This document shows, one piece after another, positions 1 to 64,000 of a stretch of DNA of 64,000 bases. Within the stretch, counting starts at the first letter, position 1. Each line of letters starts with the position of its first letter. Made by a program: the position numbers and the translations under genes. The stretch lies in the IMG/VR virus record IMGVR_UViG_3300034073_002480, positions 1 to 64,000 of that record; one strand, 5' to 3'. The notes beneath the pieces were generated by a model, which did no database searches, was not told where the DNA came from, and was given only the letters and a program-made list of their open reading frames with translations. The stretch comes from a virus.

Positions 1-4
1 GTTA

Positions 5-181
5 AAAAAATTCCCCTACATAAAAATAAAAAACTACCTAGTAAAAATTTAAGTAGTTTATAAAAATTCTGATGTAATAGGTATATACACCAAAGACCAT
101 ATAAAAAATCCTACCGTAAAAAAAAAAATAAAAAAAATTCCCCTAAAAAATAAAAAATAAAAAAAATCCTGCCATAAAAAA
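5..181. repeat. Non-coding array of degenerate A-tract repeats (unit about AAAAAA(T)TCC(C)CT.C..TAAAAA)
   Basis: Units at about 5 (aaaaaattcccctacataaaaa), 103 (aaaaaatcctaccgtaaaaa), 130 (aaaaaaattcccctaaaaaa) and 158 (aaaaaaaatcctgccataaaaaa); no ORF. Confidence 0.7.
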
Positions 182-544
182 TACAACAGACCATAGAAAG
201 AAAGGGTAGTGTTATACCATGCAACCTACCTTTTTCTATGTTCGGCGGTTTTATATACCGTGATCTCTATAGCTGTTTTTAGCGTCTCTAGCTGTTATCT
301 ATCTTTGTATGTATGTTTCCCTATAAACACAACTAACTAAGCTTACAGCGCTATTTTTTAACGTCTGTATGCTGTTGTTTTTGTATGTATGTGTAAACCA
401 CATACAGCTAGTTAGCAAGGTTTACAGCTATTTGGTGAGGTGTTTTTACTTCACCAAAAAAAGATCCTAGCTTGTGACTAGGCTATATTTTGCGTTATAG
501 CGGGAGATATATGTTTTTAGGTATGTTTGTATAGATAGGCAATA

Positions 545-577
545 AAAAAAGCGCTTAGATTAAGTTCTAAGCGCTTA
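545..577 (-). terminator. Intrinsic terminator for leftward genes
   Basis: Minus strand reads AAGCGCTTAG-loop-CTAAGCGCTT followed by a T-run. Confidence 0.7.
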
Positions 578-599
578 TAGGTGAATTGTGCGATGATTG

Positions 600-782
600 T
601 TAATCATCTATTGGGAGAATACGATCATACCTTAATTCTGATTTATCATATTCCCATATCATGCTATTCATATTGATAATTTCAGAATAGCTAAACCAGT
701 TGAATTGTTGCGCCCAAAACATGAGCATTTTAATACAATCTATCTCAAATTGTGTAAGTGTGAATAGTGTTAATAATGGCAT
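600..782 (-). CDS. Small hypothetical protein
   Basis: 60-aa ORF lying between ORF 870-1697 and the terminator. Confidence 0.35.
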   Translation of the reverse strand: MPLLTLFTLTQFEIDCIKMLMFWAQQFNWFSYSEIINMNSMIWEYDKSELRYDRILPIDD

Positions 783-869
783 AGGTTAATAGTTAGGATA
801 GATTTACTGAAGGAAAAACATAGAAAGAAACAACCTAGGGATCATTCTTTCTATGTTGGTTAGTTGCTG

Positions 870-1697
870 TTATTGTGCTTTCTTACCCTTGCTAGGTGCT
901 ATACCAGTTATAAGCATACGCAAGTTAGCCAGTATAGTCGTTGCATTTTTGCTGCCGCCCAGATGAGTATCAAGTCTAGATGCAATACGAAGCAATGTAA
1001 GACCATTGCAGTCAGTCTTAACAGAATGAATAACCATACCCAATAACTCACGGTTTACAAAACCATACGCAGCAGTTGGATATTCATTCTTGACAGCGAT
1101 AATTGCATCAATACCTGCCGCAGTGTCAAGAGAGCAGATAGGATTTTTAGACACCAAGTCAACAGCGCTACCCTGCAATAACAGTTTAGGACTAGCTGTA
1201 AATGCTGCGCGATATACTGACAAAATCTTGATCCTGACATTTTCGGGTAACTCATGAAGATCTAACTCTTCGTTAGTTTCAAACATTGCAGGATCAAAAG
1301 ACTTCACAAAACTGATACAGCGCTGCAAATTCTGATACTTCCGCAAAATATCATTATGCGAAAGTTTAGCTGCAACTGCCTTGATCTCATCATTGTGAAT
1401 TTTACCTGACTGCTTGTACTCATTCATTGCTTCCTTAAATTGTTTCATACCTGCCGCAGTATCGGGATAAGCGTCTACATCAGGAGCATTAATGGGAGCA
1501 GGAAGATCAAAACTCGCAACAAAATCACATTTACGAAATAGATCTTGTGTGCCTGCAAGTTTACACTGATTATCCTTCGCAACAATAAACTGCTTCAAAT
1601 TTAGATCGGCAGGCATATCTGCAAGCAAACCATATACAGGAAGCGCGATCATAGAGTCAATAGCAGCAGATACATCAGAAAGATTAATAGAGTTCAT
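870..1697 (-). CDS. Hypothetical protein (275 aa)
   Basis: Long ORF with an AAGGA Shine-Dalgarno upstream; no motif recognised. Confidence 0.8.
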   Translation of the reverse strand: MNSINLSDVSAAIDSMIALPVYGLLADMPADLNLKQFIVAKDNQCKLAGTQDLFRKCDFVASFDLPAPINAPDVDAYPDTAAGMKQFKEAMNEYKQSGKIHNDEIKAVAAKLSHNDILRKYQNLQRCISFVKSFDPAMFETNEELDLHELPENVRIKILSVYRAAFTASPKLLLQGSAVDLVSKNPICSLDTAAGIDAIIAVKNEYPTAAYGFVNRELLGMVIHSVKTDCNGLTLLRIASRLDTHLGGSKNATTILANLRMLITGIAPSKGKKAQ

Positions 1698-2043
1698 TGA
1701 TTTTGTCCTTTAGGTAAATTTCGTTTTTGGCTTAGCCTATAGCTTTGCCACCTATAGAATAGCAAACTATGACTACCTTAAACCATCGCTTAACATTACT
1801 TATTATAAATACACAAAAGTTAACTCGGATTTATGCCATAAAATACACAGACGGATCTCTTGTGAGGATAGGTGAGTCTAAGTGAGTTTCGTATAAATTT
1901 CATGTGAGGCTATGCCCTATCGTGGACTGTAACATATAACCAACCACCAATAACTACAGCCTCGCACCTTATCTTTTATAAAAAAGCCAACATCTGTGTT
2001 TTCTATGTGATACTATAAAGATATACCCACAAACAATATAACT

Positions 2044-2211
2044 ATGTCAGATACAGGTAGACAAAAAAAGCTACCTTCACAGAAACATACCAATGTTATA
2101 AGAATAAACTTAAACACTGCTCAACTTACCAAACTAGACCGTATCTGTGCCTCCGAAGGGTTATCTTACACAGAGTACTTTAGATCTTTTTTAGCCAAAG
2201 ACAAACGATGA
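2044..2211 (+). CDS. Small ribbon-helix-helix-like DNA-binding protein (55 aa, not in the ORF track)
   Basis: MSDTGRQKKLPSQKHTNVIRINLNTAQLTKLDRICASEGLSYTEYFRSFLAKDKR shows a beta-strand then helix-helix pattern; ATGA overlap with terS. Confidence 0.65.
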   Translation: MSDTGRQKKLPSQKHTNVIRINLNTAQLTKLDRICASEGLSYTEYFRSFLAKDKR

Positions 2212-2924
2212 CACCAGACCCATTAAACGAAGAACTATCTGCTATACAGCAAGAAGCTGAAGACAATGATCTTATAGTTGACCTCAGCGACACAACATTA
2301 CCCGTGCCGCGCAAACAACGCCGCCAGATACCTTATGAACAGATTCGTGCGCGTTATATCATAGGCAAACGTGACCTACAAGAAGACGGTACAGTACGCA
2401 TAACCGACTACACACTGGCGGAACTTGCAGGGTTGTACAACGTGTATCTACCATCTTTGCAACTCCGTAGTGGTAAGGAAAAATGGTCACTCCAACGAGC
2501 CGCCTACAAAGCACGGTTACAAGAAAACGCTGAAAACACAGCCCTCAACATATATCTGCATGAAGGTGCTATCGCGGACACCCAAGCTATGATAGCCACC
2601 AACAAACTCAACAAGATATACAAGATGGCTTTGACCAAGTATGATTCTGTCATCGAAGCTTATGACTCGGACAGAGCTTTAGATGATGATGAGAAAATCG
2701 ACATACGCGAACTCAAAGACCTCCTTGCCATCGGCAAAGACTTACACACTCTATCACAACAAGTTGTTAAATCACGTACAGCCTTGGTGGAGCGCGATAT
2801 GGTCAAAGACCTACAACAGTATAAGAACCGTGCTTTGCCACAGAAGAAAGCTTTGGATACCAAACAAATCACAGACAAACTCGCACACTTACAAAACATA
2901 CTCGCACCAGCACAACCACATTAA
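2208..2924 (+). CDS. terS: Putative terminase small subunit
   Basis: N-terminal HTH-like segment (YEQIRARYIIG...TLAELAGLYNV...KEKWSLQR), helical body, position upstream of terL. Confidence 0.6.
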   Translation: MTPDPLNEELSAIQQEAEDNDLIVDLSDTTLPVPRKQRRQIPYEQIRARYIIGKRDLQEDGTVRITDYTLAELAGLYNVYLPSLQLRSGKEKWSLQRAAYKARLQENAENTALNIYLHEGAIADTQAMIATNKLNKIYKMALTKYDSVIEAYDSDRALDDDEKIDIRELKDLLAIGKDLHTLSQQVVKSRTALVERDMVKDLQQYKNRALPQKKALDTKQITDKLAHLQNILAPAQPH

Positions 2925-2934
2925 ATACATAGAA

Positions 2935-3720
2935 ATGACTGACAAAGCGCCAAGCAATGGGAAAATAATTGAAGTACAACCACGAGACTCATTACCTAGT
3001 TTTGAAGTCTTCGGCGTACAGTTTAATATACCCACATCATCACTCAACACAGTCCTACTTTTTCTTCTATGTGCGGTGAAAATCAAAGAGATACTAGAAT
3101 CTGGTACTAAAGGTTTGCAACTCGCACTGACAGCACTTGACCGTCTCGACATAACGATTATCGATGCTATGGACGACCTTGCTGTGGAAATCCGTGAAAT
3201 AACCAATGCTGACCGTGTTGTATTCTTTCTGTTACACAATGGTATAGCTAATCCTGTGTATCATTGGAAAAGACTGTCAGCCATGTCAGAGTCTGTTAGA
3301 ATCGGTGTAAAACCTATACTACGGGATATGCGTGACGTTCTTGTACCATCGATCCTCACAGAGAAAGACTACCAACTATACAAAGACTTACAGTGCCATA
3401 AGCAGTTTGTACATTTGCATCTTGAAAACCCTTTGCTGTCACGCAAGCACAAGAACTTCATGTTGGACACAGGTGTGTTCGGTCATTATGTACGTGTATT
3501 GGTCGATGAAGAAACCAACAAACCCTATGGAGCAGTATTAATCCAATACACAACACGAGAACAATGTGAAATCCATGACGGCACAGGATGGTCACAATAT
3601 ACTTATGACACCTTAGAAACAAAACTGGACATACTGTACAACCTATTTGCTAAACGTACTAATACACCAAGATTCCAGTTTATAGCTCGATGCAAAGAGT
3701 TCATGCGCTTTGGTCGTTAA
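2935..3720 (+). CDS. Membrane-anchored GAF-like protein, possible T4-T-type holin
   Basis: One hydrophobic segment (LNTVLLFLLCAV) then a GAF-like EIREITNADRVVFFLLHNG; start placed at ATG 2935, after the terS stop. Confidence 0.5.
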   Translation: MTDKAPSNGKIIEVQPRDSLPSFEVFGVQFNIPTSSLNTVLLFLLCAVKIKEILESGTKGLQLALTALDRLDITIIDAMDDLAVEIREITNADRVVFFLLHNGIANPVYHWKRLSAMSESVRIGVKPILRDMRDVLVPSILTEKDYQLYKDLQCHKQFVHLHLENPLLSRKHKNFMLDTGVFGHYVRVLVDEETNKPYGAVLIQYTTREQCEIHDGTGWSQYTYDTLETKLDILYNLFAKRTNTPRFQFIARCKEFMRFGR

Positions 3721-3755
3721 TAGCCACTTTCTTTCTATGGTCTTCATGTACAACT

Positions 3756-5402
3756 ATGGCAAACAATAATATCTCAGCAAGAGCTTTACAAGATTACGAA
3801 GCTTTGATGCAAGAACGTATCTATGAAGCTGCGGAGAAGTCCCTATATGTTTTTATCAAGGCTGCTTGGCAGTACATTAATGGTGAAGAACTTATTGATA
3901 ACTGGCACGTTGCTTGTTTAGCCGAACATATGCAGGAGTTTTTTAAAAAGAAAGACTGTGCATTAGGCAATCGGATGTTAATCAACATATGCCCTAGATC
4001 TGGCAAAACCATGAACACTACTGTGATGGGTACAGCATGGCAGTGGATACAAGATCCTAACTATCGTATTATACACACAACACACACAGAACGGCTCTAC
4101 GTAAGGAACATAGCCTCTATACGCCAGTTATTGTCATCCCCTTGGTACAAAGATAGATGGTGCAATCCTGCATTAACAAACCACTACAGATTCTCACTGT
4201 CACAATCACAAAACACAAAAACTTGGTTACAACTTGAACAAGGTGGTGAATTTTACGGTACATCTCCAGGTTCTAGTAACGTATACGGTGCTGGTGGTGA
4301 TTTACTCTCTATTGATGACCCTACAGATGGTTCGTCTGCACATCAACCTATTGTCCTCGAACGTGCTAATCGTTTTTACTCACAAACATTGAAAACTCGT
4401 CTTAACAACAAAAAGACTGGTAAAATCATGGTTGTGCAACAAAGACTAGCTCAGAACGATCTATCAGGTTGGATACTAGAGCATGAGCGTGAAGATTATT
4501 TCCACCTTAATATCCCGATGCTGTATGACTCTCGTAGAACATTTGTGTCACCTATTGGTTTCAATGACCATAGAAGAAAAGACGGTGAGTCATTAGACCC
4601 ATTGCGTTTCCCACCAGAGTTTATTGATACAGAAAAGAAGAATTTCAGTTATTTTCAAACTCAGTACCAACAAGATCCAGTACCTGAAGGTGGCAACTTA
4701 ATACAACTTGATTGGTTACAATATTACAATAGACACGACTTCGATTCCACTTTCTCTTCTACGGTATCTCAATGGCTTTCAGTCTGGGACTTATCATTCG
4801 ATGGTGGTACTGATAATGATTACACTGTAGGTTTGGTGTTAGCATATACAACTGACGGCAAATTTGTAGTGTATGACCTCTGGCGAGAAAAAGCAACATT
4901 CACTAGACAATTGCAAATGATGCGTGAACTGGTAAACAAACACCCTCAAGTATGCTTGCACCTAGTAGAGAACCTTGCTAACGGTACAGCGTTGATAAAT
5001 ACCCTACAACGTGAAATCAACGGTTTAACACCTATTCTCCCACGTACATACGGTCATTCCAAGTCTATGCGTTTACAGGCTTGTGTACCAGCTATCATGG
5101 AAGGTCGATTGTGGATACCACGTGACACCACCTATAGTGTGGATGTTGTCAAGGAACTTGTAGGCTTTCCTTTAGCAACTAATGATGACATTGTGGACTG
5201 TATTGCTTATGCTATTAATCATTGTTTAGTAACACAAGATATAGGTGTGACATACACAGGGTTGCACAAGATGGTAGACACACCTTTAAATGCTGAAGAA
5301 AAAGCCAGAGCATTATCTACCCTAGCTTATGATTATCAAAAAGAGCGTGTTGATGTATTAGGTTCCACTAGCAACAGTAATATCCGATCCATCTTCTATT
5401 GA
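3756..5402 (+). CDS. terL: Terminase large subunit
   Basis: Walker A (INICPRSGKT), Walker B (LLSIDDP), VVQQR coupling motif, YQQDP, RNase H-like nuclease (WDLS...DYTV...NDDIVD). Confidence 0.95.
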   Translation: MANNNISARALQDYEALMQERIYEAAEKSLYVFIKAAWQYINGEELIDNWHVACLAEHMQEFFKKKDCALGNRMLINICPRSGKTMNTTVMGTAWQWIQDPNYRIIHTTHTERLYVRNIASIRQLLSSPWYKDRWCNPALTNHYRFSLSQSQNTKTWLQLEQGGEFYGTSPGSSNVYGAGGDLLSIDDPTDGSSAHQPIVLERANRFYSQTLKTRLNNKKTGKIMVVQQRLAQNDLSGWILEHEREDYFHLNIPMLYDSRRTFVSPIGFNDHRRKDGESLDPLRFPPEFIDTEKKNFSYFQTQYQQDPVPEGGNLIQLDWLQYYNRHDFDSTFSSTVSQWLSVWDLSFDGGTDNDYTVGLVLAYTTDGKFVVYDLWREKATFTRQLQMMRELVNKHPQVCLHLVENLANGTALINTLQREINGLTPILPRTYGHSKSMRLQACVPAIMEGRLWIPRDTTYSVDVVKELVGFPLATNDDIVDCIAYAINHCLVTQDIGVTYTGLHKMVDTPLNAEEKARALSTLAYDYQKERVDVLGSTSNSNIRSIFY

Positions 5403-6119
5403 CCACCAATACTTCTGTTCAGCAGCAAGTCTAGCCTCCAATGCCTCCTCATAGGTTTCATACTGACCAAGGTAAATCCGCTCTTTATTATTATAAATTT
5501 CAGCATAGAACTTTCCTGATCGTCTTGTATGAACACCTTTGCCAGACATTTTGATGTGCATACTATTTGTAAAGTTTTTCACCATCTCTTCTGAGGCTTT
5601 CTTACCTCTACGAGTAGCACTCCTTTTTTCAATAGATTCTGGACTCTTCTTTACACCTTTACGGCTTTCGGACATTTTCTTTTTACTCTCCTCAGACATC
5701 TTTTGCCCCTTCCTTGAGAATTGTTTCATGTGTTCTCTGAACTGAGGATTAAGCCATTTTGCTCTAACACCTTGAGATATTCTCAACCTAATCTCGTCTG
5801 TTGTTTCAGTGTTATTGGCAACTTTTTTCATGTTATATACATTTTCTCTCCATTCTTCATCACTGATAGCATCAAACAATTCCTGTTCTTTACTTATTAA
5901 AAACTCCCTAGTCACTTCAGCAGTGAACTCTTCTAGAATCTCAAAAGTAAACACATTAAAGCCATATTTATTATAAGATGCTTGAAGATATAAATTCTTG
6001 TGTTCATTCCTCCTTAGCTTATTTTTGTGACTGTTCCATCTCTTTACTATATTCCTACTAGAACCAATATAGTACTTACCGTTGACAGTGTTGGTAATCT
6101 TGTACAAACCTATAGTCAT
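5358..6119 (-). CDS. Free-standing GIY-YIG homing endonuclease with NUMOD3 and AP2-like domains
   Basis: GLYKITN..NGKYYIGSS; NUMOD3-like KMSEESKKKMSE; C-terminal YLGQYETYEEALEARLAAE. Confidence 0.9.
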   Translation of the reverse strand: MTIGLYKITNTVNGKYYIGSSRNIVKRWNSHKNKLRRNEHKNLYLQASYNKYGFNVFTFEILEEFTAEVTREFLISKEQELFDAISDEEWRENVYNMKKVANNTETTDEIRLRISQGVRAKWLNPQFREHMKQFSRKGQKMSEESKKKMSESRKGVKKSPESIEKRSATRRGKKASEEMVKNFTNSMHIKMSGKGVHTRRSGKFYAEIYNNKERIYLGQYETYEEALEARLAAEQKYWWSIEDGSDITVASGT

Positions 6120-6256
6120 TACTTCTTACCTCCTTTTTGCAAGTTGTAGTGAGCCTTGAGTATATCACGTGCGACTTTACTAGGGACGCCATCTTGTTGC
6201 AAAGCTTCGAGCAAAGCTGTCGGTATACGTAATGCAAAAAAGTAATCGTTGTTCAT
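6119..6256 (-). CDS. Small (45 aa) RHH-like protein coupled to the endonuclease (not in the ORF track)
   Basis: MNNDYFFALRIPTALLEALQQDGVPSKVARDILKAHYNLQKGGKK; TAATG overlap, and its 3' end carries the GGAGG SD of the endonuclease. Confidence 0.55.
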   Translation of the reverse strand: MNNDYFFALRIPTALLEALQQDGVPSKVARDILKAHYNLQKGGKK

Positions 6257-6317
6257 GTTGGTTGTTTTTGTTTAACAATATTTATATTATAACATAGAAT
6301 ATCGAAACATAACCAAT

Positions 6318-6340
6318 AAAAAACCACCCTTTCGGATGGC
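6318..6340 (-). terminator. Intrinsic terminator after HU
   Basis: Minus strand GCCATCC-GAAA-GGGTGGT followed by a T-run. Confidence 0.75.
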
Positions 6341-6369
6341 ACAACAAACAAATAGGAGATAATCAGGAA

Positions 6370-6687
6370 CTATGCAGCTTCAACAACAGGTAATTGCTTT
6401 ACAGCTTTCTTTAAAGAAGGCACGGCGCGAAAGCGCACACGGTGAGTAGCAGGTACAGCAATAGCATCCCCAGTCTTGAGATTACGAGCAGTAGTTGCCT
6501 TGAAAAGCCGAGGTGTGAGTAATCCAACACCGTCGATACGAACCTCATCACCATTGCTAAGCTCATTAGCCATAACGTTGGAATAAGAACGTACAACAGC
6601 ATTGATTTTATCCAATGACATAGCAATTCCGAAATCAGCTTCAAGTGCTGCTTGTGTGGTACGGATAATCTGTTTCTTAGTAGACAT
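6370..6687 (-). CDS. hup: HU/IHF-family DNA-binding protein
   Basis: GDEVRIDGVG, ARNLKTGDAIAVPA, VRFRAVPSLKKAV. Confidence 0.9.
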   Translation of the reverse strand: MSTKKQIIRTTQAALEADFGIAMSLDKINAVVRSYSNVMANELSNGDEVRIDGVGLLTPRLFKATTARNLKTGDAIAVPATHRVRFRAVPSLKKAVKQLPVVEAA

Positions 6688-6800
6688 AGTTTTTTGTTTC
6701 TTTCTTTACGATATATCTACTATAGCATACCTTTTCTCTTCTATGGTTGTCAGAGACTATGCAGATAACTTATAGATAAGTGGATTTGATATAAGTTTTA

Positions 6801-7880
6801 CTAATCCTCAACTGGTTTAAACTTTTTGCTGGAAACCCTATCATAAGTACGGTAAGCTTTATTACGATCTTTAGCTGTTGCTTTAGGATTCATAAGTTGT
6901 TGTGATAAACCGTCCATAGCTAGATTACGTCTTGCTATATTAGCTTTACCAGCTTTGATGTTTGCTTTCTGTTGATCTGTCAGCTTTTTGAAAGACTCAG
7001 CACTTAAATCTGTTATTCTGGCGATAGGTGACTTTTCATTTAAAGAAGAATCTGGTTTAGGATTGAACGGTAGAAAACGTCTTGATTTAGTTGTATCGAG
7101 ATCTGATGGTTTAGTATTATCAAAACGAGTTGTGTTCAAGGCTTCATAATTACGAAAACCTTTCTTTTTGAGATCTTGTATATCTCTTGCTTTTTCAAGA
7201 GGTGCTATTCCAGTTCTGATACCTTGGATTTCTATAGCATTACCCTGTCTATTAATAGCAATTTTTTTAGCTTTCTCAGTAAACTTATCTTGAGCATCAC
7301 CAAGAGCTTTTATTGTTTTGTTGTAGCGTTTAGTGCCAGCTACTAGTTTGAGAGGTTTGTAGCCAAAATCTGATGAAGAATTGTAAGAATAAGCTGAACT
7401 TACATCTAAACCAGTCAGATCTAGTTTTCTCTTAGTTCTAGGCTTCTTAATGTTTGGTTCAACATCATTAGTACCTTTCTTATTGCGTAGTGGAGGTTTT
7501 ACAGAACCTAGCCTAGTCTTGTCAGTCGTTAAATACTTTCTTCCTGATCCTGGAGTTGTTTCACCACGTCTTGCAATCTGAATAGCATCAATATACTCTC
7601 TGTTAGGATATAAATCCTTAATATCCTGTTTATAAGAATCAATCCTCTCACGAACCATTTTAGTTGTACTAGGATCAAGTTCTTTACGCCAAAAACCGCT
7701 AGGGTTTAAAGCACGTTCCTGATCTCTGATACGAGACTCAAATAGTTTTCTTTTTTCGTCCAATTTAGGTGGTAATTTAACATCAGTTATTTTCTTACCT
7801 AAACCACCTAATAATTCTGCTTGTTTTGTACGTGTTAACATACGTCTGGCTGCATTGGAAAAATCTGCAAGTATATACAT
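6801..7880 (-). CDS. Lys/Arg-rich putative internal head (cargo) protein, two modules
   Basis: Likely start at MYILADF; internal linker SAYSYNSSSDF; very basic. Confidence 0.6.
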   Translation of the reverse strand: MYILADFSNAARRMLTRTKQAELLGGLGKKITDVKLPPKLDEKRKLFESRIRDQERALNPSGFWRKELDPSTTKMVRERIDSYKQDIKDLYPNREYIDAIQIARRGETTPGSGRKYLTTDKTRLGSVKPPLRNKKGTNDVEPNIKKPRTKRKLDLTGLDVSSAYSYNSSSDFGYKPLKLVAGTKRYNKTIKALGDAQDKFTEKAKKIAINRQGNAIEIQGIRTGIAPLEKARDIQDLKKKGFRNYEALNTTRFDNTKPSDLDTTKSRRFLPFNPKPDSSLNEKSPIARITDLSAESFKKLTDQQKANIKAGKANIARRNLAMDGLSQQLMNPKATAKDRNKAYRTYDRVSSKKFKPVED

Positions 7881-7926
7881 AGACCTTTTATTTTTATTAT
7901 AACCCGAAAACAACTATAATATAAGA

Positions 7927-10371
7927 ATGATAACAAATATTCTTGACCAGTCGTTTGCTGACTTTGCAAAGCAAGCCAAGACCGTACTATCGTCAGATGA
8001 AGAAAAAGCTGTTGTGTCCCCACAAAGACAACGGTTGGACACACTCGCTTCATATTATACTAACCGTGTATCAGCCAATGAAACACAACTAATAACCAAG
8101 TACGCCGATTCTCTAGTCTCTGGTGGTCAACCACGATTACCTGATCCTCGTTTGTATATGCGTAGGGATTTGTTGGGTTTGGTGCAAGACTCCTATGCAT
8201 TAGGTATTGCTGATGCTTTGCAAGATTTGGAGGATGTCCAGTTCTTTGCTTTGCAAACTGATGCGGATTTTGCTGTATCACCTGATGATAAATTACAACG
8301 TGACATCGCAAAGCTGCAACGTGATATCCAAGCCTCACAGCAAATCGTAAGACAAGCCAAGACACTCAACCAATACACAAATACACTACAAAGCTTACAA
8401 CAACAAGCTCAAGCCCTAAACAACACGCAAGCTGCACAAACATTAAACCAGCTATCAGAACAGCTTGATGCAATCAAAACTAATAACACATTACGTTCTG
8501 TAGGTAAACTAGTCAATCAACAAATACAAAAAGGGCAATCTCAACAATCACAAGCACAAGCTACAGTAAAGCAACAGATAGCTGCCCAAGGATCACCAAA
8601 CACACAAGATTACTTAGTCAAAAGAGCCATAGAAGAGAAGTTACAGTACTTGGAGAACAGACGTGATTCTCTGGCATCAACACCCCCTGTAGTATTAGAC
8701 GAGGACAAGGATTTCTTTAGGTGGTATGCTGACAAGAGATTAGTACCTATTGCTAACAGATATCAGCAGGGTTTGGTGGACAAGAATAATGAAGCTAAAG
8801 AGATTGTAACAAAATATACGGAAGAAATCAACAAAGGAACAACAACACAAGCAGCTAAAGGTACAGCAACAGATAAGATTGTCCGTAAAATGCTAAACAT
8901 AGAAGATAAAGTGATAGCTAAAGGACGACCTATCAAAAGAGTGCAACGTGTTGTAGCTACAGAACTTGCTATTGCTTACAACATAGGTAGGCTCAAAGCA
9001 TACCTCAAAGCTGGCATACAATATGTAACTATATCAACATCTAATTATAGCCCTGAAGTTTGCGACTATTGTGAAACAACAGCAAAACAGACAGAAGGTG
9101 AGCCTATTAAAATATCATCTTTATTAAAAAATGCTTACAAAAATAAAGGTTTCAACAAAGATATAAAACCTATAATATCAGATTTACGATATTTACCTAA
9201 TCACCCTCATTGTTATTGTTTTTACAAACCACATCCTAAACAAGATCCAGAAGACAAACAGGAGTCAGCAGGTGTTTATGCCGACCCTAATAGTTGGAAG
9301 TTCATTCTTGGTGCGGGGTTAGGTGTGTCTTTAGCTTTTCTTGCTTTTGCTTTGACAACAGGACGTAAAATATCTGTACCACGTACCGTGCCATCAGCTT
9401 TACCTGTTCGTGTACCAAAAGCTATACCACAGGTAGTCAGTGATATACAACCTCAATCTATACCTGTACGTGCTATTCCACAATCTGATTTAGTAAGTCT
9501 ACCTGTACTACGGCAATATATAAAAAACTTATCATCTGAACAACAACAAGATTTTGCTGACATCATAACCTCTTCTTCTATGTCTCAACAAGAGAAAATA
9601 GCTGCTCTGTATACAGAAGCTGCTGCAAAAGGTTTAAACATAGAAGAAAAAATTGGAGATATAGTTGATACGATAGCACAACAAATACCACTAGTAAAAG
9701 GTGTACAACGGCAATTTTTACAAGATCAGGTTGCCAAAATAGATAATACTTTTGCAATAAAAAGCAAACTTTTGCTAAACAATATTGACAAACAAGAACA
9801 AAGGTTGTTGTCTATTATCCCTGATAATCCTGATAAAGTCACTATCACATCTATCCGCAACGTCCTGCGTGAAACTGATCGCAAATACATACAAAATCAA
9901 CTTGCATCTATACAAAAAGTAGAGGATTTGTTGTTACAATCATACAAAAAAACACTAGGAAAAACAAAACCTAACGATATAGAGTATCGTAATGAACTAT
10001 CGGAAAACATCAATAAGTTACAAGTTTACCGACAAAATTTGCTAGAACAGCAGCAAAGAGTGAAAAGCATCCAACAACAGTTAGCGGGATTAAAACCCCT
10101 CAACAAAACACAATTACGTGCGCTGGTATCTGATCGTATAGCTCGTGTTGAAGCTGCGTTGGACAGGGATACACAAGAGGCTTCACGGTTGTATAATTCG
10201 TTATTGGAATTTCTTGTTAGTCTACCACCAGAAGAAGCTAACCGTTATGCTGCGGTTGTACGTCGTTTGCGTGACAAAATAGAACCCACACAGTACAAAC
10301 GATATACAGGTGGATTGGTTGCTTTTTCTTCTATGAATCCAAAGTATACATCAACGAAAAGCTTCTTGTGA
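7927..10371 (+). CDS. Head morphogenesis protein (SPP1 gp7/Mu gpF-like) with TM and coiled-coil extensions
   Basis: RVVATELAIAYNIGRL, CDYC and LPNHPHCYC MuF signature; TM segment FILGAGLGVSLAFLAFAL. Confidence 0.8.
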   Translation: MITNILDQSFADFAKQAKTVLSSDEEKAVVSPQRQRLDTLASYYTNRVSANETQLITKYADSLVSGGQPRLPDPRLYMRRDLLGLVQDSYALGIADALQDLEDVQFFALQTDADFAVSPDDKLQRDIAKLQRDIQASQQIVRQAKTLNQYTNTLQSLQQQAQALNNTQAAQTLNQLSEQLDAIKTNNTLRSVGKLVNQQIQKGQSQQSQAQATVKQQIAAQGSPNTQDYLVKRAIEEKLQYLENRRDSLASTPPVVLDEDKDFFRWYADKRLVPIANRYQQGLVDKNNEAKEIVTKYTEEINKGTTTQAAKGTATDKIVRKMLNIEDKVIAKGRPIKRVQRVVATELAIAYNIGRLKAYLKAGIQYVTISTSNYSPEVCDYCETTAKQTEGEPIKISSLLKNAYKNKGFNKDIKPIISDLRYLPNHPHCYCFYKPHPKQDPEDKQESAGVYADPNSWKFILGAGLGVSLAFLAFALTTGRKISVPRTVPSALPVRVPKAIPQVVSDIQPQSIPVRAIPQSDLVSLPVLRQYIKNLSSEQQQDFADIITSSSMSQQEKIAALYTEAAAKGLNIEEKIGDIVDTIAQQIPLVKGVQRQFLQDQVAKIDNTFAIKSKLLLNNIDKQEQRLLSIIPDNPDKVTITSIRNVLRETDRKYIQNQLASIQKVEDLLLQSYKKTLGKTKPNDIEYRNELSENINKLQVYRQNLLEQQQRVKSIQQQLAGLKPLNKTQLRALVSDRIARVEAALDRDTQEASRLYNSLLEFLVSLPPEEANRYAAVVRRLRDKIEPTQYKRYTGGLVAFSSMNPKYTSTKSFL

Positions 10372-12570
10372 ACCACCATTAATAACACGTCTAATTCTAT
10401 CCCAGTTTTCACGAGCAAAATACCCTTCAAACCCATGACCAGCTAATATATCTGTAGCTGTTTTTTTATTAGGTCTTTCTGTGATTATAGTGTTAATATT
10501 TTCTTTATTACCACGTGACAATACAGAGTTAGCTAACATATCATCTCTATTGATAAACGTAACTGTATCAACCACACGAGTGTCTTCTATCTTTGTGATA
10601 CCTGTATAAGGTACACCAAAACTCACAGCACGAGCTTTACTGACATTGCGTAATTTCGATAAGTCAGAAGCTGCTGCTACTGTAGCTACACCACCTGCGG
10701 AGTACCCAACCATAACTTTATTAGCGTTAGGTCGTATTTTTTCTATAGCACGTTGGTAAGCTGCAATTTCGATAGAATCTTTGTTGTAACCTTTTGTGAA
10801 AGGATTAATAGCGAATTTCTCCCACCAGTCTTTTAGTGTCTGTTTTAAAGGATTTTTACTTGTTAACCCTGTTGAGTCAAGCTCTAAGTTATCGAGGTCT
10901 AAAATAGCCCATTTGTCATCACGTTGTTGCATTTTTGACAAGTAATCATTTTTAATCAATGTACCACCCTTGCCATTCATGTTGATACCACCTTTGACGG
11001 TTATCACAGTGTCAGCATCACCTATAGCTGTACGTAGTGTCTGCCCTCGAAATAACTTACGTCCTGTGACAAGATCATCAGCCATCTCTTCAATCATACG
11101 TGCGCGTTTGGGGAGATTCGCGTCCCAATTTGAGCGTGCTAAAGTCGTCAAACCAGAGTCAATACCTTGCACCAAGAACTTACCACCTATAGCTGTGACT
11201 GTGACACCACCAACAACTAACGCCCCAGTTGCTAATTTCTGTGCGGTATCAGAACCAACGCCTTTTTCTTCTATGTTACCAGCGATGTCTGTGCGTAATT
11301 TTTGTACTAGATTTTGGTTTTCCAAAGCTTTATCACGTTTAGCTGTATATGCACGTACAAGTTTACCATTACGAATATAGGACTTTACTTTCACCTCTTG
11401 CTCAGGTGCTGCGAACTCTGCCATAGAAGGAAAAAGTCTGTGGTAGTTAGCCCAAGCTTGTTGCTCTAACCGACTATACTGTGCTTGTCTCTTTTGTTGA
11501 CGTATATATGGGTTACGAGCTATATTCTGTTGATAATCAACTTGGTAATTTTGTGGTTGGAATGGTGTTTTGTCTTGTCTGTTTCTATATATGATCTGGT
11601 CAACTTTAGATCTTGTTTCAGGATGTGATAAATACATACCGTATTCATGTTGTTTAGCCCATTCAGTTTCACCTTGGTAGGGGTCTTTTACCCACTTAAC
11701 TTTTTGCTTACCACGATCAATAACTATAGCATCTTTTTTTGACCTTAAAGGTATCCAAGCTGTCCCAGCGTCAGACTTATCCATGATAGATACGTATTTA
11801 GATCTAGGTGCAGCTAAATCCCATGTTGGCGACCCTAAACCAAAACCTTGTATATCTTTTAATCCCAAAGTATCTCCTATTTCTTGTGCTTCTTTTACAG
11901 CCATACCACCACCTGATGCTGTTACAAAAGTAATAGGTTTATCTGTTCTTTTTCTTACACTAGCCGCAAGTCCAGCTAATTCTTCAGCAGTTTTATTACC
12001 TTGAGTTGCATTACGCCACAACAAAGGTGGAACTCTTGCATATCGTTTTACTAGATCAGATTCCCATCCAAGATCGTTGTACAAATTTTCAACAGATAAT
12101 ACAAGATGGTTAGGATAATCTTTTTTAAGATATTCATGTATACCTAAAGTATGTTGCCCTTTTACACCAGCAAACCCACCTGTAGCTATAATTACACCCT
12201 CATATTGACTGAAATCATCAGGTAATTTTTGAGGATTAGCTTTAGATAAAAAACGAAGATCGGGAATATCTGGTTGTGTCAGTATCCGTGTTGCTGCGTT
12301 ACGTACCTGTGTTTGGTGTCGATTAATTACAAAAGCACGAGTACCAGCAGCTAAACCAACCAACCCTAAACCAGCAACTGCAACATTGAAAGGTACGTTA
12401 GCACCAGTTTTAATACTATTGACTAACGCATTATCTACAGCAGGGTTTTTACTTTGCTCACCTTCTCTTCTATGTTGTCTAACAGTTACTAACTTACCTT
12501 TTTGTAATCTTTGGTAAGTTTTTACCTCTTCTTTTTCAGTAAAACTAGCAAGTTCATTTGCAAATATCAT
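10351..12570 (-). CDS. Tandem two-module alpha/beta-hydrolase (lipase/esterase-like) protein
   Basis: Nucleophile elbows TASGGG and GYSAGG, G.P motif, downstream Asp and His (HEYGMY, HGFEGY); each module is preceded by a TM segment. Confidence 0.7.
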   Translation of the reverse strand: MIFANELASFTEKEEVKTYQRLQKGKLVTVRQHRREGEQSKNPAVDNALVNSIKTGANVPFNVAVAGLGLVGLAAGTRAFVINRHQTQVRNAATRILTQPDIPDLRFLSKANPQKLPDDFSQYEGVIIATGGFAGVKGQHTLGIHEYLKKDYPNHLVLSVENLYNDLGWESDLVKRYARVPPLLWRNATQGNKTAEELAGLAASVRKRTDKPITFVTASGGGMAVKEAQEIGDTLGLKDIQGFGLGSPTWDLAAPRSKYVSIMDKSDAGTAWIPLRSKKDAIVIDRGKQKVKWVKDPYQGETEWAKQHEYGMYLSHPETRSKVDQIIYRNRQDKTPFQPQNYQVDYQQNIARNPYIRQQKRQAQYSRLEQQAWANYHRLFPSMAEFAAPEQEVKVKSYIRNGKLVRAYTAKRDKALENQNLVQKLRTDIAGNIEEKGVGSDTAQKLATGALVVGGVTVTAIGGKFLVQGIDSGLTTLARSNWDANLPKRARMIEEMADDLVTGRKLFRGQTLRTAIGDADTVITVKGGINMNGKGGTLIKNDYLSKMQQRDDKWAILDLDNLELDSTGLTSKNPLKQTLKDWWEKFAINPFTKGYNKDSIEIAAYQRAIEKIRPNANKVMVGYSAGGVATVAAASDLSKLRNVSKARAVSFGVPYTGITKIEDTRVVDTVTFINRDDMLANSVLSRGNKENINTIITERPNKKTATDILAGHGFEGYFARENWDRIRRVINGGSQEAFR

Positions 12571-13550
12571 CTGTTAATTACCTTATCTAATATTTTAATT
12601 ACTTCTGGATTTCTGAGGTAAGATCTATGATTATGTTCCATAGCTTTTATTTTTAATCTTTCTGTAATTGATAAACCATATACCCTACTAGTATCAAATG
12701 TACCACGAACACGTACAATATCTTTTTTGTTGACAGCAGGGGTTAGTTGAAATAAATCATTACCTGACATTACAGATATATAAGGTGACTTAGGTTGTGC
12801 TAATGCAAAAGTAGGACTACCAAGACCTATACCAGATATATTTTTTACATTTAGCTTATCCGTTATCTCTTGTGCATTTTTAATAGCCATCCCACCACCA
12901 CTTGTTGCTATAAATGTTATAGGTTTATCTGTTTGTTTACGTATATTATAAGCTACTTCAGCAAGATCTTCTGCTGTCTTATTCCCATTTATAGCTGACT
13001 TAAATAATAGATCTGGTGTAGCTTTAGCTCTTTGCAAAAAGTCTGTACTAGCCGTATCAAATTCTTTATTCTCTACAGATAATACTAATGATTTACGATA
13101 TTTACGTGCAAGATTAGCTCGGAGATCATTTGCACTATGCCCTAAAGCACCTGTAAAACCACCAGTAGTGATTACTATATTATCGTACTTATTAAAATCA
13201 GTAATAGTTGATGGGTTATATTTAGAGTACTTTTTAAAATCTGTTATTGGCGAAGCTTTTTCTATACGTGCAGCTGCTTTGTTTATATTCTGTGCATATT
13301 TAGTTTGTATTACTTGTTTTGTAGCAGCAGATATACCAACCAATGATAAACCAGCTAGAGCTAAAGTACCACCTACTATTGCACCTGTATTAACTTTATT
13401 TCTAAGGTCTTTATCTTGCTGTTCATTTAATTGTTCTTTTCTACCACCATCTCTTGCATGTTGTTTGACAGTGATCAAACGACCTTTAGATAACCTTGTA
13501 TAAGATTTTACTTTTTCATTTTTTTGGAAGTCAACTAATAGATATATCAT
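12567..13550 (-). CDS. Single-module alpha/beta-hydrolase paralogue
   Basis: ITTGGF oxyanion region, ATSGGG, GLGSP, HNHRSY; clearly similar to module 1 of 10351-12570. Confidence 0.7.
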   Translation of the reverse strand: MIYLLVDFQKNEKVKSYTRLSKGRLITVKQHARDGGRKEQLNEQQDKDLRNKVNTGAIVGGTLALAGLSLVGISAATKQVIQTKYAQNINKAAARIEKASPITDFKKYSKYNPSTITDFNKYDNIVITTGGFTGALGHSANDLRANLARKYRKSLVLSVENKEFDTASTDFLQRAKATPDLLFKSAINGNKTAEDLAEVAYNIRKQTDKPITFIATSGGGMAIKNAQEITDKLNVKNISGIGLGSPTFALAQPKSPYISVMSGNDLFQLTPAVNKKDIVRVRGTFDTSRVYGLSITERLKIKAMEHNHRSYLRNPEVIKILDKVINR

Positions 13551-13771
13551 AGATCACTAAAAAAATAAATTACTGGTTTCTTATACACTTGTGCAAAGCT
13601 GACAACATCTTCAACAGATATTTGTCGTTTATCAAGCTCTGACATAGAAACAAAGTCAGTAGCTCTATGTAATGCAGCAGCTACATCTTTTTGTTTAAGA
13701 TCTAAATCTTCTCTTGTTTCTCGTAGTTTTTGTGCTACTTTAGCGTTAACAGAGTATTTGGGGGACACCAT
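13547..13771 (-). CDS. XRE/Cro-C1 helix-turn-helix regulator
   Basis: KLRETREDLDLKQKDVAAAL...VSMSELDKRQISVEDV..FAQVYKKPVIYFF. Confidence 0.9.
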   Translation of the reverse strand: MVSPKYSVNAKVAQKLRETREDLDLKQKDVAAALHRATDFVSMSELDKRQISVEDVVSFAQVYKKPVIYFFSDL

Positions 13772-13853
13772 GTTCGATTTTTTATCGTTTTTGTTTGCAT
13801 CTCTATATGATCTAGTATATCTTAAAAATAGTAATAAAAAACATTACTGTGAT

Positions 13854-14807
13854 ATGAATAAACAAAAATCTACCACTACATATTTTGCAGGTAAGTCAGC
13901 CTCATTGCTGTCTACCTTTACACAAGATTCTAGTGGTTGTATTACTAAAGATGCTATCCTTATGCTAGAAGGTACATTACCAGATTCTAAAGGTGTGGTA
14001 CATACTTTTACAGCAGATAGATTAGCACAAATTGCTGACAATACAAATGCAGCATTGCAAGAAGGTGTTAAACTTCCTGTTCTTTTAGAACATGAAAAAA
14101 CAGCTTTGGCAACTGTAGGTAATGCTAACAATGCAGAACTATATGTAAAAACAGTAACAGAAGAAGATATTGCAAAGATTAATCCAAAAGCAACTAAATT
14201 ACTAGGCAAGGCAGCACTATTTGTACGTAATCTAGTTATTCAAACACCTGAAGTTGTTTCTAAAGTACTGGAAGGTACAGCTAGTTCTGTTTCTATGGGT
14301 TTGGATCTTTTAACTGATTCTCTTAAGGAAATCTCTTTAGTAGGTATCCCTGCTTGGGAACACGCCACTCTATATGCTAAACATACGCAGAAAGATGCTA
14401 AATTCTCTGCGTTGACATGGGATGAAGATGGTGAACAAGAGGATACCTTAGAAGAAAAAGAAGAAGAATACGAAAAGCTTACTGAACAACTCTGGGGTTA
14501 TCTTCGCAACATCTATACTGCTGATGAAGCTGAACTGAAAGGTAAAGATCCATCACAATTAGTAGACGTTACTTTATATGGTTTTGTTGAACGTGTGAAA
14601 AAATTGCTAGACCTTGATGGTTTAGGTGCTGATTCTGATGTTGTTGCACAACAAGCACAAGCACAAGGCGTTGGAATGCCAACATATAAAGCTAGTAAGT
14701 ACAGAGCAGCTAACTTTGCATTTGCGAATATGTTGAATAAAAAGCTTATAGTAAAACCAACTGGTCGTGCTGTAAAAACAAAATACTCTGTGAGAGGTAA
14801 GAAATAA
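13854..14807 (+). CDS. Prohead (capsid maturation) protease
   Basis: LPVLLEH, SSVSMG and LKEISLVGIPA motifs of HK97/Mu-type Ser-His proteases; acidic C-terminal extension. Confidence 0.85.
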   Translation: MNKQKSTTTYFAGKSASLLSTFTQDSSGCITKDAILMLEGTLPDSKGVVHTFTADRLAQIADNTNAALQEGVKLPVLLEHEKTALATVGNANNAELYVKTVTEEDIAKINPKATKLLGKAALFVRNLVIQTPEVVSKVLEGTASSVSMGLDLLTDSLKEISLVGIPAWEHATLYAKHTQKDAKFSALTWDEDGEQEDTLEEKEEEYEKLTEQLWGYLRNIYTADEAELKGKDPSQLVDVTLYGFVERVKKLLDLDGLGADSDVVAQQAQAQGVGMPTYKASKYRAANFAFANMLNKKLIVKPTGRAVKTKYSVRGKK

Positions 14808-15662
14808 ATGAGTACTTTAGGTACATTCGCTAAATTTAGTAGTGAAGCTAATTTTGCCAGAGGTAAGAAAAAAGCAACTACATATACTGTCGATACTTCA
14901 ACTCCACCTTCGGGAATGATTGAAATGAAACCAGCACCAAAAGCTGCAACTCCAGCAGCAAAGCCAACATCTATGGTTCAGTACCCTCAAGGTGCTAATC
15001 TTCCCATGAAGTCAAAGCAACGTATGAAAGGTTCTCGATTAGAGAAGTTGCGTGGTATTAAAAACCGTAACATCATGATCGGTTCTGGTTTGGGTCTAGC
15101 TGGACTAGGTACTTTAGGTGCTATTGCATATAACAACCGTGACTCTAAGAAACGTGCTGATATGTCTGCAAATACAGCTTTTGCTAACTTTGTATCAAAA
15201 GATAAAAAAGATGCAGTAAAAGCTATGACACAAACAGGTAATGCTGATGCTGATGCGGTTATTAAAAAAGTACGTGACGAAACCCGCAAAGCACGTAGAA
15301 AAGAACTTGGTAATTTGAAAAAACAACAAGGTTTTGAATCTGCTGCTGATCGTGGGGATGTTTACAAAAATGCTAAAGGTGGTGAATACATCAATCGTAC
15401 TTTAGCAGCTGCTGGTAGTCCTGAACGTGCTTTGATTGCTCAAGGTAAACGTAGCAAGAATGAATTTGTTCAGAATATTGCTAAAGGTGCTGAAAACATC
15501 GGTGGTGCTGGCTATAAAGCTGGTGCAACAGGTTTACGCAAAGTAGGTAACGCGATTGCAGGTCGTACTTTAACAGGTAAGGCTGTACGCTTAGGTGCTG
15601 CTGGTATTGGCTTGTCAGCAATTGGTGGTGCTATGAAGCGCAACCGTCAAGAAAATCAATAA
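14808..15662 (+). CDS. Basic, Gly-rich putative internal head protein, two modules
   Basis: AKFSSEANF and ADMSANTAFANF linkers; two Gly-zipper hydrophobic segments; lies between protease and scaffold. Confidence 0.6.
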   Translation: MSTLGTFAKFSSEANFARGKKKATTYTVDTSTPPSGMIEMKPAPKAATPAAKPTSMVQYPQGANLPMKSKQRMKGSRLEKLRGIKNRNIMIGSGLGLAGLGTLGAIAYNNRDSKKRADMSANTAFANFVSKDKKDAVKAMTQTGNADADAVIKKVRDETRKARRKELGNLKKQQGFESAADRGDVYKNAKGGEYINRTLAAAGSPERALIAQGKRSKNEFVQNIAKGAENIGGAGYKAGATGLRKVGNAIAGRTLTGKAVRLGAAGIGLSAIGGAMKRNRQENQ

Positions 15663-15671
15663 GAGGTAAAA

Positions 15672-16478
15672 ATGTATAATATTGAACCAGGCAACAAATA
15701 CGGAGAAGCGTTATTAGCGTTGATCCAAGATGAATATGAAACAGTTGATGATGGTTTGTTTACTATCGCATCTGTTCTGCAAGAAGAAGGTTATGAGGTT
15801 ACTGACGAAGATATCGTAGCTATCATTGAAGACGGTTCTATTGAAGATCTAGAGCAAGAAACTTTTGATCTTATCTCATCTGTTTTTGACCAAACACAAG
15901 ATGAAGATGTTTACAATGGTTTGTTAGCTACTGCTATGGACGCTAGTGGTTTGTTAGACCTTGATGCAGAACTCAGCGATGAGGATAATGACATTCAAGA
16001 AGAATATGAGACTGTAGAAGAAAATGCTCCTGTAGGTGCTTATTCTGCATCTCGTGGTCGTACCGCATCTTTCTCTGCTCCAGATCCCCGTGTAGCAGAA
16101 CTCGAAGCTCGTCTTGCAACTGTTGAAACTTTCAGCGTTGTTAAAGATCGGTTGGCGAACATCAATGCTAAGGCTGAGTTTGGTGTTCAAGAAGGTTGGT
16201 TGCCTCCTGTAGCTAAACAAGCTCTTGTTGCTAATTTCAACCGTGAAGAAGATATGGTTGCTTCTTTTTCTATGTTAGCTGACAAAAATGGTGTTGACCT
16301 CGATACTCAACTACACGCTATGGAATTTGCATTGGAACTATTCAAGCGTTGTGGTAATCTCGTGGATTTCAACCAATACGTCAACGAAGATATTGATCCT
16401 GAAGAAGAAGCTCGTTTCTCTGCTATTGATGCAGCCGCTAAGCGTTCTTTGCAAGCCATTGGTTTATTTAATAAGTAA
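15672..16478 (+). CDS. Scaffolding protein
   Basis: Highly acidic and helical, upstream of the decoration and capsid genes, many A-x-F sites. Confidence 0.7.
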   Translation: MYNIEPGNKYGEALLALIQDEYETVDDGLFTIASVLQEEGYEVTDEDIVAIIEDGSIEDLEQETFDLISSVFDQTQDEDVYNGLLATAMDASGLLDLDAELSDEDNDIQEEYETVEENAPVGAYSASRGRTASFSAPDPRVAELEARLATVETFSVVKDRLANINAKAEFGVQEGWLPPVAKQALVANFNREEDMVASFSMLADKNGVDLDTQLHAMEFALELFKRCGNLVDFNQYVNEDIDPEEEARFSAIDAAAKRSLQAIGLFNK

Positions 16479-16487
16479 GAGGTAGAA

Positions 16488-17366
16488 ATGTCTTATATCA
16501 AACGTGAAAATCCTATTGTACAGGATCTTCCTATTTTATTTAACAAAGATGGGGCGCAATATCCTCGCTCTGTTGTTGTTTCGGGTGCTGATGTTGCTGC
16601 TGATGCTAACGGCAATAAAATCATCCCTGCTGGTTCTTTTGTCACCAAGACTGGTTCTGTAGCTCGATTTCTAGCACGTTCCACTGTTACGGTTGCTTTC
16701 ACAACTGGTGCAGCAACTGGTACTGTCGCTGCTCCTTTTAATACGTTCAAAGCTGGTGATGCTTTGTACTTAGTTGAGCCATTTGCAACTGTTACAATTG
16801 GTGGTACATACCTAGCAACTGAACGTGTCAAAGTCACAATCGGTGGTTATGCTGTTACTCCTGTTACTGGTTCCACTGTTAACGCCACTATCGCTTCTAC
16901 GGTTGCAGCTGCTATTAATGCTGACCCTAATCAATCTGTTTTGGTTAAGGCTATTGCTAGTGGTGCTGTTATCTACATCTATGGTAAGGACGGTGTTACT
17001 GCTCATTCTCTAACCACTGCTGCTCGTAACGCAGCGGATAGCGGTGCATCTGCAAGTGGTACTTCTACTGCTTCTGATTCTGCTTTGGTCTACAGCAACA
17101 CTCCTTTAGGTACTATTAGTAGCGTATCAACTGCTGGTGTTATTACTCTCGGTGCTAACTCTGCTGTAGCTGCTCCTGTTGGCGCTCGTGTAGGTGTTCG
17201 TTTTGGTGAACTTCTCGGTGTCTTTGAACATAGTATTGACTTCAATACCTTGCCTTCTAAGGATATCGCCCCTGTATTTGGTTGTGACACTGGTATCTAT
17301 ACTGTGAACCTACCTTATGTTGATGAAGACATCAAGCGTCGTCTCAACCGCTTTGTATTTTATTAA
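16488..17366 (+). CDS. Head decoration/cement protein
   Basis: DANGNKIIPAGS and C-terminal GIYTVNLP pattern; immediately upstream of the major capsid gene; Ala/Thr/Val-rich insert. Confidence 0.7.
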   Translation: MSYIKRENPIVQDLPILFNKDGAQYPRSVVVSGADVAADANGNKIIPAGSFVTKTGSVARFLARSTVTVAFTTGAATGTVAAPFNTFKAGDALYLVEPFATVTIGGTYLATERVKVTIGGYAVTPVTGSTVNATIASTVAAAINADPNQSVLVKAIASGAVIYIYGKDGVTAHSLTTAARNAADSGASASGTSTASDSALVYSNTPLGTISSVSTAGVITLGANSAVAAPVGARVGVRFGELLGVFEHSIDFNTLPSKDIAPVFGCDTGIYTVNLPYVDEDIKRRLNRFVFY

Positions 17367-17385
17367 TTTGAAAGGAGAATGAAAA

Positions 17386-18519
17386 ATGGCTTATATTGCC
17401 ACTTGGTTAAATGAAGAATTACAAAGTCGTCAAGCTGACATGGTTGTTGACGAAACTTTGTGGGAGTTGCAACAACGATCCAAATGGTTGGATCAGTTCG
17501 TAGAAACAAAGATGTATGACAATCGTAACTTCTTGGCTTATATCACCAAGCAGATCAATACGATGGCATCTGTCGTAGCTCCTAACGGTGCTATTCCTTC
17601 TACTCGTAAGGGTCAATTCCGTAAGATCACCGCCGAATCCTTCAAAGTTGGTCTTCGTCACGATTATGATGAAGAAGATCAATGGGAACTACGTGATGCT
17701 ATTGCTCTTGCAGAAGCTCGTGGTATTACTGTTCAAAATATGATGGGTGCTGACGGTAAGGTTATTGAAGGTAGCAACAATAGCTTAGCTGCTTTGTTGT
17801 TCGGTAACTTAAGCGGTCTTGTACGTTCTGTCGGTGAACTCTTGGAGTACATGACTTGGCAAGTTATTCAGTTTGGTGCGGTGAATTATACTGACCCTCG
17901 TACTGGTATGACTGTTGATCTCGATTGGAAAGATCCTTCGTTGGTAACTGCTGGCGATCATTTCCCTTCCGCAACTGTTGATATCCCTTGGACTGCCGCT
18001 AACCGTGCAACCGCTAACGGTATTCAGGATTTGTACAATGACATCAACTTGTATTACGACACCAACGGTATGGCTCCCGACGCTATCGTTATGTCTCGTA
18101 AGCTATGGCAAGAGCTTTTGCAACAAAAGTCTACTAAGGAAGCGGCTTCTAGCTTATTTCTAGATGGTGGTACTGCTTTGCAAGGTGTTGTTGCTCCTGA
18201 ACGTTTACAAGCTGTTTTGGAAACACGTGGTATCCCCAAAGTACACACTTTCGATGAACGTACTGAAATGGATGTAACTCCAGGCACTAGTGGTGGTAAT
18301 ATTCGCTTCTTGAATGCAGATAGATACTGCTTTATTAAGAAGGGTAAGATTATCAAGGCTATGGGTGGAGTAATTGAGCAGCAAGGTCGTAGTGGAATTT
18401 ACCAACGTACTTATCAAGATCCTCTTGTACAGACAAAGGATGTGAGTGAAGTGATTGCCAGACTGCTACCAGTTTCGGTCGAGTGTTCAAAATGGGGACT
18501 CAGCCGCCGCGTCCTGTAA
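17386..18519 (+). CDS. Major capsid protein (HK97 fold, lambda gpE-like)
   Basis: 377 aa; LEYMTWQVIQFG and GMAPDAIVMSRKLW motifs; strong AAGGAG SD; position in head module. Confidence 0.88.
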   Translation: MAYIATWLNEELQSRQADMVVDETLWELQQRSKWLDQFVETKMYDNRNFLAYITKQINTMASVVAPNGAIPSTRKGQFRKITAESFKVGLRHDYDEEDQWELRDAIALAEARGITVQNMMGADGKVIEGSNNSLAALLFGNLSGLVRSVGELLEYMTWQVIQFGAVNYTDPRTGMTVDLDWKDPSLVTAGDHFPSATVDIPWTAANRATANGIQDLYNDINLYYDTNGMAPDAIVMSRKLWQELLQQKSTKEAASSLFLDGGTALQGVVAPERLQAVLETRGIPKVHTFDERTEMDVTPGTSGGNIRFLNADRYCFIKKGKIIKAMGGVIEQQGRSGIYQRTYQDPLVQTKDVSEVIARLLPVSVECSKWGLSRRVL

Positions 18520-18568
18520 AGGTTTCAGCCATTTTCACTATATTAATTAAAAATAATTAGTGAAACTA

Positions 18569-18598
18569 TTGACAGACTAGACTAAGTAAAGGTAAGAT
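18569..18598 (+). promoter_or_regulatory. Sigma70-type promoter for the endonuclease gene
   Basis: TTGACA-18 nt-TAAGAT, preceded by the hairpin tttcacta...tagtgaaa. Confidence 0.55.
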
Positions 18599-18633
18599 AG
18601 AAGAGTAAACAAATCCTCCTCTATCTTATTTTT

Positions 18634-20217
18634 ATGTCTTCAATTTTTAATATTCCTCAAGAGCAAGCAAAACTATCTGGTATTTATGTAATTCGTAATA
18701 CAACCAATAATAAAATCTATGTTGGTTCTGCTGTAAATTTGCAAAATCGATTCTGGATTCATTTCTCAAGACTTCGTGCTAACAATCATATTAATAAACA
18801 CCTACAAGCATCATTTAATAAAAATGGTGAGAATAGTTTTACTTTCAACTTATTAGAGATTGTTGAAGATAAAGATGAGCTTATTAATCGTGAACAACAT
18901 TATATTGATACTTTACAACCTCATTATAATATTGCTAAACAAGCAGGTCGTCCACCTCTAGTTGAATGGACAGATGAAATGCGTCAAAAACACAGTGATA
19001 TGATGCGTAATCGTGTCCTACCAAAAGAAACTAAAGCTAAAATACTAGATGCTCTGAATCGTGGTCGTGCTAATTATTTTGCTAGACCTGAAGAGGATAG
19101 AGTAGAACATCGAAAGAAGATTTCACAAGCTTTGACAGGTCGTACACTATCTGAGGAACATAGAAAGAAATGTGGGCTTGCTATGTTAGGCAAAAAATTG
19201 ACAGAGGAGCATAAGCAACAGATTCGTGAAGTCCACAGTAAAGATTATATTGTTATCAGCCCTACTGGTGAGCATCATGAAATTAGTGGGTTGTTTTTGT
19301 TTGCCCAACAATATGAACTTGATGAATCAGCACTAGCATCTTGTGCGAGAGGTGAATATAAACACCACAAAGGATGGCAATGTTTCCGTGTTGAAGATTT
19401 CAGTGAAGATAAGATACAAGATCCAACAACTTTTCATATTAAAGGTGTTACAACTTATATTGTAACAAAACCAGATGGCACTGAAGAGACAACAACTAAT
19501 CTGTATGAGTTCGCAAGACAAAATGGATTAGATGGTTCATCAATGCGTAAAGTTGTTTTAGGAAAACTTGCACATTATAAACAGTATAGGGTGCGTGAAG
19601 AGGGTACAGAACTACAACCATTGCCAAAGCGCAAAAAACCAACTATTGATCCAACAAATACACATCACTTTGTTTGCACAGCACCTGATGGTACAGAATA
19701 CACGACGACAAATATGCCAGAATTTGCTCGTGAGCATGGTATTTGCAAAGAAGCTATGCGTAATGCAGCGAAGGGACGTTTACGCCAATACAAAGGTTGG
19801 CTTTGTCGTTATACACCAGAGACTTTAGCCAAACTAACTCCCGAACAACAAGCGGAAGTACAAGCTAACTTTGCCTACCAAGCTCAGTACCCCGATGGTA
19901 AACCCCAATCACCTGAAGATAGGCAACGTATGATTGATCTCTCTCGCACACCTGAAGCTCTAGCAAAAAGAAGTGCTTCTAGGAAAGGTAAGCGACCTAA
20001 TGCTGAGCAATTACAAAATCTGTCTCTTGGGCATTGTAAACGTACTTTTGTAGTGACAACACCAGAAGGTGAAGAAATCATAACCAAACAACTTGTACAG
20101 TTTGCTAAATCTGTAGGATCACATGGATCAGGTTTTTATAAGTCTTTAAAAACTGGTCAACCACATAAAGGTTATACAGTGCGTGAGATCACTGACCAAC
20201 AACAATCTGTGGTATAA
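18634..20217 (+). CDS. GIY-YIG homing endonuclease with NUMOD3 and four repeated DNA-binding modules
   Basis: GIYVIRN..NNKIYVGSA; repeats P(D/T/E)G.E....NL..FA. Confidence 0.9.
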   Translation: MSSIFNIPQEQAKLSGIYVIRNTTNNKIYVGSAVNLQNRFWIHFSRLRANNHINKHLQASFNKNGENSFTFNLLEIVEDKDELINREQHYIDTLQPHYNIAKQAGRPPLVEWTDEMRQKHSDMMRNRVLPKETKAKILDALNRGRANYFARPEEDRVEHRKKISQALTGRTLSEEHRKKCGLAMLGKKLTEEHKQQIREVHSKDYIVISPTGEHHEISGLFLFAQQYELDESALASCARGEYKHHKGWQCFRVEDFSEDKIQDPTTFHIKGVTTYIVTKPDGTEETTTNLYEFARQNGLDGSSMRKVVLGKLAHYKQYRVREEGTELQPLPKRKKPTIDPTNTHHFVCTAPDGTEYTTTNMPEFAREHGICKEAMRNAAKGRLRQYKGWLCRYTPETLAKLTPEQQAEVQANFAYQAQYPDGKPQSPEDRQRMIDLSRTPEALAKRSASRKGKRPNAEQLQNLSLGHCKRTFVVTTPEGEEIITKQLVQFAKSVGSHGSGFYKSLKTGQPHKGYTVREITDQQQSVV

Positions 20218-20241
20218 TAAAACAAATAACAACACACAATT

Positions 20242-20466
20242 ATGCCTGACAAATACTTTTGCTTAACTTTACTAGAAGAAGATCCAATTAAACTTGTAGA
20301 GTGGTTGACTGACTACGGTACACAGAAAATGGTTAACCATGCTTTCCACAATCGCTACCAAGCATTTCACAAAGATACAAGTGGTGATATTTTAGTACAT
20401 AATAATCTGAAACTCTGTTACCGACTTTGGTTTGATACAGATAACCAGTTACGGGAGTTAGGTTAG
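20242..20466 (+). CDS. Hypothetical protein
   Basis: 74-aa ORF after a TGGTATAAT extended -10. Confidence 0.55.
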   Translation: MPDKYFCLTLLEEDPIKLVEWLTDYGTQKMVNHAFHNRYQAFHKDTSGDILVHNNLKLCYRLWFDTDNQLRELG

Positions 20467-20521
20467 GCTCGATTAACATCCCCTACCTTCTTTTCTATGT
20501 TATACTGAAAATAAAAGAGCT

Positions 20522-20710
20522 ATGAAGAGAATTTGGGGATTTATTTTAGCTACATTAGCTATTATTGGCACTTATATAGGTGTCAATCAACTTACAAACA
20601 GAAAAGGTATATCACAACCAGAACCCCCTGAAACAGAGGAGTACGGTTTAGGTATGCCCAAATCTGGTGGTACTGGTGCTGGTACAAGGAATACAAATAA
20701 GGTACAATAA
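20522..20710 (+). CDS. Small secreted or membrane peptide
   Basis: N-terminal signal/TM, Pro-rich linker, GMPKSGGTGAGTR. Confidence 0.65.
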   Translation: MKRIWGFILATLAIIGTYIGVNQLTNRKGISQPEPPETEEYGLGMPKSGGTGAGTRNTNKVQ

Positions 20711-20838
20711 AGGTAGTATATACAAAAGATTATGTTACACAAACAAGGTTCATTACAGAGATTACCTTTACCACAAAAAATTACTAGTCTGCAAGACAAA
20801 CAACAACCAACAGCTCTGTACAGATACGAAGGGACAGA

Positions 20839-21069
20839 ATGGAAACTGGTACAAAGCAAATAGTTGCTGCGTTGAAAGCACAAATCCAGAGCATCAGAGA
20901 CATACCCAAAGTTACTTTGGCGCTTTGGCAATTTGGTTTGACAGAAGATCAGAGAGAATTAGCTAAACAAAGTCTCAAAACCTATATCATGTCACAAGTT
21001 ATAGGTCGTAACAAAAACAGACGTGATTCCGAAGAAGTTGATCGTATTCTAAACAAGAAACCACTATGA
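20839..21069 (+). CDS. Hypothetical protein
   Basis: 76-aa ORF with ATGA overlap to the next gene. Confidence 0.6.
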   Translation: METGTKQIVAALKAQIQSIRDIPKVTLALWQFGLTEDQRELAKQSLKTYIMSQVIGRNKNRRDSEEVDRILNKKPL

Positions 21070-21599
21070 AACAATATATTTTACACCGCACATTTGTATC
21101 TCAAGACGGCTCTGTGTACCCTCAACGTACCAAACCATATTATGAGTCGGAATTACCTGCTCTTGCCTTACAGAGCGCATTTGCTACCCTTGTGGATGCT
21201 GGAACAACAGTAACAGCAGAGACCAAGACCATAGAAAAAAATGTGGTGGAGTCTGTGTACAACCCTGTCTCCGACCCTAACGTTGTGGCATCACATTTTG
21301 AGCCTAAGTACCACCAAGCGGAAATCCCACAAGAACCTATTGCTGAAATTGACCTCAAGCATTTGAACTCACCTGATCATGTGGTAGCTGAACCAAAACC
21401 TGTTGTATTAGGACAAGCAACTGTTGAAGAAATTGCTGCGTTGCCTTATATCAGTAAGAAGGTGGCTGAGCGTTTAGTGCAAGCTTTGGCTGACGGTCAG
21501 ACTTTTGCTTCTTATGAAGAACTAGATCGCTGGCAGAAATTAGGTTTCGGTAAGAGTTTCGAGTCAACAGGTCTTTTATTACCACAAACAGATGGCTAG
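21066..21599 (+). CDS. Helix-hairpin-helix domain protein
   Basis: C-terminal LGQATVEEIAALPYISKKVAERLV...FASYEEL. Confidence 0.7.
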   Translation: MKQYILHRTFVSQDGSVYPQRTKPYYESELPALALQSAFATLVDAGTTVTAETKTIEKNVVESVYNPVSDPNVVASHFEPKYHQAEIPQEPIAEIDLKHLNSPDHVVAEPKPVVLGQATVEEIAALPYISKKVAERLVQALADGQTFASYEELDRWQKLGFGKSFESTGLLLPQTDG

Positions 21600-22134
21600 T
21601 TTACAATCATTTTTAGCAGAGGCAAAAGATATGGCAAAACCAAAAGTATATATGGACAACAATGGTCAGTATCGTAAATACAGTCTAGCACCGAAAAAGA
21701 AAAAGAATATGGCTAACATGTCCTCTTCTATGTTCTTTATGTCTGACTTTGGAGTTCCATTATGGCAACGTTGGGCTATCGAAGCTAAAGAGGGTGCTAA
21801 AACTATTGGTGGTGTTGTTAAAGACATTGCAACTAAAAAAGCTTATACTGATCCCCGCAAAAACAAAATGTGGACTGAAGATTTAGGTAGAGGTTACGCT
21901 GAAGCTCGTAACCGTGTCAAACAAAGTCTCCGTAAAGCTAACGATGCTAACATAGAAAAAGAACTTATGAAGAACAGAGCATTGGATCTCCAAGTTGACA
22001 AAATGCGTCAGGCAGCTAAAAAGAAATATGCTGCTGGTGGCTTACGTGATCTTGCTCCACTTACACGTAGCGAAAATGATGGTGTCCTTGCACTTGATAA
22101 GCGTTATGGTGTAGGTAAAAAAGCTAAAAAGTAG
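21592..22134 (+). CDS. Basic putative internal head protein
   Basis: ANMSSSMFFMSDF linker; Lys-rich. Confidence 0.55.
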   Translation: MASLQSFLAEAKDMAKPKVYMDNNGQYRKYSLAPKKKKNMANMSSSMFFMSDFGVPLWQRWAIEAKEGAKTIGGVVKDIATKKAYTDPRKNKMWTEDLGRGYAEARNRVKQSLRKANDANIEKELMKNRALDLQVDKMRQAAKKKYAAGGLRDLAPLTRSENDGVLALDKRYGVGKKAKK

Positions 22135-22173
22135 TTACAATTTGATGCTCACTTTCTCTTCTATGGTGGTTAT

Positions 22174-22503
22174 ATGTCACAGCACGGTCTTGAGCTATAT
22201 GTGCCTCGTCAACATAAAGCATATGCAAAGAAGATGTTAAAAGAAGAATGGAATTATGAGTGTGCTTATTGTGGAATCAAAGAACGTCACAAAGAACTCA
22301 CGCTAGATCATATTATCCCGATCAAGAAGGGTGGTGACGATTCTTACTCGAATTTAATACCAGCTTGCCGTTCCTGTAATCTATCTAAGGGACATAGTGG
22401 TGTAAGACAATGGTATTTTGACCATGAGGAGTACTCTACTGAACGTTGGCTGAAGATTAAAAACCATATGAACAGGAAAACTGAAGATGTATTTGCTGCA
22501 TGA
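22174..22503 (+). CDS. HNH endonuclease
   Basis: CAYC...LTLDHIIP..KGG...NLIPACRSCNLSKG. Confidence 0.92.
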   Translation: MSQHGLELYVPRQHKAYAKKMLKEEWNYECAYCGIKERHKELTLDHIIPIKKGGDDSYSNLIPACRSCNLSKGHSGVRQWYFDHEEYSTERWLKIKNHMNRKTEDVFAA

Positions 22504-22909
22504 CCTTTGTAGCTTCGGCTATAAACCACCTGACTACAACAAAATATTAGACAAGTGGTTGCGTATAAGCAAAGCAACTGAACCTATGAACAGCACAACA
22601 GCTTATCATCGCCAGATGCTCTTGCAATCTATGCGTAATAGACCTAACACAGAGTTGCTCACCAAGACATACAAGGATGGTAACAAAACAAGACGTGTAG
22701 CTACAGGAATAATGGTTGGTAAACAAAAACCAGACCGTTTACGTGTTGATTATATAGCTGGTAATCCTTTTAGCGCGAAAGATAAGAGGTTTAAAGGTGC
22801 GTTATCGTCAGTACGCGAGAAAGCTGGTGGCAGAGCAGTGGAAATCGACAGTATAACACCAGTGGTTGACCGTTTGTACAACAGAAAATTAGGAGACAAG
22901 CGGATATGA
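22487..22909 (+). CDS. Putative cargo protein with a GNAT-like fold
   Basis: Leader MYLLHDLCSF; LRVDYIAGNP...VEIDS...LYNRKLG. Confidence 0.45.
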   Translation: MYLLHDLCSFGYKPPDYNKILDKWLRISKATEPMNSTTAYHRQMLLQSMRNRPNTELLTKTYKDGNKTRRVATGIMVGKQKPDRLRVDYIAGNPFSAKDKRFKGALSSVREKAGGRAVEIDSITPVVDRLYNRKLGDKRI

Positions 22910-24006
22910 AAAACCTAGTGCCTAGACCAGCACAATTAAGTCGTGACGGCAAAAGATTAGTCAGAGATTGGATGGGTTCTGATGGTAAGTCATTTCGCTT
23001 ACCACTAAACACAAATAAGAATGCTAAATCATCTATAGTTGACATCTATGGTGAAGCATTTACATCTGTTGTTGGTAAGAACCCAACAATGAAAGTTGAT
23101 GACTACGGCAAATCTATAAGACCTTACAACAGTAAAGTCGAGCCAGCAACAACTAAATCCAATTTATTTCGTAGCATAGGTCGTTGGAAACCTGACCTTG
23201 ACTCAGATAAACCTCTAGATGTATCTGGTCTAGCCTCTATTTCTGTAAGCGCTGATCGTAAGAAGGTTATTGATGCTTTTACTAAAGGTAAAATAAGCAA
23301 AGAAGAGTATGAAGATAGATTGAAAAAGTTAGGAAGATCACCAGCTATTGTAAGTGTTAAAAACAGTAAAGGTGAGCATATTTACGCAAAAAATGTTAAG
23401 TACAGTGCTGACTCTAAAAAAGGTGGTTTGTATCTACCGCAGTCACCCGATGAGCCTCGACAAGTTATAGCTACATTAAAAGGTAAAAAGAAAACTAACA
23501 TTGACCCTGACTCCCAAGAACCAGCAGGATATATTAAAACAGCAAAAGGACGTAAACCTGTGTATGAAACTCTAGGTATTGGCTTCTCTTATAACCCTTT
23601 TCTTCTATGTGACTTCATTGCACAAGCAACCTTTGATGCTGGTCATCCGCAACACATTAGTATTCCCAAAGAAAAATGGGTTGTCATACCAAGTAAACTA
23701 CGCCGCCAAATCCGTACCATAGAAAGAAAAGGTAAGGGTGATCTAGAGGGCATTTATGACCAAGCACGTCACTATGTAGATTTTGCTGGCGAAGCCAAAA
23801 AGAAAAACCCTAAAAAATGGGCGGCAACTGTTGCCTCTGTAAAAGCACAAGATGTCGGTGGTACACCTGCTGGTAAATGGTCAGCTGTAAAAGCATCGAT
23901 AGCTGTGCGTAAGTACAAAGCTAGTGGTGGTAAATATAAAACAAAAGAACGTGGTGCGCTAAGCAACGCTAATTGGTTTCAACAACAAAAGGTTAACAAA
24001 AAATGA
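22906..24006 (+). CDS. Basic multi-module putative cargo protein
   Basis: Internal GFSYNPFLLCDF and YVDF linkers; last module GGTPAGKWSAVKASIAVRKYKASGGKYK resembles a small basic phage domain (DUF5872-like). Confidence 0.6.
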   Translation: MKNLVPRPAQLSRDGKRLVRDWMGSDGKSFRLPLNTNKNAKSSIVDIYGEAFTSVVGKNPTMKVDDYGKSIRPYNSKVEPATTKSNLFRSIGRWKPDLDSDKPLDVSGLASISVSADRKKVIDAFTKGKISKEEYEDRLKKLGRSPAIVSVKNSKGEHIYAKNVKYSADSKKGGLYLPQSPDEPRQVIATLKGKKKTNIDPDSQEPAGYIKTAKGRKPVYETLGIGFSYNPFLLCDFIAQATFDAGHPQHISIPKEKWVVIPSKLRRQIRTIERKGKGDLEGIYDQARHYVDFAGEAKKKNPKKWAATVASVKAQDVGGTPAGKWSAVKASIAVRKYKASGGKYKTKERGALSNANWFQQQKVNKK

Positions 24007-24356
24007 TTTCTCTTCTGTGTGACTTGGCTTTGTTTGCCGAAATAGCCAGTGTAGATAAGTTAAATACAACACGTGCCAAAACTGTTAAGTACAATGGCTC
24101 CAAGTACAAAATCAGTGAACCGTCTCGTTCTGCAAGAAAAGGTAAGAAATACCAAGTGACTGTAGAAAGAAGTGATGGCAAAAAGAAAACTGTAGCTTGG
24201 GGTGACTCTAGCCGAGAAGATTATCTTATACACAAAGATAAGAAACGCCGTGATAATTTTCAGAAACGATTTGGTGGGATAAAGAAAAAAGATGGCTCTT
24301 TAGCTAAGAATGATCCTATGTCACCAGCTTTTTACGCGACCCGTTATAATTGGTGA
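24003..24356 (+). CDS. Small basic protein (DUF5754-like)
   Basis: PSRSARKGKKYQV...KTVAWGD...DYLIHKDKKRRDNF...SPAFYA..NW; leader MISLLCDLALF. Confidence 0.6.
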   Translation: MISLLCDLALFAEIASVDKLNTTRAKTVKYNGSKYKISEPSRSARKGKKYQVTVERSDGKKKTVAWGDSSREDYLIHKDKKRRDNFQKRFGGIKKKDGSLAKNDPMSPAFYATRYNW

Positions 24357-24361
24357 TGACT

Positions 24362-24985
24362 ATGTATATACTGGCTGATTTTGGTAAAATCAACTTAAAG
24401 AATTTGCAAAAACTACAAAAGTTAGATGTTGAAAATTCTAAAAAAGTTTTTATAAGTAGATCTAAAGTTCCTAGTAAACATCCTATGTTTACTGATGAAA
24501 TGATGAGTCTCCATGATGGACTTACACATACTAAAGTAAAACCTTCTTTAATGAAATATCTCCCACAAGTCAATTACAAAAATACTCCGAGAGATTTTTT
24601 ACATTTGAATCCAGATTACACTGACAAAAATAATAAGAAATTCAATAATGCAATAGAATCAATAGCTGTTGGTATTGAAGGTAAAGGTAGGAAGAGTGGA
24701 AATTCTTTAGTTATATTAGGCAACTCTATCCGAAAAAGAGATTTGAATGATGTTGAAAAATTGGCAACATCTTGGCAACAAGTTCCAGAGATAGTGGCAG
24801 TTAAAAATAAATCAACACCTGCAACTGAAGATGATGTAAGTCTTTTAATAAAAGCATTTAAAGATAATAGATCAAGATATACAAATAAAGATAGAGGTGT
24901 TAGAAAAATAAAAGGATTAAAAGCGCCAGAAAGAGATTTAGAATATAAAAAAGCTATTCTACAAGGTAGGTATATATCAGATTAA
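24362..24985 (+). CDS. Lys-rich putative cargo protein
   Basis: Starts MYILADF, identical to the 6801-7880 leader. Confidence 0.6.
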   Translation: MYILADFGKINLKNLQKLQKLDVENSKKVFISRSKVPSKHPMFTDEMMSLHDGLTHTKVKPSLMKYLPQVNYKNTPRDFLHLNPDYTDKNNKKFNNAIESIAVGIEGKGRKSGNSLVILGNSIRKRDLNDVEKLATSWQQVPEIVAVKNKSTPATEDDVSLLIKAFKDNRSRYTNKDRGVRKIKGLKAPERDLEYKKAILQGRYISD

Positions 24986-24986
24986 T

Positions 24987-25376
24987 ATGTTACAGCTATC
25001 CAAACCACCCCGCCCTAATCTACAAAAACCGAAGAAACCACATGAGCGTTTGTTTGTGGACTCTGTATGCAAGACCTTAGAAGAGAAAGGGGTTCAGTAC
25101 CAGCGTGAAGTGTCCACGCCAGTGGGTTATATTGATGTGCTTACAGATGACATACTGTACGAAGCTAAACACTGGTCGGGAATCAAACATGCACTTGGAC
25201 AAATTCTTTTCTATGGTCACTATTACCCACGTCCTCAGCTAGTAATAGTCGTTTTTGCTAAAGAAAACAATAAGGATCGTATTGACCACTGTTATTTAGG
25301 TACATGTATGGCTGTGATAGACAGTTTGGGTTTGTCTGTGCAAATAAAAACAAAAGAAGATTTTATGTTATCATGA
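24987..25376 (+). CDS. PD-(D/E)XK nuclease-like protein
   Basis: EVSTPVGYIDVL....LYEAK..ALGQILFY. Confidence 0.75.
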   Translation: MLQLSKPPRPNLQKPKKPHERLFVDSVCKTLEEKGVQYQREVSTPVGYIDVLTDDILYEAKHWSGIKHALGQILFYGHYYPRPQLVIVVFAKENNKDRIDHCYLGTCMAVIDSLGLSVQIKTKEDFMLS

Positions 25377-25396
25377 AATAATAAAGGTATATAACA

Positions 25397-25975
25397 ATGG
25401 CATTAGCAGATAATTTAACAGAAGAGAAAGCAAGGCTAACAACCTTACTAGAAGCTGAGTATAGCGATCAAAATCTGCGCGATCATCTATTAGATCGTTT
25501 GTTTCTAGTACGTTCTTTATTAGGAGAACTTGCTGGTGTTGGAGGTTCCGTTACTATTAATGGTGGGGATGCTTCAGCAGCTAATCAAACAGCAGTACAG
25601 GCTAATGCTGGTAGTGATGCTAGTAAGGCTGTTACTGTTCAAGGTGTTACAGGCGGTAAAGCTATTCCTGTAACTTTAGACGCATTACCTGCGTTTAGTG
25701 CTGATCCAACAGTGAATATAGGTACGGCTCCAGACCTGACTATATCCAGTACAGAGAGAACCCCATCATTAACTTCTGTAACTAATGCAGGTACAATTGT
25801 TTTTGGTGCAAGGTCTGTTTCTATTGCTAATGTTGGTTCTGCGGCAGGTACTATTCTAGGTACATCTGTTGATGCGGGTATGACAGTAAACTTTACAGCT
25901 CAAGGTTCAGACACATTAGCAGCAATTGCCTACAATGCAACAGGTACGACCTTTTTAATTGCTGAGGTGCGCTAA
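25397..25975 (+). CDS. Virion structural protein (fibre/collar-like)
   Basis: Ala/Gly/Thr-rich, GDASAANQT motif, beta-rich C-terminus. Confidence 0.5.
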   Translation: MALADNLTEEKARLTTLLEAEYSDQNLRDHLLDRLFLVRSLLGELAGVGGSVTINGGDASAANQTAVQANAGSDASKAVTVQGVTGGKAIPVTLDALPAFSADPTVNIGTAPDLTISSTERTPSLTSVTNAGTIVFGARSVSIANVGSAAGTILGTSVDAGMTVNFTAQGSDTLAAIAYNATGTTFLIAEVR

Positions 25976-26556
25976 TGACTTCTATTATTTTACCTAGCAA
26001 TGCTACTGACCCATCACAAATCACAAGCGAAATAGTCCCAACTACTCGCGTAAATCCTAGCACTGGGCTTCCTTCTGGGGGTGACCCTTTGCAGATAGGT
26101 GATAGGTGGTACAAGCCAAGTCTGTTAAGAGAAGGCTTTTACGATGGCGCTATATGGTTGTCAGCGCCAATTACCGTAACATCTGGGCGATTTACTATAT
26201 CGGCGACTACGGCTATAGCCAGTGGCGCACAGGTAAGCGCTCCTACACTGCCGCCAGACTCGATAAAGATTATCAGTGGGCAAATATCTATAGCGGTGGC
26301 ATCAGTTCCTAATGCTACAGACTATTGGAGCGCTCAGATGGGGTACTTTACTCAGCTTACTGGCGGGGCTACCTTACTAGGAAGCGCTCAGAATTTTTTG
26401 ACTGCATCTAATACCATTACGCAAAATTTCACTATTAACACTGTGATTGCTGCTAGCGCTAACCACAGACTGCAAGGCGCCGCATTTACCAGATTTGGAG
26501 CCGCACCAACAATAAGCTGCGCCCTCACTTACATTTACGCATATGTGCTGTCATGA
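25975..26556 (+). CDS. Fibre-like structural protein
   Basis: QIGDRWY...YDGAIWLS fibre-type motif; beta-rich. Confidence 0.5.
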   Translation: MTSIILPSNATDPSQITSEIVPTTRVNPSTGLPSGGDPLQIGDRWYKPSLLREGFYDGAIWLSAPITVTSGRFTISATTAIASGAQVSAPTLPPDSIKIISGQISIAVASVPNATDYWSAQMGYFTQLTGGATLLGSAQNFLTASNTITQNFTINTVIAASANHRLQGAAFTRFGAAPTISCALTYIYAYVLS

Positions 26557-26981
26557 AAAGAGATTCTACTACTTTGTTCCTATTGCTCTTAAATGGCACT
26601 ATCCTACCTGTGCCTTGGGCTGGCATTGAGAATGTGATTGCTAATATCCAATCCGCATATCAATCCCCTACAAAGGAAGTCGCAATTACATCATGGGAAA
26701 CTTTTGTGGCAAGTGGGCAAGAATTAGAGGTAATCCCCAATCCATTGCCTCCAACTCCTGTTGTGCGTTCAATTGATATGCGGCGATTACGATTGGCGCT
26801 GCTACAGATGAATTTGCTTGATGATATTGATGCAGTGGTCGCCGCACAACCAAGATCAGCACAAATTGAATGGGAATTTGCCACGGAAGTTAAATCTGAT
26901 CATCCTTTGGTGGTGCAGTTTGTCGCTGCCTTAAATCTGGATATTGACGCGATTATTGATTTAGCAGAGAGCTTCACCTGA
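26553..26981 (+). CDS. Tail-fibre-associated (chaperone-like) protein
   Basis: IDMRRLRLALLQ..LLD.....AQIEWEFATEV..DHPLV pattern typical of genes next to fibre genes. Confidence 0.6.
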   Translation: MKRDSTTLFLLLLNGTILPVPWAGIENVIANIQSAYQSPTKEVAITSWETFVASGQELEVIPNPLPPTPVVRSIDMRRLRLALLQMNLLDDIDAVVAAQPRSAQIEWEFATEVKSDHPLVVQFVAALNLDIDAIIDLAESFT

Positions 26982-26982
26982 T

Positions 26983-27017
26983 GCGATCATGCACTGTTGC
27001 TCAAGGTGCATGATCGC
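26983..27017. repeat. 12-bp perfect inverted repeat
   Basis: gcgatcatgcac-11 nt-gtgcatgatcgc. Confidence 0.8.
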
Positions 27018-27068
27018 TCTTGATATATCTCTTTAATTTACTGATAGCATACCTACCTTCAGAATACT

Positions 27069-27881
27069 ATGTTGATTAAAAATGGGCAGTTAAAAATAAA
27101 AACGATCAACGGGAAAATTGTTGCCAAACCTGATCTTAAAACAGCGATAGGTTCTGGTGCAACACGTAAATACGCTGTAGCAAAAAAAGGTGTAAGATAT
27201 AGAAAGATATATAAAACAAATCAATCACGTTATATGCTTTTATTAGAAGATATAGCTGACTTCAATAAATCAGCGACCATAGAAAAAAAACAAAAGATAG
27301 ATGTTAAAGATGCTGCTCTAACAGGTGCTACAACAGGTATTGGTGGTGGCTTGGGATCAGGTTTTCTAATTGGTGAATATTTAGCTCGTAATAAGAATAA
27401 AGCTGCTAAAACTAAGTATGGTGTTGGTGGTGCTATTGCAGGTACTGTGGGACTTGGAACTTTGGGCGCTTATCAATCAGCAAGACAACAAAAGAAAGCA
27501 CTGAAAAGCAATAATTCTTCTTCTACAGTCTTAGCTTCGTTTAGTAGTAGCGGTGAAACCAAAAAGAAAAAGAAGATAGTCAAACCTTACACACGAGAAG
27601 GTCGTCAGGTACGTGGTTATACAGTAGATAGTGATGGCAAGAAGCGATATCTGACACCAGAAGAAATGCACTATGAAAAGAATCAGAGAGCAAAAGAAGA
27701 GTTGCAATACAAACAGCGAAGACTAGATCAAGCTAAGGCACGTGAAGAAAGACTGCAACGTGAAGATAAACGTCGTCCAGTAGAAGATGTACGCAAGAAC
27801 GTATCTGCTGCTGTCAACGTATCACGTGAAGCAAAAGGTTGGATAAATACAGGTCACAAAATATTCGGATGGTTCAAATAA
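27069..27881 (+). CDS. Three-module basic putative cargo polyprotein
   Basis: Linkers LLLEDIADF and STVLASF; Gly-zipper TM pair; VKPYTREGRQVRGY hairpin motif. Confidence 0.6.
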   Translation: MLIKNGQLKIKTINGKIVAKPDLKTAIGSGATRKYAVAKKGVRYRKIYKTNQSRYMLLLEDIADFNKSATIEKKQKIDVKDAALTGATTGIGGGLGSGFLIGEYLARNKNKAAKTKYGVGGAIAGTVGLGTLGAYQSARQQKKALKSNNSSSTVLASFSSSGETKKKKKIVKPYTREGRQVRGYTVDSDGKKRYLTPEEMHYEKNQRAKEELQYKQRRLDQAKAREERLQREDKRRPVEDVRKNVSAAVNVSREAKGWINTGHKIFGWFK

Positions 27882-27882
27882 A

Positions 27883-28467
27883 ATGAAATATACAACAACA
27901 GCAAATTTCGCTATGGCAGGTGCGTTAGGTGGAGGCATTAAAACTGGTGTTCTCAGCCGTATTACAGGTCAATTAGGTTCAACCGTTGACAAAGCTAAAA
28001 ATTGGCTACAAAAGGCTAAACAAACTAAGCAACAAGTAGGTTCAGCAACACAAGCTAAAAACCGACTCAAGCCACAACCCTATGTATCACCTAATCTTAA
28101 AGCTGAAGAAATTGCAAGACGTAAGTATGGACAACCAGCAGTACCTACAGTTAATCAGGGAGCATTAGATCGTGGTCAAACCATGAAATCTAATCTTGGT
28201 GCTAACGCTAAACAACGTGTAGAACAACAAGCAAGAAATACTACACAAGCAAGTCAAGCTCTTAGTGCTAATACCCGTAACAATAACTACCAATACGCTA
28301 AAAATGCTGAAGCAAAAGGTGTTCTTGCTAATGCTGGTAGTGGTTCTAGAACAGATGGTCTTCGCAACCAACAATCTTTACGTTTGCGCTACACCAAAGA
28401 TCCTCGTACTGGTAAGCTTGTATCTGCTGCTTACTCCGCACCTATTTCTCTTCTATGTGACCTCTAA
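27883..28467 (+). CDS. Basic Gln-rich putative cargo protein
   Basis: Leader MKYTTTANF; C-terminal AAYSAPISLLCDL. Confidence 0.55.
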   Translation: MKYTTTANFAMAGALGGGIKTGVLSRITGQLGSTVDKAKNWLQKAKQTKQQVGSATQAKNRLKPQPYVSPNLKAEEIARRKYGQPAVPTVNQGALDRGQTMKSNLGANAKQRVEQQARNTTQASQALSANTRNNNYQYAKNAEAKGVLANAGSGSRTDGLRNQQSLRLRYTKDPRTGKLVSAAYSAPISLLCDL

Positions 28468-29111
28468 TGCTCAAATACACTGACATAACAGATATCAAGG
28501 AAGTTCTTGCACCTCGTCTTGCTATTGATGATAACAGTGGTGTGGTTGTGCCTACTATTGGTGGTCAGCAAACCGTCACATATCGAACCGTAGAAAGAAT
28601 AGGGTTGGAAGTTGAGGAGTGGATGGACTCTCACCTAAGATTGATATACGAAATGCCTTTGTTGCAAGAACACTATATACTCAAAAATATAGCTAAGAAA
28701 CTTGTGATATCTGACCTAATGTTCTACTATTTTGAAGGGCAAGTACAGTTGTCAGGTGACTCTAACGTAATGGCTAGTTCTAGGTTAGCTGCTTTGGATT
28801 TATTTCAGTCTTTGTTTATGGGTACTGGTATTGTCATAGCTGGTGCTACAGCAACACCACAAAACCAAGCAGGACAACAACAACTACAAGCACGTTTCAT
28901 ACCTTTAGCTGGTGAGATCCTCAAAACATCTATCGGTATTGAAGGTCAAGATCTCCAATTGTTCACCACGACTGAAACCCCCCAATCTTACTATATTGGT
29001 GAGCAAAACAAAACTGATCCTAACGTGCAGTCTTATGACCGTTCTAGAGTTAAGATTGACTTCTATGAAGATAGATATACCAACCAAGCAGGGTCTTACA
29101 GATGTCCGTAG
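28467..29111 (+). CDS. Head-tail adaptor (Mu gp36-like)
   Basis: MLKYTDITDI...EEWMDSHLRLIYEMPL...LKNIAKKLVISDL. Confidence 0.65.
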   Translation: MLKYTDITDIKEVLAPRLAIDDNSGVVVPTIGGQQTVTYRTVERIGLEVEEWMDSHLRLIYEMPLLQEHYILKNIAKKLVISDLMFYYFEGQVQLSGDSNVMASSRLAALDLFQSLFMGTGIVIAGATATPQNQAGQQQLQARFIPLAGEILKTSIGIEGQDLQLFTTTETPQSYYIGEQNKTDPNVQSYDRSRVKIDFYEDRYTNQAGSYRCP

Positions 29112-29602
29112 CAATACAAGTACAAACAAACAGATCAGTAACAGGGCAAGTACCTTTGCCACCTATAATTGACGACCCTTATCTGGAACCATTGGTTAAA
29201 TATATTTATGAGCAGTTGGTGTACGCTTTTGATCCGATAGTCATTGTCCGTAGCTACAAGGCTTACAATAGTTACCAAGAATCTCTGAACAACTACCCTC
29301 TACTCAAAGCTTATAGACAAAGTGACCAATATGCACCAAACACACTCTGGGCTTCTTCGACTATTGCTATACAACACTGCATGTCATATCCTATTAATGC
29401 CGATCTTGCAAAATACGGCGTTCAGGTTGGTAATGCAATAGCCCAGTGTCTGTTGATGCCAGATTTATTGGAAAAAACAAAAGTGCAAGTGGATCTCTCT
29501 GTACCTTTGCAGATCCAGTATGACACCCAACTCAATGCTAACTATGAACCTGTTATGCAATTCGTAACCGCAACGTGTAATATCTACACTAGTGCGCTAT
29601 AA
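29102..29602 (+). CDS. Putative tail completion/terminator protein
   Basis: Size, YPLLKAYR motif and position after the adaptor. Confidence 0.45.
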   Translation: MSVAIQVQTNRSVTGQVPLPPIIDDPYLEPLVKYIYEQLVYAFDPIVIVRSYKAYNSYQESLNNYPLLKAYRQSDQYAPNTLWASSTIAIQHCMSYPINADLAKYGVQVGNAIAQCLLMPDLLEKTKVQVDLSVPLQIQYDTQLNANYEPVMQFVTATCNIYTSAL

Positions 29603-29629
29603 TTACTATATATCACTCATGAGGTTAAA

Positions 29630-30481
29630 ATGACTGTTTCTATTTCTACCACTGGTACTCGTACATCGGCAACGCTATCTGTGCCTTTAACTATTAACAT
29701 CGGTGTATTACCTGCTGTTGGTAATGATACTACTGATTCTTTATATCTACCTGTTGTTTATCGTGATTTCACGCCTACATCTTTTGTTTTGACAGGTCAA
29801 ACTGTTGTATCTGGTGCAGCCACCTTCACACCTTCTGCTATCGATTTTGCTAATCTCCGTGTAGGTGATATTGTATCGGCTGTTTCTGCTGGTACTGTTA
29901 CTATCCCCTCACCTGCTACTTTTACTCGCACAGCTAAAGTGTATGAGGGTTTGGACTTTATTGTTCTTACAGGCACATCTGCCCTACCTAAAGATGGTGA
30001 TGCTATTAGTGGTACTGGGATCGGTTCTGGTGCTATTGTAAAACGTGTTGACACTGCAAGTCGTACTGTTTATCTTACTGTTGTTAATACAGAATCTTCT
30101 GTTGTTGCTTCACCTGTGACGATTACAGTTACTCCTGCTGTACGAATCACTGCTTTGAATACCACCACACGTTTGGTTACGCTCAACGCTAACTTTGCTG
30201 GTACTGGTACTGATGTTGCGGGTTCTTTAACTTTTACACCATCCCCATTTGATGCTGTTTTATATTACCTTGAATGTGTACATACAGCTACCACTGTTGA
30301 CCGTTTAAACATTGCTGTACGTACTTACTCACAAACAGGTACTTTGGCATTTGATGCTGACGGTACTGGTACTGATGACACTACTTTAGCAAGCGTTGGA
30401 CAGCAACCAGTTGGTAATTTCTTCATCAATACTGATACCTTCTTGACTAATGCCCGTAAACCTCGTGTAAACCCTTCATAG
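29630..30481 (+). CDS. Structural protein (candidate major tail or tail-associated)
   Basis: Thr/Val-rich beta protein with a strong GAGG SD, upstream of the chaperone and tape measure genes. Confidence 0.45.
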   Translation: MTVSISTTGTRTSATLSVPLTINIGVLPAVGNDTTDSLYLPVVYRDFTPTSFVLTGQTVVSGAATFTPSAIDFANLRVGDIVSAVSAGTVTIPSPATFTRTAKVYEGLDFIVLTGTSALPKDGDAISGTGIGSGAIVKRVDTASRTVYLTVVNTESSVVASPVTITVTPAVRITALNTTTRLVTLNANFAGTGTDVAGSLTFTPSPFDAVLYYLECVHTATTVDRLNIAVRTYSQTGTLAFDADGTGTDDTTLASVGQQPVGNFFINTDTFLTNARKPRVNPS

Positions 30482-30482
30482 C

Positions 30483-30887
30483 ATGATCCGTGTTTTAGAC
30501 ACAAAATATAAATCTATAGGTAATATTTTACTAATCCCTGCTTCTGATGAAGCACCGTTTTATGTAAAATCACCTATAGATTTTACCATAGAAGAAAAAG
30601 ATAAAGTGTATCATATGGTAATGCGTTATACAAATTACAACGATACTTTTGATCTTTTGTCATGCAAGATGGTAATATCTTTACAAACTTATGACCAACG
30701 TGTGTGTCTATTGCATATGCATAACTACATAACACCAGATCCTGACCACAAAGAATATGGGTCTGGTTATGTTTTAAGTTGGATTGTAGGTTATAATAAA
30801 GACAAAGGCGTAAACGACGACCTATACAAACTATATATTTCTGAACCACTATGTCTAACAAAATCACAACAAGAACAGAAAAGCTAA
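30483..30887 (+). CDS. Hypothetical tail-region protein
   Basis: 134-aa ORF within the operon. Confidence 0.6.
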   Translation: MIRVLDTKYKSIGNILLIPASDEAPFYVKSPIDFTIEEKDKVYHMVMRYTNYNDTFDLLSCKMVISLQTYDQRVCLLHMHNYITPDPDHKEYGSGYVLSWIVGYNKDKGVNDDLYKLYISEPLCLTKSQQEQKS

Positions 30888-31288
30888 CATACAATGATGG
30901 TACTACAGTATTTGTAAAACGTGTACCTCGCGCACAGTTAGCTGAACTACAAGAGCTACAAGATGAACTTTTGCGTATTTTTGTTGATAACCAAGCATCT
31001 TTTGCAGCTTTGGTTCTCGATGATAATGCTTACACTATCATGGAAACTATCTTTTCTATGTTGCCTACTGTATCTGGTCAGCCTGTTGACTTTAGCAAAC
31101 TCGAAGATGACTATGAACAATTAGTGCGCTTCTTCTGTTCTCGCAGTGTTCGTGATGATGGCACTTATGATAAACTCGAACCATCTATTTTATCTTCTTT
31201 GCACCACTTTAACTATGCTGGTACAATGGGGGAGTTGGTGGAAGAGAGTACAAAGAAGAGGCTTGCAGAACTAGAGGACTCCGAGTAA
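30851..31288 (+). CDS. Tail assembly chaperone (G-like)
   Basis: Acidic helical protein two ORFs upstream of the tape measure. Confidence 0.6.
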   Translation: MSNKITTRTEKLTYNDGTTVFVKRVPRAQLAELQELQDELLRIFVDNQASFAALVLDDNAYTIMETIFSMLPTVSGQPVDFSKLEDDYEQLVRFFCSRSVRDDGTYDKLEPSILSSLHHFNYAGTMGELVEESTKKRLAELEDSE

Positions 31289-31680
31289 GTTCTGGTGATC
31301 CTGAAGCTGACTTCTTTGCTCAACTTTTGGAACTAAATCCTAAAACTGGTATAGATTTGTATAGCACATATGACCACGTGTTTTTAGAGAATGTTGTATC
31401 AACACAAGTACAAATGCGTACACCACCAGAAGATCGTGAACAAGAGAACAACAACATAGAATATAAAAAACTTCTGTCTGAAGTTGTCTCCAACGATCTA
31501 CAACTTGATTTTGGTGGTGTATTCACAAAATATGAAGATCTGGTAGAGAAATGTGTAGAATACAAACCTATACAAAAAATAATACCAGCAGAGATTCAAG
31601 CTAAAATTTTAACTGGGCAAGAATTAACACCAGAAGAGATAGAGATACTAACAAATGGCAGTAACACCACTACAACCTAG
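31213..31680 (+). CDS. Tail assembly chaperone extension (T-like), probably reached by -1 frameshift
   Basis: The -1 frame is open from 31213, overlapping the end of the upstream gene; no strong start of its own; abuts the tape measure. Confidence 0.55.
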   Translation, partial: LCWYNGGVGGREYKEEACRTRGLRVSSGDPEADFFAQLLELNPKTGIDLYSTYDHVFLENVVSTQVQMRTPPEDREQENNNIEYKKLLSEVVSNDLQLDFGGVFTKYEDLVEKCVEYKPIQKIIPAEIQAKILTGQELTPEEIEILTNGSNTTTT

Positions 31681-34600
31681 TCTTATAGCTAACCGTATAC
31701 CTACCCCACAATCTGTTGTACCAAACTTGGATTTCAGTAAGATCCAGAAACAGTTTGCTGATGCCAGTAAAATAACGGTTGACTATATAAAAAGTTTAGG
31801 TGGGTTAACAAAGGCTTTTGGCACTGTAGGAAAATCAACTGCTGCAACAACTAAATCTGTAAAAGAGGTTGACCGTTCTTTTAACTTGTTGGGTGTTACT
31901 GTTAAAGGTACGGCTAAAGAACTCATACAAGTTGGTACAGCTTTAACTACACTATCAGGCTCTTTCTTTGACCTTCAACAAAGAGTAGGTTTGGTAACAG
32001 CACCCTTAAAAGGTGTGGTCGATGCTCTAGGTGCAATATCTGATAAAGCAAAAGGTGTGGAAATCGCCCAAGCTATTGGTATTGACACATCAGGTATCCA
32101 AAAGTTAGAGTTGTTTCGTGCTGGTATTTTTGGTAACACCGAAGCTTTACAACAATTTCGCACAGTCTCTCAGACTGCTGGTGTTACATTCACCCTCAAC
32201 TTAACAAAGTTGAACACTATTCTTAAGGCATCAAAAGAAGAGTTACGAGATGTTGGGCAAGAGGCGCGTAAACTCTCAAAAGAACTTAACGGTGCGGTAT
32301 CATCTGTTGACATTTTAGCTGGTCAATATCAGATTGCTTCTGCTGGTTTTACAAAAGCTATTGATTCTAATGCAATCGCTAAAGCTGCTGGTGTTTTGTC
32401 AACAGTTGGCTTCAATGATTTCTTTTCTACGGCTGATCTTGTCACGAAGTCACTAAGAGCTTATGGTTTAGAAGCAAGCAAAGCTGGTGAAGTAGCTGCT
32501 AAACTTAATGCTGTTGTTGAAGTTGGTATTACTACTATACCTGAACTTGCTGCTGGATTTGGTGAAACTGCTGTTGTGGCTAATGCATTTGGTATTAGTT
32601 TAGATCAACTTGGTGCTGCTATTGCGACTATTACCACACAAGGTTCTTCTACACCTGAAGCTTTGACAGGTATCGAAGCTTTATTGAGAACTTTGGCAAA
32701 CCAGTCACCTCAAGCAACAGAAGCTTTAGCTAAACTTACTTTAAATGGTCAGCGCGTAAAATTTGATATTGCCACTGTGCAAGCTAAAGGTTTGGGTGGA
32801 GCTTTAACTGATGTCTTTAAAGCTGCTAACGGTAATGTAGAAATTCTGCGGGAAATCATACCAGAGTCTCGTGCTTTACAAGCTGCATTGGCACTAGCAG
32901 CACAAGGTGGTTCTTTGTTTGCTAAATCTCTTAATGAAATATCTCAATCGTCACCAGAAAAACTAAGCAACATTTTTGGAGAGGTACAAGAAGATCCATC
33001 GATTAAACTAAAAGCTATTGCAACAAGAGCAGAAGAACTGGTATCATCTTTATCAGGTTCTTTTGATAATCTCACAAACTCTGCATTAGGATCTTTAGCT
33101 AACTTTGTATCTGTTACAGAGAGTATAGCTAATAACCCTGTGATTCAAAAGTTAGGTGAAGGTTTTCTTTTTGTTTCTGACATTATAAGTAAACTTACTG
33201 GGGTTTTTGGTGCATTAGGTGGTGCTGGTTTATCTGTATTAGGCACTCTGATATCTTTGAACCTCACCAATACATTGTTTGGCAAAGGTTTAGCTGGTAT
33301 TGCACAACAAGGTTCGTTGTTGAAAGAATCTATATTTGGTGTTCGTAATTTTGGTTTAGCTGTACAACAACTGGTGGGTATAGATACAACTAAATCTGTT
33401 ATTACAAACCTACAAACACAAATAGAGGATCTTGAAATAAAAGGTAAGGCTCTTCGATTACTGCCGTTAGCAGATCAAGATGCTGCACAAATACAAGAAG
33501 TTGATGACAGAGTTGAAACACTAAAAAATAAGATTGTTGAACTCCAACAACAAGCTAATAAACCCACAGAGTTAGCCTTACAAGGTGTAAAAGAAGCTAT
33601 TGCTGAAGTACAAGCCCTTGACCAAGAGTTAGAAGGATTAGCAGCAAATGATCCCAAACGTGCAGATCTACTCAACAAACAAGCTGATGCTATCGGTCGC
33701 GCTGGTGAAGAAAGACTGAAGCTAGAGCAAGAGATCAACAATCAACAGAAAGCTCAAACTATAACAGCAGCAGAAGCTGAAGCCCGTAGAAGAGAAGGTT
33801 CTGATTTGTTGGCATCTTTGGGTTCTAAAGGTCAAGGTATAGCGGCATTTGATACAGCTACCCAAACCACAACACTTAAAGATATACAACAAGAGCTTGA
33901 AAAAGAAAAAGCAAAAGGTACAGCCGCAGATGCAACACGTGTAGCTAACCTAGCAGCTTCTATAAAACAACTAGATAGCGGTGTTTTAGGCGTTCTAGAC
34001 AAGAATGGGCGGTTGACGGACACTTATAGGCGACAAGAGACAATCGGGCGTACAGCCGCGCTTACAGTGGCAAAAGCGTATGATTTTTTAACAGGACGGT
34101 TGGGACGTACACGTGCAGAGCTACAAGGTATAGATGCTGCACAAAGGGCAGTGCTAAGTTCTCAAAACATAAATAACGCGGGTGCTGCATTTGGTAAGTT
34201 ATTTTCTACGTTACCAAGTTTGACTATAGGTGCTTTTAATGGTTTGTGGAAACTCACAGGAGCTACTGTTCGATTTGGTGCGGATTTATTGTCACAGTTT
34301 CTTAACCCGTTGACATTAGGGCTTGCAGCTATTAGTCTAGCTTCATCAGCTTTCGATGCTTACAACAAAGGTCTGGCATTTCAACAATCAGTCACAGAGA
34401 AGTTAGCTGAAGCACAAAACAGAAGAACAGAGGCTATACGAGACACCACAAAAGCATTAGAAGATCAAGCTCGTGTACAGAAACTAGTTGCAAGTGGTTT
34501 CACAGAAAAACAAGCTACAAAGATAGTTGATGAAGATAACAAACGTGCAGAATTACGTGCTGGTTTGGAGTCTGGTGTATCAGCAGAAAGACAGTCTAGA

Positions 34601-37600
34601 ATATCAAAACAGTTAGCGACAAATGACCTTCGTAGTGCTGATGTGTTTTTAAGAGAAGAAACACTAAAAACATCAGCTAATAGGTTGGGGTTGGGTACAG
34701 ACAACGGTGAAGCTGTTGGTAAAACAACTGCACGTAACATCACAACCGCTTTGCTGACAGGTGGTGGTGCTATTGCTGTTGGTACAGCTTATGGTGGGGC
34801 TATTGCATCAGCTTTTGCCGCAGCAGGTACTGTTGTAGCGCCAGGTATCGGTACTATTATTGGTGGTGCTATAGGTGCGATAGCTGGTCTTGCTATAGCT
34901 GAAGCTGTAAGAAAAGCTCAAGGTGAAGCTGAGTCACAAGCTATTATTGCAGAAGCATCGGCACGTAAACGTCTAGAACTTGAGCAGAAATTCAAGCCAA
35001 ATGAAGCTGCAACAGCCCAAGAACGGACAGCAAGACAAGCTCGTGTTGACCAAGGTGTATCTTTATTTGAAGCACAAGCAAAGGCATTGCAAAGCCAAGC
35101 AGGTGCAGATGCTAACGTAATCGAACAACTTAAAAATAAAACGACTGGGTTTTTAGCTGGTCAAGGTGAAGTTGCAAAACAAATACAAAATGTAATAACT
35201 GCTAATAACAAGTTAATAGAAGATGTTAATACAAGCTTAGAAAAAAATCAAATACCAGAATCTCTGTTCAATGATGCAGATCTCACTAACAAAGTCAACA
35301 GTTTGTTAAAAGGTTCTTCAACTATTGATAACAATGCTTTAATACAAGTTGAAGCTAGACTGGAAGCTGAGAAAAAAGCACTACAAGACCAGAAACAAGC
35401 TGCACAACAGTTTTTAGATAAAGCTACAGAGGATGGTGACAAAGCGGCAATACAAGTAGCAAAATCCCAAGTTGAGAAACTGGTAGCACAAGAATCTGAG
35501 TTTGACAGAATCAGAAGAAACATAGATAAAAAAGTAAAAATAGCTAACACGCAGATCCAAAATGCTTTTGCCTTAGGGCAAGGTGCTGCTGAGTTGGTTA
35601 AAACTGACGAGATTAAATCTATAACAAGTGCTTTACAGGATTTCAACAAAGCTATTTCTTCTACGGCTACTGATGAAGATATAAACAAGCTGCCTAGTTT
35701 AGTACAAAGCTTAGGTTCTAGTTTTGAGCAATTGTCAGCTATCAGTACAGAAGATACTTTAGGCGCACTTGCTGAAATCCAAAAATTATTGGCGAACAAA
35801 GATATAGTTAATGCTGGTAAACAGCCTGTACTTGCATTACAGAATATTGTCACACAAACAACTCGTTCTGTAGCACAAAGACAGGTGGTGTTAGCTGAGA
35901 ATGCTGTACGTAGAATACAAGGGTTAGCAAATGCACAAGATGCATCTACAGCACGTGCAGGTCAAGAAGCACAGACACAAGCAGAGTTAAAAGTTATCGA
36001 GGCAAGAATACAAGCTGCTGAGAAAGAAGTTGCTATTGCCCAAGGTGCTAACCAAAAAGAAGTTGCAGCTAATGAACTAGCACTTGCACAACAAGAAAAG
36101 AAAAACAAACTTGCTGAACAGAAAGCACAGACAGAACTTAATGCAGCTAACCTAGTTTTTGAACGTCAGAAAGCTATATTTGACCTTGAGAAAGCACGGT
36201 TGGATCTCACAAGAACTGACCTTGAGTTAAAAAAACAAGTATTTGAAAAGTTTGGATTAGCCACAGAGTCCACTGACGTTGAGATAGCACGTAATCGTCT
36301 GGCACAGTTGGAGTCTGATGCTGGTAAACAAAGACTTGAGCTTGCTAAAGAACGTGCAGACCTGTTGCGTGTACAACAAGAAGGGTTGGCAAAGCAAAGA
36401 GCAGCACAGGAAACATTAGTGTCCACTGCTGTACAAAAGACAAACATAGAAAGAAAAGAGTTTGACCCCAAACAGTTTGCTGATGCTCGTGCGTCTATAA
36501 CAAAACAAGAACAAGAATCTATAGCTAAAGCCAGACAAAATACAACAAGTGGGATATCACCTGATGCTATAAAAGCTTCAACTGAAGGTGTAAATAGTAA
36601 TTATGCTGATGTAAGAAAAGCCTCACAATTTACACTTGATAAAGTAAAGAAAGCTGAAGAAGCTGCGGAACAAAAAGTAACAGCCATACGTAAACAAGCT
36701 GCTGCTGAACGTCAAAAAATTGATCTTGCGGAGTACAACGCACGATTAGATTTCAGTGATAAACAAGCAAAAGAAGAAAATGCACGTACAAACAAAAAAA
36801 GTTCTACAGCACAGAAATTAGGTGAGGGTAAAATCGTAGTAACTGTACGTGATAACCGTGTACAGCAAGAGCAATCTGAAGAACTGAAAAGACTAGATGA
36901 ACGCAACAAACTAATAGACGAAGGTTTAAAAAAGAAAAAAGCAGAAGCACAGTTACAAATTGACATCGCGGAAGCTTATGATGGTGTGCTAAATCCTCTT
37001 GACCGTCAATCAAAGAAATTAGTGGAGGTCAACACTAATACTACACAAGTATTGGCGGCGTTACAACAGATTAACCCTTTGTATGTATCACAAGAAGCTT
37101 TATTAGGTGGAATACAGTCTAGCGCTGGTTTACAAATACTTAATGCCAAGCGTACTCTTGACGTAGAAAAGCAAAAGCTAGATGTGCAAGAAAAACTGTT
37201 GAAGAAAAACGGTTTGTTAACAGCCGAAGCTAAAAAGCAAATTGATGACCAGAGGCAATTAATACAAACACAGTTCCAACAAGAAGTTGTGAGCATCCAA
37301 TTTGAAGCGCGACAAGCAAGTATTGATGCGTTTGCACGTAAAATAGCTGTTGGTATAGAACAGAAGATCAAAGGTTTGGACATCACACGTAATGCTTTAG
37401 GTGTGTTTGCTGAATCATTTGAAGACTCTGACAGTAAAGAAGCTGTTGATGCTAGAAAACAAGCTGCTGCCATTGGTATAGATATTGCTACAAGACAAGC
37501 TGCTCTTGCAGAACAGACACTAAAAATAGAGCAAGAAAAGACACTTAACCAGCTTAAACAAAATGATTTGCAGTTGCAGTTCCTTGACATCCAACTGAAG

Positions 37601-38146
37601 ATCCAAGGCACACAAACCAAAGATAAGGATCTACTAGATGCTATAACAAGCGCACGAGGTTCAATATCTGGTTTGAGGGCAAACATTGGTGCGGAAATAC
37701 AAAATGCACCTGCACGTTTTGCTGAAGAGCAGAAACTACAAAGACAACAATCTGTGTTAGATGTTTCTTCTACGGCTCTGAGATTCCAGTCACAGTTTGG
37801 AAAACCAGATGAACTCAAAAAAGCACAGGAAGAATTTAAACGTGTTAATAATTTGAACCTAAATCGTCCTGTGGGTAATACAGGTGTTAATAATGCTGTG
37901 CAAGTTCTACAGGAGCGTAGTACACAACAACAAGAACAGTTTACACAAGCTTTTGGTTCTGGTATTCAAAGACAACCTGTACAGCAAACACCTATACGTC
38001 GCCAAGCCGATGGCTCTATAACCAACCAACCACCAAATTATACGGTGAACATCAACGTTGCTGGTACAAATGCAACACCACAAGAAATTGGTAAAGTAGT
38101 GCGTGAGCAGATGCTTAATACCACAAAAGAGTTGCTACGTCGGTAG
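31655..38146 (+). CDS. Tail tape measure protein (TP901-type core), 2163 aa
   Basis: DILAGQYQIASAGF, LRAYGLEA, FGISLDQLGAAIATIT; long Ala/Gln-rich coiled coils with TM segments. Confidence 0.93.
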   Translation: MAVTPLQPSLIANRIPTPQSVVPNLDFSKIQKQFADASKITVDYIKSLGGLTKAFGTVGKSTAATTKSVKEVDRSFNLLGVTVKGTAKELIQVGTALTTLSGSFFDLQQRVGLVTAPLKGVVDALGAISDKAKGVEIAQAIGIDTSGIQKLELFRAGIFGNTEALQQFRTVSQTAGVTFTLNLTKLNTILKASKEELRDVGQEARKLSKELNGAVSSVDILAGQYQIASAGFTKAIDSNAIAKAAGVLSTVGFNDFFSTADLVTKSLRAYGLEASKAGEVAAKLNAVVEVGITTIPELAAGFGETAVVANAFGISLDQLGAAIATITTQGSSTPEALTGIEALLRTLANQSPQATEALAKLTLNGQRVKFDIATVQAKGLGGALTDVFKAANGNVEILREIIPESRALQAALALAAQGGSLFAKSLNEISQSSPEKLSNIFGEVQEDPSIKLKAIATRAEELVSSLSGSFDNLTNSALGSLANFVSVTESIANNPVIQKLGEGFLFVSDIISKLTGVFGALGGAGLSVLGTLISLNLTNTLFGKGLAGIAQQGSLLKESIFGVRNFGLAVQQLVGIDTTKSVITNLQTQIEDLEIKGKALRLLPLADQDAAQIQEVDDRVETLKNKIVELQQQANKPTELALQGVKEAIAEVQALDQELEGLAANDPKRADLLNKQADAIGRAGEERLKLEQEINNQQKAQTITAAEAEARRREGSDLLASLGSKGQGIAAFDTATQTTTLKDIQQELEKEKAKGTAADATRVANLAASIKQLDSGVLGVLDKNGRLTDTYRRQETIGRTAALTVAKAYDFLTGRLGRTRAELQGIDAAQRAVLSSQNINNAGAAFGKLFSTLPSLTIGAFNGLWKLTGATVRFGADLLSQFLNPLTLGLAAISLASSAFDAYNKGLAFQQSVTEKLAEAQNRRTEAIRDTTKALEDQARVQKLVASGFTEKQATKIVDEDNKRAELRAGLESGVSAERQSRISKQLATNDLRSADVFLREETLKTSANRLGLGTDNGEAVGKTTARNITTALLTGGGAIAVGTAYGGAIASAFAAAGTVVAPGIGTIIGGAIGAIAGLAIAEAVRKAQGEAESQAIIAEASARKRLELEQKFKPNEAATAQERTARQARVDQGVSLFEAQAKALQSQAGADANVIEQLKNKTTGFLAGQGEVAKQIQNVITANNKLIEDVNTSLEKNQIPESLFNDADLTNKVNSLLKGSSTIDNNALIQVEARLEAEKKALQDQKQAAQQFLDKATEDGDKAAIQVAKSQVEKLVAQESEFDRIRRNIDKKVKIANTQIQNAFALGQGAAELVKTDEIKSITSALQDFNKAISSTATDEDINKLPSLVQSLGSSFEQLSAISTEDTLGALAEIQKLLANKDIVNAGKQPVLALQNIVTQTTRSVAQRQVVLAENAVRRIQGLANAQDASTARAGQEAQTQAELKVIEARIQAAEKEVAIAQGANQKEVAANELALAQQEKKNKLAEQKAQTELNAANLVFERQKAIFDLEKARLDLTRTDLELKKQVFEKFGLATESTDVEIARNRLAQLESDAGKQRLELAKERADLLRVQQEGLAKQRAAQETLVSTAVQKTNIERKEFDPKQFADARASITKQEQESIAKARQNTTSGISPDAIKASTEGVNSNYADVRKASQFTLDKVKKAEEAAEQKVTAIRKQAAAERQKIDLAEYNARLDFSDKQAKEENARTNKKSSTAQKLGEGKIVVTVRDNRVQQEQSEELKRLDERNKLIDEGLKKKKAEAQLQIDIAEAYDGVLNPLDRQSKKLVEVNTNTTQVLAALQQINPLYVSQEALLGGIQSSAGLQILNAKRTLDVEKQKLDVQEKLLKKNGLLTAEAKKQIDDQRQLIQTQFQQEVVSIQFEARQASIDAFARKIAVGIEQKIKGLDITRNALGVFAESFEDSDSKEAVDARKQAAAIGIDIATRQAALAEQTLKIEQEKTLNQLKQNDLQLQFLDIQLKIQGTQTKDKDLLDAITSARGSISGLRANIGAEIQNAPARFAEEQKLQRQQSVLDVSSTALRFQSQFGKPDELKKAQEEFKRVNNLNLNRPVGNTGVNNAVQVLQERSTQQQEQFTQAFGSGIQRQPVQQTPIRRQADGSITNQPPNYTVNINVAGTNATPQEIGKVVREQMLNTTKELLRR

Positions 38147-38205
38147 TACACAAAACTTGCCGTCATGGTAAGATTATAATAGTAGAATAAAAAGGAAAAA
38201 CACAC

Positions 38206-38583
38206 ATGGCAATTTCGCTAGTATTTGATAAGTTTGGTACTCACCCTATTGATCCAGGTGATATAACCCAAAATAACGAATCTGTATATACTCTTAGAGC
38301 GCCCTCTGGAGATTATTTAACAGATCTCAATTTCGCACGGATCACTCAGCAGGTATCTTTAAAAGGTGTTCCTGCCGCATTAGCTGATACAATCGAAGGA
38401 TATCTTAGTGACTATGCAACGTCTGTTGTTACTGGTGCATTACCAACACCAAATGTCACCCTCGATGGTAAATCTTATGCTGTTAAAACTGTAGAAAAAG
38501 GTTCTAGTATCACAGTAAACTCGGCAAAAGTTTATCCAAATCTCACATTTACCTGCATCTCCAATGAGCTTACTATTGTATAA
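38206..38583 (+). CDS. Tail structural protein (tube or distal-tail candidate)
   Basis: 125 aa after the tape measure, with an AAGGA SD and its own -10; followed by a homing endonuclease. Confidence 0.45.
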   Translation: MAISLVFDKFGTHPIDPGDITQNNESVYTLRAPSGDYLTDLNFARITQQVSLKGVPAALADTIEGYLSDYATSVVTGALPTPNVTLDGKSYAVKTVEKGSSITVNSAKVYPNLTFTCISNELTIV

Positions 38584-38662
38584 TTAAAGCTTATATAGTA
38601 AACCTTGTTTTATACCCTTACTTGTGCTATATTATGTTTATAGCTCATTAAGGGTATTTTTC

Positions 38663-39799
38663 ATGGTTGGTTACGATTTAGTTTGGTCAGATGCAGAGAT
38701 TGCTTTGCTGGAGACAACAGTTGGTCTGACTAATGATCAAAGCTTACAAGTTTTAGTGGACAGTGGTTTTACAGATAAAAATATTTATGGTGTAAAACGC
38801 AAACGCGCTAAGATGGGTATTACTAATAATAATAAGTGGTCTGTTGAAGATATTGCTTTACTTGAAGCAAATTATCAGGGTATGACTGATGAAGAGCTTG
38901 CAGCTACATTTTTCCCTAACAGGCATTGGCATGGTGTTGCAGCTAAACGTTTGAAACTAGGCTTGCTCAAAGAAGCTCAATGGACTAATGAAGAAATTGA
39001 AATTCTGAAAGCTGAGTACCACAAAGGTATAGAACACTGTATGACTTTGTTTCCTCAGTACAGTAAAGGGTCGATTAAATGGTTGGGTAAAACACTTAAT
39101 CTATCTGTCAACACAAGAGAACTTAGGCGCAAGTATGACTATAAACGAGATTATTTTACCGAACTAACACTAGAAAACTGCTACGTAGCTGGTTTTATTG
39201 CTGCTGATGGTTGTTTACATGAGAAAAAAGAAACTTTAACTATACAGCTTCACCAGCAAGATAAGATTATCTTGGAAAGATTTAAACAGTTTTTTGGATA
39301 TACAGGTAATATTATTGACAGCACCCCTGAAGAAAAAAGAGCAGATGGTTCTACAAGAACTGCTTTAAAAACAACACTATCTCTACATGGTGTTTTACCT
39401 TGGTTTAGAGATCTTAATAAACACTTCAACATCACCCCTGCAAAAACCAAAACTCTGCAAGCACCTAACCTTTCTTCTATGGATCACAAAATTGCATTTA
39501 TTACAGGTTATATAGATGGTGATGGAACTATTTTTGAATCAGATGGTAAGTTATATTTAGGCGTACTTGGTACAGAATCAGTTGTCAAGTTTATCAAAGA
39601 AGTTTTTGATGAGATTGTGCCTATACCAGAAAACGGTAAAGGTCGTGGTTCACTTACAAATATGGAAGGTAAGTATAGTTTTCCGTTATATAAATACACT
39701 TTATCTGGTGTAAGAGCAATCGCTATATGCCAATACATCAAACAATACGATCTCCCATTTCTAGAACGTAAATGGAATAAGGTTCCTAGCCTAGAATAA
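38663..39799 (+). CDS. Double-motif LAGLIDADG homing endonuclease with N-terminal W..EE repeats
   Basis: YVAGFIAADG and FITGYIDGDG, FLERKW end; repeats WSDAEIALL, WSVEDIALL, WTNEEIEIL. Confidence 0.88.
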   Translation: MVGYDLVWSDAEIALLETTVGLTNDQSLQVLVDSGFTDKNIYGVKRKRAKMGITNNNKWSVEDIALLEANYQGMTDEELAATFFPNRHWHGVAAKRLKLGLLKEAQWTNEEIEILKAEYHKGIEHCMTLFPQYSKGSIKWLGKTLNLSVNTRELRRKYDYKRDYFTELTLENCYVAGFIAADGCLHEKKETLTIQLHQQDKIILERFKQFFGYTGNIIDSTPEEKRADGSTRTALKTTLSLHGVLPWFRDLNKHFNITPAKTKTLQAPNLSSMDHKIAFITGYIDGDGTIFESDGKLYLGVLGTESVVKFIKEVFDEIVPIPENGKGRGSLTNMEGKYSFPLYKYTLSGVRAIAICQYIKQYDLPFLERKWNKVPSLE

Positions 39800-39833
39800 T
39801 CAATTATGTTACTATAGTAACAGAAGACATAGT

Positions 39834-39858
39834 AGCATCTCGGAAGAGGTGCTTTTTT
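39834..39858 (+). terminator. Intrinsic terminator
   Basis: agcatctc-ggaa-gaggtgct followed by a T-run. Confidence 0.75.
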
Positions 39859-39893
39859 GTGTTACTATAGAGAAAGAATCGTAGAAAAGAAAA

Positions 39894-42275
39894 ATGACAA
39901 CACAGTTTGCAAGTGGTCGAGATAGCGTTTTATCATTAGCTGTATACAATACAGGTAGTGGATCTGTAATGGGCGGCAACCAAGTATATTATTGGTGGTT
40001 ACAGTGTAGGAATCGACTAGGGTACAACAACCCATCGTTACCTTTTTCACTAATAGTCCCTGATAATTGTTCATTAGGTTGCGTTATACCTAATTTATCC
40101 TACCTCGACAGTGAAGATTGGCACGAGTTCCTTGTCTACACAAGCACCACAAATGATTTCACCACATCACGACTGGTCGGTGTCTACAAAGCTCTGCAAA
40201 GCGACCAAATCACACGTACAACTCTTGGCAGTGACACACCTCTCAGCACAGACCCTAAACAACTGGTCTTCACACTCGACAACCAAATCAACTTCTCTTC
40301 TACGGTAGCTACGCCATCTGCTTTACCTGCAACACCTATCAACGGTGCAAGACGATTTGTCACAAGCTTATCGCGTACTTATCGCTATGACTCTACAAGC
40401 ACAGCTACAGCAGATGGTGACACGGTTTTAACAGCCACTACAGGTCGTTGGCTTTACAGTGCTTCCTCGAACCTTATAGAAAACCCCACAAACTTAGCAA
40501 CGGATATCAATGGTTGCAACCAAAACATAAATCTTGCAGACGAAAGCCTTGACCTGATCTATGCTGTTTATGATGTGTCAGGGAATACAGGTACTCCTAT
40601 CAGGTATTACCTCAAGTCTGCTTCTAATACAACGGTAGCCAAAGGTACACGGATATCTTTGTCTGTTCGTGTTGATGGCGTTGACCGTACTGATGATTTT
40701 TCAGGTTTGTTGGATATTACTGTGGAAGGTAAAGTATCTACAAGCAATTACAGTCTCAGCACAACTAACATGCCCTCTGCTGGCTCTGTTGTACCATACG
40801 ACCATTTTGCTCGGAATATACTACTGGAGGATGATCTCCCACCAGACACTTATTTGTTGCTGTCGATTACACCTCGTTTTGCAGCCACTGACCTTGACAC
40901 ATCTTTGACACCATCAGTAGGGCTTTCGATTTACCCTTACTTTGACTCTAATACTTCTTCTTACAATGAAACTAATTTAGCTGTCGGGGATCTCATTTTT
41001 GCTGACTCTAACAGACGTTTGGTAGTGCCTTATGGTTTGGGTGTGTTACGAGCCTTGGAAGGGTCAGGATGTGTCAACCTCTACACGTTTCGCAATGCTG
41101 GTGTAGAGGATCTTACTGTGTCTGTTGAAAATACAGCTAACCAAACAGTGAGAATCGCCCGTACAGGTGTGTGTACTGTTGGTACACAGACAACAACACA
41201 ACCTCGACGTGCTTCTTTTTCTACGGTATCACGTTATACAAAACCATCGGCGTTCAGTACACCATCTACGTTGACGACAGGGCAGACCGTCCAATATACC
41301 ATAACCATAGAAAAAAATGGCTCAAGCAACCCTATTAACCCTCTGTATGCTGACGAAGCTCTTAGGGGTGTTGATAACCAAGCGCGGTTGAACACTGACA
41401 AAGTGCAAGTAGTAATCAATGCTGGTGGTGTATATAAAGGTTTCACTGTCGTGGTTGACCCTACACAAGCAGTCATATCTGGTACGATCTCTGACTGGTC
41501 ATCAGGTACAACGCTGACGCTAGAGACTCTACAAGCACGTGTGGAAGGTTTGTTCCGTTGTGCGTCTACTGCACACACAACATCTGGTACTGGCGGTAGT
41601 ATCCCTGCTGGCGCTGTATCTGTGGCATATTCTTTCTTTTATGATGGCACATCCGTGTCTGACATCTCACACTCAACAGACGATGGTTGCATCACCACAG
41701 AGTTCTTGCAATACAAAGATACTTATAACCGTGCGCTTTATTATGCTGAACCCACACCGACTTTGACAACCCTTAAAGCATTGGTCTACCCTGCGAGAAG
41801 CAATGAACAGCAAAGGAAAGTTATAGCGAATGGTTTGTCATACACTTATAAACAAACAGATACACGCACAGCCGATGGTTTGTATGTTGTAACACCTGAC
41901 GACCTACAAGGACGGTGGGTTCATGAATATTTCCAAGTTGATCAGTCACAGATCTTCACCAAACCACAGTATGTTTTACGCAATACAGTTACTCCTTCTT
42001 CTGTCTTATCTGTCTCTCTCAGCAATGGTAATTTGGATTTTGTCTTAACCAGCAATATGTCTCTCACACTTACAGACGTACAAGACGGTGGATGTTGGGT
42101 TTTGTTCTTTGAGCAAGGTGGTACAGGTGGTTATACGGTGGCTTTTACCAATGTGGACTTCGGTATTATCGGCACACCTTTTCTTTCTACGGCGGTTGGT
42201 GCTTTGGATATTGTGACTGTTATAGCTCGTGGTTCGTCTTTGTATGGTATATTAGGATTAGGTTTTACAGCATAA
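39894..42275 (+). CDS. Tail fibre / tail-tip structural protein
   Basis: Thr/Ser-rich; repeated Y.Y...T.TADG..V.....GRW; C-terminal EQGGTGGYTVAF...STAVGALDIV. Confidence 0.7.
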   Translation: MTTQFASGRDSVLSLAVYNTGSGSVMGGNQVYYWWLQCRNRLGYNNPSLPFSLIVPDNCSLGCVIPNLSYLDSEDWHEFLVYTSTTNDFTTSRLVGVYKALQSDQITRTTLGSDTPLSTDPKQLVFTLDNQINFSSTVATPSALPATPINGARRFVTSLSRTYRYDSTSTATADGDTVLTATTGRWLYSASSNLIENPTNLATDINGCNQNINLADESLDLIYAVYDVSGNTGTPIRYYLKSASNTTVAKGTRISLSVRVDGVDRTDDFSGLLDITVEGKVSTSNYSLSTTNMPSAGSVVPYDHFARNILLEDDLPPDTYLLLSITPRFAATDLDTSLTPSVGLSIYPYFDSNTSSYNETNLAVGDLIFADSNRRLVVPYGLGVLRALEGSGCVNLYTFRNAGVEDLTVSVENTANQTVRIARTGVCTVGTQTTTQPRRASFSTVSRYTKPSAFSTPSTLTTGQTVQYTITIEKNGSSNPINPLYADEALRGVDNQARLNTDKVQVVINAGGVYKGFTVVVDPTQAVISGTISDWSSGTTLTLETLQARVEGLFRCASTAHTTSGTGGSIPAGAVSVAYSFFYDGTSVSDISHSTDDGCITTEFLQYKDTYNRALYYAEPTPTLTTLKALVYPARSNEQQRKVIANGLSYTYKQTDTRTADGLYVVTPDDLQGRWVHEYFQVDQSQIFTKPQYVLRNTVTPSSVLSVSLSNGNLDFVLTSNMSLTLTDVQDGGCWVLFFEQGGTGGYTVAFTNVDFGIIGTPFLSTAVGALDIVTVIARGSSLYGILGLGFTA

Positions 42276-42276
42276 T

Positions 42277-43110
42277 ATGTTTCCTCAATTACCTTTCTCT
42301 TATTTCGATAACACAGATTTTTGTTTTGCAAAGTTGATTACAAAAAACTATGCAGAACGTGATAACGGGGTATTCCTACGATTATTGAATCACAACTACG
42401 GTCTAGTAGCAGGATTAAAAGGATTAAATGACAAGATTTTAGCTTACTGGAATTTTCAATCAGTGAATCTAGATGGCGATTTTGAGAATCAGGTCAACAT
42501 TGCCGATCTGCCATTAGTCGCAACTACTTCTGATACTGTCGCGGGTATTATTGGCAATGGATTATGGGGGAATGGGAATAATTATGCTGAAAGCACCGAC
42601 ACCAGATTAGATCCTCAGGTAGCAAGGTTTTTAGGGTTCGGCGGATGGGTAAACACAGCTATAGATACAGGCAGTTTGTCCACATCTACAACTTACGAAG
42701 AGCCAATATTATCAGGATTTGCAACTAGCGGGTATTACTTGAGAGTCCGCGCCGTGACCGATGACCCCGTTGATATAGGCACTATTACCTATTCAGTTGT
42801 ACTGCAAATTGAATATGATAGCAGCCCCCTTGAAGTGGCGATTGCGACTGCGGCTGTCGGTTGGAATTTCTTCTATTTTGAGATTAATTTTGCGGCTGGA
42901 GAAGCAAAACTATCAGTAAATGCAGGGGCATTTAGCACCATATCATTCAGCGAAATAGATACTATTGTCAGCAATTTCTACGTTGGCGGCGATACAAGTA
43001 ACGATCTTATCCCCACTATAGATGAAATTTTTGTCTCCGATGAAGCGCTAGACTTAGCGGATCTAGCAGTAATTTATAATTCTGGCAGTGCCAATGCTTA
43101 CCCATTTTAG
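42277..43110 (+). CDS. LamG/concanavalin-like tail protein (possible receptor binding)
   Basis: LAYWNF...GIIGNG...FGGWV...IDEIFV...IYNSG. Confidence 0.65.
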   Translation: MFPQLPFSYFDNTDFCFAKLITKNYAERDNGVFLRLLNHNYGLVAGLKGLNDKILAYWNFQSVNLDGDFENQVNIADLPLVATTSDTVAGIIGNGLWGNGNNYAESTDTRLDPQVARFLGFGGWVNTAIDTGSLSTSTTYEEPILSGFATSGYYLRVRAVTDDPVDIGTITYSVVLQIEYDSSPLEVAIATAAVGWNFFYFEINFAAGEAKLSVNAGAFSTISFSEIDTIVSNFYVGGDTSNDLIPTIDEIFVSDEALDLADLAVIYNSGSANAYPF

Positions 43111-43119
43111 GAGCGAAAA

Positions 43120-43896
43120 ATGACTCAATCAACTTACCTTAGAAACCAAGATGCAAACTGGGTAAAGGGGACTGCTTACCCCGCAGCCCCTACGGTTTAC
43201 ATCACCTTGCACACCGCCGATCCTGCTCTCACTGGAGCTAACGAACTAGCATTCAATGCTCGTATTGCAGTTTCTGTTTTTGGTGCAATCACAACTGTTG
43301 GTAATACAAGAGAGATGCCTGTTAATGAGACAATTACATTCACAAATGCACCTTCTACTGGCACTGCACCTTATTGGGGTGCTTGGGATTCATTAACAGG
43401 TGGTAATTTTTTAGGTGGTGGTATTTTTGTAGATGACACAGGAACACCAGATCCTATTACTTTTTCTATAACAGAATCTGTTGTGATTAATGAAGGCACA
43501 ATAAGATTTGCATATGCTATCGACGTTTTTTCTATTTATTTTGTAGATGCTAAGCTTAACTGGTTAGCAGGTACAGCAATGCCAACAGCACCTACTAATA
43601 TATATGCAATAGCAGGTTTTAATCTTACAATGACTACTGGTACTGAAGCTGTGTTACCACGAGAGCTTGTTAGTTGGGGTTCTATTATAACCATAGGTGC
43701 TTACAAAAGAATAAGAAATAGTGTTGATCTTGTCTTTGACTCGTTGACAGAGCCACCTCTAAGTTTTAATAGTTTACGTTTTTATGATGCAATAACTGCT
43801 GGTAATCTTTTGTTTATAGGTCGTGGAAAACAAAAAAACTATACTGTAGGGCAACAACCTTCTTGGTTAACAACACGTATTAATGTAGATTTTTAG
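43120..43896 (+). CDS. Minor tail protein with an internal tandem duplication
   Basis: NWVKGTAYPAAPTVY and NWLAGTAMPTAPTNIY; WDSLTGGNFL and YDAITAGNLL. Confidence 0.7.
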   Translation: MTQSTYLRNQDANWVKGTAYPAAPTVYITLHTADPALTGANELAFNARIAVSVFGAITTVGNTREMPVNETITFTNAPSTGTAPYWGAWDSLTGGNFLGGGIFVDDTGTPDPITFSITESVVINEGTIRFAYAIDVFSIYFVDAKLNWLAGTAMPTAPTNIYAIAGFNLTMTTGTEAVLPRELVSWGSIITIGAYKRIRNSVDLVFDSLTEPPLSFNSLRFYDAITAGNLLFIGRGKQKNYTVGQQPSWLTTRINVDF

Positions 43897-43897
43897 T

Positions 43898-44599
43898 ATG
43901 TACAAAATCCCAACCATAGAAGAGAAAAATGACAAACGTAAACCGACTGTAACCTCTGCACATACAGCTACAGGTTTTGTGCGTTTGGAACCATCTGTCT
44001 ATACTGTGCAGCAATACCCTTTGGTAGAACTTTATGGTTATACTGTGTCGTTATTTAATCCTTTCACTGTCGTGCCGTCAAGTTGGCGATTGTTGTCTGT
44101 ACAAAACACCACAGATAGCTCTTTTTTGCCCTCTGTCGCGTCTTTATCTGGTTTAGGTACAAACACATATTACAAGAAACTAAATGCCTTGTACCCGTTG
44201 TTAAACGCCACTGGTGTGACAATACGCCTAGAGTTTGTTGTTTTTACAGATTTGGTTGGGCTTACGAACGATATCTCTATTTTTACTGACCGAGGTGCTG
44301 TTCTGACGCAAGTAAATATCACAGGGCATATAGCTACCTTTTCTTCTACGGTTCGAGAGTTCACGTTGGAGTCTCTGATAGCCACCAAGACAGAGTTCCC
44401 CGTACCAGCTGCTTTGACGTTTACTATGGATATTGACCTTGGTGCTTACACATACTACACTGTTTATAATGTGCCTGTAAGTATAGGTTCTGTAGATTAT
44501 GTTCTGTACAACAACAAGATGTACAATAGGTCACGCACAGTAATACCTGCTGCTGGTACTTTTACAACAAGATCTGGTGGAGGTTTACTGTGGATCTAA
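43898..44599 (+). CDS. Tail-region hypothetical protein
   Basis: 233-aa ORF within the operon. Confidence 0.65.
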   Translation: MYKIPTIEEKNDKRKPTVTSAHTATGFVRLEPSVYTVQQYPLVELYGYTVSLFNPFTVVPSSWRLLSVQNTTDSSFLPSVASLSGLGTNTYYKKLNALYPLLNATGVTIRLEFVVFTDLVGLTNDISIFTDRGAVLTQVNITGHIATFSSTVREFTLESLIATKTEFPVPAALTFTMDIDLGAYTYYTVYNVPVSIGSVDYVLYNNKMYNRSRTVIPAAGTFTTRSGGGLLWI

Positions 44600-47250
44600 G
44601 GAATGTCACACGTATTTTTGTTAACACCCCTGTAGTCAATGGTCGGAAACTAGCTACTGGGGTTCTGCCTGTGGGTGTGCCTACGCAAGTTGAAGGGTCG
44701 CTCAGTATCACCCATACAATCAATGAAGGGTCGGAAATCCGTTTGTCATTCACTACTGTACCTTCTTTTCGTATTGCCCAGTTACGTGCGGAGTTCAAAG
44801 AAGGGTCGTTGCACAGTTACGACTCTAACCAGTATATAGTCACGAACTACGGTGAAACAACTGACACCCAACCACTACAACAATTTGGCATTATCACAAC
44901 TTACACAGTAGAAGTTGTGTTGTTGGTCTACAGTTTTCTCAAAGCACAGATAGCGGTGCGATTACCTTTTCCTTCTACAGGTTCACCTTTTATACCTGCA
45001 CGTGACATCGCTACCAAAGCTGGTGTTGTCTACAACGGTTTTGATTTTCAGATCCCTGTGACGCGTGATTCTGCCGATACATTTTTTACTTTTGTTTTAC
45101 GCGACGAAATAGAGTCTCGTGCTTTTGAGTACCAACATTTTATCTTCTATGGTTCTGGCGTTGTCCAAACAAAACCTTTGCAGTACACACGACCTGTAAG
45201 TGGTGTCATCAGCCCTGTGCAAATATCAGGATCGCCACCTGTTCAGTACAAAAATGCTGTTGTGACATGGGCTAACAATACGCTAGACCCTTTTCGTAAC
45301 GACCCTGATTATCTCAAACCAACCCCGCAAGTATTATATCTAGTAGAGGGTGATCTTTCTGTTTCACAACCACCTGACAATATCACAGCTTTTCGCGATC
45401 AAAAAGGTAATTTTATATCTAGTGTTGGTCTAAACAACCCTGTATCACCTAAAGAAACACCGTTAGACAACCAAACAGGAACTTGGTATCAAGCTACTCG
45501 TGCCTTGCATTTAGTATTTGACAATGGTGGTCAGACAAAAGAAGTACGTATCACCAAAAAAGTAGATGGTGTGACCGAATATGTAGAATCTTACAAATAT
45601 GGATTTATGTTTACTGCTTTTAAATTTGCAACAGCAGGTGGTTCACCATCTAATTATTGGCTGCCTATAGAGTACAAGAAAACTGTCTATAACTACACAA
45701 AAGTAGATCGTGATTTCGACAGCATCAAATACCAAGATCGTAAAGGTATATGGCGTTCCACAGTAATAGCTCCCGAACTCAAAGCTCTGTTGCAAGCATC
45801 ACGTGTAGGTTATTTGACCTCAACTGTAACAACAGGCTACAAGTATTTACGTTTTCAGAACGAAAGCCAAGGTGGTTGGGACATAACCAAGGACACATCT
45901 ATCGCTGGTTCTGTGTTCTGGGGTAAAAGAGTCAAAGGTGGTATAAATGGTGGTACGGGTGGCAATAACACAGCCGAAGCCAATTATTGCCAAGATATGT
46001 TGCAGCTTTATTTGTTTAGGAAAGTACCTATCAACGGCAAAACGCAGTATTATCTAGTAGAATCTGAGTCTATTTACAATGATACATATACCAATACCAA
46101 TAAAGAAATCAACGCCAACATAGAAAAAATAGCATGGTCGGCATTACCTGAATCCCTCCGTAACACAACAACGCCTGATTCCGAAGGATTTGTTGGTATA
46201 GCACGACCTGACCCCGATTCATACAAAGAATATTTAGTGATTAGCGAACGTACTGAAGAGATTGCACTGGCATGGCGTACTAATCCTTTGGCGAAGCTAT
46301 ATGATGGTGAAAACCAAACAGTTGCGGAAAAAGCACCTGTGGTCAAACCTAATGCACTACCTTCGACTTATTTACCTTCGTTGGAACCATATGTGATAGG
46401 TGAAAACACAATAGCGACCGTAGAAAGAAAGGTTATCCCCAACCGTAATACAACAGGTAATCACAACAACATACTACAAGAAAACGATAAATATAAACTG
46501 CCACCTCAAGCTATCCAAAATGCCACTCGCTTCATAGGAACAAATAAGACATCTGATCGCATCGACAAATATGTAGAGTACACAACAACAAATACTAGCA
46601 GAGGCACTAACTTTGATGAGCAAGCGGCTTTAACAACTTTTGCTGAATACGAAGGTCGTCCCCCTCTGGCAACTGTCCAACGCACAGCAGCTTTACAATC
46701 TGACATCCAAGACGACCCCTTCTATAAGAAAGACAAAGAGTACTACTACACAGCTTTGTTGGACTCCGATTATCCTACAGATGACTCCACAGCTTCTTTT
46801 ACTTTACTCGAAACCAAACAGTCGGATCTTGCTGGTACACGAAGAGCGTTAGATTTTCGGTTGCAGTTAGAGAATGCTTCATCCACACAAGAATTAACAG
46901 TTGACCTTGGTTATTACCGACCTGAGTATAAGGTAGGTTCATTGACGACTATAGCTGAATACGATGGACAATGGTTGATTCGTAAAGTAGAACATGGTTT
47001 TGACTTTAGTGGTGCTTTCATGACGAACAAACCAACACGGTTGACACTTGGCTATTGGTACTTTGTACAGTCACAAATAACTACATCCGAGTTTACAAAG
47101 CAGTCACCTACAGCATTACCTTATAATCCTTCCCGTTATAATGTAATTGGTGGTAAGTACCCGTTAGATTTTCAGAAATTGCCTAACATGCCTTCTCTCA
47201 CAGGCTCTAGAGGTAACGAACAACCCTCATTAGCTTTCGTGGATTTTTAA
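44590..47250 (+). CDS. Large tail-tip/hub protein
   Basis: 886 aa; C-terminal GQWLIRKVEHGFD..TRLTLG hub-like motif. Confidence 0.55.
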   Translation: MDLRNVTRIFVNTPVVNGRKLATGVLPVGVPTQVEGSLSITHTINEGSEIRLSFTTVPSFRIAQLRAEFKEGSLHSYDSNQYIVTNYGETTDTQPLQQFGIITTYTVEVVLLVYSFLKAQIAVRLPFPSTGSPFIPARDIATKAGVVYNGFDFQIPVTRDSADTFFTFVLRDEIESRAFEYQHFIFYGSGVVQTKPLQYTRPVSGVISPVQISGSPPVQYKNAVVTWANNTLDPFRNDPDYLKPTPQVLYLVEGDLSVSQPPDNITAFRDQKGNFISSVGLNNPVSPKETPLDNQTGTWYQATRALHLVFDNGGQTKEVRITKKVDGVTEYVESYKYGFMFTAFKFATAGGSPSNYWLPIEYKKTVYNYTKVDRDFDSIKYQDRKGIWRSTVIAPELKALLQASRVGYLTSTVTTGYKYLRFQNESQGGWDITKDTSIAGSVFWGKRVKGGINGGTGGNNTAEANYCQDMLQLYLFRKVPINGKTQYYLVESESIYNDTYTNTNKEINANIEKIAWSALPESLRNTTTPDSEGFVGIARPDPDSYKEYLVISERTEEIALAWRTNPLAKLYDGENQTVAEKAPVVKPNALPSTYLPSLEPYVIGENTIATVERKVIPNRNTTGNHNNILQENDKYKLPPQAIQNATRFIGTNKTSDRIDKYVEYTTTNTSRGTNFDEQAALTTFAEYEGRPPLATVQRTAALQSDIQDDPFYKKDKEYYYTALLDSDYPTDDSTASFTLLETKQSDLAGTRRALDFRLQLENASSTQELTVDLGYYRPEYKVGSLTTIAEYDGQWLIRKVEHGFDFSGAFMTNKPTRLTLGYWYFVQSQITTSEFTKQSPTALPYNPSRYNVIGGKYPLDFQKLPNMPSLTGSRGNEQPSLAFVDF

Positions 47251-47253
47251 CCT

Positions 47254-47424
47254 ATGGACAATACACAAGCACAAGTTTTACATAATTTCCGTTCTTTATT
47301 TGGTCGTTACAAAGCTGTAGTAACACAAAATGAACGTACAACACGGATCACTGTTGATAACAAAACTGTAGAGGTCAATAAGATTCGTACAAGACAAACA
47401 CAGCAGCAGACTATAAGATTATGA
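47254..47424 (+). CDS. Small hypothetical protein (56 aa, not in the ORF track)
   Basis: MDNTQAQVLHNFRSLFGRYK...; fills the gap and has an ATGA overlap with the next gene. Confidence 0.6.
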   Translation: MDNTQAQVLHNFRSLFGRYKAVVTQNERTTRITVDNKTVEVNKIRTRQTQQQTIRL

Positions 47425-48941
47425 CACAACCTCAAGAAGTGCTGAGAAATTACCAACAGTTGTTATTAGATAACAACACTGTGCAACAAGGATCATTTTC
47501 TTCTGTGGTTTTGAATGACGCTGAGATACAAGGTGGTAATAATAAAGTAGCACAACAGACAAAAATAACTCAACGTAGAAAGAAAAATCCAATACAAAGA
47601 TTTGATGCGCCGCTTGTTGTTGTTTTTAAAGATATAGTTGAAGGTAGTCCATCTTACCTTAGGTATTTGATAAGTGATGGTGAAACAACACCTGAAGAAG
47701 TGCTTAATGATATAAACTCTAGTATTTTAACAGCTTCAAAAACTTTTGGGGGATATTATGTACATGCTTATAAAAATGATCCTGATTTGACTTTAGGATT
47801 ATTAACAGAAGGTAGTTTAGAGTTTACAAATTTTACAGCATTGTCAGGTAATAGTTTTCAAGTTTTTCAACATGGTTTATATGTAACTTTAGGGGTAGGT
47901 GTTGAAGTCGATTTCCCTATCCTCGGATGTTTAACTACATCTTTTTATTTTCGTGAAAAAGATAGTTCTGGTAATATAAATACTGGTGATACTTTAAGAA
48001 AAAATACCAGACTAGTCCAAACAGATCCAGAAGGTAACAAAAGACATTTTTTGATTTATTTACCATCTGATGCAAGTACATCTGTAACAATAACAAACTC
48101 CGAAATAACCGTAACTATAGATGGTTTTGACGAGATATTAGATTTAGAGGATATGATTGAAGTAAGAGTCGAAGGCTCTTTAGAAGAGTATTGGTACGGA
48201 GATTATAGTACAGAGCTTAACCCTGTAAGACTAGGAGATGAATACACATGGGAGATTATAACTTGCACATTTCCTGATGGTTGGCAATATCCAGCTCCTC
48301 CTGATTTCTCTACGCCAATATGGATACCTGCTAATCAAATTGGTGTATCTAAAGCAATAACCGCTACATATGATCTCACAGGTAATTTCTCATATGATGA
48401 TGAACAAGATGCCAGTTTTACAAGATCAGCTGCACCTGCACCACCATTCTCTATCCAATGGTCGCCACCATTACCATCATTTACTGTACCTTTAGCACTT
48501 TCTCCTGGTAATATCATAAATGTAAATACATCATCTGGTATTTTTCAGTTACTGTGCATAGGTTTGGATCAAGCTGATTTTATATTCCAAGAGTTATCAG
48601 GTGAAAATACTGTATATGCGTACTACAACGGGAGTAACAGAAAAGAGTTTGATGTTGAATCTTTTCGCACACCAGTTGATCTATTCCCTGAAGAAGATGA
48701 TCCTAGAAACGATGAATATATTGTTTTTAATCGTGTTTCTGGTATAAATTACACGCCTAACCTTGTAGATGGGGTTATATATGCGTTAACCAAGCACAGA
48801 AGTGAAGATGAAATAATCAAAAAACAGTGGGCTGCGATTGTAGTTAATCTATCTGGTTCAGCACCTTCCTTCAGTGTTGAATATTTTGACTACACTTTAA
48901 ATACAGACTTAGAAATAGAGGATATGAGCTGTATCTTGTAA
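47421..48941 (+). CDS. Acidic tail-associated protein
   Basis: 506-aa ORF at the end of the tail operon. Confidence 0.6.
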   Translation: MTQPQEVLRNYQQLLLDNNTVQQGSFSSVVLNDAEIQGGNNKVAQQTKITQRRKKNPIQRFDAPLVVVFKDIVEGSPSYLRYLISDGETTPEEVLNDINSSILTASKTFGGYYVHAYKNDPDLTLGLLTEGSLEFTNFTALSGNSFQVFQHGLYVTLGVGVEVDFPILGCLTTSFYFREKDSSGNINTGDTLRKNTRLVQTDPEGNKRHFLIYLPSDASTSVTITNSEITVTIDGFDEILDLEDMIEVRVEGSLEEYWYGDYSTELNPVRLGDEYTWEIITCTFPDGWQYPAPPDFSTPIWIPANQIGVSKAITATYDLTGNFSYDDEQDASFTRSAAPAPPFSIQWSPPLPSFTVPLALSPGNIINVNTSSGIFQLLCIGLDQADFIFQELSGENTVYAYYNGSNRKEFDVESFRTPVDLFPEEDDPRNDEYIVFNRVSGINYTPNLVDGVIYALTKHRSEDEIIKKQWAAIVVNLSGSAPSFSVEYFDYTLNTDLEIEDMSCIL

Positions 48942-48975
48942 TGTGATATCATAAGATTATATATATACAAAAATT

Positions 48976-50481
48976 ATGGCACTATTCCCCCATGTAATCA
49001 CATCCAAGAACATAGAAAGAAGAGATGGCAATCCTCTGTATGAGGAGTTCCAGCCATCTTTATATGTACCTACTAATGCCCGTCTGACATCATCTGTACA
49101 GGCGTTGACAGGACGTTATATCACAGAGTTGTATTCACCGAAGCGTCGTGTGTATAACGAATGGATTAAGATGCTTGATAAAGATCCTATCGCGGCATTT
49201 TGTGCAGGTATCAAGGTGTTACGCGCACAGATTACTTTTGGGGAATATACACATCCTAACAAAGACTACCAGCAGTTCATACGCCAGAACTTTGCCAATA
49301 TGGAAGGTAGTTTCCGCAACGTATTGGCACGTCTTGCAAGCGCTATGACTTTTGGTTGTTCTGTAGCTGAGGTTAACTTCTCTTCTACGGTTCCAGGTTT
49401 TAGAGGCAAGTGGATGTTGAAAGACATCAATGTGCTGGATATCCGTAACTTATCTGCTCGTGGTAAATGTGGTCGTGTCACAGAATGGGGTTATAGAGAC
49501 AGATACAACAACACAGTATATATTGACCATCGCAAGTGCCTACATATTACAAATACAGATCTTATACCTTTTAATACAGACTTGATATGGGGATCTGCTG
49601 ATTGTGAACGTGCATTGAATTGGTATAAGCTGAGACAGTTGGTAGCTACTGAATTTGCTATTGCTGCGAAGAACAATGCTACAGGTATATTGTGGGGGCA
49701 GACTAGTAGTTCAGCAAAAATGCAGCTTTATGATGCAAATGATCAATTAAGATTAGATTCTTCGGGTAAAGCTTTAACTGTATCTAAACAGAAAGCATTA
49801 TATATGCAGTTGAAAGAACTTGACCAAAATGATTTAATTGTTACTGATCTTGATACAGATTTAAAAATCTTGCAAACCCAGACTGGGGAAGCTTTTTGGT
49901 CTTATGCTTTCGATTTAATTGAGAAGAACCTTGCCCTCAGCTTCCATGTCCCAGTTACGCTCTTTAGAGAGTCAGTGTCGGGTAGTTTTGGCAATACAGG
50001 TCTCTCACAGAATCATAAATCCATGTTAGATTCAGGAGTAGAAAGCGTAGTACAATGTATTAGAGAATCGATTCTAGAGCGTGTAGTTAAACCATTACTT
50101 ATATGGGAATTTGGAAAGATACCTGAAGATAATTATGGTTCCTTTGAGTTCTTAGTTCCTGAATCTGCTGTTGATAGGAACAGTTTGGTGAGTACGGCGC
50201 TAAGTGCGGTCGCGAGTGGGGTTATAGATGCCAATGACAAGGGACTACAAAACTTTGTAAGAAAATCTATTGGGCTAGATCCTCAAACAGATGCAGAGAA
50301 GGCTGACGCAGAAAAACTTCAGCAACTTGATATTGTCACGAAGTGGTTGAACAGCCATGCTAGTCAACAAGCAGCTAAATCTCAGATAGATGAAGCACAA
50401 GTGAAACAAAAAGAGTTACAACAAGTAGACCCTAACTTAGAAGAAAAGTCTGTTGATCCTGATAACCAGCAATATCCATAA
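48976..50481 (+). CDS. Portal protein (Mu gp29/DUF935-like)
   Basis: MLDKDPIAAF, AMTFGCSVAEV, ILERVVKPLLIWEFG, FVRKSIGL; 501 aa. Confidence 0.85.
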   Translation: MALFPHVITSKNIERRDGNPLYEEFQPSLYVPTNARLTSSVQALTGRYITELYSPKRRVYNEWIKMLDKDPIAAFCAGIKVLRAQITFGEYTHPNKDYQQFIRQNFANMEGSFRNVLARLASAMTFGCSVAEVNFSSTVPGFRGKWMLKDINVLDIRNLSARGKCGRVTEWGYRDRYNNTVYIDHRKCLHITNTDLIPFNTDLIWGSADCERALNWYKLRQLVATEFAIAAKNNATGILWGQTSSSAKMQLYDANDQLRLDSSGKALTVSKQKALYMQLKELDQNDLIVTDLDTDLKILQTQTGEAFWSYAFDLIEKNLALSFHVPVTLFRESVSGSFGNTGLSQNHKSMLDSGVESVVQCIRESILERVVKPLLIWEFGKIPEDNYGSFEFLVPESAVDRNSLVSTALSAVASGVIDANDKGLQNFVRKSIGLDPQTDAEKADAEKLQQLDIVTKWLNSHASQQAAKSQIDEAQVKQKELQQVDPNLEEKSVDPDNQQYP

Positions 50482-50602
50482 TATGCTATAATATACTGAA
50501 GAGAGTAGGTGGAATTAATTACCCCACTGACAAGAAATCCCAGTTAAGTTTCTCTCTCTTTTCCTTATTAACTGAATCCCCACATCTTAACTGGTAACAA
50601 AA

Positions 50603-51736
50603 ATGCAATACAAGATTTGTGACTTTAATAATAAGCAAATTCTTCCTGAGCTTAAAAAACAAGGAATTTACAAGATCGAGACATCTGATAACAGATGTTA
50701 TGTAGGTAGCGCAGGACGTAATTTTAGACATAGATGGACTGGGCATCTACATTCCTTACGAAACAACAAACATCATTCTCAGTATTTGCAGAATATCTTC
50801 AATAAATATGGTGAAGATTTTCTACAGTTTTCTATTTTGGAAGTCGTTACTAAAGATAAAGAGCAGCTTATAAGTCGTGAACAGTATTGGATTGATTTGC
50901 TACAACCTTGTCTGAATATTTGCCCTAATGCTGGTAACAATCTTGGTTACAAACACACAGAAGAATTTAAATTAAATAGGTCAAAACAGTCTAGAGAAAA
51001 GAGTGATTTTGAAGGTGTTGTAATAACACAGACAGGTAGATTCAGCGCTCAAATCTATGTACGTGGTAACAGAGTAGGTCTAGGGTGCTATGGCACACGT
51101 GAGGAAGCATTACAAGCTAGAGAAGAAGGTAAACTAACTTTCTGGAATGACTCCGTAGATGCAATGTCTGAAGAAGAGTTGGCTGTTTTTATAAAGCAAC
51201 GTAAAGAAAGTAGAAATGGTTATCTGATGATGCCATCAAAAACTGGTGAGTACTATATAGATTTCCAGCGAAATAGGTATATTTTTAAACATACTAGACC
51301 TAAATACCACTGTAAGTATTTTAAAACTCTTGAAGAGGCAGTAATCTACAGGGATGCATATCTGGCTTCAGGTTGTAGTTTAGAAACACCTAAAAAAGTT
51401 GCAAACTCTGGCGAGAAGCATATTAGAGTTACTGATTGTGGTAACTATAGATTCTATATTAGAAAGCCTAATTATAGTCAGATTTTTAAGACATTAGAAG
51501 AAGCTGTTGCCGCGAGAGATGCTTATTTTGCAAAAGACTATAAAGAAACTAGCTCTAGAAAACCACCAAAATCTGGTCATAAACTTATAAGAGAGACTCG
51601 CTATAACACTTACGAGTTTAGGCACAGTCCAACTAAACATCATAAATACTTCCCAACACTTGAAGAAGCAGTCGCGTACAAACAACAGTACCTCGAAAAT
51701 CTAAAAGCCTCACACCAGAATCCAACTGATGACTAG
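50603..51736 (+). CDS. GIY-YIG homing endonuclease with NUMOD3 and repeated AP2-like domains
   Basis: GIYKI...YVGSA, GYKHTEE, four (F/Y).T.EEA repeats. Confidence 0.9.
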   Translation: MQYKICDFNNKQILPELKKQGIYKIETSDNRCYVGSAGRNFRHRWTGHLHSLRNNKHHSQYLQNIFNKYGEDFLQFSILEVVTKDKEQLISREQYWIDLLQPCLNICPNAGNNLGYKHTEEFKLNRSKQSREKSDFEGVVITQTGRFSAQIYVRGNRVGLGCYGTREEALQAREEGKLTFWNDSVDAMSEEELAVFIKQRKESRNGYLMMPSKTGEYYIDFQRNRYIFKHTRPKYHCKYFKTLEEAVIYRDAYLASGCSLETPKKVANSGEKHIRVTDCGNYRFYIRKPNYSQIFKTLEEAVAARDAYFAKDYKETSSRKPPKSGHKLIRETRYNTYEFRHSPTKHHKYFPTLEEAVAYKQQYLENLKASHQNPTDD

Positions 51737-51779
51737 GGATTACAAAACCCTTGTTTTAAGCACTAAACTAGTGAGGCAT

Positions 51780-51856
51780 TGGCTTGTCAGGAAGGATTTG
51801 AACCTTCGACATCCGAGGTAGAAGCTCGGTGTTCTTATCCGCTGAACTACTGACAA
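51780..51856 (-). tRNA. trnR: tRNA-Arg(UCU), CCA encoded
   Basis: TTGTCAG/CTGACAA acceptor stem, CCGAG-CTTCTAC-CTCGG anticodon arm, GAAGG-TTCAAAT-CCTTC T arm. Confidence 0.92.
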
Positions 51857-51927
51857 TTCCTTCGCTACGGGTCGAACGTAGAATAGAAGATCCAAATTCT
51901 TCTGTGATACCATTTCACTACAAAGGA
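51857..51927 (-). tRNA. trnQ: tRNA-Gln(UUG), no encoded CCA
   Basis: TCCTTTG/CGAAGGA acceptor (U1-A72), GAAGA-ATTTGGA-TCTTC anticodon arm, CTACG-TTCGACC-CGTAG T arm. Confidence 0.85.
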
Positions 51928-51928
51928 T

Positions 51929-52007
51929 TGGACGCAGGTGTTGGAATTGCACCAACTGATATCCAAGTTATGAGCATGGCAAGCCTGTCTGTCGCTCCGT
52001 ACCTGCT
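51929..52007 (-). tRNA. trnM: tRNA with CAU anticodon (Met/fMet-like), CCA encoded, atypical
   Basis: AGCAGGT/ACCTGCG acceptor with a 1:72 mismatch, CTCATAA loop, GTTGG-TGCAATT-CCAAC T arm. Confidence 0.75.
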
Positions 52008-52026
52008 TGTCTATTATCATAACACA

Positions 52027-52311
52027 CTATTTATCAATTTTAACAATATCAACCATCGAGAAGTCACGATAAGCTTTCTTTTCTACGTCCCAACAAGTTA
52101 ACAACCAGTTAGGTTTTGGATGGTACTCTGTCGTGCCATACCACACGTTGATTGGTATAATAACACGTTCACTGGTTTGCCCCTTGTAATTCTTGTATAA
52201 AATGTGCAGTCCTGATACCCAGCTCAAACCGTCAAAATAGTAGGTCTTAGTATCTTTATCGGTGAAAGAGTCACCTAGTTTGTAGTTAGCTTTATCTTGC
52301 ATTTTAATCAA
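52027..52311 (-). CDS. Stand-alone WYL domain protein
   Basis: ILYKNYKGQTSERVIIP...WLLTCWDVEKKAYRDF. Confidence 0.85.
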   Translation of the reverse strand: MIKMQDKANYKLGDSFTDKDTKTYYFDGLSWVSGLHILYKNYKGQTSERVIIPINVWYGTTEYHPKPNWLLTCWDVEKKAYRDFSMVDIVKIDK

Positions 52312-52460
52312 AATCTACACCTACTTGTTTGACCACTCTTTACGTGTACGTACCTTAGCAGTACCAGCCATAACTTCCTCTAGCTTTAGTTTTTTCATTA
52401 GGAAACATCTCTTCCAAATCTTCTACTGGTAGCCCTGTCAATACAGACATACACTCAATT

Positions 52461-52691
52461 TTACTTTGTGTCACGCAACAACCTCCGCAACTCTTCTGTT
52501 GGTGCAGGTGGATTTTCCATAAGCCCTACAAACTTCTCTGCATCTTTGGTGGACAAACGTAGCACAGAGTTATCTTTTAGAGGTGTAGTTTCTAACCATT
52601 CTTTATAACCAACAATCGCGTCAAGCTGACCACTGTGTATTGCCGAAGTCACGAATGATTCATACTGTAATCTGTTTTGTTCTTCTGTCAT
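52461..52691 (-). CDS. Protein with a DUF1778/TacA-antitoxin-like C-terminus
   Basis: LRLSTKDAEKFVGLMENPPAPTEELRRLL. Confidence 0.65.
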   Translation of the reverse strand: MTEEQNRLQYESFVTSAIHSGQLDAIVGYKEWLETTPLKDNSVLRLSTKDAEKFVGLMENPPAPTEELRRLLRDTK

Positions 52692-53191
52692 AGTTTTATT
52701 TTATGTTTGTCAACCAAGTAGGTCAAACCGATTGCCACTGCATCAGCAGCATGATTATGTGTTTTGGTAAAGACCGTAGAAGGAAAAACTAAACGGACTT
52801 TATCAATTATATCTTGCTTATCAGCAGTGGATTTACCTGTGATTACAAGTTTAATGTGTTTTGGTGTATAGGATTGTTCCGTAAGACCTTTCTTGTAAGC
52901 GATCAACCGTGTGATTCCAAGTGCCTGTTGAATACCGACCCCAACCCCAGCCGCATTCCTACCCTTAAATACTACAGATTCATAAGCGAATACTGAGGGT
53001 TTATGTGTGTCTATATACTGTTTCAAAAACTGGGCTAAACTATCTAACTGCTCAGGAATTGACACACCTTTACTGACAAAATGAGTTGCATCTAAACATT
53101 GCATTTCTTGTGTTTCAGTGTTGTAGTCTATAATAGCTAGACCCGTATTGCGACTTCCAATATCCTCAGATAAAACTCGTATAATAGACAC
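52688..53191 (-). CDS. ruvC: Holliday junction resolvase RuvC
   Basis: DIGSRNTGLA, AYESVVF, YTPKHIKLVITGKSTADK, HAADAVAIG. Confidence 0.92.
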   Translation of the reverse strand: MSIIRVLSEDIGSRNTGLAIIDYNTETQEMQCLDATHFVSKGVSIPEQLDSLAQFLKQYIDTHKPSVFAYESVVFKGRNAAGVGVGIQQALGITRLIAYKKGLTEQSYTPKHIKLVITGKSTADKQDIIDKVRLVFPSTVFTKTHNHAADAVAIGLTYLVDKHKIKL

Positions 53192-53214
53192 GACATAAAC
53201 CTTATATCTTACTA

Positions 53215-53685
53215 CTATATTGTAGCACGATATAACTGCAACAAGTACTGGTTCGGTATAGCTTGTGGTCTTACACGCAGAACTTCTGCAATAGCTTCTT
53301 GTTCAGATAAACCTAACTCTTCTAAAATAATCTGTGCTGTAGCTGTTGACCTCGATATACCAACTTCACAATGCACAAGTACTATTGGTCTTGTCAAGCC
53401 ATCTATATAAGCAGGTCTGATATTATTCTGCACAAAAAACAAGATACGTTGCACATCCTCTACTGTAGGTGGATAAGGTTGCTGTGCAATTTGAGCATAA
53501 TCTTGTGGTTCACCTATATAGTCATAAAATGTTAACTTCAGTTTGCGTTCTGGTGGGAACCTGTGATATCCCGAAGGAGGATCACGGTCAGGACATCCGA
53601 TACTTACAAGAAAATCTATATGGCGATTAGGATTGTTCAGGATTTTACCTGCTAATGCTCTTGAACTAATAATAAGGTCAATCAT
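53215..53685 (-). CDS. Cys-based protein-tyrosine/dual-specificity phosphatase-like protein
   Basis: VHCEVGISRS (CX5R), RPQAIPN. Confidence 0.85.
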   Translation of the reverse strand: MIDLIISSRALAGKILNNPNRHIDFLVSIGCPDRDPPSGYHRFPPERKLKLTFYDYIGEPQDYAQIAQQPYPPTVEDVQRILFFVQNNIRPAYIDGLTRPIVLVHCEVGISRSTATAQIILEELGLSEQEAIAEVLRVRPQAIPNQYLLQLYRATI

Positions 53686-53687
53686 AG

Positions 53688-54401
53688 TTAAACCGTAGAA
53701 AGAAAAAGGAGCAAATCTTGTAAAGGTTGTTTGTTATTGTAGTCACTGTTGTCAAGCACATAGTCAGCTTGGATACGACCATAATGCATATCCCAAACCA
53801 GCTTCTCACTTTGATGGATAATACCATTTTCTTTTTTGTGTTGATTAATAGCTGCATTACGATTATCAATATAAATAATAATACCACCGCTAGTTTTTAT
53901 AAACTCAAATTCATTCTGAAAACGTAAATCTGAAATAATGTGTAGTGTGTCAGGATCATTGTACTCACGAGCAAAAGCATCAACCCAAATATTATCACCT
54001 AATAACTGACGACAGATATCAGTCCCAATAATCTTTTGTGCTTCACGAGCAGAAATAAGCTTACCATTACCATCCAACCCGTCTACACACCCATACCATA
54101 AAAACTGTTGCTTTTCCTTCCATTCGCGGTTTTGAAACAACGAAAGATCATCAACACCTAAAATAGCACCAACAACTTCCGTCAACTTCGTTGCAAACTT
54201 TACAACCTCACATTTTCTTTCTAAGGTCTTCGCTAAATAATTAGCTACATAATCTTTACCTCCACCAATGTGGCTACACAATCCTACAAATCTCAGTTTA
54301 CTTTGTTTTTGCTGAGAGCGTGTTAATTCATCAATCTGTGTTTGTGATAATTCCAAACATCCTCGTGCAACAGAATCGATTATTGCTTTATTTCTTACCA
54401 T
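53688..54401 (-). CDS. Deoxynucleoside monophosphate kinase
   Basis: GGGKDYVA, FATKL, REAQKIIGTDICR, ISDLRFQNE, HQSE. Confidence 0.88.
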   Translation of the reverse strand: MVRNKAIIDSVARGCLELSQTQIDELTRSQQKQSKLRFVGLCSHIGGGKDYVANYLAKTLERKCEVVKFATKLTEVVGAILGVDDLSLFQNREWKEKQQFLWYGCVDGLDGNGKLISAREAQKIIGTDICRQLLGDNIWVDAFAREYNDPDTLHIISDLRFQNEFEFIKTSGGIIIYIDNRNAAINQHKKENGIIHQSEKLVWDMHYGRIQADYVLDNSDYNNKQPLQDLLLFLSTV

Positions 54402-54478
54402 TCTTTGCCACCTCTAAGGCATTTTTCTATCTTTTACTTGGAAACATACGTACACAATATAAAACGTCTTGGTGCGTC

Positions 54479-54664
54479 TTACAGAGGCGTTACATCAATA
54501 GTCACCCATTTTTCAGTTTCTGTGGGTATGTAAAAAGAACAGTGTGAACCGTACAAAGGAAAATTACCCCAAGCTTGTCTATAAAGGTTAGATACAGCAG
54601 TTTTACGGTAACAACTACCTGCCAGTGGACAGTCGGGAGTAGAACATTTAGTTATATCAGCCAT
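54479..54664 (-). CDS. Small Cys-rich phage protein
   Basis: MADITKC...CPL..SCYR. Confidence 0.65.
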   Translation of the reverse strand: MADITKCSTPDCPLAGSCYRKTAVSNLYRQAWGNFPLYGSHCSFYIPTETEKWVTIDVTPL

Positions 54665-55028
54665 TCTCTAACCTCTTCTTTATTGTAAGCTCATGAATCA
54701 ATCTGTTAACAACATCGCTAGATGTATGCCCATCCCATTCAGGTGCTTTTGACACCCAAACTGATGATGGTAAAAGATTCTCATATTTGTCTGGTAAATG
54801 ATATGTAATCATACCACCGTCTAGCTTAATACCAGCAATAAACCAACCATCCCAGACTGTCCCATCACTATGCCAATGTGAAGCAAAAGATAAGTCTTGA
54901 TAACACCACATCAAATGTGTAAACAACAAACAACGATGGTCATATAGTTCACCAAAAGTGTGATAACCATCTGACACTTCATTAGGGTTGCAAGCAATAA
55001 AGTTGCCATTAACTGTAATTCCTTCCAT
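54657..55028 (-). CDS. Conserved phage protein (DGYHTF/WDGH motifs)
   Basis: SDGYHTFGELYDHR, ITYHLP, APEWDGHT. Confidence 0.75.
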   Translation of the reverse strand: MEGITVNGNFIACNPNEVSDGYHTFGELYDHRCLLFTHLMWCYQDLSFASHWHSDGTVWDGWFIAGIKLDGGMITYHLPDKYENLLPSSVWVSKAPEWDGHTSSDVVNRLIHELTIKKRLENG

Positions 55029-55297
55029 AATACTCCTTTAATTAGTTTCAAAATGTTCTATAACCAGCAACACACTTCTGTCTTACCTTGTGAGAGGGTT
55101 ATGTCTGCCATATTGTAACCTCTCAAATACAAAACCTTGATCTGTTTTTCTCCAAATTCTATAGTAGCGTTCAGAGGCTCTTTTGACTGCAAAATCTTCA
55201 ATATTATGCAAGATGTATATCAAAGTACCTAGACTTATACCCATGTATGTTTTTGATGTTTCTAGATATAAGCGGTCTTTTTGTAGTTGTTCTTGTG

Positions 55298-55570
55298 TTA
55301 CACTTTCTCGTTCGGTTTCAGCCATCTGTACTTCTTGTTGTATTGCCCTGTTGTGTTGATGCATTTGTGCAAAGCAAGAGGTTCAAGGTCAGTCTCACCT
55401 TCCTCGGTACGTTTCTTTTGTGCATTAATAGCGGAAATACATACTCTGGTATAAACAGCATCTTTGCTAATAGGTTGATCTGGTCGATACGAAAATCTGT
55501 AGCTACCATCAATAAACTCTACACCACACAACGAACAGACTTGATTATCCATACTAAAAGACCCTCGCAA
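55298..55570 (-). CDS. Small Cys-containing hypothetical protein
   Basis: CSLCG...YTRVC...CIN. Confidence 0.6.
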   Translation of the reverse strand: MRGSFSMDNQVCSLCGVEFIDGSYRFSYRPDQPISKDAVYTRVCISAINAQKKRTEEGETDLEPLALHKCINTTGQYNKKYRWLKPNEKV

Positions 55571-56636
55571 ATTCTTTTATAACACCAAATCTAGGTTTAC
55601 CAGCAGGTGTAAAACCATTATACTTCACAGTTGTTGGTTTACCAATGTACAGATGTTTGTTTGCTAAAATATCATGACATACAGACTGTGTATTGGCAAC
55701 CGAAGCCTCAAATTCCACACCATCTTCTGTAACTAACAATGCTTTCTTAGCTAAACCTGCCCAATTACCTTGACCTTCTTGTATGTCCAGTAACAAAAAT
55801 TCATCTGTGTTATCAACCTTGTATTTGAGGAGATTATTTGACCTTTTATTTTCATAGTAAGACTCAGTACGAACTATCACACCTTCATACCCTTGCTCTA
55901 AATACAAACCCAAAAAATCATCTACTTGTTGATGATCTAAAGCCTGAACTGTAGGTACAACTACTACATAGTCATAATCAACTAAACACTCCAAGAACTC
56001 TAGTCTTTCACTGTACACCACAGGTAAAAAACAGTCGTAACCATAGAAAAGAATTGTGTTTTGTGATTTGGTTATGTCCTCTGGTGTCGGTTTTAATTTC
56101 TTGACGACAGAACAGATAGTATTGAAATCATCTTTGTATTGGTGGTTGTATAGTTCACCGTCCAACACAAGATCGGGGTTTGTTGCAAACACAGGTGATA
56201 ACGACTGCAAAATGTGTGGCACAGTGATGATCGGTTCACCTTTACGTGACCAAGCTCCTTGTTTATTGATTACACAACGAATTCCATCGTATTTAGGTTG
56301 TACAAAAACAGGATATTTAATCTTGTGTACACAGTCTTTGTAGTTTTTAGCTAGCATAGGTTTGAAATAACCACTAACACCTATCTCTTCTATGTTAGTC
56401 GTGTATCCACCTGCTGTCAGTTTTTTCTGGTAGTTCGCTGCAACCTCTTTTTGACATTGTTGTTCTGCTGTTGTTGCGTTGGCTCTACCTTGGTTTTTAG
56501 GTGTACAGATATGCCACTCAGACGTTGTAAGTTGTCCGTTGACCTGCCCCGTGATTGTCCTGTATCTATCACCTTGGATCTCTTGTGACCATTGTTGAAT
56601 AGCACCTGTACCTGTTTTCTTATATAAAATCTGCAT
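55554..56636 (-). CDS. lig: ATP-dependent DNA ligase
   Basis: QPKYDGIRC, LDGELY, GYEGVIVR, KRSNNLLKYK, GKPRF. Confidence 0.95.
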   Translation of the reverse strand: MQILYKKTGTGAIQQWSQEIQGDRYRTITGQVNGQLTTSEWHICTPKNQGRANATTAEQQCQKEVAANYQKKLTAGGYTTNIEEIGVSGYFKPMLAKNYKDCVHKIKYPVFVQPKYDGIRCVINKQGAWSRKGEPIITVPHILQSLSPVFATNPDLVLDGELYNHQYKDDFNTICSVVKKLKPTPEDITKSQNTILFYGYDCFLPVVYSERLEFLECLVDYDYVVVVPTVQALDHQQVDDFLGLYLEQGYEGVIVRTESYYENKRSNNLLKYKVDNTDEFLLLDIQEGQGNWAGLAKKALLVTEDGVEFEASVANTQSVCHDILANKHLYIGKPTTVKYNGFTPAGKPRFGVIKEFARVF

Positions 56637-57363
56637 TTCTTAATCTCTCTACAATAATGTCACAGTAACCACGATCTAATTCCACTCCGATAGCTCGTCT
56701 TTTATTTTGCTTAGCTGCAACTAAACTAGATCCTGAACCAGCGAAAGGATCAACCATTAACATATCGGCATTGGTATACGTTTTTATCATATACTCACAA
56801 AGCGCAACTGGTTTTTGTGTAGGATGCCATCTTTTGGTGTCATATTTGAAATCTAGAACCGACAAAGGATATCTATCACCTGTTGTATTCACTGTTTGAT
56901 TGACTTTAGATTTACCATATACACGATTCAACCGAGGATTATTAGTTGTTGTATAAGGTTTACCAGCAGTCATCTGTGGGTTATATACAGGTTGCTTGCC
57001 ATAGAAGATAAGTATGTTTTCATGGTTTTTCAAAGCCATACGTTTGCAATTCATATGACCTGTTCCTTGTGTTTTACGCCATATAAGTTCTTGTTTGAAC
57101 TCTTTGTAATTAGACGCTACAAGTTTGCTAGTGAAAGGTTGTGCGCCTGTAGCTATATAAACTGTATTAAGATGCCCTGTTTGATGCATTTGAAACCATA
57201 GAAGAGAAAGGTCTATGTGTTCAGAATCCCAGTCACAACGAACCATTTTGCCATAAGGCGCATCAAAAAAGTACATATCTACCTTTTCTTCTATGTTAGG
57301 TAGGATATCAAAGCAGTTGGCATTATACAACTGCACAAATTCATCTTGGTAGTATGGCTGCAT
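56620..57363 (-). CDS. DNA N4-C/N6-A methyltransferase (beta class)
   Basis: DAPY, HPTQKP, DPFAGSGS. Confidence 0.92.
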   Translation of the reverse strand: MQPYYQDEFVQLYNANCFDILPNIEEKVDMYFFDAPYGKMVRCDWDSEHIDLSLLWFQMHQTGHLNTVYIATGAQPFTSKLVASNYKEFKQELIWRKTQGTGHMNCKRMALKNHENILIFYGKQPVYNPQMTAGKPYTTTNNPRLNRVYGKSKVNQTVNTTGDRYPLSVLDFKYDTKRWHPTQKPVALCEYMIKTYTNADMLMVDPFAGSGSSLVAAKQNKRRAIGVELDRGYCDIIVERLRNADFI

Positions 57364-57376
57364 TAATAAAAATCTG

Positions 57377-57805
57377 CTACTTTGTTTTTACTATTGTAGC
57401 ATAATACCAAGACATATCATTTTCAATACCTTTAAAAATTAAGTCTGGATTCTCACCTTTATTCAACAAATTCTCAATAAACTCTTCCTTAAACATAAAC
57501 CCTTCTTTAACACCATTACGCCACTCAGTAATATGCCAGTCTCGTAGTGTTTTCCCTTGTATATAACGAGCCAATAGTAATGGGTCTGTACAACTGTCAG
57601 GTATCTTTATACCTTGAGATTCCCAGTCACGCATAATAACTTCTGGTTGTAAAGCATTAGGATCTTCTTTTAATAAAGGTATAGGCATAAATAGATTATC
57701 ACAACCAATAGTCCATGCTAAATAACGATCAAGAACAGCTTGGTATTTAGGTTTAATTTTAGTCATTAAATATAAGTGGTACTTGTTTATCAAAAAACTC
57801 TGCAA
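57377..57805 (-). CDS. Hypothetical protein
   Basis: 142-aa ORF within the leftward operon. Confidence 0.6.
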   Translation of the reverse strand: MQSFLINKYHLYLMTKIKPKYQAVLDRYLAWTIGCDNLFMPIPLLKEDPNALQPEVIMRDWESQGIKIPDSCTDPLLLARYIQGKTLRDWHITEWRNGVKEGFMFKEEFIENLLNKGENPDLIFKGIENDMSWYYATIVKTK

Positions 57806-57864
57806 TTCTGTGCATAGCGATCAACGATGGTTGTTTATGTCGATTGCGACGTACCCATCTTTTT

Positions 57865-59269
57865 CTATGGTGTTTCATACAACCATCCTTTTTGAATACA
57901 AGCATCTGTATGTACGCCATGATCCATACCACTTACATCTAAACATTCACCATTAATCTCTATAGACAAGTATTTATCACCAAACCAAAATTCAGCTATA
58001 AGTTCATTGTTAAAACCTATATTTAACAAAGGTTCTGTATATAAACCTAATTCTTGCATAACAGCAAACAATCGTCTTACTTTATTCAGTGGAACCATAA
58101 ACCTCTCTTGCGACTACGGACATTAGATCAGCATCAGTTATTGCACACCAATAGTTTAAAATTGAGTCAGGTGTATCATTTTGTTTGTTGATACCCCAAT
58201 CTTCAGTTAAAAGTTTTTGAAATAAATCTAGAATATATTGTTTGTTGCCACTCTCGTAGAGAAGATATAATAAAGCACAACAAAACTCTACATCTAGCAA
58301 ACAGTTATTTTCACCATGAGCATCAGTAACTGCTTCATAGAGATAATTAGTTATAATCTCTAAATACACCATTTCGTCTCTTTTTTGTAACGTAAAGGTT
58401 TACCAACACGAGCATATTCACCTGTACAACGATTTACAGAGTACCATTTCTGGTCTGTCAGTTGAACTTCATATAAAGCAGGTCTGTTAAATACAACAGT
58501 TCTTTTTACAGAACATACTAATAATTGACCATAGATATTAGCACAAATAAAAGCTGAAATCATTTATGTACTCGCAAACAAATAAATAAAATTGGTAGAC
58601 TCAAATCGAACCGTAGAAGAGAAGTAAGAATTTCTGTTCTCAATTTACACTTTAGTAGCCATGCTTGTACAGGTCGAAAAGCTATATCAAGTGTACCCCA
58701 TTCAAACCAAAATTGCCAATAATCATGGTACTCAGGTATACTGTGAAAAGCACCAATCTGTAGCGTCTTGGTTGCATCCGCGTATATTGTGATCTCATTA
58801 TTAGGTTGAAAATCAAAGTATGGCATATTCTATATGTAAAGTAGGTAGAATTATTTCCCAACAATAATGAGCAAACCAAGGTGTACAACTATTCATTGTA
58901 ACTGGTTGTTTTTGTATATCAAATGACCAATGCCAACTCGACAGAGGATAAAAATACAAAGCTATACCTACATGACCACATCTAATGTCTATGATATCAG
59001 GTAACGAAAGAAGTCTTGCTGGTGTAAGCGGTAATAAGTCACGGACTTCTAACAATGGTGAGAATTTAGTTTCCATATTTATGTGCCTCAGCCACTACGG
59101 TATCACCTTCAGTTATATAAAATAGATCATCGGGTAAAACCAAGTCTCTGACCACCAATAACTCTAGCTCTGCGTAGGTGCGTACTTGTTGTGGAAAATG
59201 CAACACCACAGAGTATAGTTCAACAAGTCGTTTGCCTAAAGCAGACAACCATTTCAGTTGTATTTTCAT
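57865..59269 (-). other. Run of six short overlapping hypothetical ORFs (57865-58098, 58082-58372, 58360-58563, 58560-58826, 58813-59076, 59066-59269)
   Basis: Head-to-tail overlapping ORFs on the same strand, typical of phage early regions. Confidence 0.6.
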
Positions 59270-59297
59270 AATAAACCTCTAAAAACAAAAGCAGAAA

Positions 59298-60050
59298 TTA
59301 ACATAATCTTTGTCTCCCTATTTCACAATATTGTAACTCTTTTTCGATACACAACCACCGTCTATTTGTATTTTCACAAGCCACACCTGTTGTACATGAA
59401 CCAGCACAGTTATCTAGAACCAAAGCACCTTCTTGTGTGTACGTTTGTATAAGATAGGCACATAATTCTACAGGTTTTTGTGTTGGGTGTAGTTGATCTT
59501 GTCTGCGCCATTTTTGTTGGAAAAATTGCACAGTCGTAGGATATCTAACACCAGTATTTGTTGTCATAGCTTCTTTTTTATTGAAGCCTAATTTATGGTT
59601 ATTAATATCCGTGTCTGCGACTCTATGTGTTCTTGTGTAAGGGTCACCTTCTGTCATCTGTGGGTAATAAGGTAAACGACCTTCACCAAACACCAGTATG
59701 TTCTCATGTTTATTAACAGGTCTATATTGTGCTGTGAAAGCAGAGCCAGATTTACTTTTATGCCAAATCCATTCATATTTAAACATCTTTATATTAGATG
59801 CAACTAACATAGAAGAAAAAGGTTGTGAGCCAAATAAAACGATAGGGTGATTAGGTTTGATTACTCTTTTATATTGAGTCCACAGTTGCTCAAAAGGTAT
59901 TATAGAATCCCAAGCACATTTTGTAGTCCCATAAGGTAAATCGCACAGGATCAAATATACACTGTGATCAGGAATATCAGACATCAAATGCAAACAATCC
60001 CCATGCCATATTTGCCCTAGTGCCGTAGAAAAGAAAGGTGTTACTGACAT
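59298..60050 (-). CDS. Second DNA N4-C/N6-A methyltransferase (beta class)
   Basis: CDLPYG, HPTQKP, LDNCAGS. Confidence 0.92.
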   Translation of the reverse strand: MSVTPFFSTALGQIWHGDCLHLMSDIPDHSVYLILCDLPYGTTKCAWDSIIPFEQLWTQYKRVIKPNHPIVLFGSQPFSSMLVASNIKMFKYEWIWHKSKSGSAFTAQYRPVNKHENILVFGEGRLPYYPQMTEGDPYTRTHRVADTDINNHKLGFNKKEAMTTNTGVRYPTTVQFFQQKWRRQDQLHPTQKPVELCAYLIQTYTQEGALVLDNCAGSCTTGVACENTNRRWLCIEKELQYCEIGRQRLC

Positions 60051-60213
60051 GTGATTTTTACCCCTTCTATCGGTTCTTCGATTAATTTGATACTACCATT
60101 ATGCAACTGTGTCAACAATGATAACACCCACTCCTCTTGATCTTTGGTTAGTGCAACTTGGTACACAAGATCGTTATCTGCTTGGATAATGATGCCGAGA
60201 GATTTAGTTTTCA

Positions 60214-60876
60214 TTATTCACCTATTTTAGTAAAATATTTTGTCCGACAAGTACCATACTGTGTAACTTTCCAACCTCTCTCTAACAAGAAACTTTCTAT
60301 TTCTTTCGAGGATAATCGCAAAGAAGGTAGTCTTTTTTTAATTTCAGGTATAGAGAATTTTCTAGTAAAAGAGTTAGCAATCTCGATAATAGCTGCATCA
60401 ACACTTATAGAAGCACTGTTTAAATCGGAATTTTCCCAATGATATGCTTTTAAAATAGCATTAGTAATAGTAGAGAATTTAATCTCAATAGCACCAAATA
60501 CAGGTAATAGTTTCTGTGTTAAAACGTTGTAAGCTTCTGTAATTGTTATGCGATCAGATTTACCATCAAAAGTTATTACCCAATTACAACTATCATCATC
60601 TCTTTCTACGTCAAAACCAGATAATACTTGAGGGTTATTTCTAAAGTATAAAGCTAGTTTAGAATCACTAAGTCTAATACCTTTTTCTTGTTGTGCAATA
60701 ATGTGATCCAACTTCATCTGTGCTTCAACTTGAAGTTGGATTAAAACAGGAAGCATTTCAGCAACTATTTTTTCAGTGTTTTCTCTACTACAGGCTGTTG
60801 CCTCAACTAAAACTTGAACTGCTAATTCTGTATCCACTGGCTTTCTGCTTAAAGCAGTTAGTAATTTATCACTCAT
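60214..60876 (-). CDS. Hypothetical protein with a possible C-terminal winged helix
   Basis: SIPEIKKRL...KEIESFLLERGWK. Confidence 0.6.
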   Translation of the reverse strand: MSDKLLTALSRKPVDTELAVQVLVEATACSRENTEKIVAEMLPVLIQLQVEAQMKLDHIIAQQEKGIRLSDSKLALYFRNNPQVLSGFDVERDDDSCNWVITFDGKSDRITITEAYNVLTQKLLPVFGAIEIKFSTITNAILKAYHWENSDLNSASISVDAAIIEIANSFTRKFSIPEIKKRLPSLRLSSKEIESFLLERGWKVTQYGTCRTKYFTKIGE

Positions 60877-61312
60877 CTAGTATACCTTAAAATCTGTATG
60901 ACTTTATTATATCATACTTTTTTAAAATAAAAATCATACAAAAAATAAAAAGTATGTTTTGATATAGCTTCTAGCCTCAAAAGTATGAAATACTTATCAT
61001 AATTAATATATGTATGAGCTTGAAAACGTTGCAGTAAGCCAATATTGAAAAAGTATGATGGCTGGCTTTTATCTATTCTCTCTGAAAAAAACAAACATCC
61101 GTCCGATAGGACATCCTTGCCACAACAAACATAGTCTCATCCTAGTGCATAGTCCTCTAACTCATCATAAAAAGCAAAAGTACGTTCCAAAACTTCTGTA
61201 CCATCAGTACAAACCCAAATCAAATACCACATACCCATAAACCGAAACTGTGTAAGATAGGAAACTGTGTTCATAAATGCAAAGATCATAGAAAGGGAAG
61301 ATGAAGACAACA

Positions 61313-61562
61313 AAGGGATAGCTTTTACACTACCCCTTCATTTTCTAAGCTGCTACCAAGGTGGATTTACGGGCTTTGAAAGATACGATATTGTTCGCAT
61401 TTACTTTTTGCTATCTAGTGATATTGCTCATAAAACTCACACATGAATCTAGTTTTAATTACCAGTCGAGACCCTTATACCCACTTATAAAAGTCCTAAC
61501 ACCTTGGTAGCTAATGTAGGTAGCTGGAGTCGAACCAGCGTGTTGCTAATCTCCCTAGATTC
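61313..61562 (-). ncRNA. ssrA: Circularly permuted (two-piece) tmRNA; tag ANNIVSFKARKSTLVAA at 61398-61345
   Basis: T arm GCTGG-TTCGACT-CCAGC plus TACCTAC-A lies upstream of the 5' acceptor strand GTGGGTA (G3.U70 Ala determinant), then GGTCTCGAC; helix GAATCTAG/CTAGATTC; resume context GTAAAT-GCG. Confidence 0.9.
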
Positions 61563-61575
61563 CTCAATAACACTA

Positions 61576-62220
61576 CTATATTAATTCTTTTTCTATGTTG
61601 GTGTCAATATCATAGAAAAAACAATCGGTGTCGGCAGAAACCCATCTATCACCCATAACTTCAACACTTAGGAAAGAAGTATCAACTTTCCATTTAGATA
61701 GTTTTTGTATATCCTTGTTAGTCACCCAATTACTATCGCGCCACAATAACCTGTTGTTAGGCATCAGATACAGCCGACCATCATCTCCAGCAAGCAAGTG
61801 TCCACACTTATAATCTTGAGGCTCATCACTGTAGCTATTATCGAACCAATCAATAGTGAACATATAAGTTGCTTCGATATACGTCCTGTCTTTAAGTGTG
61901 ATTTGGCACTTATGATACTTCAGAAAATCATAGGTAACAACATGAGCATTTTCACTAAACATATCCCATAGCTGGTGATAGTGGAAAGGTATGTCAGGGG
62001 TAGTGGGTACTTTAGTATAGACTTCAGAAATAGGTACTCTACTTCTCATAGCGCCATTATCGGCAAGCACATGGAACGTCAGTATCTTGCCACTGATGGA
62101 CTGTACAGCAAAGCATATAACTTCATACCAGTTATCTTTGTCCTGTTCATTCTTTGTGAACCAAGATTCACGTACCAAAGCACGAAAATGAGGGATGTTA
62201 AAGTTCATACTAAAATTCAA
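61576..62220 (-). CDS. Conserved hypothetical phage protein
   Basis: 214 aa; QLWDMFS, YMFTIDW, MPNNRLLW. Confidence 0.75.
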   Translation of the reverse strand: MNFSMNFNIPHFRALVRESWFTKNEQDKDNWYEVICFAVQSISGKILTFHVLADNGAMRSRVPISEVYTKVPTTPDIPFHYHQLWDMFSENAHVVTYDFLKYHKCQITLKDRTYIEATYMFTIDWFDNSYSDEPQDYKCGHLLAGDDGRLYLMPNNRLLWRDSNWVTNKDIQKLSKWKVDTSFLSVEVMGDRWVSADTDCFFYDIDTNIEKELI

Positions 62221-62764
62221 AATCTTCTATATCTTGACTCAAACCAACAAAACCATAGTCAGGGAATTTCGCCCGTATTTTATCTATATAACCAACACCA
62301 AAGGCTTCTTGTACCTGTCTAATTGTTTTCTCTTCTACGGTCTTCAGAAATTCTGGTGTAAAATAAGTAGTTTGATTTTTATACCATATACGACAGATAG
62401 ATAAAGAAAAATGTGATAACACAGACTCAATGACAGGTTTACGCATTACCATAACTTGCACTTTTTGACTATCATAATAAAAAGTTAAGATCCACTTCAA
62501 TCTATCACTTTTTATATAATCATCATCGTCAATAAAGTCAGCACTGTGAGCTTGGCTATTATCAATTAAACCTAAGTCGTATAGTCTCCGATGTAATTCT
62601 GATAATGACATACTGCCTATATACATATAGAAGTCAAGATCGGTAGCTTCACGACCAAAATACCAGTCTCTAGGCGCACCACCAGCTAAAATACAGAAGG
62701 GGTCAATAGCTTCTAGTTTTGTCAGGAGAATATTAGCTATAAGTTGTTGTTTTTGGATGTCCAT
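62210..62764 (-). CDS. Minimal class II nucleotidyltransferase (CCA-adding/poly(A) polymerase head domain)
   Basis: LAGGAPRDW.....DLDFY; start placed at MDIQK (62764). Confidence 0.8.
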   Translation of the reverse strand: MDIQKQQLIANILLTKLEAIDPFCILAGGAPRDWYFGREATDLDFYMYIGSMSLSELHRRLYDLGLIDNSQAHSADFIDDDDYIKSDRLKWILTFYYDSQKVQVMVMRKPVIESVLSHFSLSICRIWYKNQTTYFTPEFLKTVEEKTIRQVQEAFGVGYIDKIRAKFPDYGFVGLSQDIEDFEF

Positions 62765-62765
62765 A

Positions 62766-62999
62766 TTAACCTGCATCATATAAACGATTACCAGCAAGAT
62801 CGAGAGATGGTTCAGCATCAGAAGATAGTGTAGAGTCCCATTTGAATTTTGGATGAAAATCACCATCACCATCAGCATATATAGCTACTTCTCTAGAAAT
62901 ACCTGCTCTGCCAAGTTTTTCCATATGTTTAAGCATCGATAGGAAATGTGGAATCCATCGGTTCTCCATTTCGATTTCAATTGTAAATTTAGTTACCAT
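62766..62999 (-). CDS. Hypothetical phage protein
   Basis: 77 aa; YADGDGDFHPKF. Confidence 0.7.
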   Translation of the reverse strand: MVTKFTIEIEMENRWIPHFLSMLKHMEKLGRAGISREVAIYADGDGDFHPKFKWDSTLSSDAEPSLDLAGNRLYDAG

Positions 63000-63008
63000 A
63001 GAAAAGAA

Positions 63009-63038
63009 AAAAGAGGCTAGTTGTTAGCTGCCTCTTTT
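63009..63038 (-). terminator. Intrinsic (possibly bidirectional) terminator after hsp20
   Basis: aaaagaggc...gcctctttt. Confidence 0.65.
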
Positions 63039-63058
63039 ATTGTATGTTGTGTGTTTGA

Positions 63059-63538
63059 TTATGCTAACGATTCGAGATCAGACAAACGTGCGCTGAGTGC
63101 CTGTTTTTTCGTTTGTACAGGGCGTTGCAAGGGAATTTCAACTACAAGTACACCTTGGGAATAATAGAGCTTTAGAGAGCCATCTAAAGCCACTTGTTGT
63201 GAGTACAAAATAAAATCCTGTTGATAAGGTTTAGCAGTCTCTTGTTTACTGTGATCTGGTACAGAATAGTTGCCCAAAGGTTCTTGTGTAGCTTTGATTG
63301 CAATTTTGTGAGCCGATGTTTTGTACTGGGATGTAGTTGGTTCTACAGTGACAGTGATAGAGTCTTTAATCAAACGTGGAATTTCAAAAGCAAGTGTGTA
63401 TCTAGCGCCATCACTGGATACCGAGCCTGTATATGTTAAAGCTTCTGTGAACGGTGCAAAAAATGCATCAAAAACATTAGGGATCGATGATGTGTTTTTG
63501 CGCTTGTCAGTAAAATCGGGGATTGATCCATAAATCAT
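63059..63538 (-). CDS. Small heat shock protein (Hsp20-like)
   Basis: VFDAFF N-terminal arm, YTLAFEIP, YSQGVLVVEIP. Confidence 0.75.
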   Translation of the reverse strand: MIYGSIPDFTDKRKNTSSIPNVFDAFFAPFTEALTYTGSVSSDGARYTLAFEIPRLIKDSITVTVEPTTSQYKTSAHKIAIKATQEPLGNYSVPDHSKQETAKPYQQDFILYSQQVALDGSLKLYYSQGVLVVEIPLQRPVQTKKQALSARLSDLESLA

Positions 63539-63634
63539 AGTTATAATGTTCGTAGTGTTACGTTCATCTTTTATTCTACGGTCTTGGTCTGTAATATGGG
63601 TACGGTTGTTGCGAAATAATTTGTAGTGTTTACT

Positions 63635-63940
63635 CTACAAAGGGCTGTAGTAATCAAAAATACTTTCTGTGATTACACCATCCTCTAACATACGGTCGAG
63701 CAGCAGTTGTTCATAGTTGTCTTTTTGTTTGACTAGATGTTGTGCTTGTTCAATGTAATCCAGTATAATGTCACAAGCTATTCCGACAGACCTTTTATAA
63801 CGTTCAGCATCATTTCTAACGTCACTATAACCAGAGTTAAAAGTAAACTGTAGTTCAAATTCTTGGATAGCTTTTAATCTGCTTATAATAGTGTCAAGAA
63901 AGATGTCCTCTAACTCTCGATCTTTAGTCTTCCTCGTCAC
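63635..63940 (-). CDS. Hypothetical protein
   Basis: 101-aa ORF with a strong AGGAGGAG SD. Confidence 0.7.
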   Translation of the reverse strand: MTRKTKDRELEDIFLDTIISRLKAIQEFELQFTFNSGYSDVRNDAERYKRSVGIACDIILDYIEQAQHLVKQKDNYEQLLLDRMLEDGVITESIFDYYSPL

Positions 63941-64000
63941 AGTACTCCTCCTTATATAATAAGTACAAACGATCCCAGTCTATGTTTACACATATAGGAC

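Follow-up and report, generated by a model that had tools for sequence, protein, structure and literature searches.

The window analysed here is the first 64,000 nucleotides of the 138,722-bp genome recorded as IMGVR_UViG_3300034073_002480. The virus is a 139-kb, freshwater, cyanophage-like one. Besides numerous copies of a short word, the window contains the following features:

5..181, +, A-rich non-coding left end, from direct reading of the sequence
6370..6687, -, HU-family gene, the earlier candidate binder (PF00216, 58.8 bits)
56620..57363, -, N6_N4 DNA methyltransferase, candidate for modifying the word (PF01555, 92.6 bits)
59298..60050, -, second N6_N4 DNA methyltransferase (PF01555, 94 bits)

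The window has 68 copies of the strict form of the word, CRTAGAARRR, 34 on each strand, against 2.29 ± 1.59 (maximum 9) in dinucleotide-preserving shuffles of the window, 0 of 100 of which reached 68; the initial annotation, which had put about 70 copies against about 3 expected, was close. Genome-wide there are 157 strict copies at a density of 7-14 per 10 kb, and the word is the top over-represented k-mer family for k = 7-9. Refinement gives a 16-letter word of ~20 bits, AMCRTAGAARRRAARG (PWM consensus A-M-C-R-T-A-G-A-A-R-R-R-A-A-R-(G), 19.9 bits, scores bimodal), with 185 genome sites, 97 on the plus strand and 88 on the minus strand; the 85 PWM sites within the window comprise 67 strict and 18 near-cognate copies, and one further strict copy scores under the PWM threshold. 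T-A-G-A-A is invariant or nearly so, with a specific A-M-C-R upstream and a run of purines only downstream; counted from the A of TAG, the purine run most often spans 11 (45 sites), 10 (40), 12 (25) or 9 (22) positions. The copies in the window are as follows (PWM score in bits; strict unless called near-cognate):

190..205, +, motif copy, intergenic, left end, 24.9
227..242, -, motif copy, intergenic, 15.5
817..832, +, motif copy, intergenic, 14.4
842..857, -, motif copy, intergenic, 13.9
3058..3073, -, motif copy, 22.0
3726..3741, -, motif copy, 22.2
4567..4582, +, motif copy in TerL, 24.2; same alignment column in 5/7 TerL genes compared
4750..4765, -, motif copy in TerL, 25.0; kept in L196
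6732..6747, -, motif copy, intergenic, 24.0; kept in L196
8626..8641, +, motif copy, 20.6; kept in L196
8896..8911, +, near-cognate copy, 19.3; kept in L196
9569..9584, -, motif copy, 18.3
9637..9652, +, motif copy, 20.5
10326..10335, -, strict 10-mer copy, under PWM threshold
11262..11277, -, motif copy, 22.7
11420..11435, +, motif copy, 18.4
12461..12476, -, motif copy, 23.2
13393..13408, -, near-cognate copy, 14.4
13641..13656, +, near-cognate copy, 13.7
14284..14299, -, near-cognate copy, 13.5
14445..14460, +, near-cognate copy, 19.9
15292..15307, +, motif copy, 18.4
16011..16026, +, near-cognate copy, 16.0
16261..16276, -, motif copy, 17.8
16888..16903, -, near-cognate copy, 17.7
19157..19172, +, motif copy, 20.1
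20486..20501, -, motif copy, intergenic, 22.9
21228..21243, +, motif copy, 26.3
21719..21734, -, motif copy, 18.4
21949..21964, +, motif copy, 16.6
22152..22167, -, motif copy, intergenic, 25.0
23596..23611, -, motif copy, 20.2
23716..23731, +, motif copy, 22.8
25074..25089, +, near-cognate copy, 23.3
25202..25217, -, motif copy, 19.4
27276..27291, +, motif copy, 20.1
27514..27529, -, near-cognate copy, 16.3
28444..28459, -, motif copy, 19.2
28587..28602, +, motif copy, 18.9
30585..30600, +, motif copy, 20.4
31047..31062, -, motif copy, 17.5
32418..32433, -, motif copy in 2163-aa ORF, 19.0
33783..33798, +, motif copy in 2163-aa ORF, 24.9
35519..35534, +, near-cognate copy, 14.3
35652..35667, -, motif copy in 2163-aa ORF, 18.0
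36443..36458, +, motif copy in 2163-aa ORF, 21.1
37160..37175, +, motif copy, 12.0
37761..37776, -, motif copy, 16.0
39468..39483, -, motif copy, 15.1
39878..39893, +, motif copy, intergenic, 16.4
40291..40306, -, motif copy, 23.4
41212..41227, -, motif copy, 20.0
41304..41319, +, motif copy, 19.8
42178..42193, -, motif copy, 23.5
43913..43928, +, motif copy, 22.6
44337..44352, -, motif copy, 24.5
44966..44981, -, near-cognate copy, 14.8
45138..45153, -, near-cognate copy, 21.5
46117..46132, +, motif copy, 16.9
46417..46432, +, motif copy, 23.8
47494..47509, -, near-cognate copy, 14.6
47572..47587, +, motif copy, 14.6
49009..49024, +, motif copy, 19.5
49376..49391, -, motif copy, 21.6
50434..50449, +, near-cognate copy, 18.4
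51875..51890, +, near-cognate copy, 13.6
52074..52089, -, motif copy, 17.8
52773..52788, +, motif copy, 21.1
53692..53707, +, motif copy, 19.5
54212..54227, -, near-cognate copy, 20.7
56040..56055, +, motif copy, 20.5
56381..56396, -, motif copy, 21.2
56998..57013, +, near-cognate copy, 16.0
57195..57210, +, motif copy, 23.9
57282..57297, -, motif copy, 23.2
57856..57871, -, motif copy, 20.2
58610..58625, +, motif copy, 21.1
59806..59821, +, motif copy, 24.6
60022..60037, +, motif copy, 23.5
60597..60612, -, motif copy, 12.2
61285..61300, +, motif copy, 18.2
61584..61599, -, motif copy, 17.6
61609..61624, +, motif copy, 13.5
62326..62341, -, motif copy, 22.6
62995..63010, +, motif copy, intergenic, 20.5
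63567..63582, -, near-cognate copy, intergenic, 19.5

Relative to the genes, 79 of the 185 sites are sense, 79 antisense and 27 intergenic, an intergenic share of 14.6% against 8.9% non-coding DNA; 63 of the 79 sense copies use the frame xxC RTA GAA RRR AAR. Both orientations occur within one gene, as first noticed, at 32422 (-), 33785 (+), 35656 (-) and 36445 (+) of the 2163-aa ORF 31655-38146, and the copies reported as intergenic (6736, 20490, 22156 and 39880) do lie between ORF-based gene calls. The observed 185 sites compare with 64.3 ± 5.1 after synonymous-codon shuffling and 32.7 ± 2.0 after codon shuffling, in both of which the 27 intergenic sites stay unshuffled, and the 152 sites inside genes compare with 7.9 ± 2.8 under a dipeptide-preserving Markov model of codon pairs estimated from the genes of the phage itself. 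The count thus does not fall to expectation under any of these nulls, and the word is a genuine signal under selection as DNA rather than a codon artefact, as had been claimed.

A new property of the word is its strand-autonomous even spacing. The coefficient of variation (CV) of same-strand gaps is 0.58 on the plus strand and 0.62 on the minus strand, against a null of 0.99 ± 0.10, with 0 of 2000 simulations as low; one site occurs per ~1.4 and 1.6 kb on average. Gaps shorter than 300 bp number 4 (18 expected) on the plus strand and 7 (15 expected) on the minus strand, and each strand has a single gap longer than 4 kb (6.0 and 6.9 expected, respectively). Opposite-strand pairs at most 150 bp apart are compatible with independence (23 against 18.5 ± 3.8), and the strand switches at 118 of 184 steps, against 92 ± 6.8. 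The per-strand regularity persists with the strict 10-mer and also with the window alone, and it recurs in the 132-kb relative G006 (CV 0.62 and 0.60; 82 of 122 switches). The copies form two mutually independent, evenly spaced series, one per strand; copies on one strand keep their distance from each other, irrespective of where copies on the other strand lie, which suggests a reader that acts on a single strand at a time.

Relatives of the phage retain the word, 48 of 97 mapped sites being at orthologous positions, and variant words occur in more distant lineages, among them Pam2 and PA-SR01, two cultured phages. L429, retrieved through its primase family, has a word too. Across five lineages an AG followed by purines (after the slash) is common to all, and the preceding bases differ:

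studied phage, ..CRT/AGAA..
Pam2 and PA-SR01, GC/AGAAAA
G007, GTT/AGAAA
L429, GTA/AGAAAA
L203, AGAT/AGGY

Neither 401 cyanobacterial genomes nor 13 Pseudanabaena genomes are enriched in the word; a 12-mer of it has 126 copies in the phage (0.91 per kb), against a maximum of 59 in any of the 401. The word is private to the phage lineage.

G000, G006, G007 and Pam2 have 17 genes in common (tblastn, E 1e-4), all but five of them within the packaging and structural block; the five others encode a primase, a helicase, a dNMP kinase, a Pyr_excise-like protein and a 74-aa HTH protein. The primase gene is located beyond the window, at genome positions 84769-85659, and adjoins the helicase gene (83127-84776). 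Its 296-aa product is a primase as judged from conserved residues and predicted fold: across 50 family members, four cysteines (26, 29, 45 and 50), E186-G-E188 and D234-x-D236 are invariant, and in Foldseek its AlphaFold2 model (pLDDT 89) best matches, at probability 1.0, Twinkle, the zinc-binding and RNA-polymerase domains of Aquifex DnaG, a fragment of the T7 primase and catalytic cores of DnaG.

The best reading of the word, a tentative one that is somewhat likelier to be wrong than right, is that it provides start signals for this DnaG/T7-type primase of the phage; we infer both that the primase would be the reader and that primers would start at the word. Copies would then be lagging-strand (Okazaki) priming starts for a primase of the DnaG/T7-gp4 type, read on the pyrimidine strand as 5'-CYTTYYYTTCTAYGKT-3'. 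The zinc finger would recognise CTA together with a few 'cryptic' bases on its 3' side, synthesis would begin opposite T to give pppAG, and the pyrimidine run would be copied into a purine primer of ~10-11 nt, AGAARRRAARG. According to PMC2978363, DnaG primases start at the middle base of d(CTA) or d(CTG), in vivo primers begin pppAG, and the third base of the start site is cryptic and set by zinc-finger residues. Because either strand can be the lagging-strand template, each would have to carry a separate series of sites, spaced by about the length of an Okazaki fragment, and the spacing of ~1.4-1.6 kb per strand fits the Okazaki lengths given in PMC8599759, 1.5-2 kb for E. coli and 1-6 kb for T7.

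Several observations count against the primase. In G007 and Pam2 the spacing on each strand is weakly regular (CV 0.84-0.95, p 0.05-0.39), which may reflect chance matches admitted by their shorter words. To our knowledge no characterised primase has a specificity near 20 bits. The known priming pentamers of T7, unlike the present word, exceed expectation by no more than 2-fold (on one strand, GGGTC has 55 copies against 26.9 expected) and are unevenly spaced (CV 0.92-1.00), so strong genome-wide selection for priming words would be without experimental precedent. Orientation does not switch at an origin, the cumulative plus-minus walk staying within ±4 over 0-120 kb; this absence of large-scale polarity also bears out the description of the word as not strand-polarised. 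The primase is 72% identical to that of G006 and, depending on the comparison, 29-33% or 27-29% identical to those of Pam2 and G007, and covariation of primase and word cannot be separated from phylogeny; because the lineages have a common ancestry, the CTA/CTG coincidence amounts to about one observation.

The word may instead be bound by some other protein, and a different phage protein is a possible reader, 74 of 207 gene calls being without a match in any of three relatives and many without known function; the primase is among the few shared non-structural genes. Modification of the word by a phage DNA methyltransferase is another candidate explanation, for which the enzyme at 56620..57363 (76% match in G006) is available, but G007, Pam2 and PA-SR01 have no member of the N6_N4 family. 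The initial annotation was right about a selected, phage-private, non-polarised DNA signal, but its double-strand self-marking or condensation site for HU, RHH or cargo proteins is disfavoured by the two independent per-strand series, and HU is not favoured as binder, since its gene has a 70% match in the close relative G006 and none in G007 or Pam2 (tblastn, E 1e-4), which have analogous words.

The left end of the window (5..181) contains several co-oriented word-like units with TAA replacing TAG, and may be an origin-like or end region.

The virus record IMGVR_UViG_3300034073_002480 is a single sequence of 138,722 bp without N, of which the window covers the first 64 kb, and it is rated 100% complete by CheckV; terminal repeats were not found. 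Simple ORF-based calls give a set of 207 genes that occupy 91% of the genome, with ORFs on the + strand between about 2 and 51 kb, among them those for TerL, a GIY-YIG/NUMOD3 protein and a 2163-aa product, and on the - strand between about 52 and 138 kb. By TerL, the nearest named phages are the Pseudanabaena phages Pam2 (143 kb) and PA-SR01 (137 kb), at about 31% identity, and a megablast search with 20 kb of the genome against named phages gave no match. In 17 DNA runs, half or more of the words sampled from a 10-kb stretch are present; 13 of these runs belong to 11 freshwater studies (lakes and other waters), and the remaining four may be the source sample. Contigs cover the phage stretch in the four runs examined.

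The initial annotation described an iterated non-palindromic motif across the window, and counting bears this out: the window has 68 copies of the strict core CRTAGAARRR, 34 on each strand, versus 2.29 +/- 1.59 in dinucleotide-preserving shuffles, and the genome has 157, at 7-14 copies per 10 kb. The same word family heads the lists of over-represented words at k = 7-9. An iterated position-weight matrix converged on A-M-C-R-T-A-G-A-A-R-R-R-A-A-R-(G), with 19.9 bits and a clearly bimodal score distribution, and finds 185 sites in the genome (97 on the + strand and 88 on the - strand), 85 of them in the window. The word is thus about 16 nt long, carries about 20 bits and is enriched 20- to 30-fold. 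Since its information is confined to about -2 to +13, the repeated unit is no larger than this, and the uninformative flanks rule out a mobile element or longer repeat. The run of purines that starts at the A of TAG is most often 11 nt (n = 45) or 10 nt (n = 40) long, then 12 nt (n = 25) or 9 nt (n = 22), and GG is avoided inside it.

The word cannot be ascribed to codon usage, as the initial annotation had also concluded, since the observed counts lie far above those of all null models. Within-gene shuffling of synonymous codons leaves 64.3 +/- 5.1 sites and codon shuffling leaves 32.7 +/- 2.0 versus 185 observed, both totals including the 27 intergenic sites, which were never shuffled; a codon-pair Markov model, conservative because it was trained on the phage's own genes, yields 7.9 +/- 2.8 versus 152 sites inside genes. 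The shuffles and the Markov model together rule out a codon or dipeptide artefact. Genes contain 158 of the 185 sites (85%), 79 sense and 79 antisense, and the sites show an enrichment of about 1.6-fold in non-coding DNA. Word copies favour the reading frames that give no in-frame TAG, and the word runs through genes at the expense of protein sequence. A signal at the RNA level is ruled out, both orientations being equally frequent everywhere despite the location of + genes at about 2-51 kb and - genes at 52-138 kb.

The main new result is the spacing of the word copies when each strand is taken separately. The coefficient of variation (CV) of the gaps is 0.58 on the + strand and 0.62 on the - strand, versus 0.99 +/- 0.10 under the null model, and none of 2000 simulations gave a value as low. 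Same-strand gaps average about 1.4 and 1.6 kb and are depleted at both extremes: gaps below 300 bp number 4 versus 18 expected and 7 versus 15 expected on the two strands, and gaps above 4 kb number 1 versus 6.0 and 1 versus 6.9. This strand-wise regularity is also seen with the strict 10-mer and in the window alone. The two series are independent, with 23 opposite-strand pairs within 150 bp (18.5 +/- 3.8 expected) and 14 within 100 bp, some only 14-36 bp apart and the closest 14 bp. Because same-strand copies are spaced and the opposite strands are mutually indifferent, orientation alternates above chance, switching strand at 118 of 184 steps versus 92 +/- 6.8. Large-scale polarity is absent, in line with the initial annotation: when orientations are summed along the genome, the walk does not leave the +/-4 band before 120 kb, and a small + excess appears in the last 15 kb. 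A 132-kb relative with the same word, G006, has 123 sites, per-strand CVs of 0.62 and 0.60 and 82 switches in 122 steps. Per-strand regularity is weak (CV 0.84-0.95) in Pam2 and in G007, a genome of another lineage, possibly because their shorter words admit chance matches.

TerL as a single query gave no match in IMG/VR; a TerL alignment search found six loci with 50-92% TerL identity (L196-L200, and L116, which is part of the G006 record), all of which carry the word at 1.2-1.5 per kb, and none of the other 154 loci from the TerL-alignment scans exceeded 0.45 per kb. One TerL site occupies the same alignment column in five of the seven TerL genes, and others have turned over. Conservation in related phages is evident from the retention of sites in L196 and G006. 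All five sites compared in the near relative L196 are retained, the changes within them being A/G swaps at R positions, and identity is 75/80 (94%) inside the word versus 3366/4240 (79%) outside. G006 keeps 48 of 97 mappable genic sites at the same orthologous position and strand, in proteins roughly 45-80% identical; a further 61 sites are unmappable.

Distant lineages have words of their own at similar density: (G)GCAGAAAAR in Pam2 and PA-SR01 (GCAGAAAA occurs 60 times in Pam2 versus 10 expected), GTTAGAAA in G007 (80 versus 11 expected), GTAAGAAAA in the lineage of locus L429, and AGATAGGY in that of L203 (28 copies in 21 kb). All share AG followed by purines, and the few preceding bases vary. 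L429 is the one new and informative locus among only four found by scanning IMG/VR for the primase family described below; the GC-rich, distant loci L430 and L431 from that scan have no clear word in 15-20 kb. An IMG/VR scan with a 15-mer motif gave 115 loci, all single chance matches, and five records examined whole showed no enrichment. In a screen of 125 other loci of at least 10 kb, most of the top 8-mers examined are local tandem repeats. An unrelated GC-rich phage (L264:1-21341) has 21 dispersed copies of ACGCGCCA, 7 and 14 on the two strands, versus 0.9 expected, which may be another iterated phage word.

The phage 12-mer occurs 126 times in its own genome (0.91 per kb). Among 401 Cyanobacteriota genomes, a sample that may not include the phage's own host, the word is not enriched, with a top count of 59 and counts in most genomes close to those of a reversed-pattern control; in five further cyanobacterial genomes the counts are under the control. 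The Pam2 11-mer occurs 4-16 times per genome in 13 genomes of the genus Pseudanabaena, about 0.002 per kb versus 0.077 per kb in Pam2. On the counts in these three sets of cyanobacterial genomes (5, 401 and 13), a host-derived word of the DUS, HIP or Chi type is rejected. The DNA uptake sequences of Neisseria (DUS) and Pasteurellaceae (USS), at about 1 per kb, are non-palindromic, found in both orientations and placed in genes in preferred frames, in all of which they resemble the word; they saturate a bacterial chromosome, however, whereas the word is phage-owned and unenriched in the 401 genomes. HIP1 is likewise highly iterated in a cyanobacterial setting, but it is a palindrome of the host chromosome, in contrast to the phage's own asymmetric word. 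The stoperators of cluster A mycobacteriophages are an asymmetric 13-bp word, iterated in the genome and read by a phage protein; a genome holds about 20-35 of them, largely intergenic and following the direction of transcription, unlike the 185 sites of this phage, 85% of them genic and divided into 79 sense and 79 antisense.

Comparison by tblastn (E 1e-4) identified 17 genes common to this genome, G006, G007 and Pam2. Five lie outside the packaging and structural block and encode a 296-aa protein (genome 84769-85659), an AAA_25 helicase whose gene adjoins that of the 296-aa protein, a dNMP kinase, a Pyr_excise-like protein (phrog_624) and a 74-aa HTH protein. The 296-aa protein has no significant match in Pfam and a weak match to phrog_47 'DNA primase' (E 3.8e-5). 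Its AlphaFold2 model (pLDDT 89) finds Twinkle, Aquifex DnaG, a T7 primase fragment and DnaG catalytic cores as best Foldseek matches, with probability 1.0. The family is small (278 clusters at E 1e-3 or better), and all of 50 homologues keep four cysteines (Cys4), EGE and DxD. The protein is a primase with zinc-binding and TOPRIM catalytic domains. Other genes considered as candidate readers or modifiers of the word are as follows.

Candidate genes other than the primase (genome coordinates)
18634-20217, + strand: GIY-YIG/NUMOD3 homing-endonuclease-like gene, 527 aa, among head genes
22174-22503: HNH protein; tblastn match in G006 only, none in G007 or Pam2
56620-57363, - strand: N6_N4 DNA methyltransferase, PF01555, 92.6 bits
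59298-60050, - strand: second N6_N4 DNA methyltransferase, PF01555, 94 bits
109215-109763, - strand, outside the window: Pyr_excise-like protein (T4 endonuclease V family), phrog_624, in all four genomes

With regard to the last of these, the pyrimidine run of the word would be a UV-dimer hotspot.

The best reading, to which we give tentatively somewhat less than an even chance, is that the word would serve as the start signal for the phage primase in the priming of Okazaki fragments. Each strand has its own evenly spaced series of copies about 1.5 kb apart, which points to a reader of single strands that works over the distances of Okazaki fragments; these are 1.5-2 kb in Escherichia coli and 1-6 kb in T7 (PMC8599759). 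The genome encodes a primase of the zinc-binding and TOPRIM type, and the gaps of about 1.4 and 1.6 kb are in keeping with strand-by-strand action at Okazaki spacing. The pyrimidine strand of the word reads ...TTCTAYGKT, and its trinucleotide is CTA in this phage, its relatives, G007 and L203, and CTG in Pam2 and PA-SR01. DnaG is described as starting on the middle base of d(CTA) or d(CTG), with in vivo primers that begin pppAG and a cryptic third base set by residues of the zinc finger (PMC2978363). A primer copied from the CTA template (CTG in Pam2) would begin pppAG; the lineage-specific bases would then flank the CTA on the cryptic side, and the side to be copied would hold a pyrimidine run as long as a primer. 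This agreement with the trinucleotides of DnaG is a coincidence of sequence only, and it counts against priming that the CTA/CTG match comes from related lineages. An alignment of the primase zinc fingers of four lineages revealed no residue linked to CTA versus CTG. Also against priming, orientation does not switch at an origin in this genome. In L203:1-21437, AGATAGGT is mostly antisense to genes and flips close to a divergent gene boundary near 7 kb, the polarity that would be expected if replication starts near that boundary and runs with transcription.

Known primase sites (d(CTA)/d(CTG) for DnaG; 5'-GTC-3' plus flank for T7 gp4) resemble the word in being asymmetric and read on one strand; the bases 3' of the template start, which vary among lineages, would be the cryptic ones, the purine run has the length of a primer, and the spacing is on the Okazaki scale. 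Unlike the word, they are 3-5 nt long, used probabilistically and barely enriched, and we know of no primase this specific. The priming pentamers of T7 are at most 2-fold enriched and are not evenly spaced (CV about 1). On the record-complementary strand of T7 (L427), GGGTC occurs 55 times versus 26.9 expected and is among the five most over-represented 5-mers. Primases are reported to ignore most trinucleotide sites, and a recognition sequence longer than the trinucleotide has been proposed (PMC8599759).

A broader proposition, which we consider doubtful, is that in a clade of freshwater cyanophage-like siphoviruses that includes Pam2 and PA-SR01 a T7/Twinkle-like primase would begin Okazaki fragments exclusively at a private word no longer than 16 nt, written through the genes as two independent, evenly spaced per-strand series: an 'addressed' lagging-strand system. 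Co-evolution of the word with the zinc finger of the primase would follow and would account for the separate word of each lineage, and host DNA, lacking the word, would not be primed, so that priming would be self-specific. What decides the start positions of Okazaki fragments is a long-standing question. If the word is a priming signal, this phage offers a natural system in which the genome itself writes out the start sites, which are countable, conserved and strong enough to override protein-coding preferences; the idea could be put to a direct test in the cultured phages Pam2 and PA-SR01, replication signals would be seen to shape phage coding sequences genome-wide, and lineage words could help to tie phage contigs to replication modules. 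Even, strand-autonomous spacing needs a strand-reading machine, so the finding is informative even if the primase reading is wrong. Literature on phage nicks, primase-site over-representation and repeated motifs of cyanophages yielded no account of the word, nor of phage words spaced evenly on each strand, and term searches of the main texts of the papers on PA-SR01 and on Pseudanabaena cyanophages (PMC9837993, PMC10286775) gave nothing on repeated motifs or primase.

Many genes of this phage are without known function, which leaves room for a nicking or modifying enzyme, a phage Chi-like system or another binder as the reader. Nicked phages of the T5/BF23, tf and phiKMV-like kinds generally have few nicks, often on one strand. 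Their nick-site words share with the present word asymmetry, specificity to the phage and action on one strand; the difference lies in the 185 sites on both strands, some opposite-strand sites being 14-36 bp apart. Four localised nicks are reported for Andromeda, and nick-associated consensus words are described from phages (PMC3517423, PMC11780129). It is unlikely, nevertheless, that the word is a strand-specific nick or base-modification site, acted on by a nickase or by a one-strand, hemi-methylating enzyme, as its asymmetry, its strand-specific distribution and the presence of two PF01555 methyltransferases, an HNH protein and a GIY-YIG protein might suggest. PF01555 is found in two copies here and in one in G006, but is missing from G007, Pam2 and PA-SR01 despite their analogous words, and at 250 aa these enzymes would probably have little room for a 16-bp target; PF02086, PF00145, PF02384 and TGT/DpdA are absent from the genome. 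A methyltransferase target is not supported, given this lack of co-occurrence across word-bearing lineages. The HNH protein is unmatched in G007 and Pam2, and the GIY-YIG protein is unmatched by tblastn in G007 and only partly matched in G006 (96 aa) and Pam2 (46 aa). Double nicking at the 14 opposite-strand pairs no more than 100 bp apart would tend to break the duplex, and neither the even spacing on the Okazaki scale nor the purine run of 10-11 nt would be explained.

Chi sites, read by RecBCD or AddAB, are 5-8 nt long, host-encoded and polarised with replication. They are like the word in being orientation-specific, over-represented and read on one strand, and a Chi-like signal, read in single-stranded DNA by a translocating helicase-nuclease or recombination machine and protecting or recombining phage DNA from an attacked end, would also predict an orientation-specific word in separate, evenly spaced per-strand series. 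The phage does encode an exonuclease (phrog_298), an AAA_24 ATPase, a RuvC protein and an SNF2 helicase; at tblastn E 1e-4, however, the exonuclease is unmatched in Pam2, RuvC in G007, and SNF2 and AAA_24 in all three relatives, and a RecBCD-like gene was not found among about 45 phage proteins scanned. A Chi read by the host should be enriched in the host, yet neither the word in 401 Cyanobacteriota genomes nor the Pam2 word in 13 Pseudanabaena genomes (about 0.002 versus 0.077 per kb) is. The present word, at 16 nt, without polarity and without host enrichment, differs from Chi, and a Chi-like role gives no reason for its AG start and primer-length purine run; we judge this reading improbable.

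Equally improbable is the idea of the initial annotation that the word is a duplex binding site for a phage protein (HU, RHH, virion cargo or other) acting in condensation, ejection, segregation or self-marking. The sites of a duplex binder would be expected to keep their distance whatever their orientation, whereas here same-strand copies repel one another and opposite-strand copies are independent, down to 14-36 bp apart; six to seven consecutive purine-only positions, moreover, would seem to fit a property of the strand over base-specific contacts. The word is phage-private, selected and conserved, as such a site would be, its sites are enriched about 1.6-fold in non-coding DNA, and co-oriented look-alike units cluster at the left end. 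An HU-family gene is also present, but it is matched in G006 only and in neither G007 nor Pam2, which carry analogous words, and HU is therefore not supported as the binder. That the word is a functionless by-product of biased repair (to which iterated words like HIP1 are ascribed), of gene conversion or of a tiny mobile element spreading it is very improbable, since such drive predicts neither even per-strand spacing nor depletion of long gaps, 48 of 97 mapped sites are orthologous in a relative at roughly 45-80% protein identity, identity in the near relative is 94% inside the word versus 79% outside, and the unconserved flanks indicate that no element is present.

Several further features were noted. 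A relative represented by a 6285-bp contig has a TerL (P0002) of 946 aa, 88% identical, with the intein and LAGLIDADG-type domains PF14890, PF14528 and PF05203, none of which occurs in this phage's own TerL. The CDS directly after TerL in the Pam2 record (L281:2064-3905) was labelled 'botulinum neurotoxin type B' by its depositors; its position in the head module suggests a mis-annotation. A match to the cyanobacterial tmRNA RF01851 lies at window positions 61371-61593 on the - strand (35.5 bits, E 2.1e-9, under the 70-bit cut-off). The A-rich, non-coding left end (window 5-181, +) contains several co-oriented word-like units with TAA replacing TAG, followed by a convergent pair of true word copies at 190-242, and another copy (genome 138687, +) lies 35 bp from the right end; this could be an origin or genome-end region. 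In one run (X10), a contig skips 387 bases (window 36445-36833), starting exactly at a word copy.
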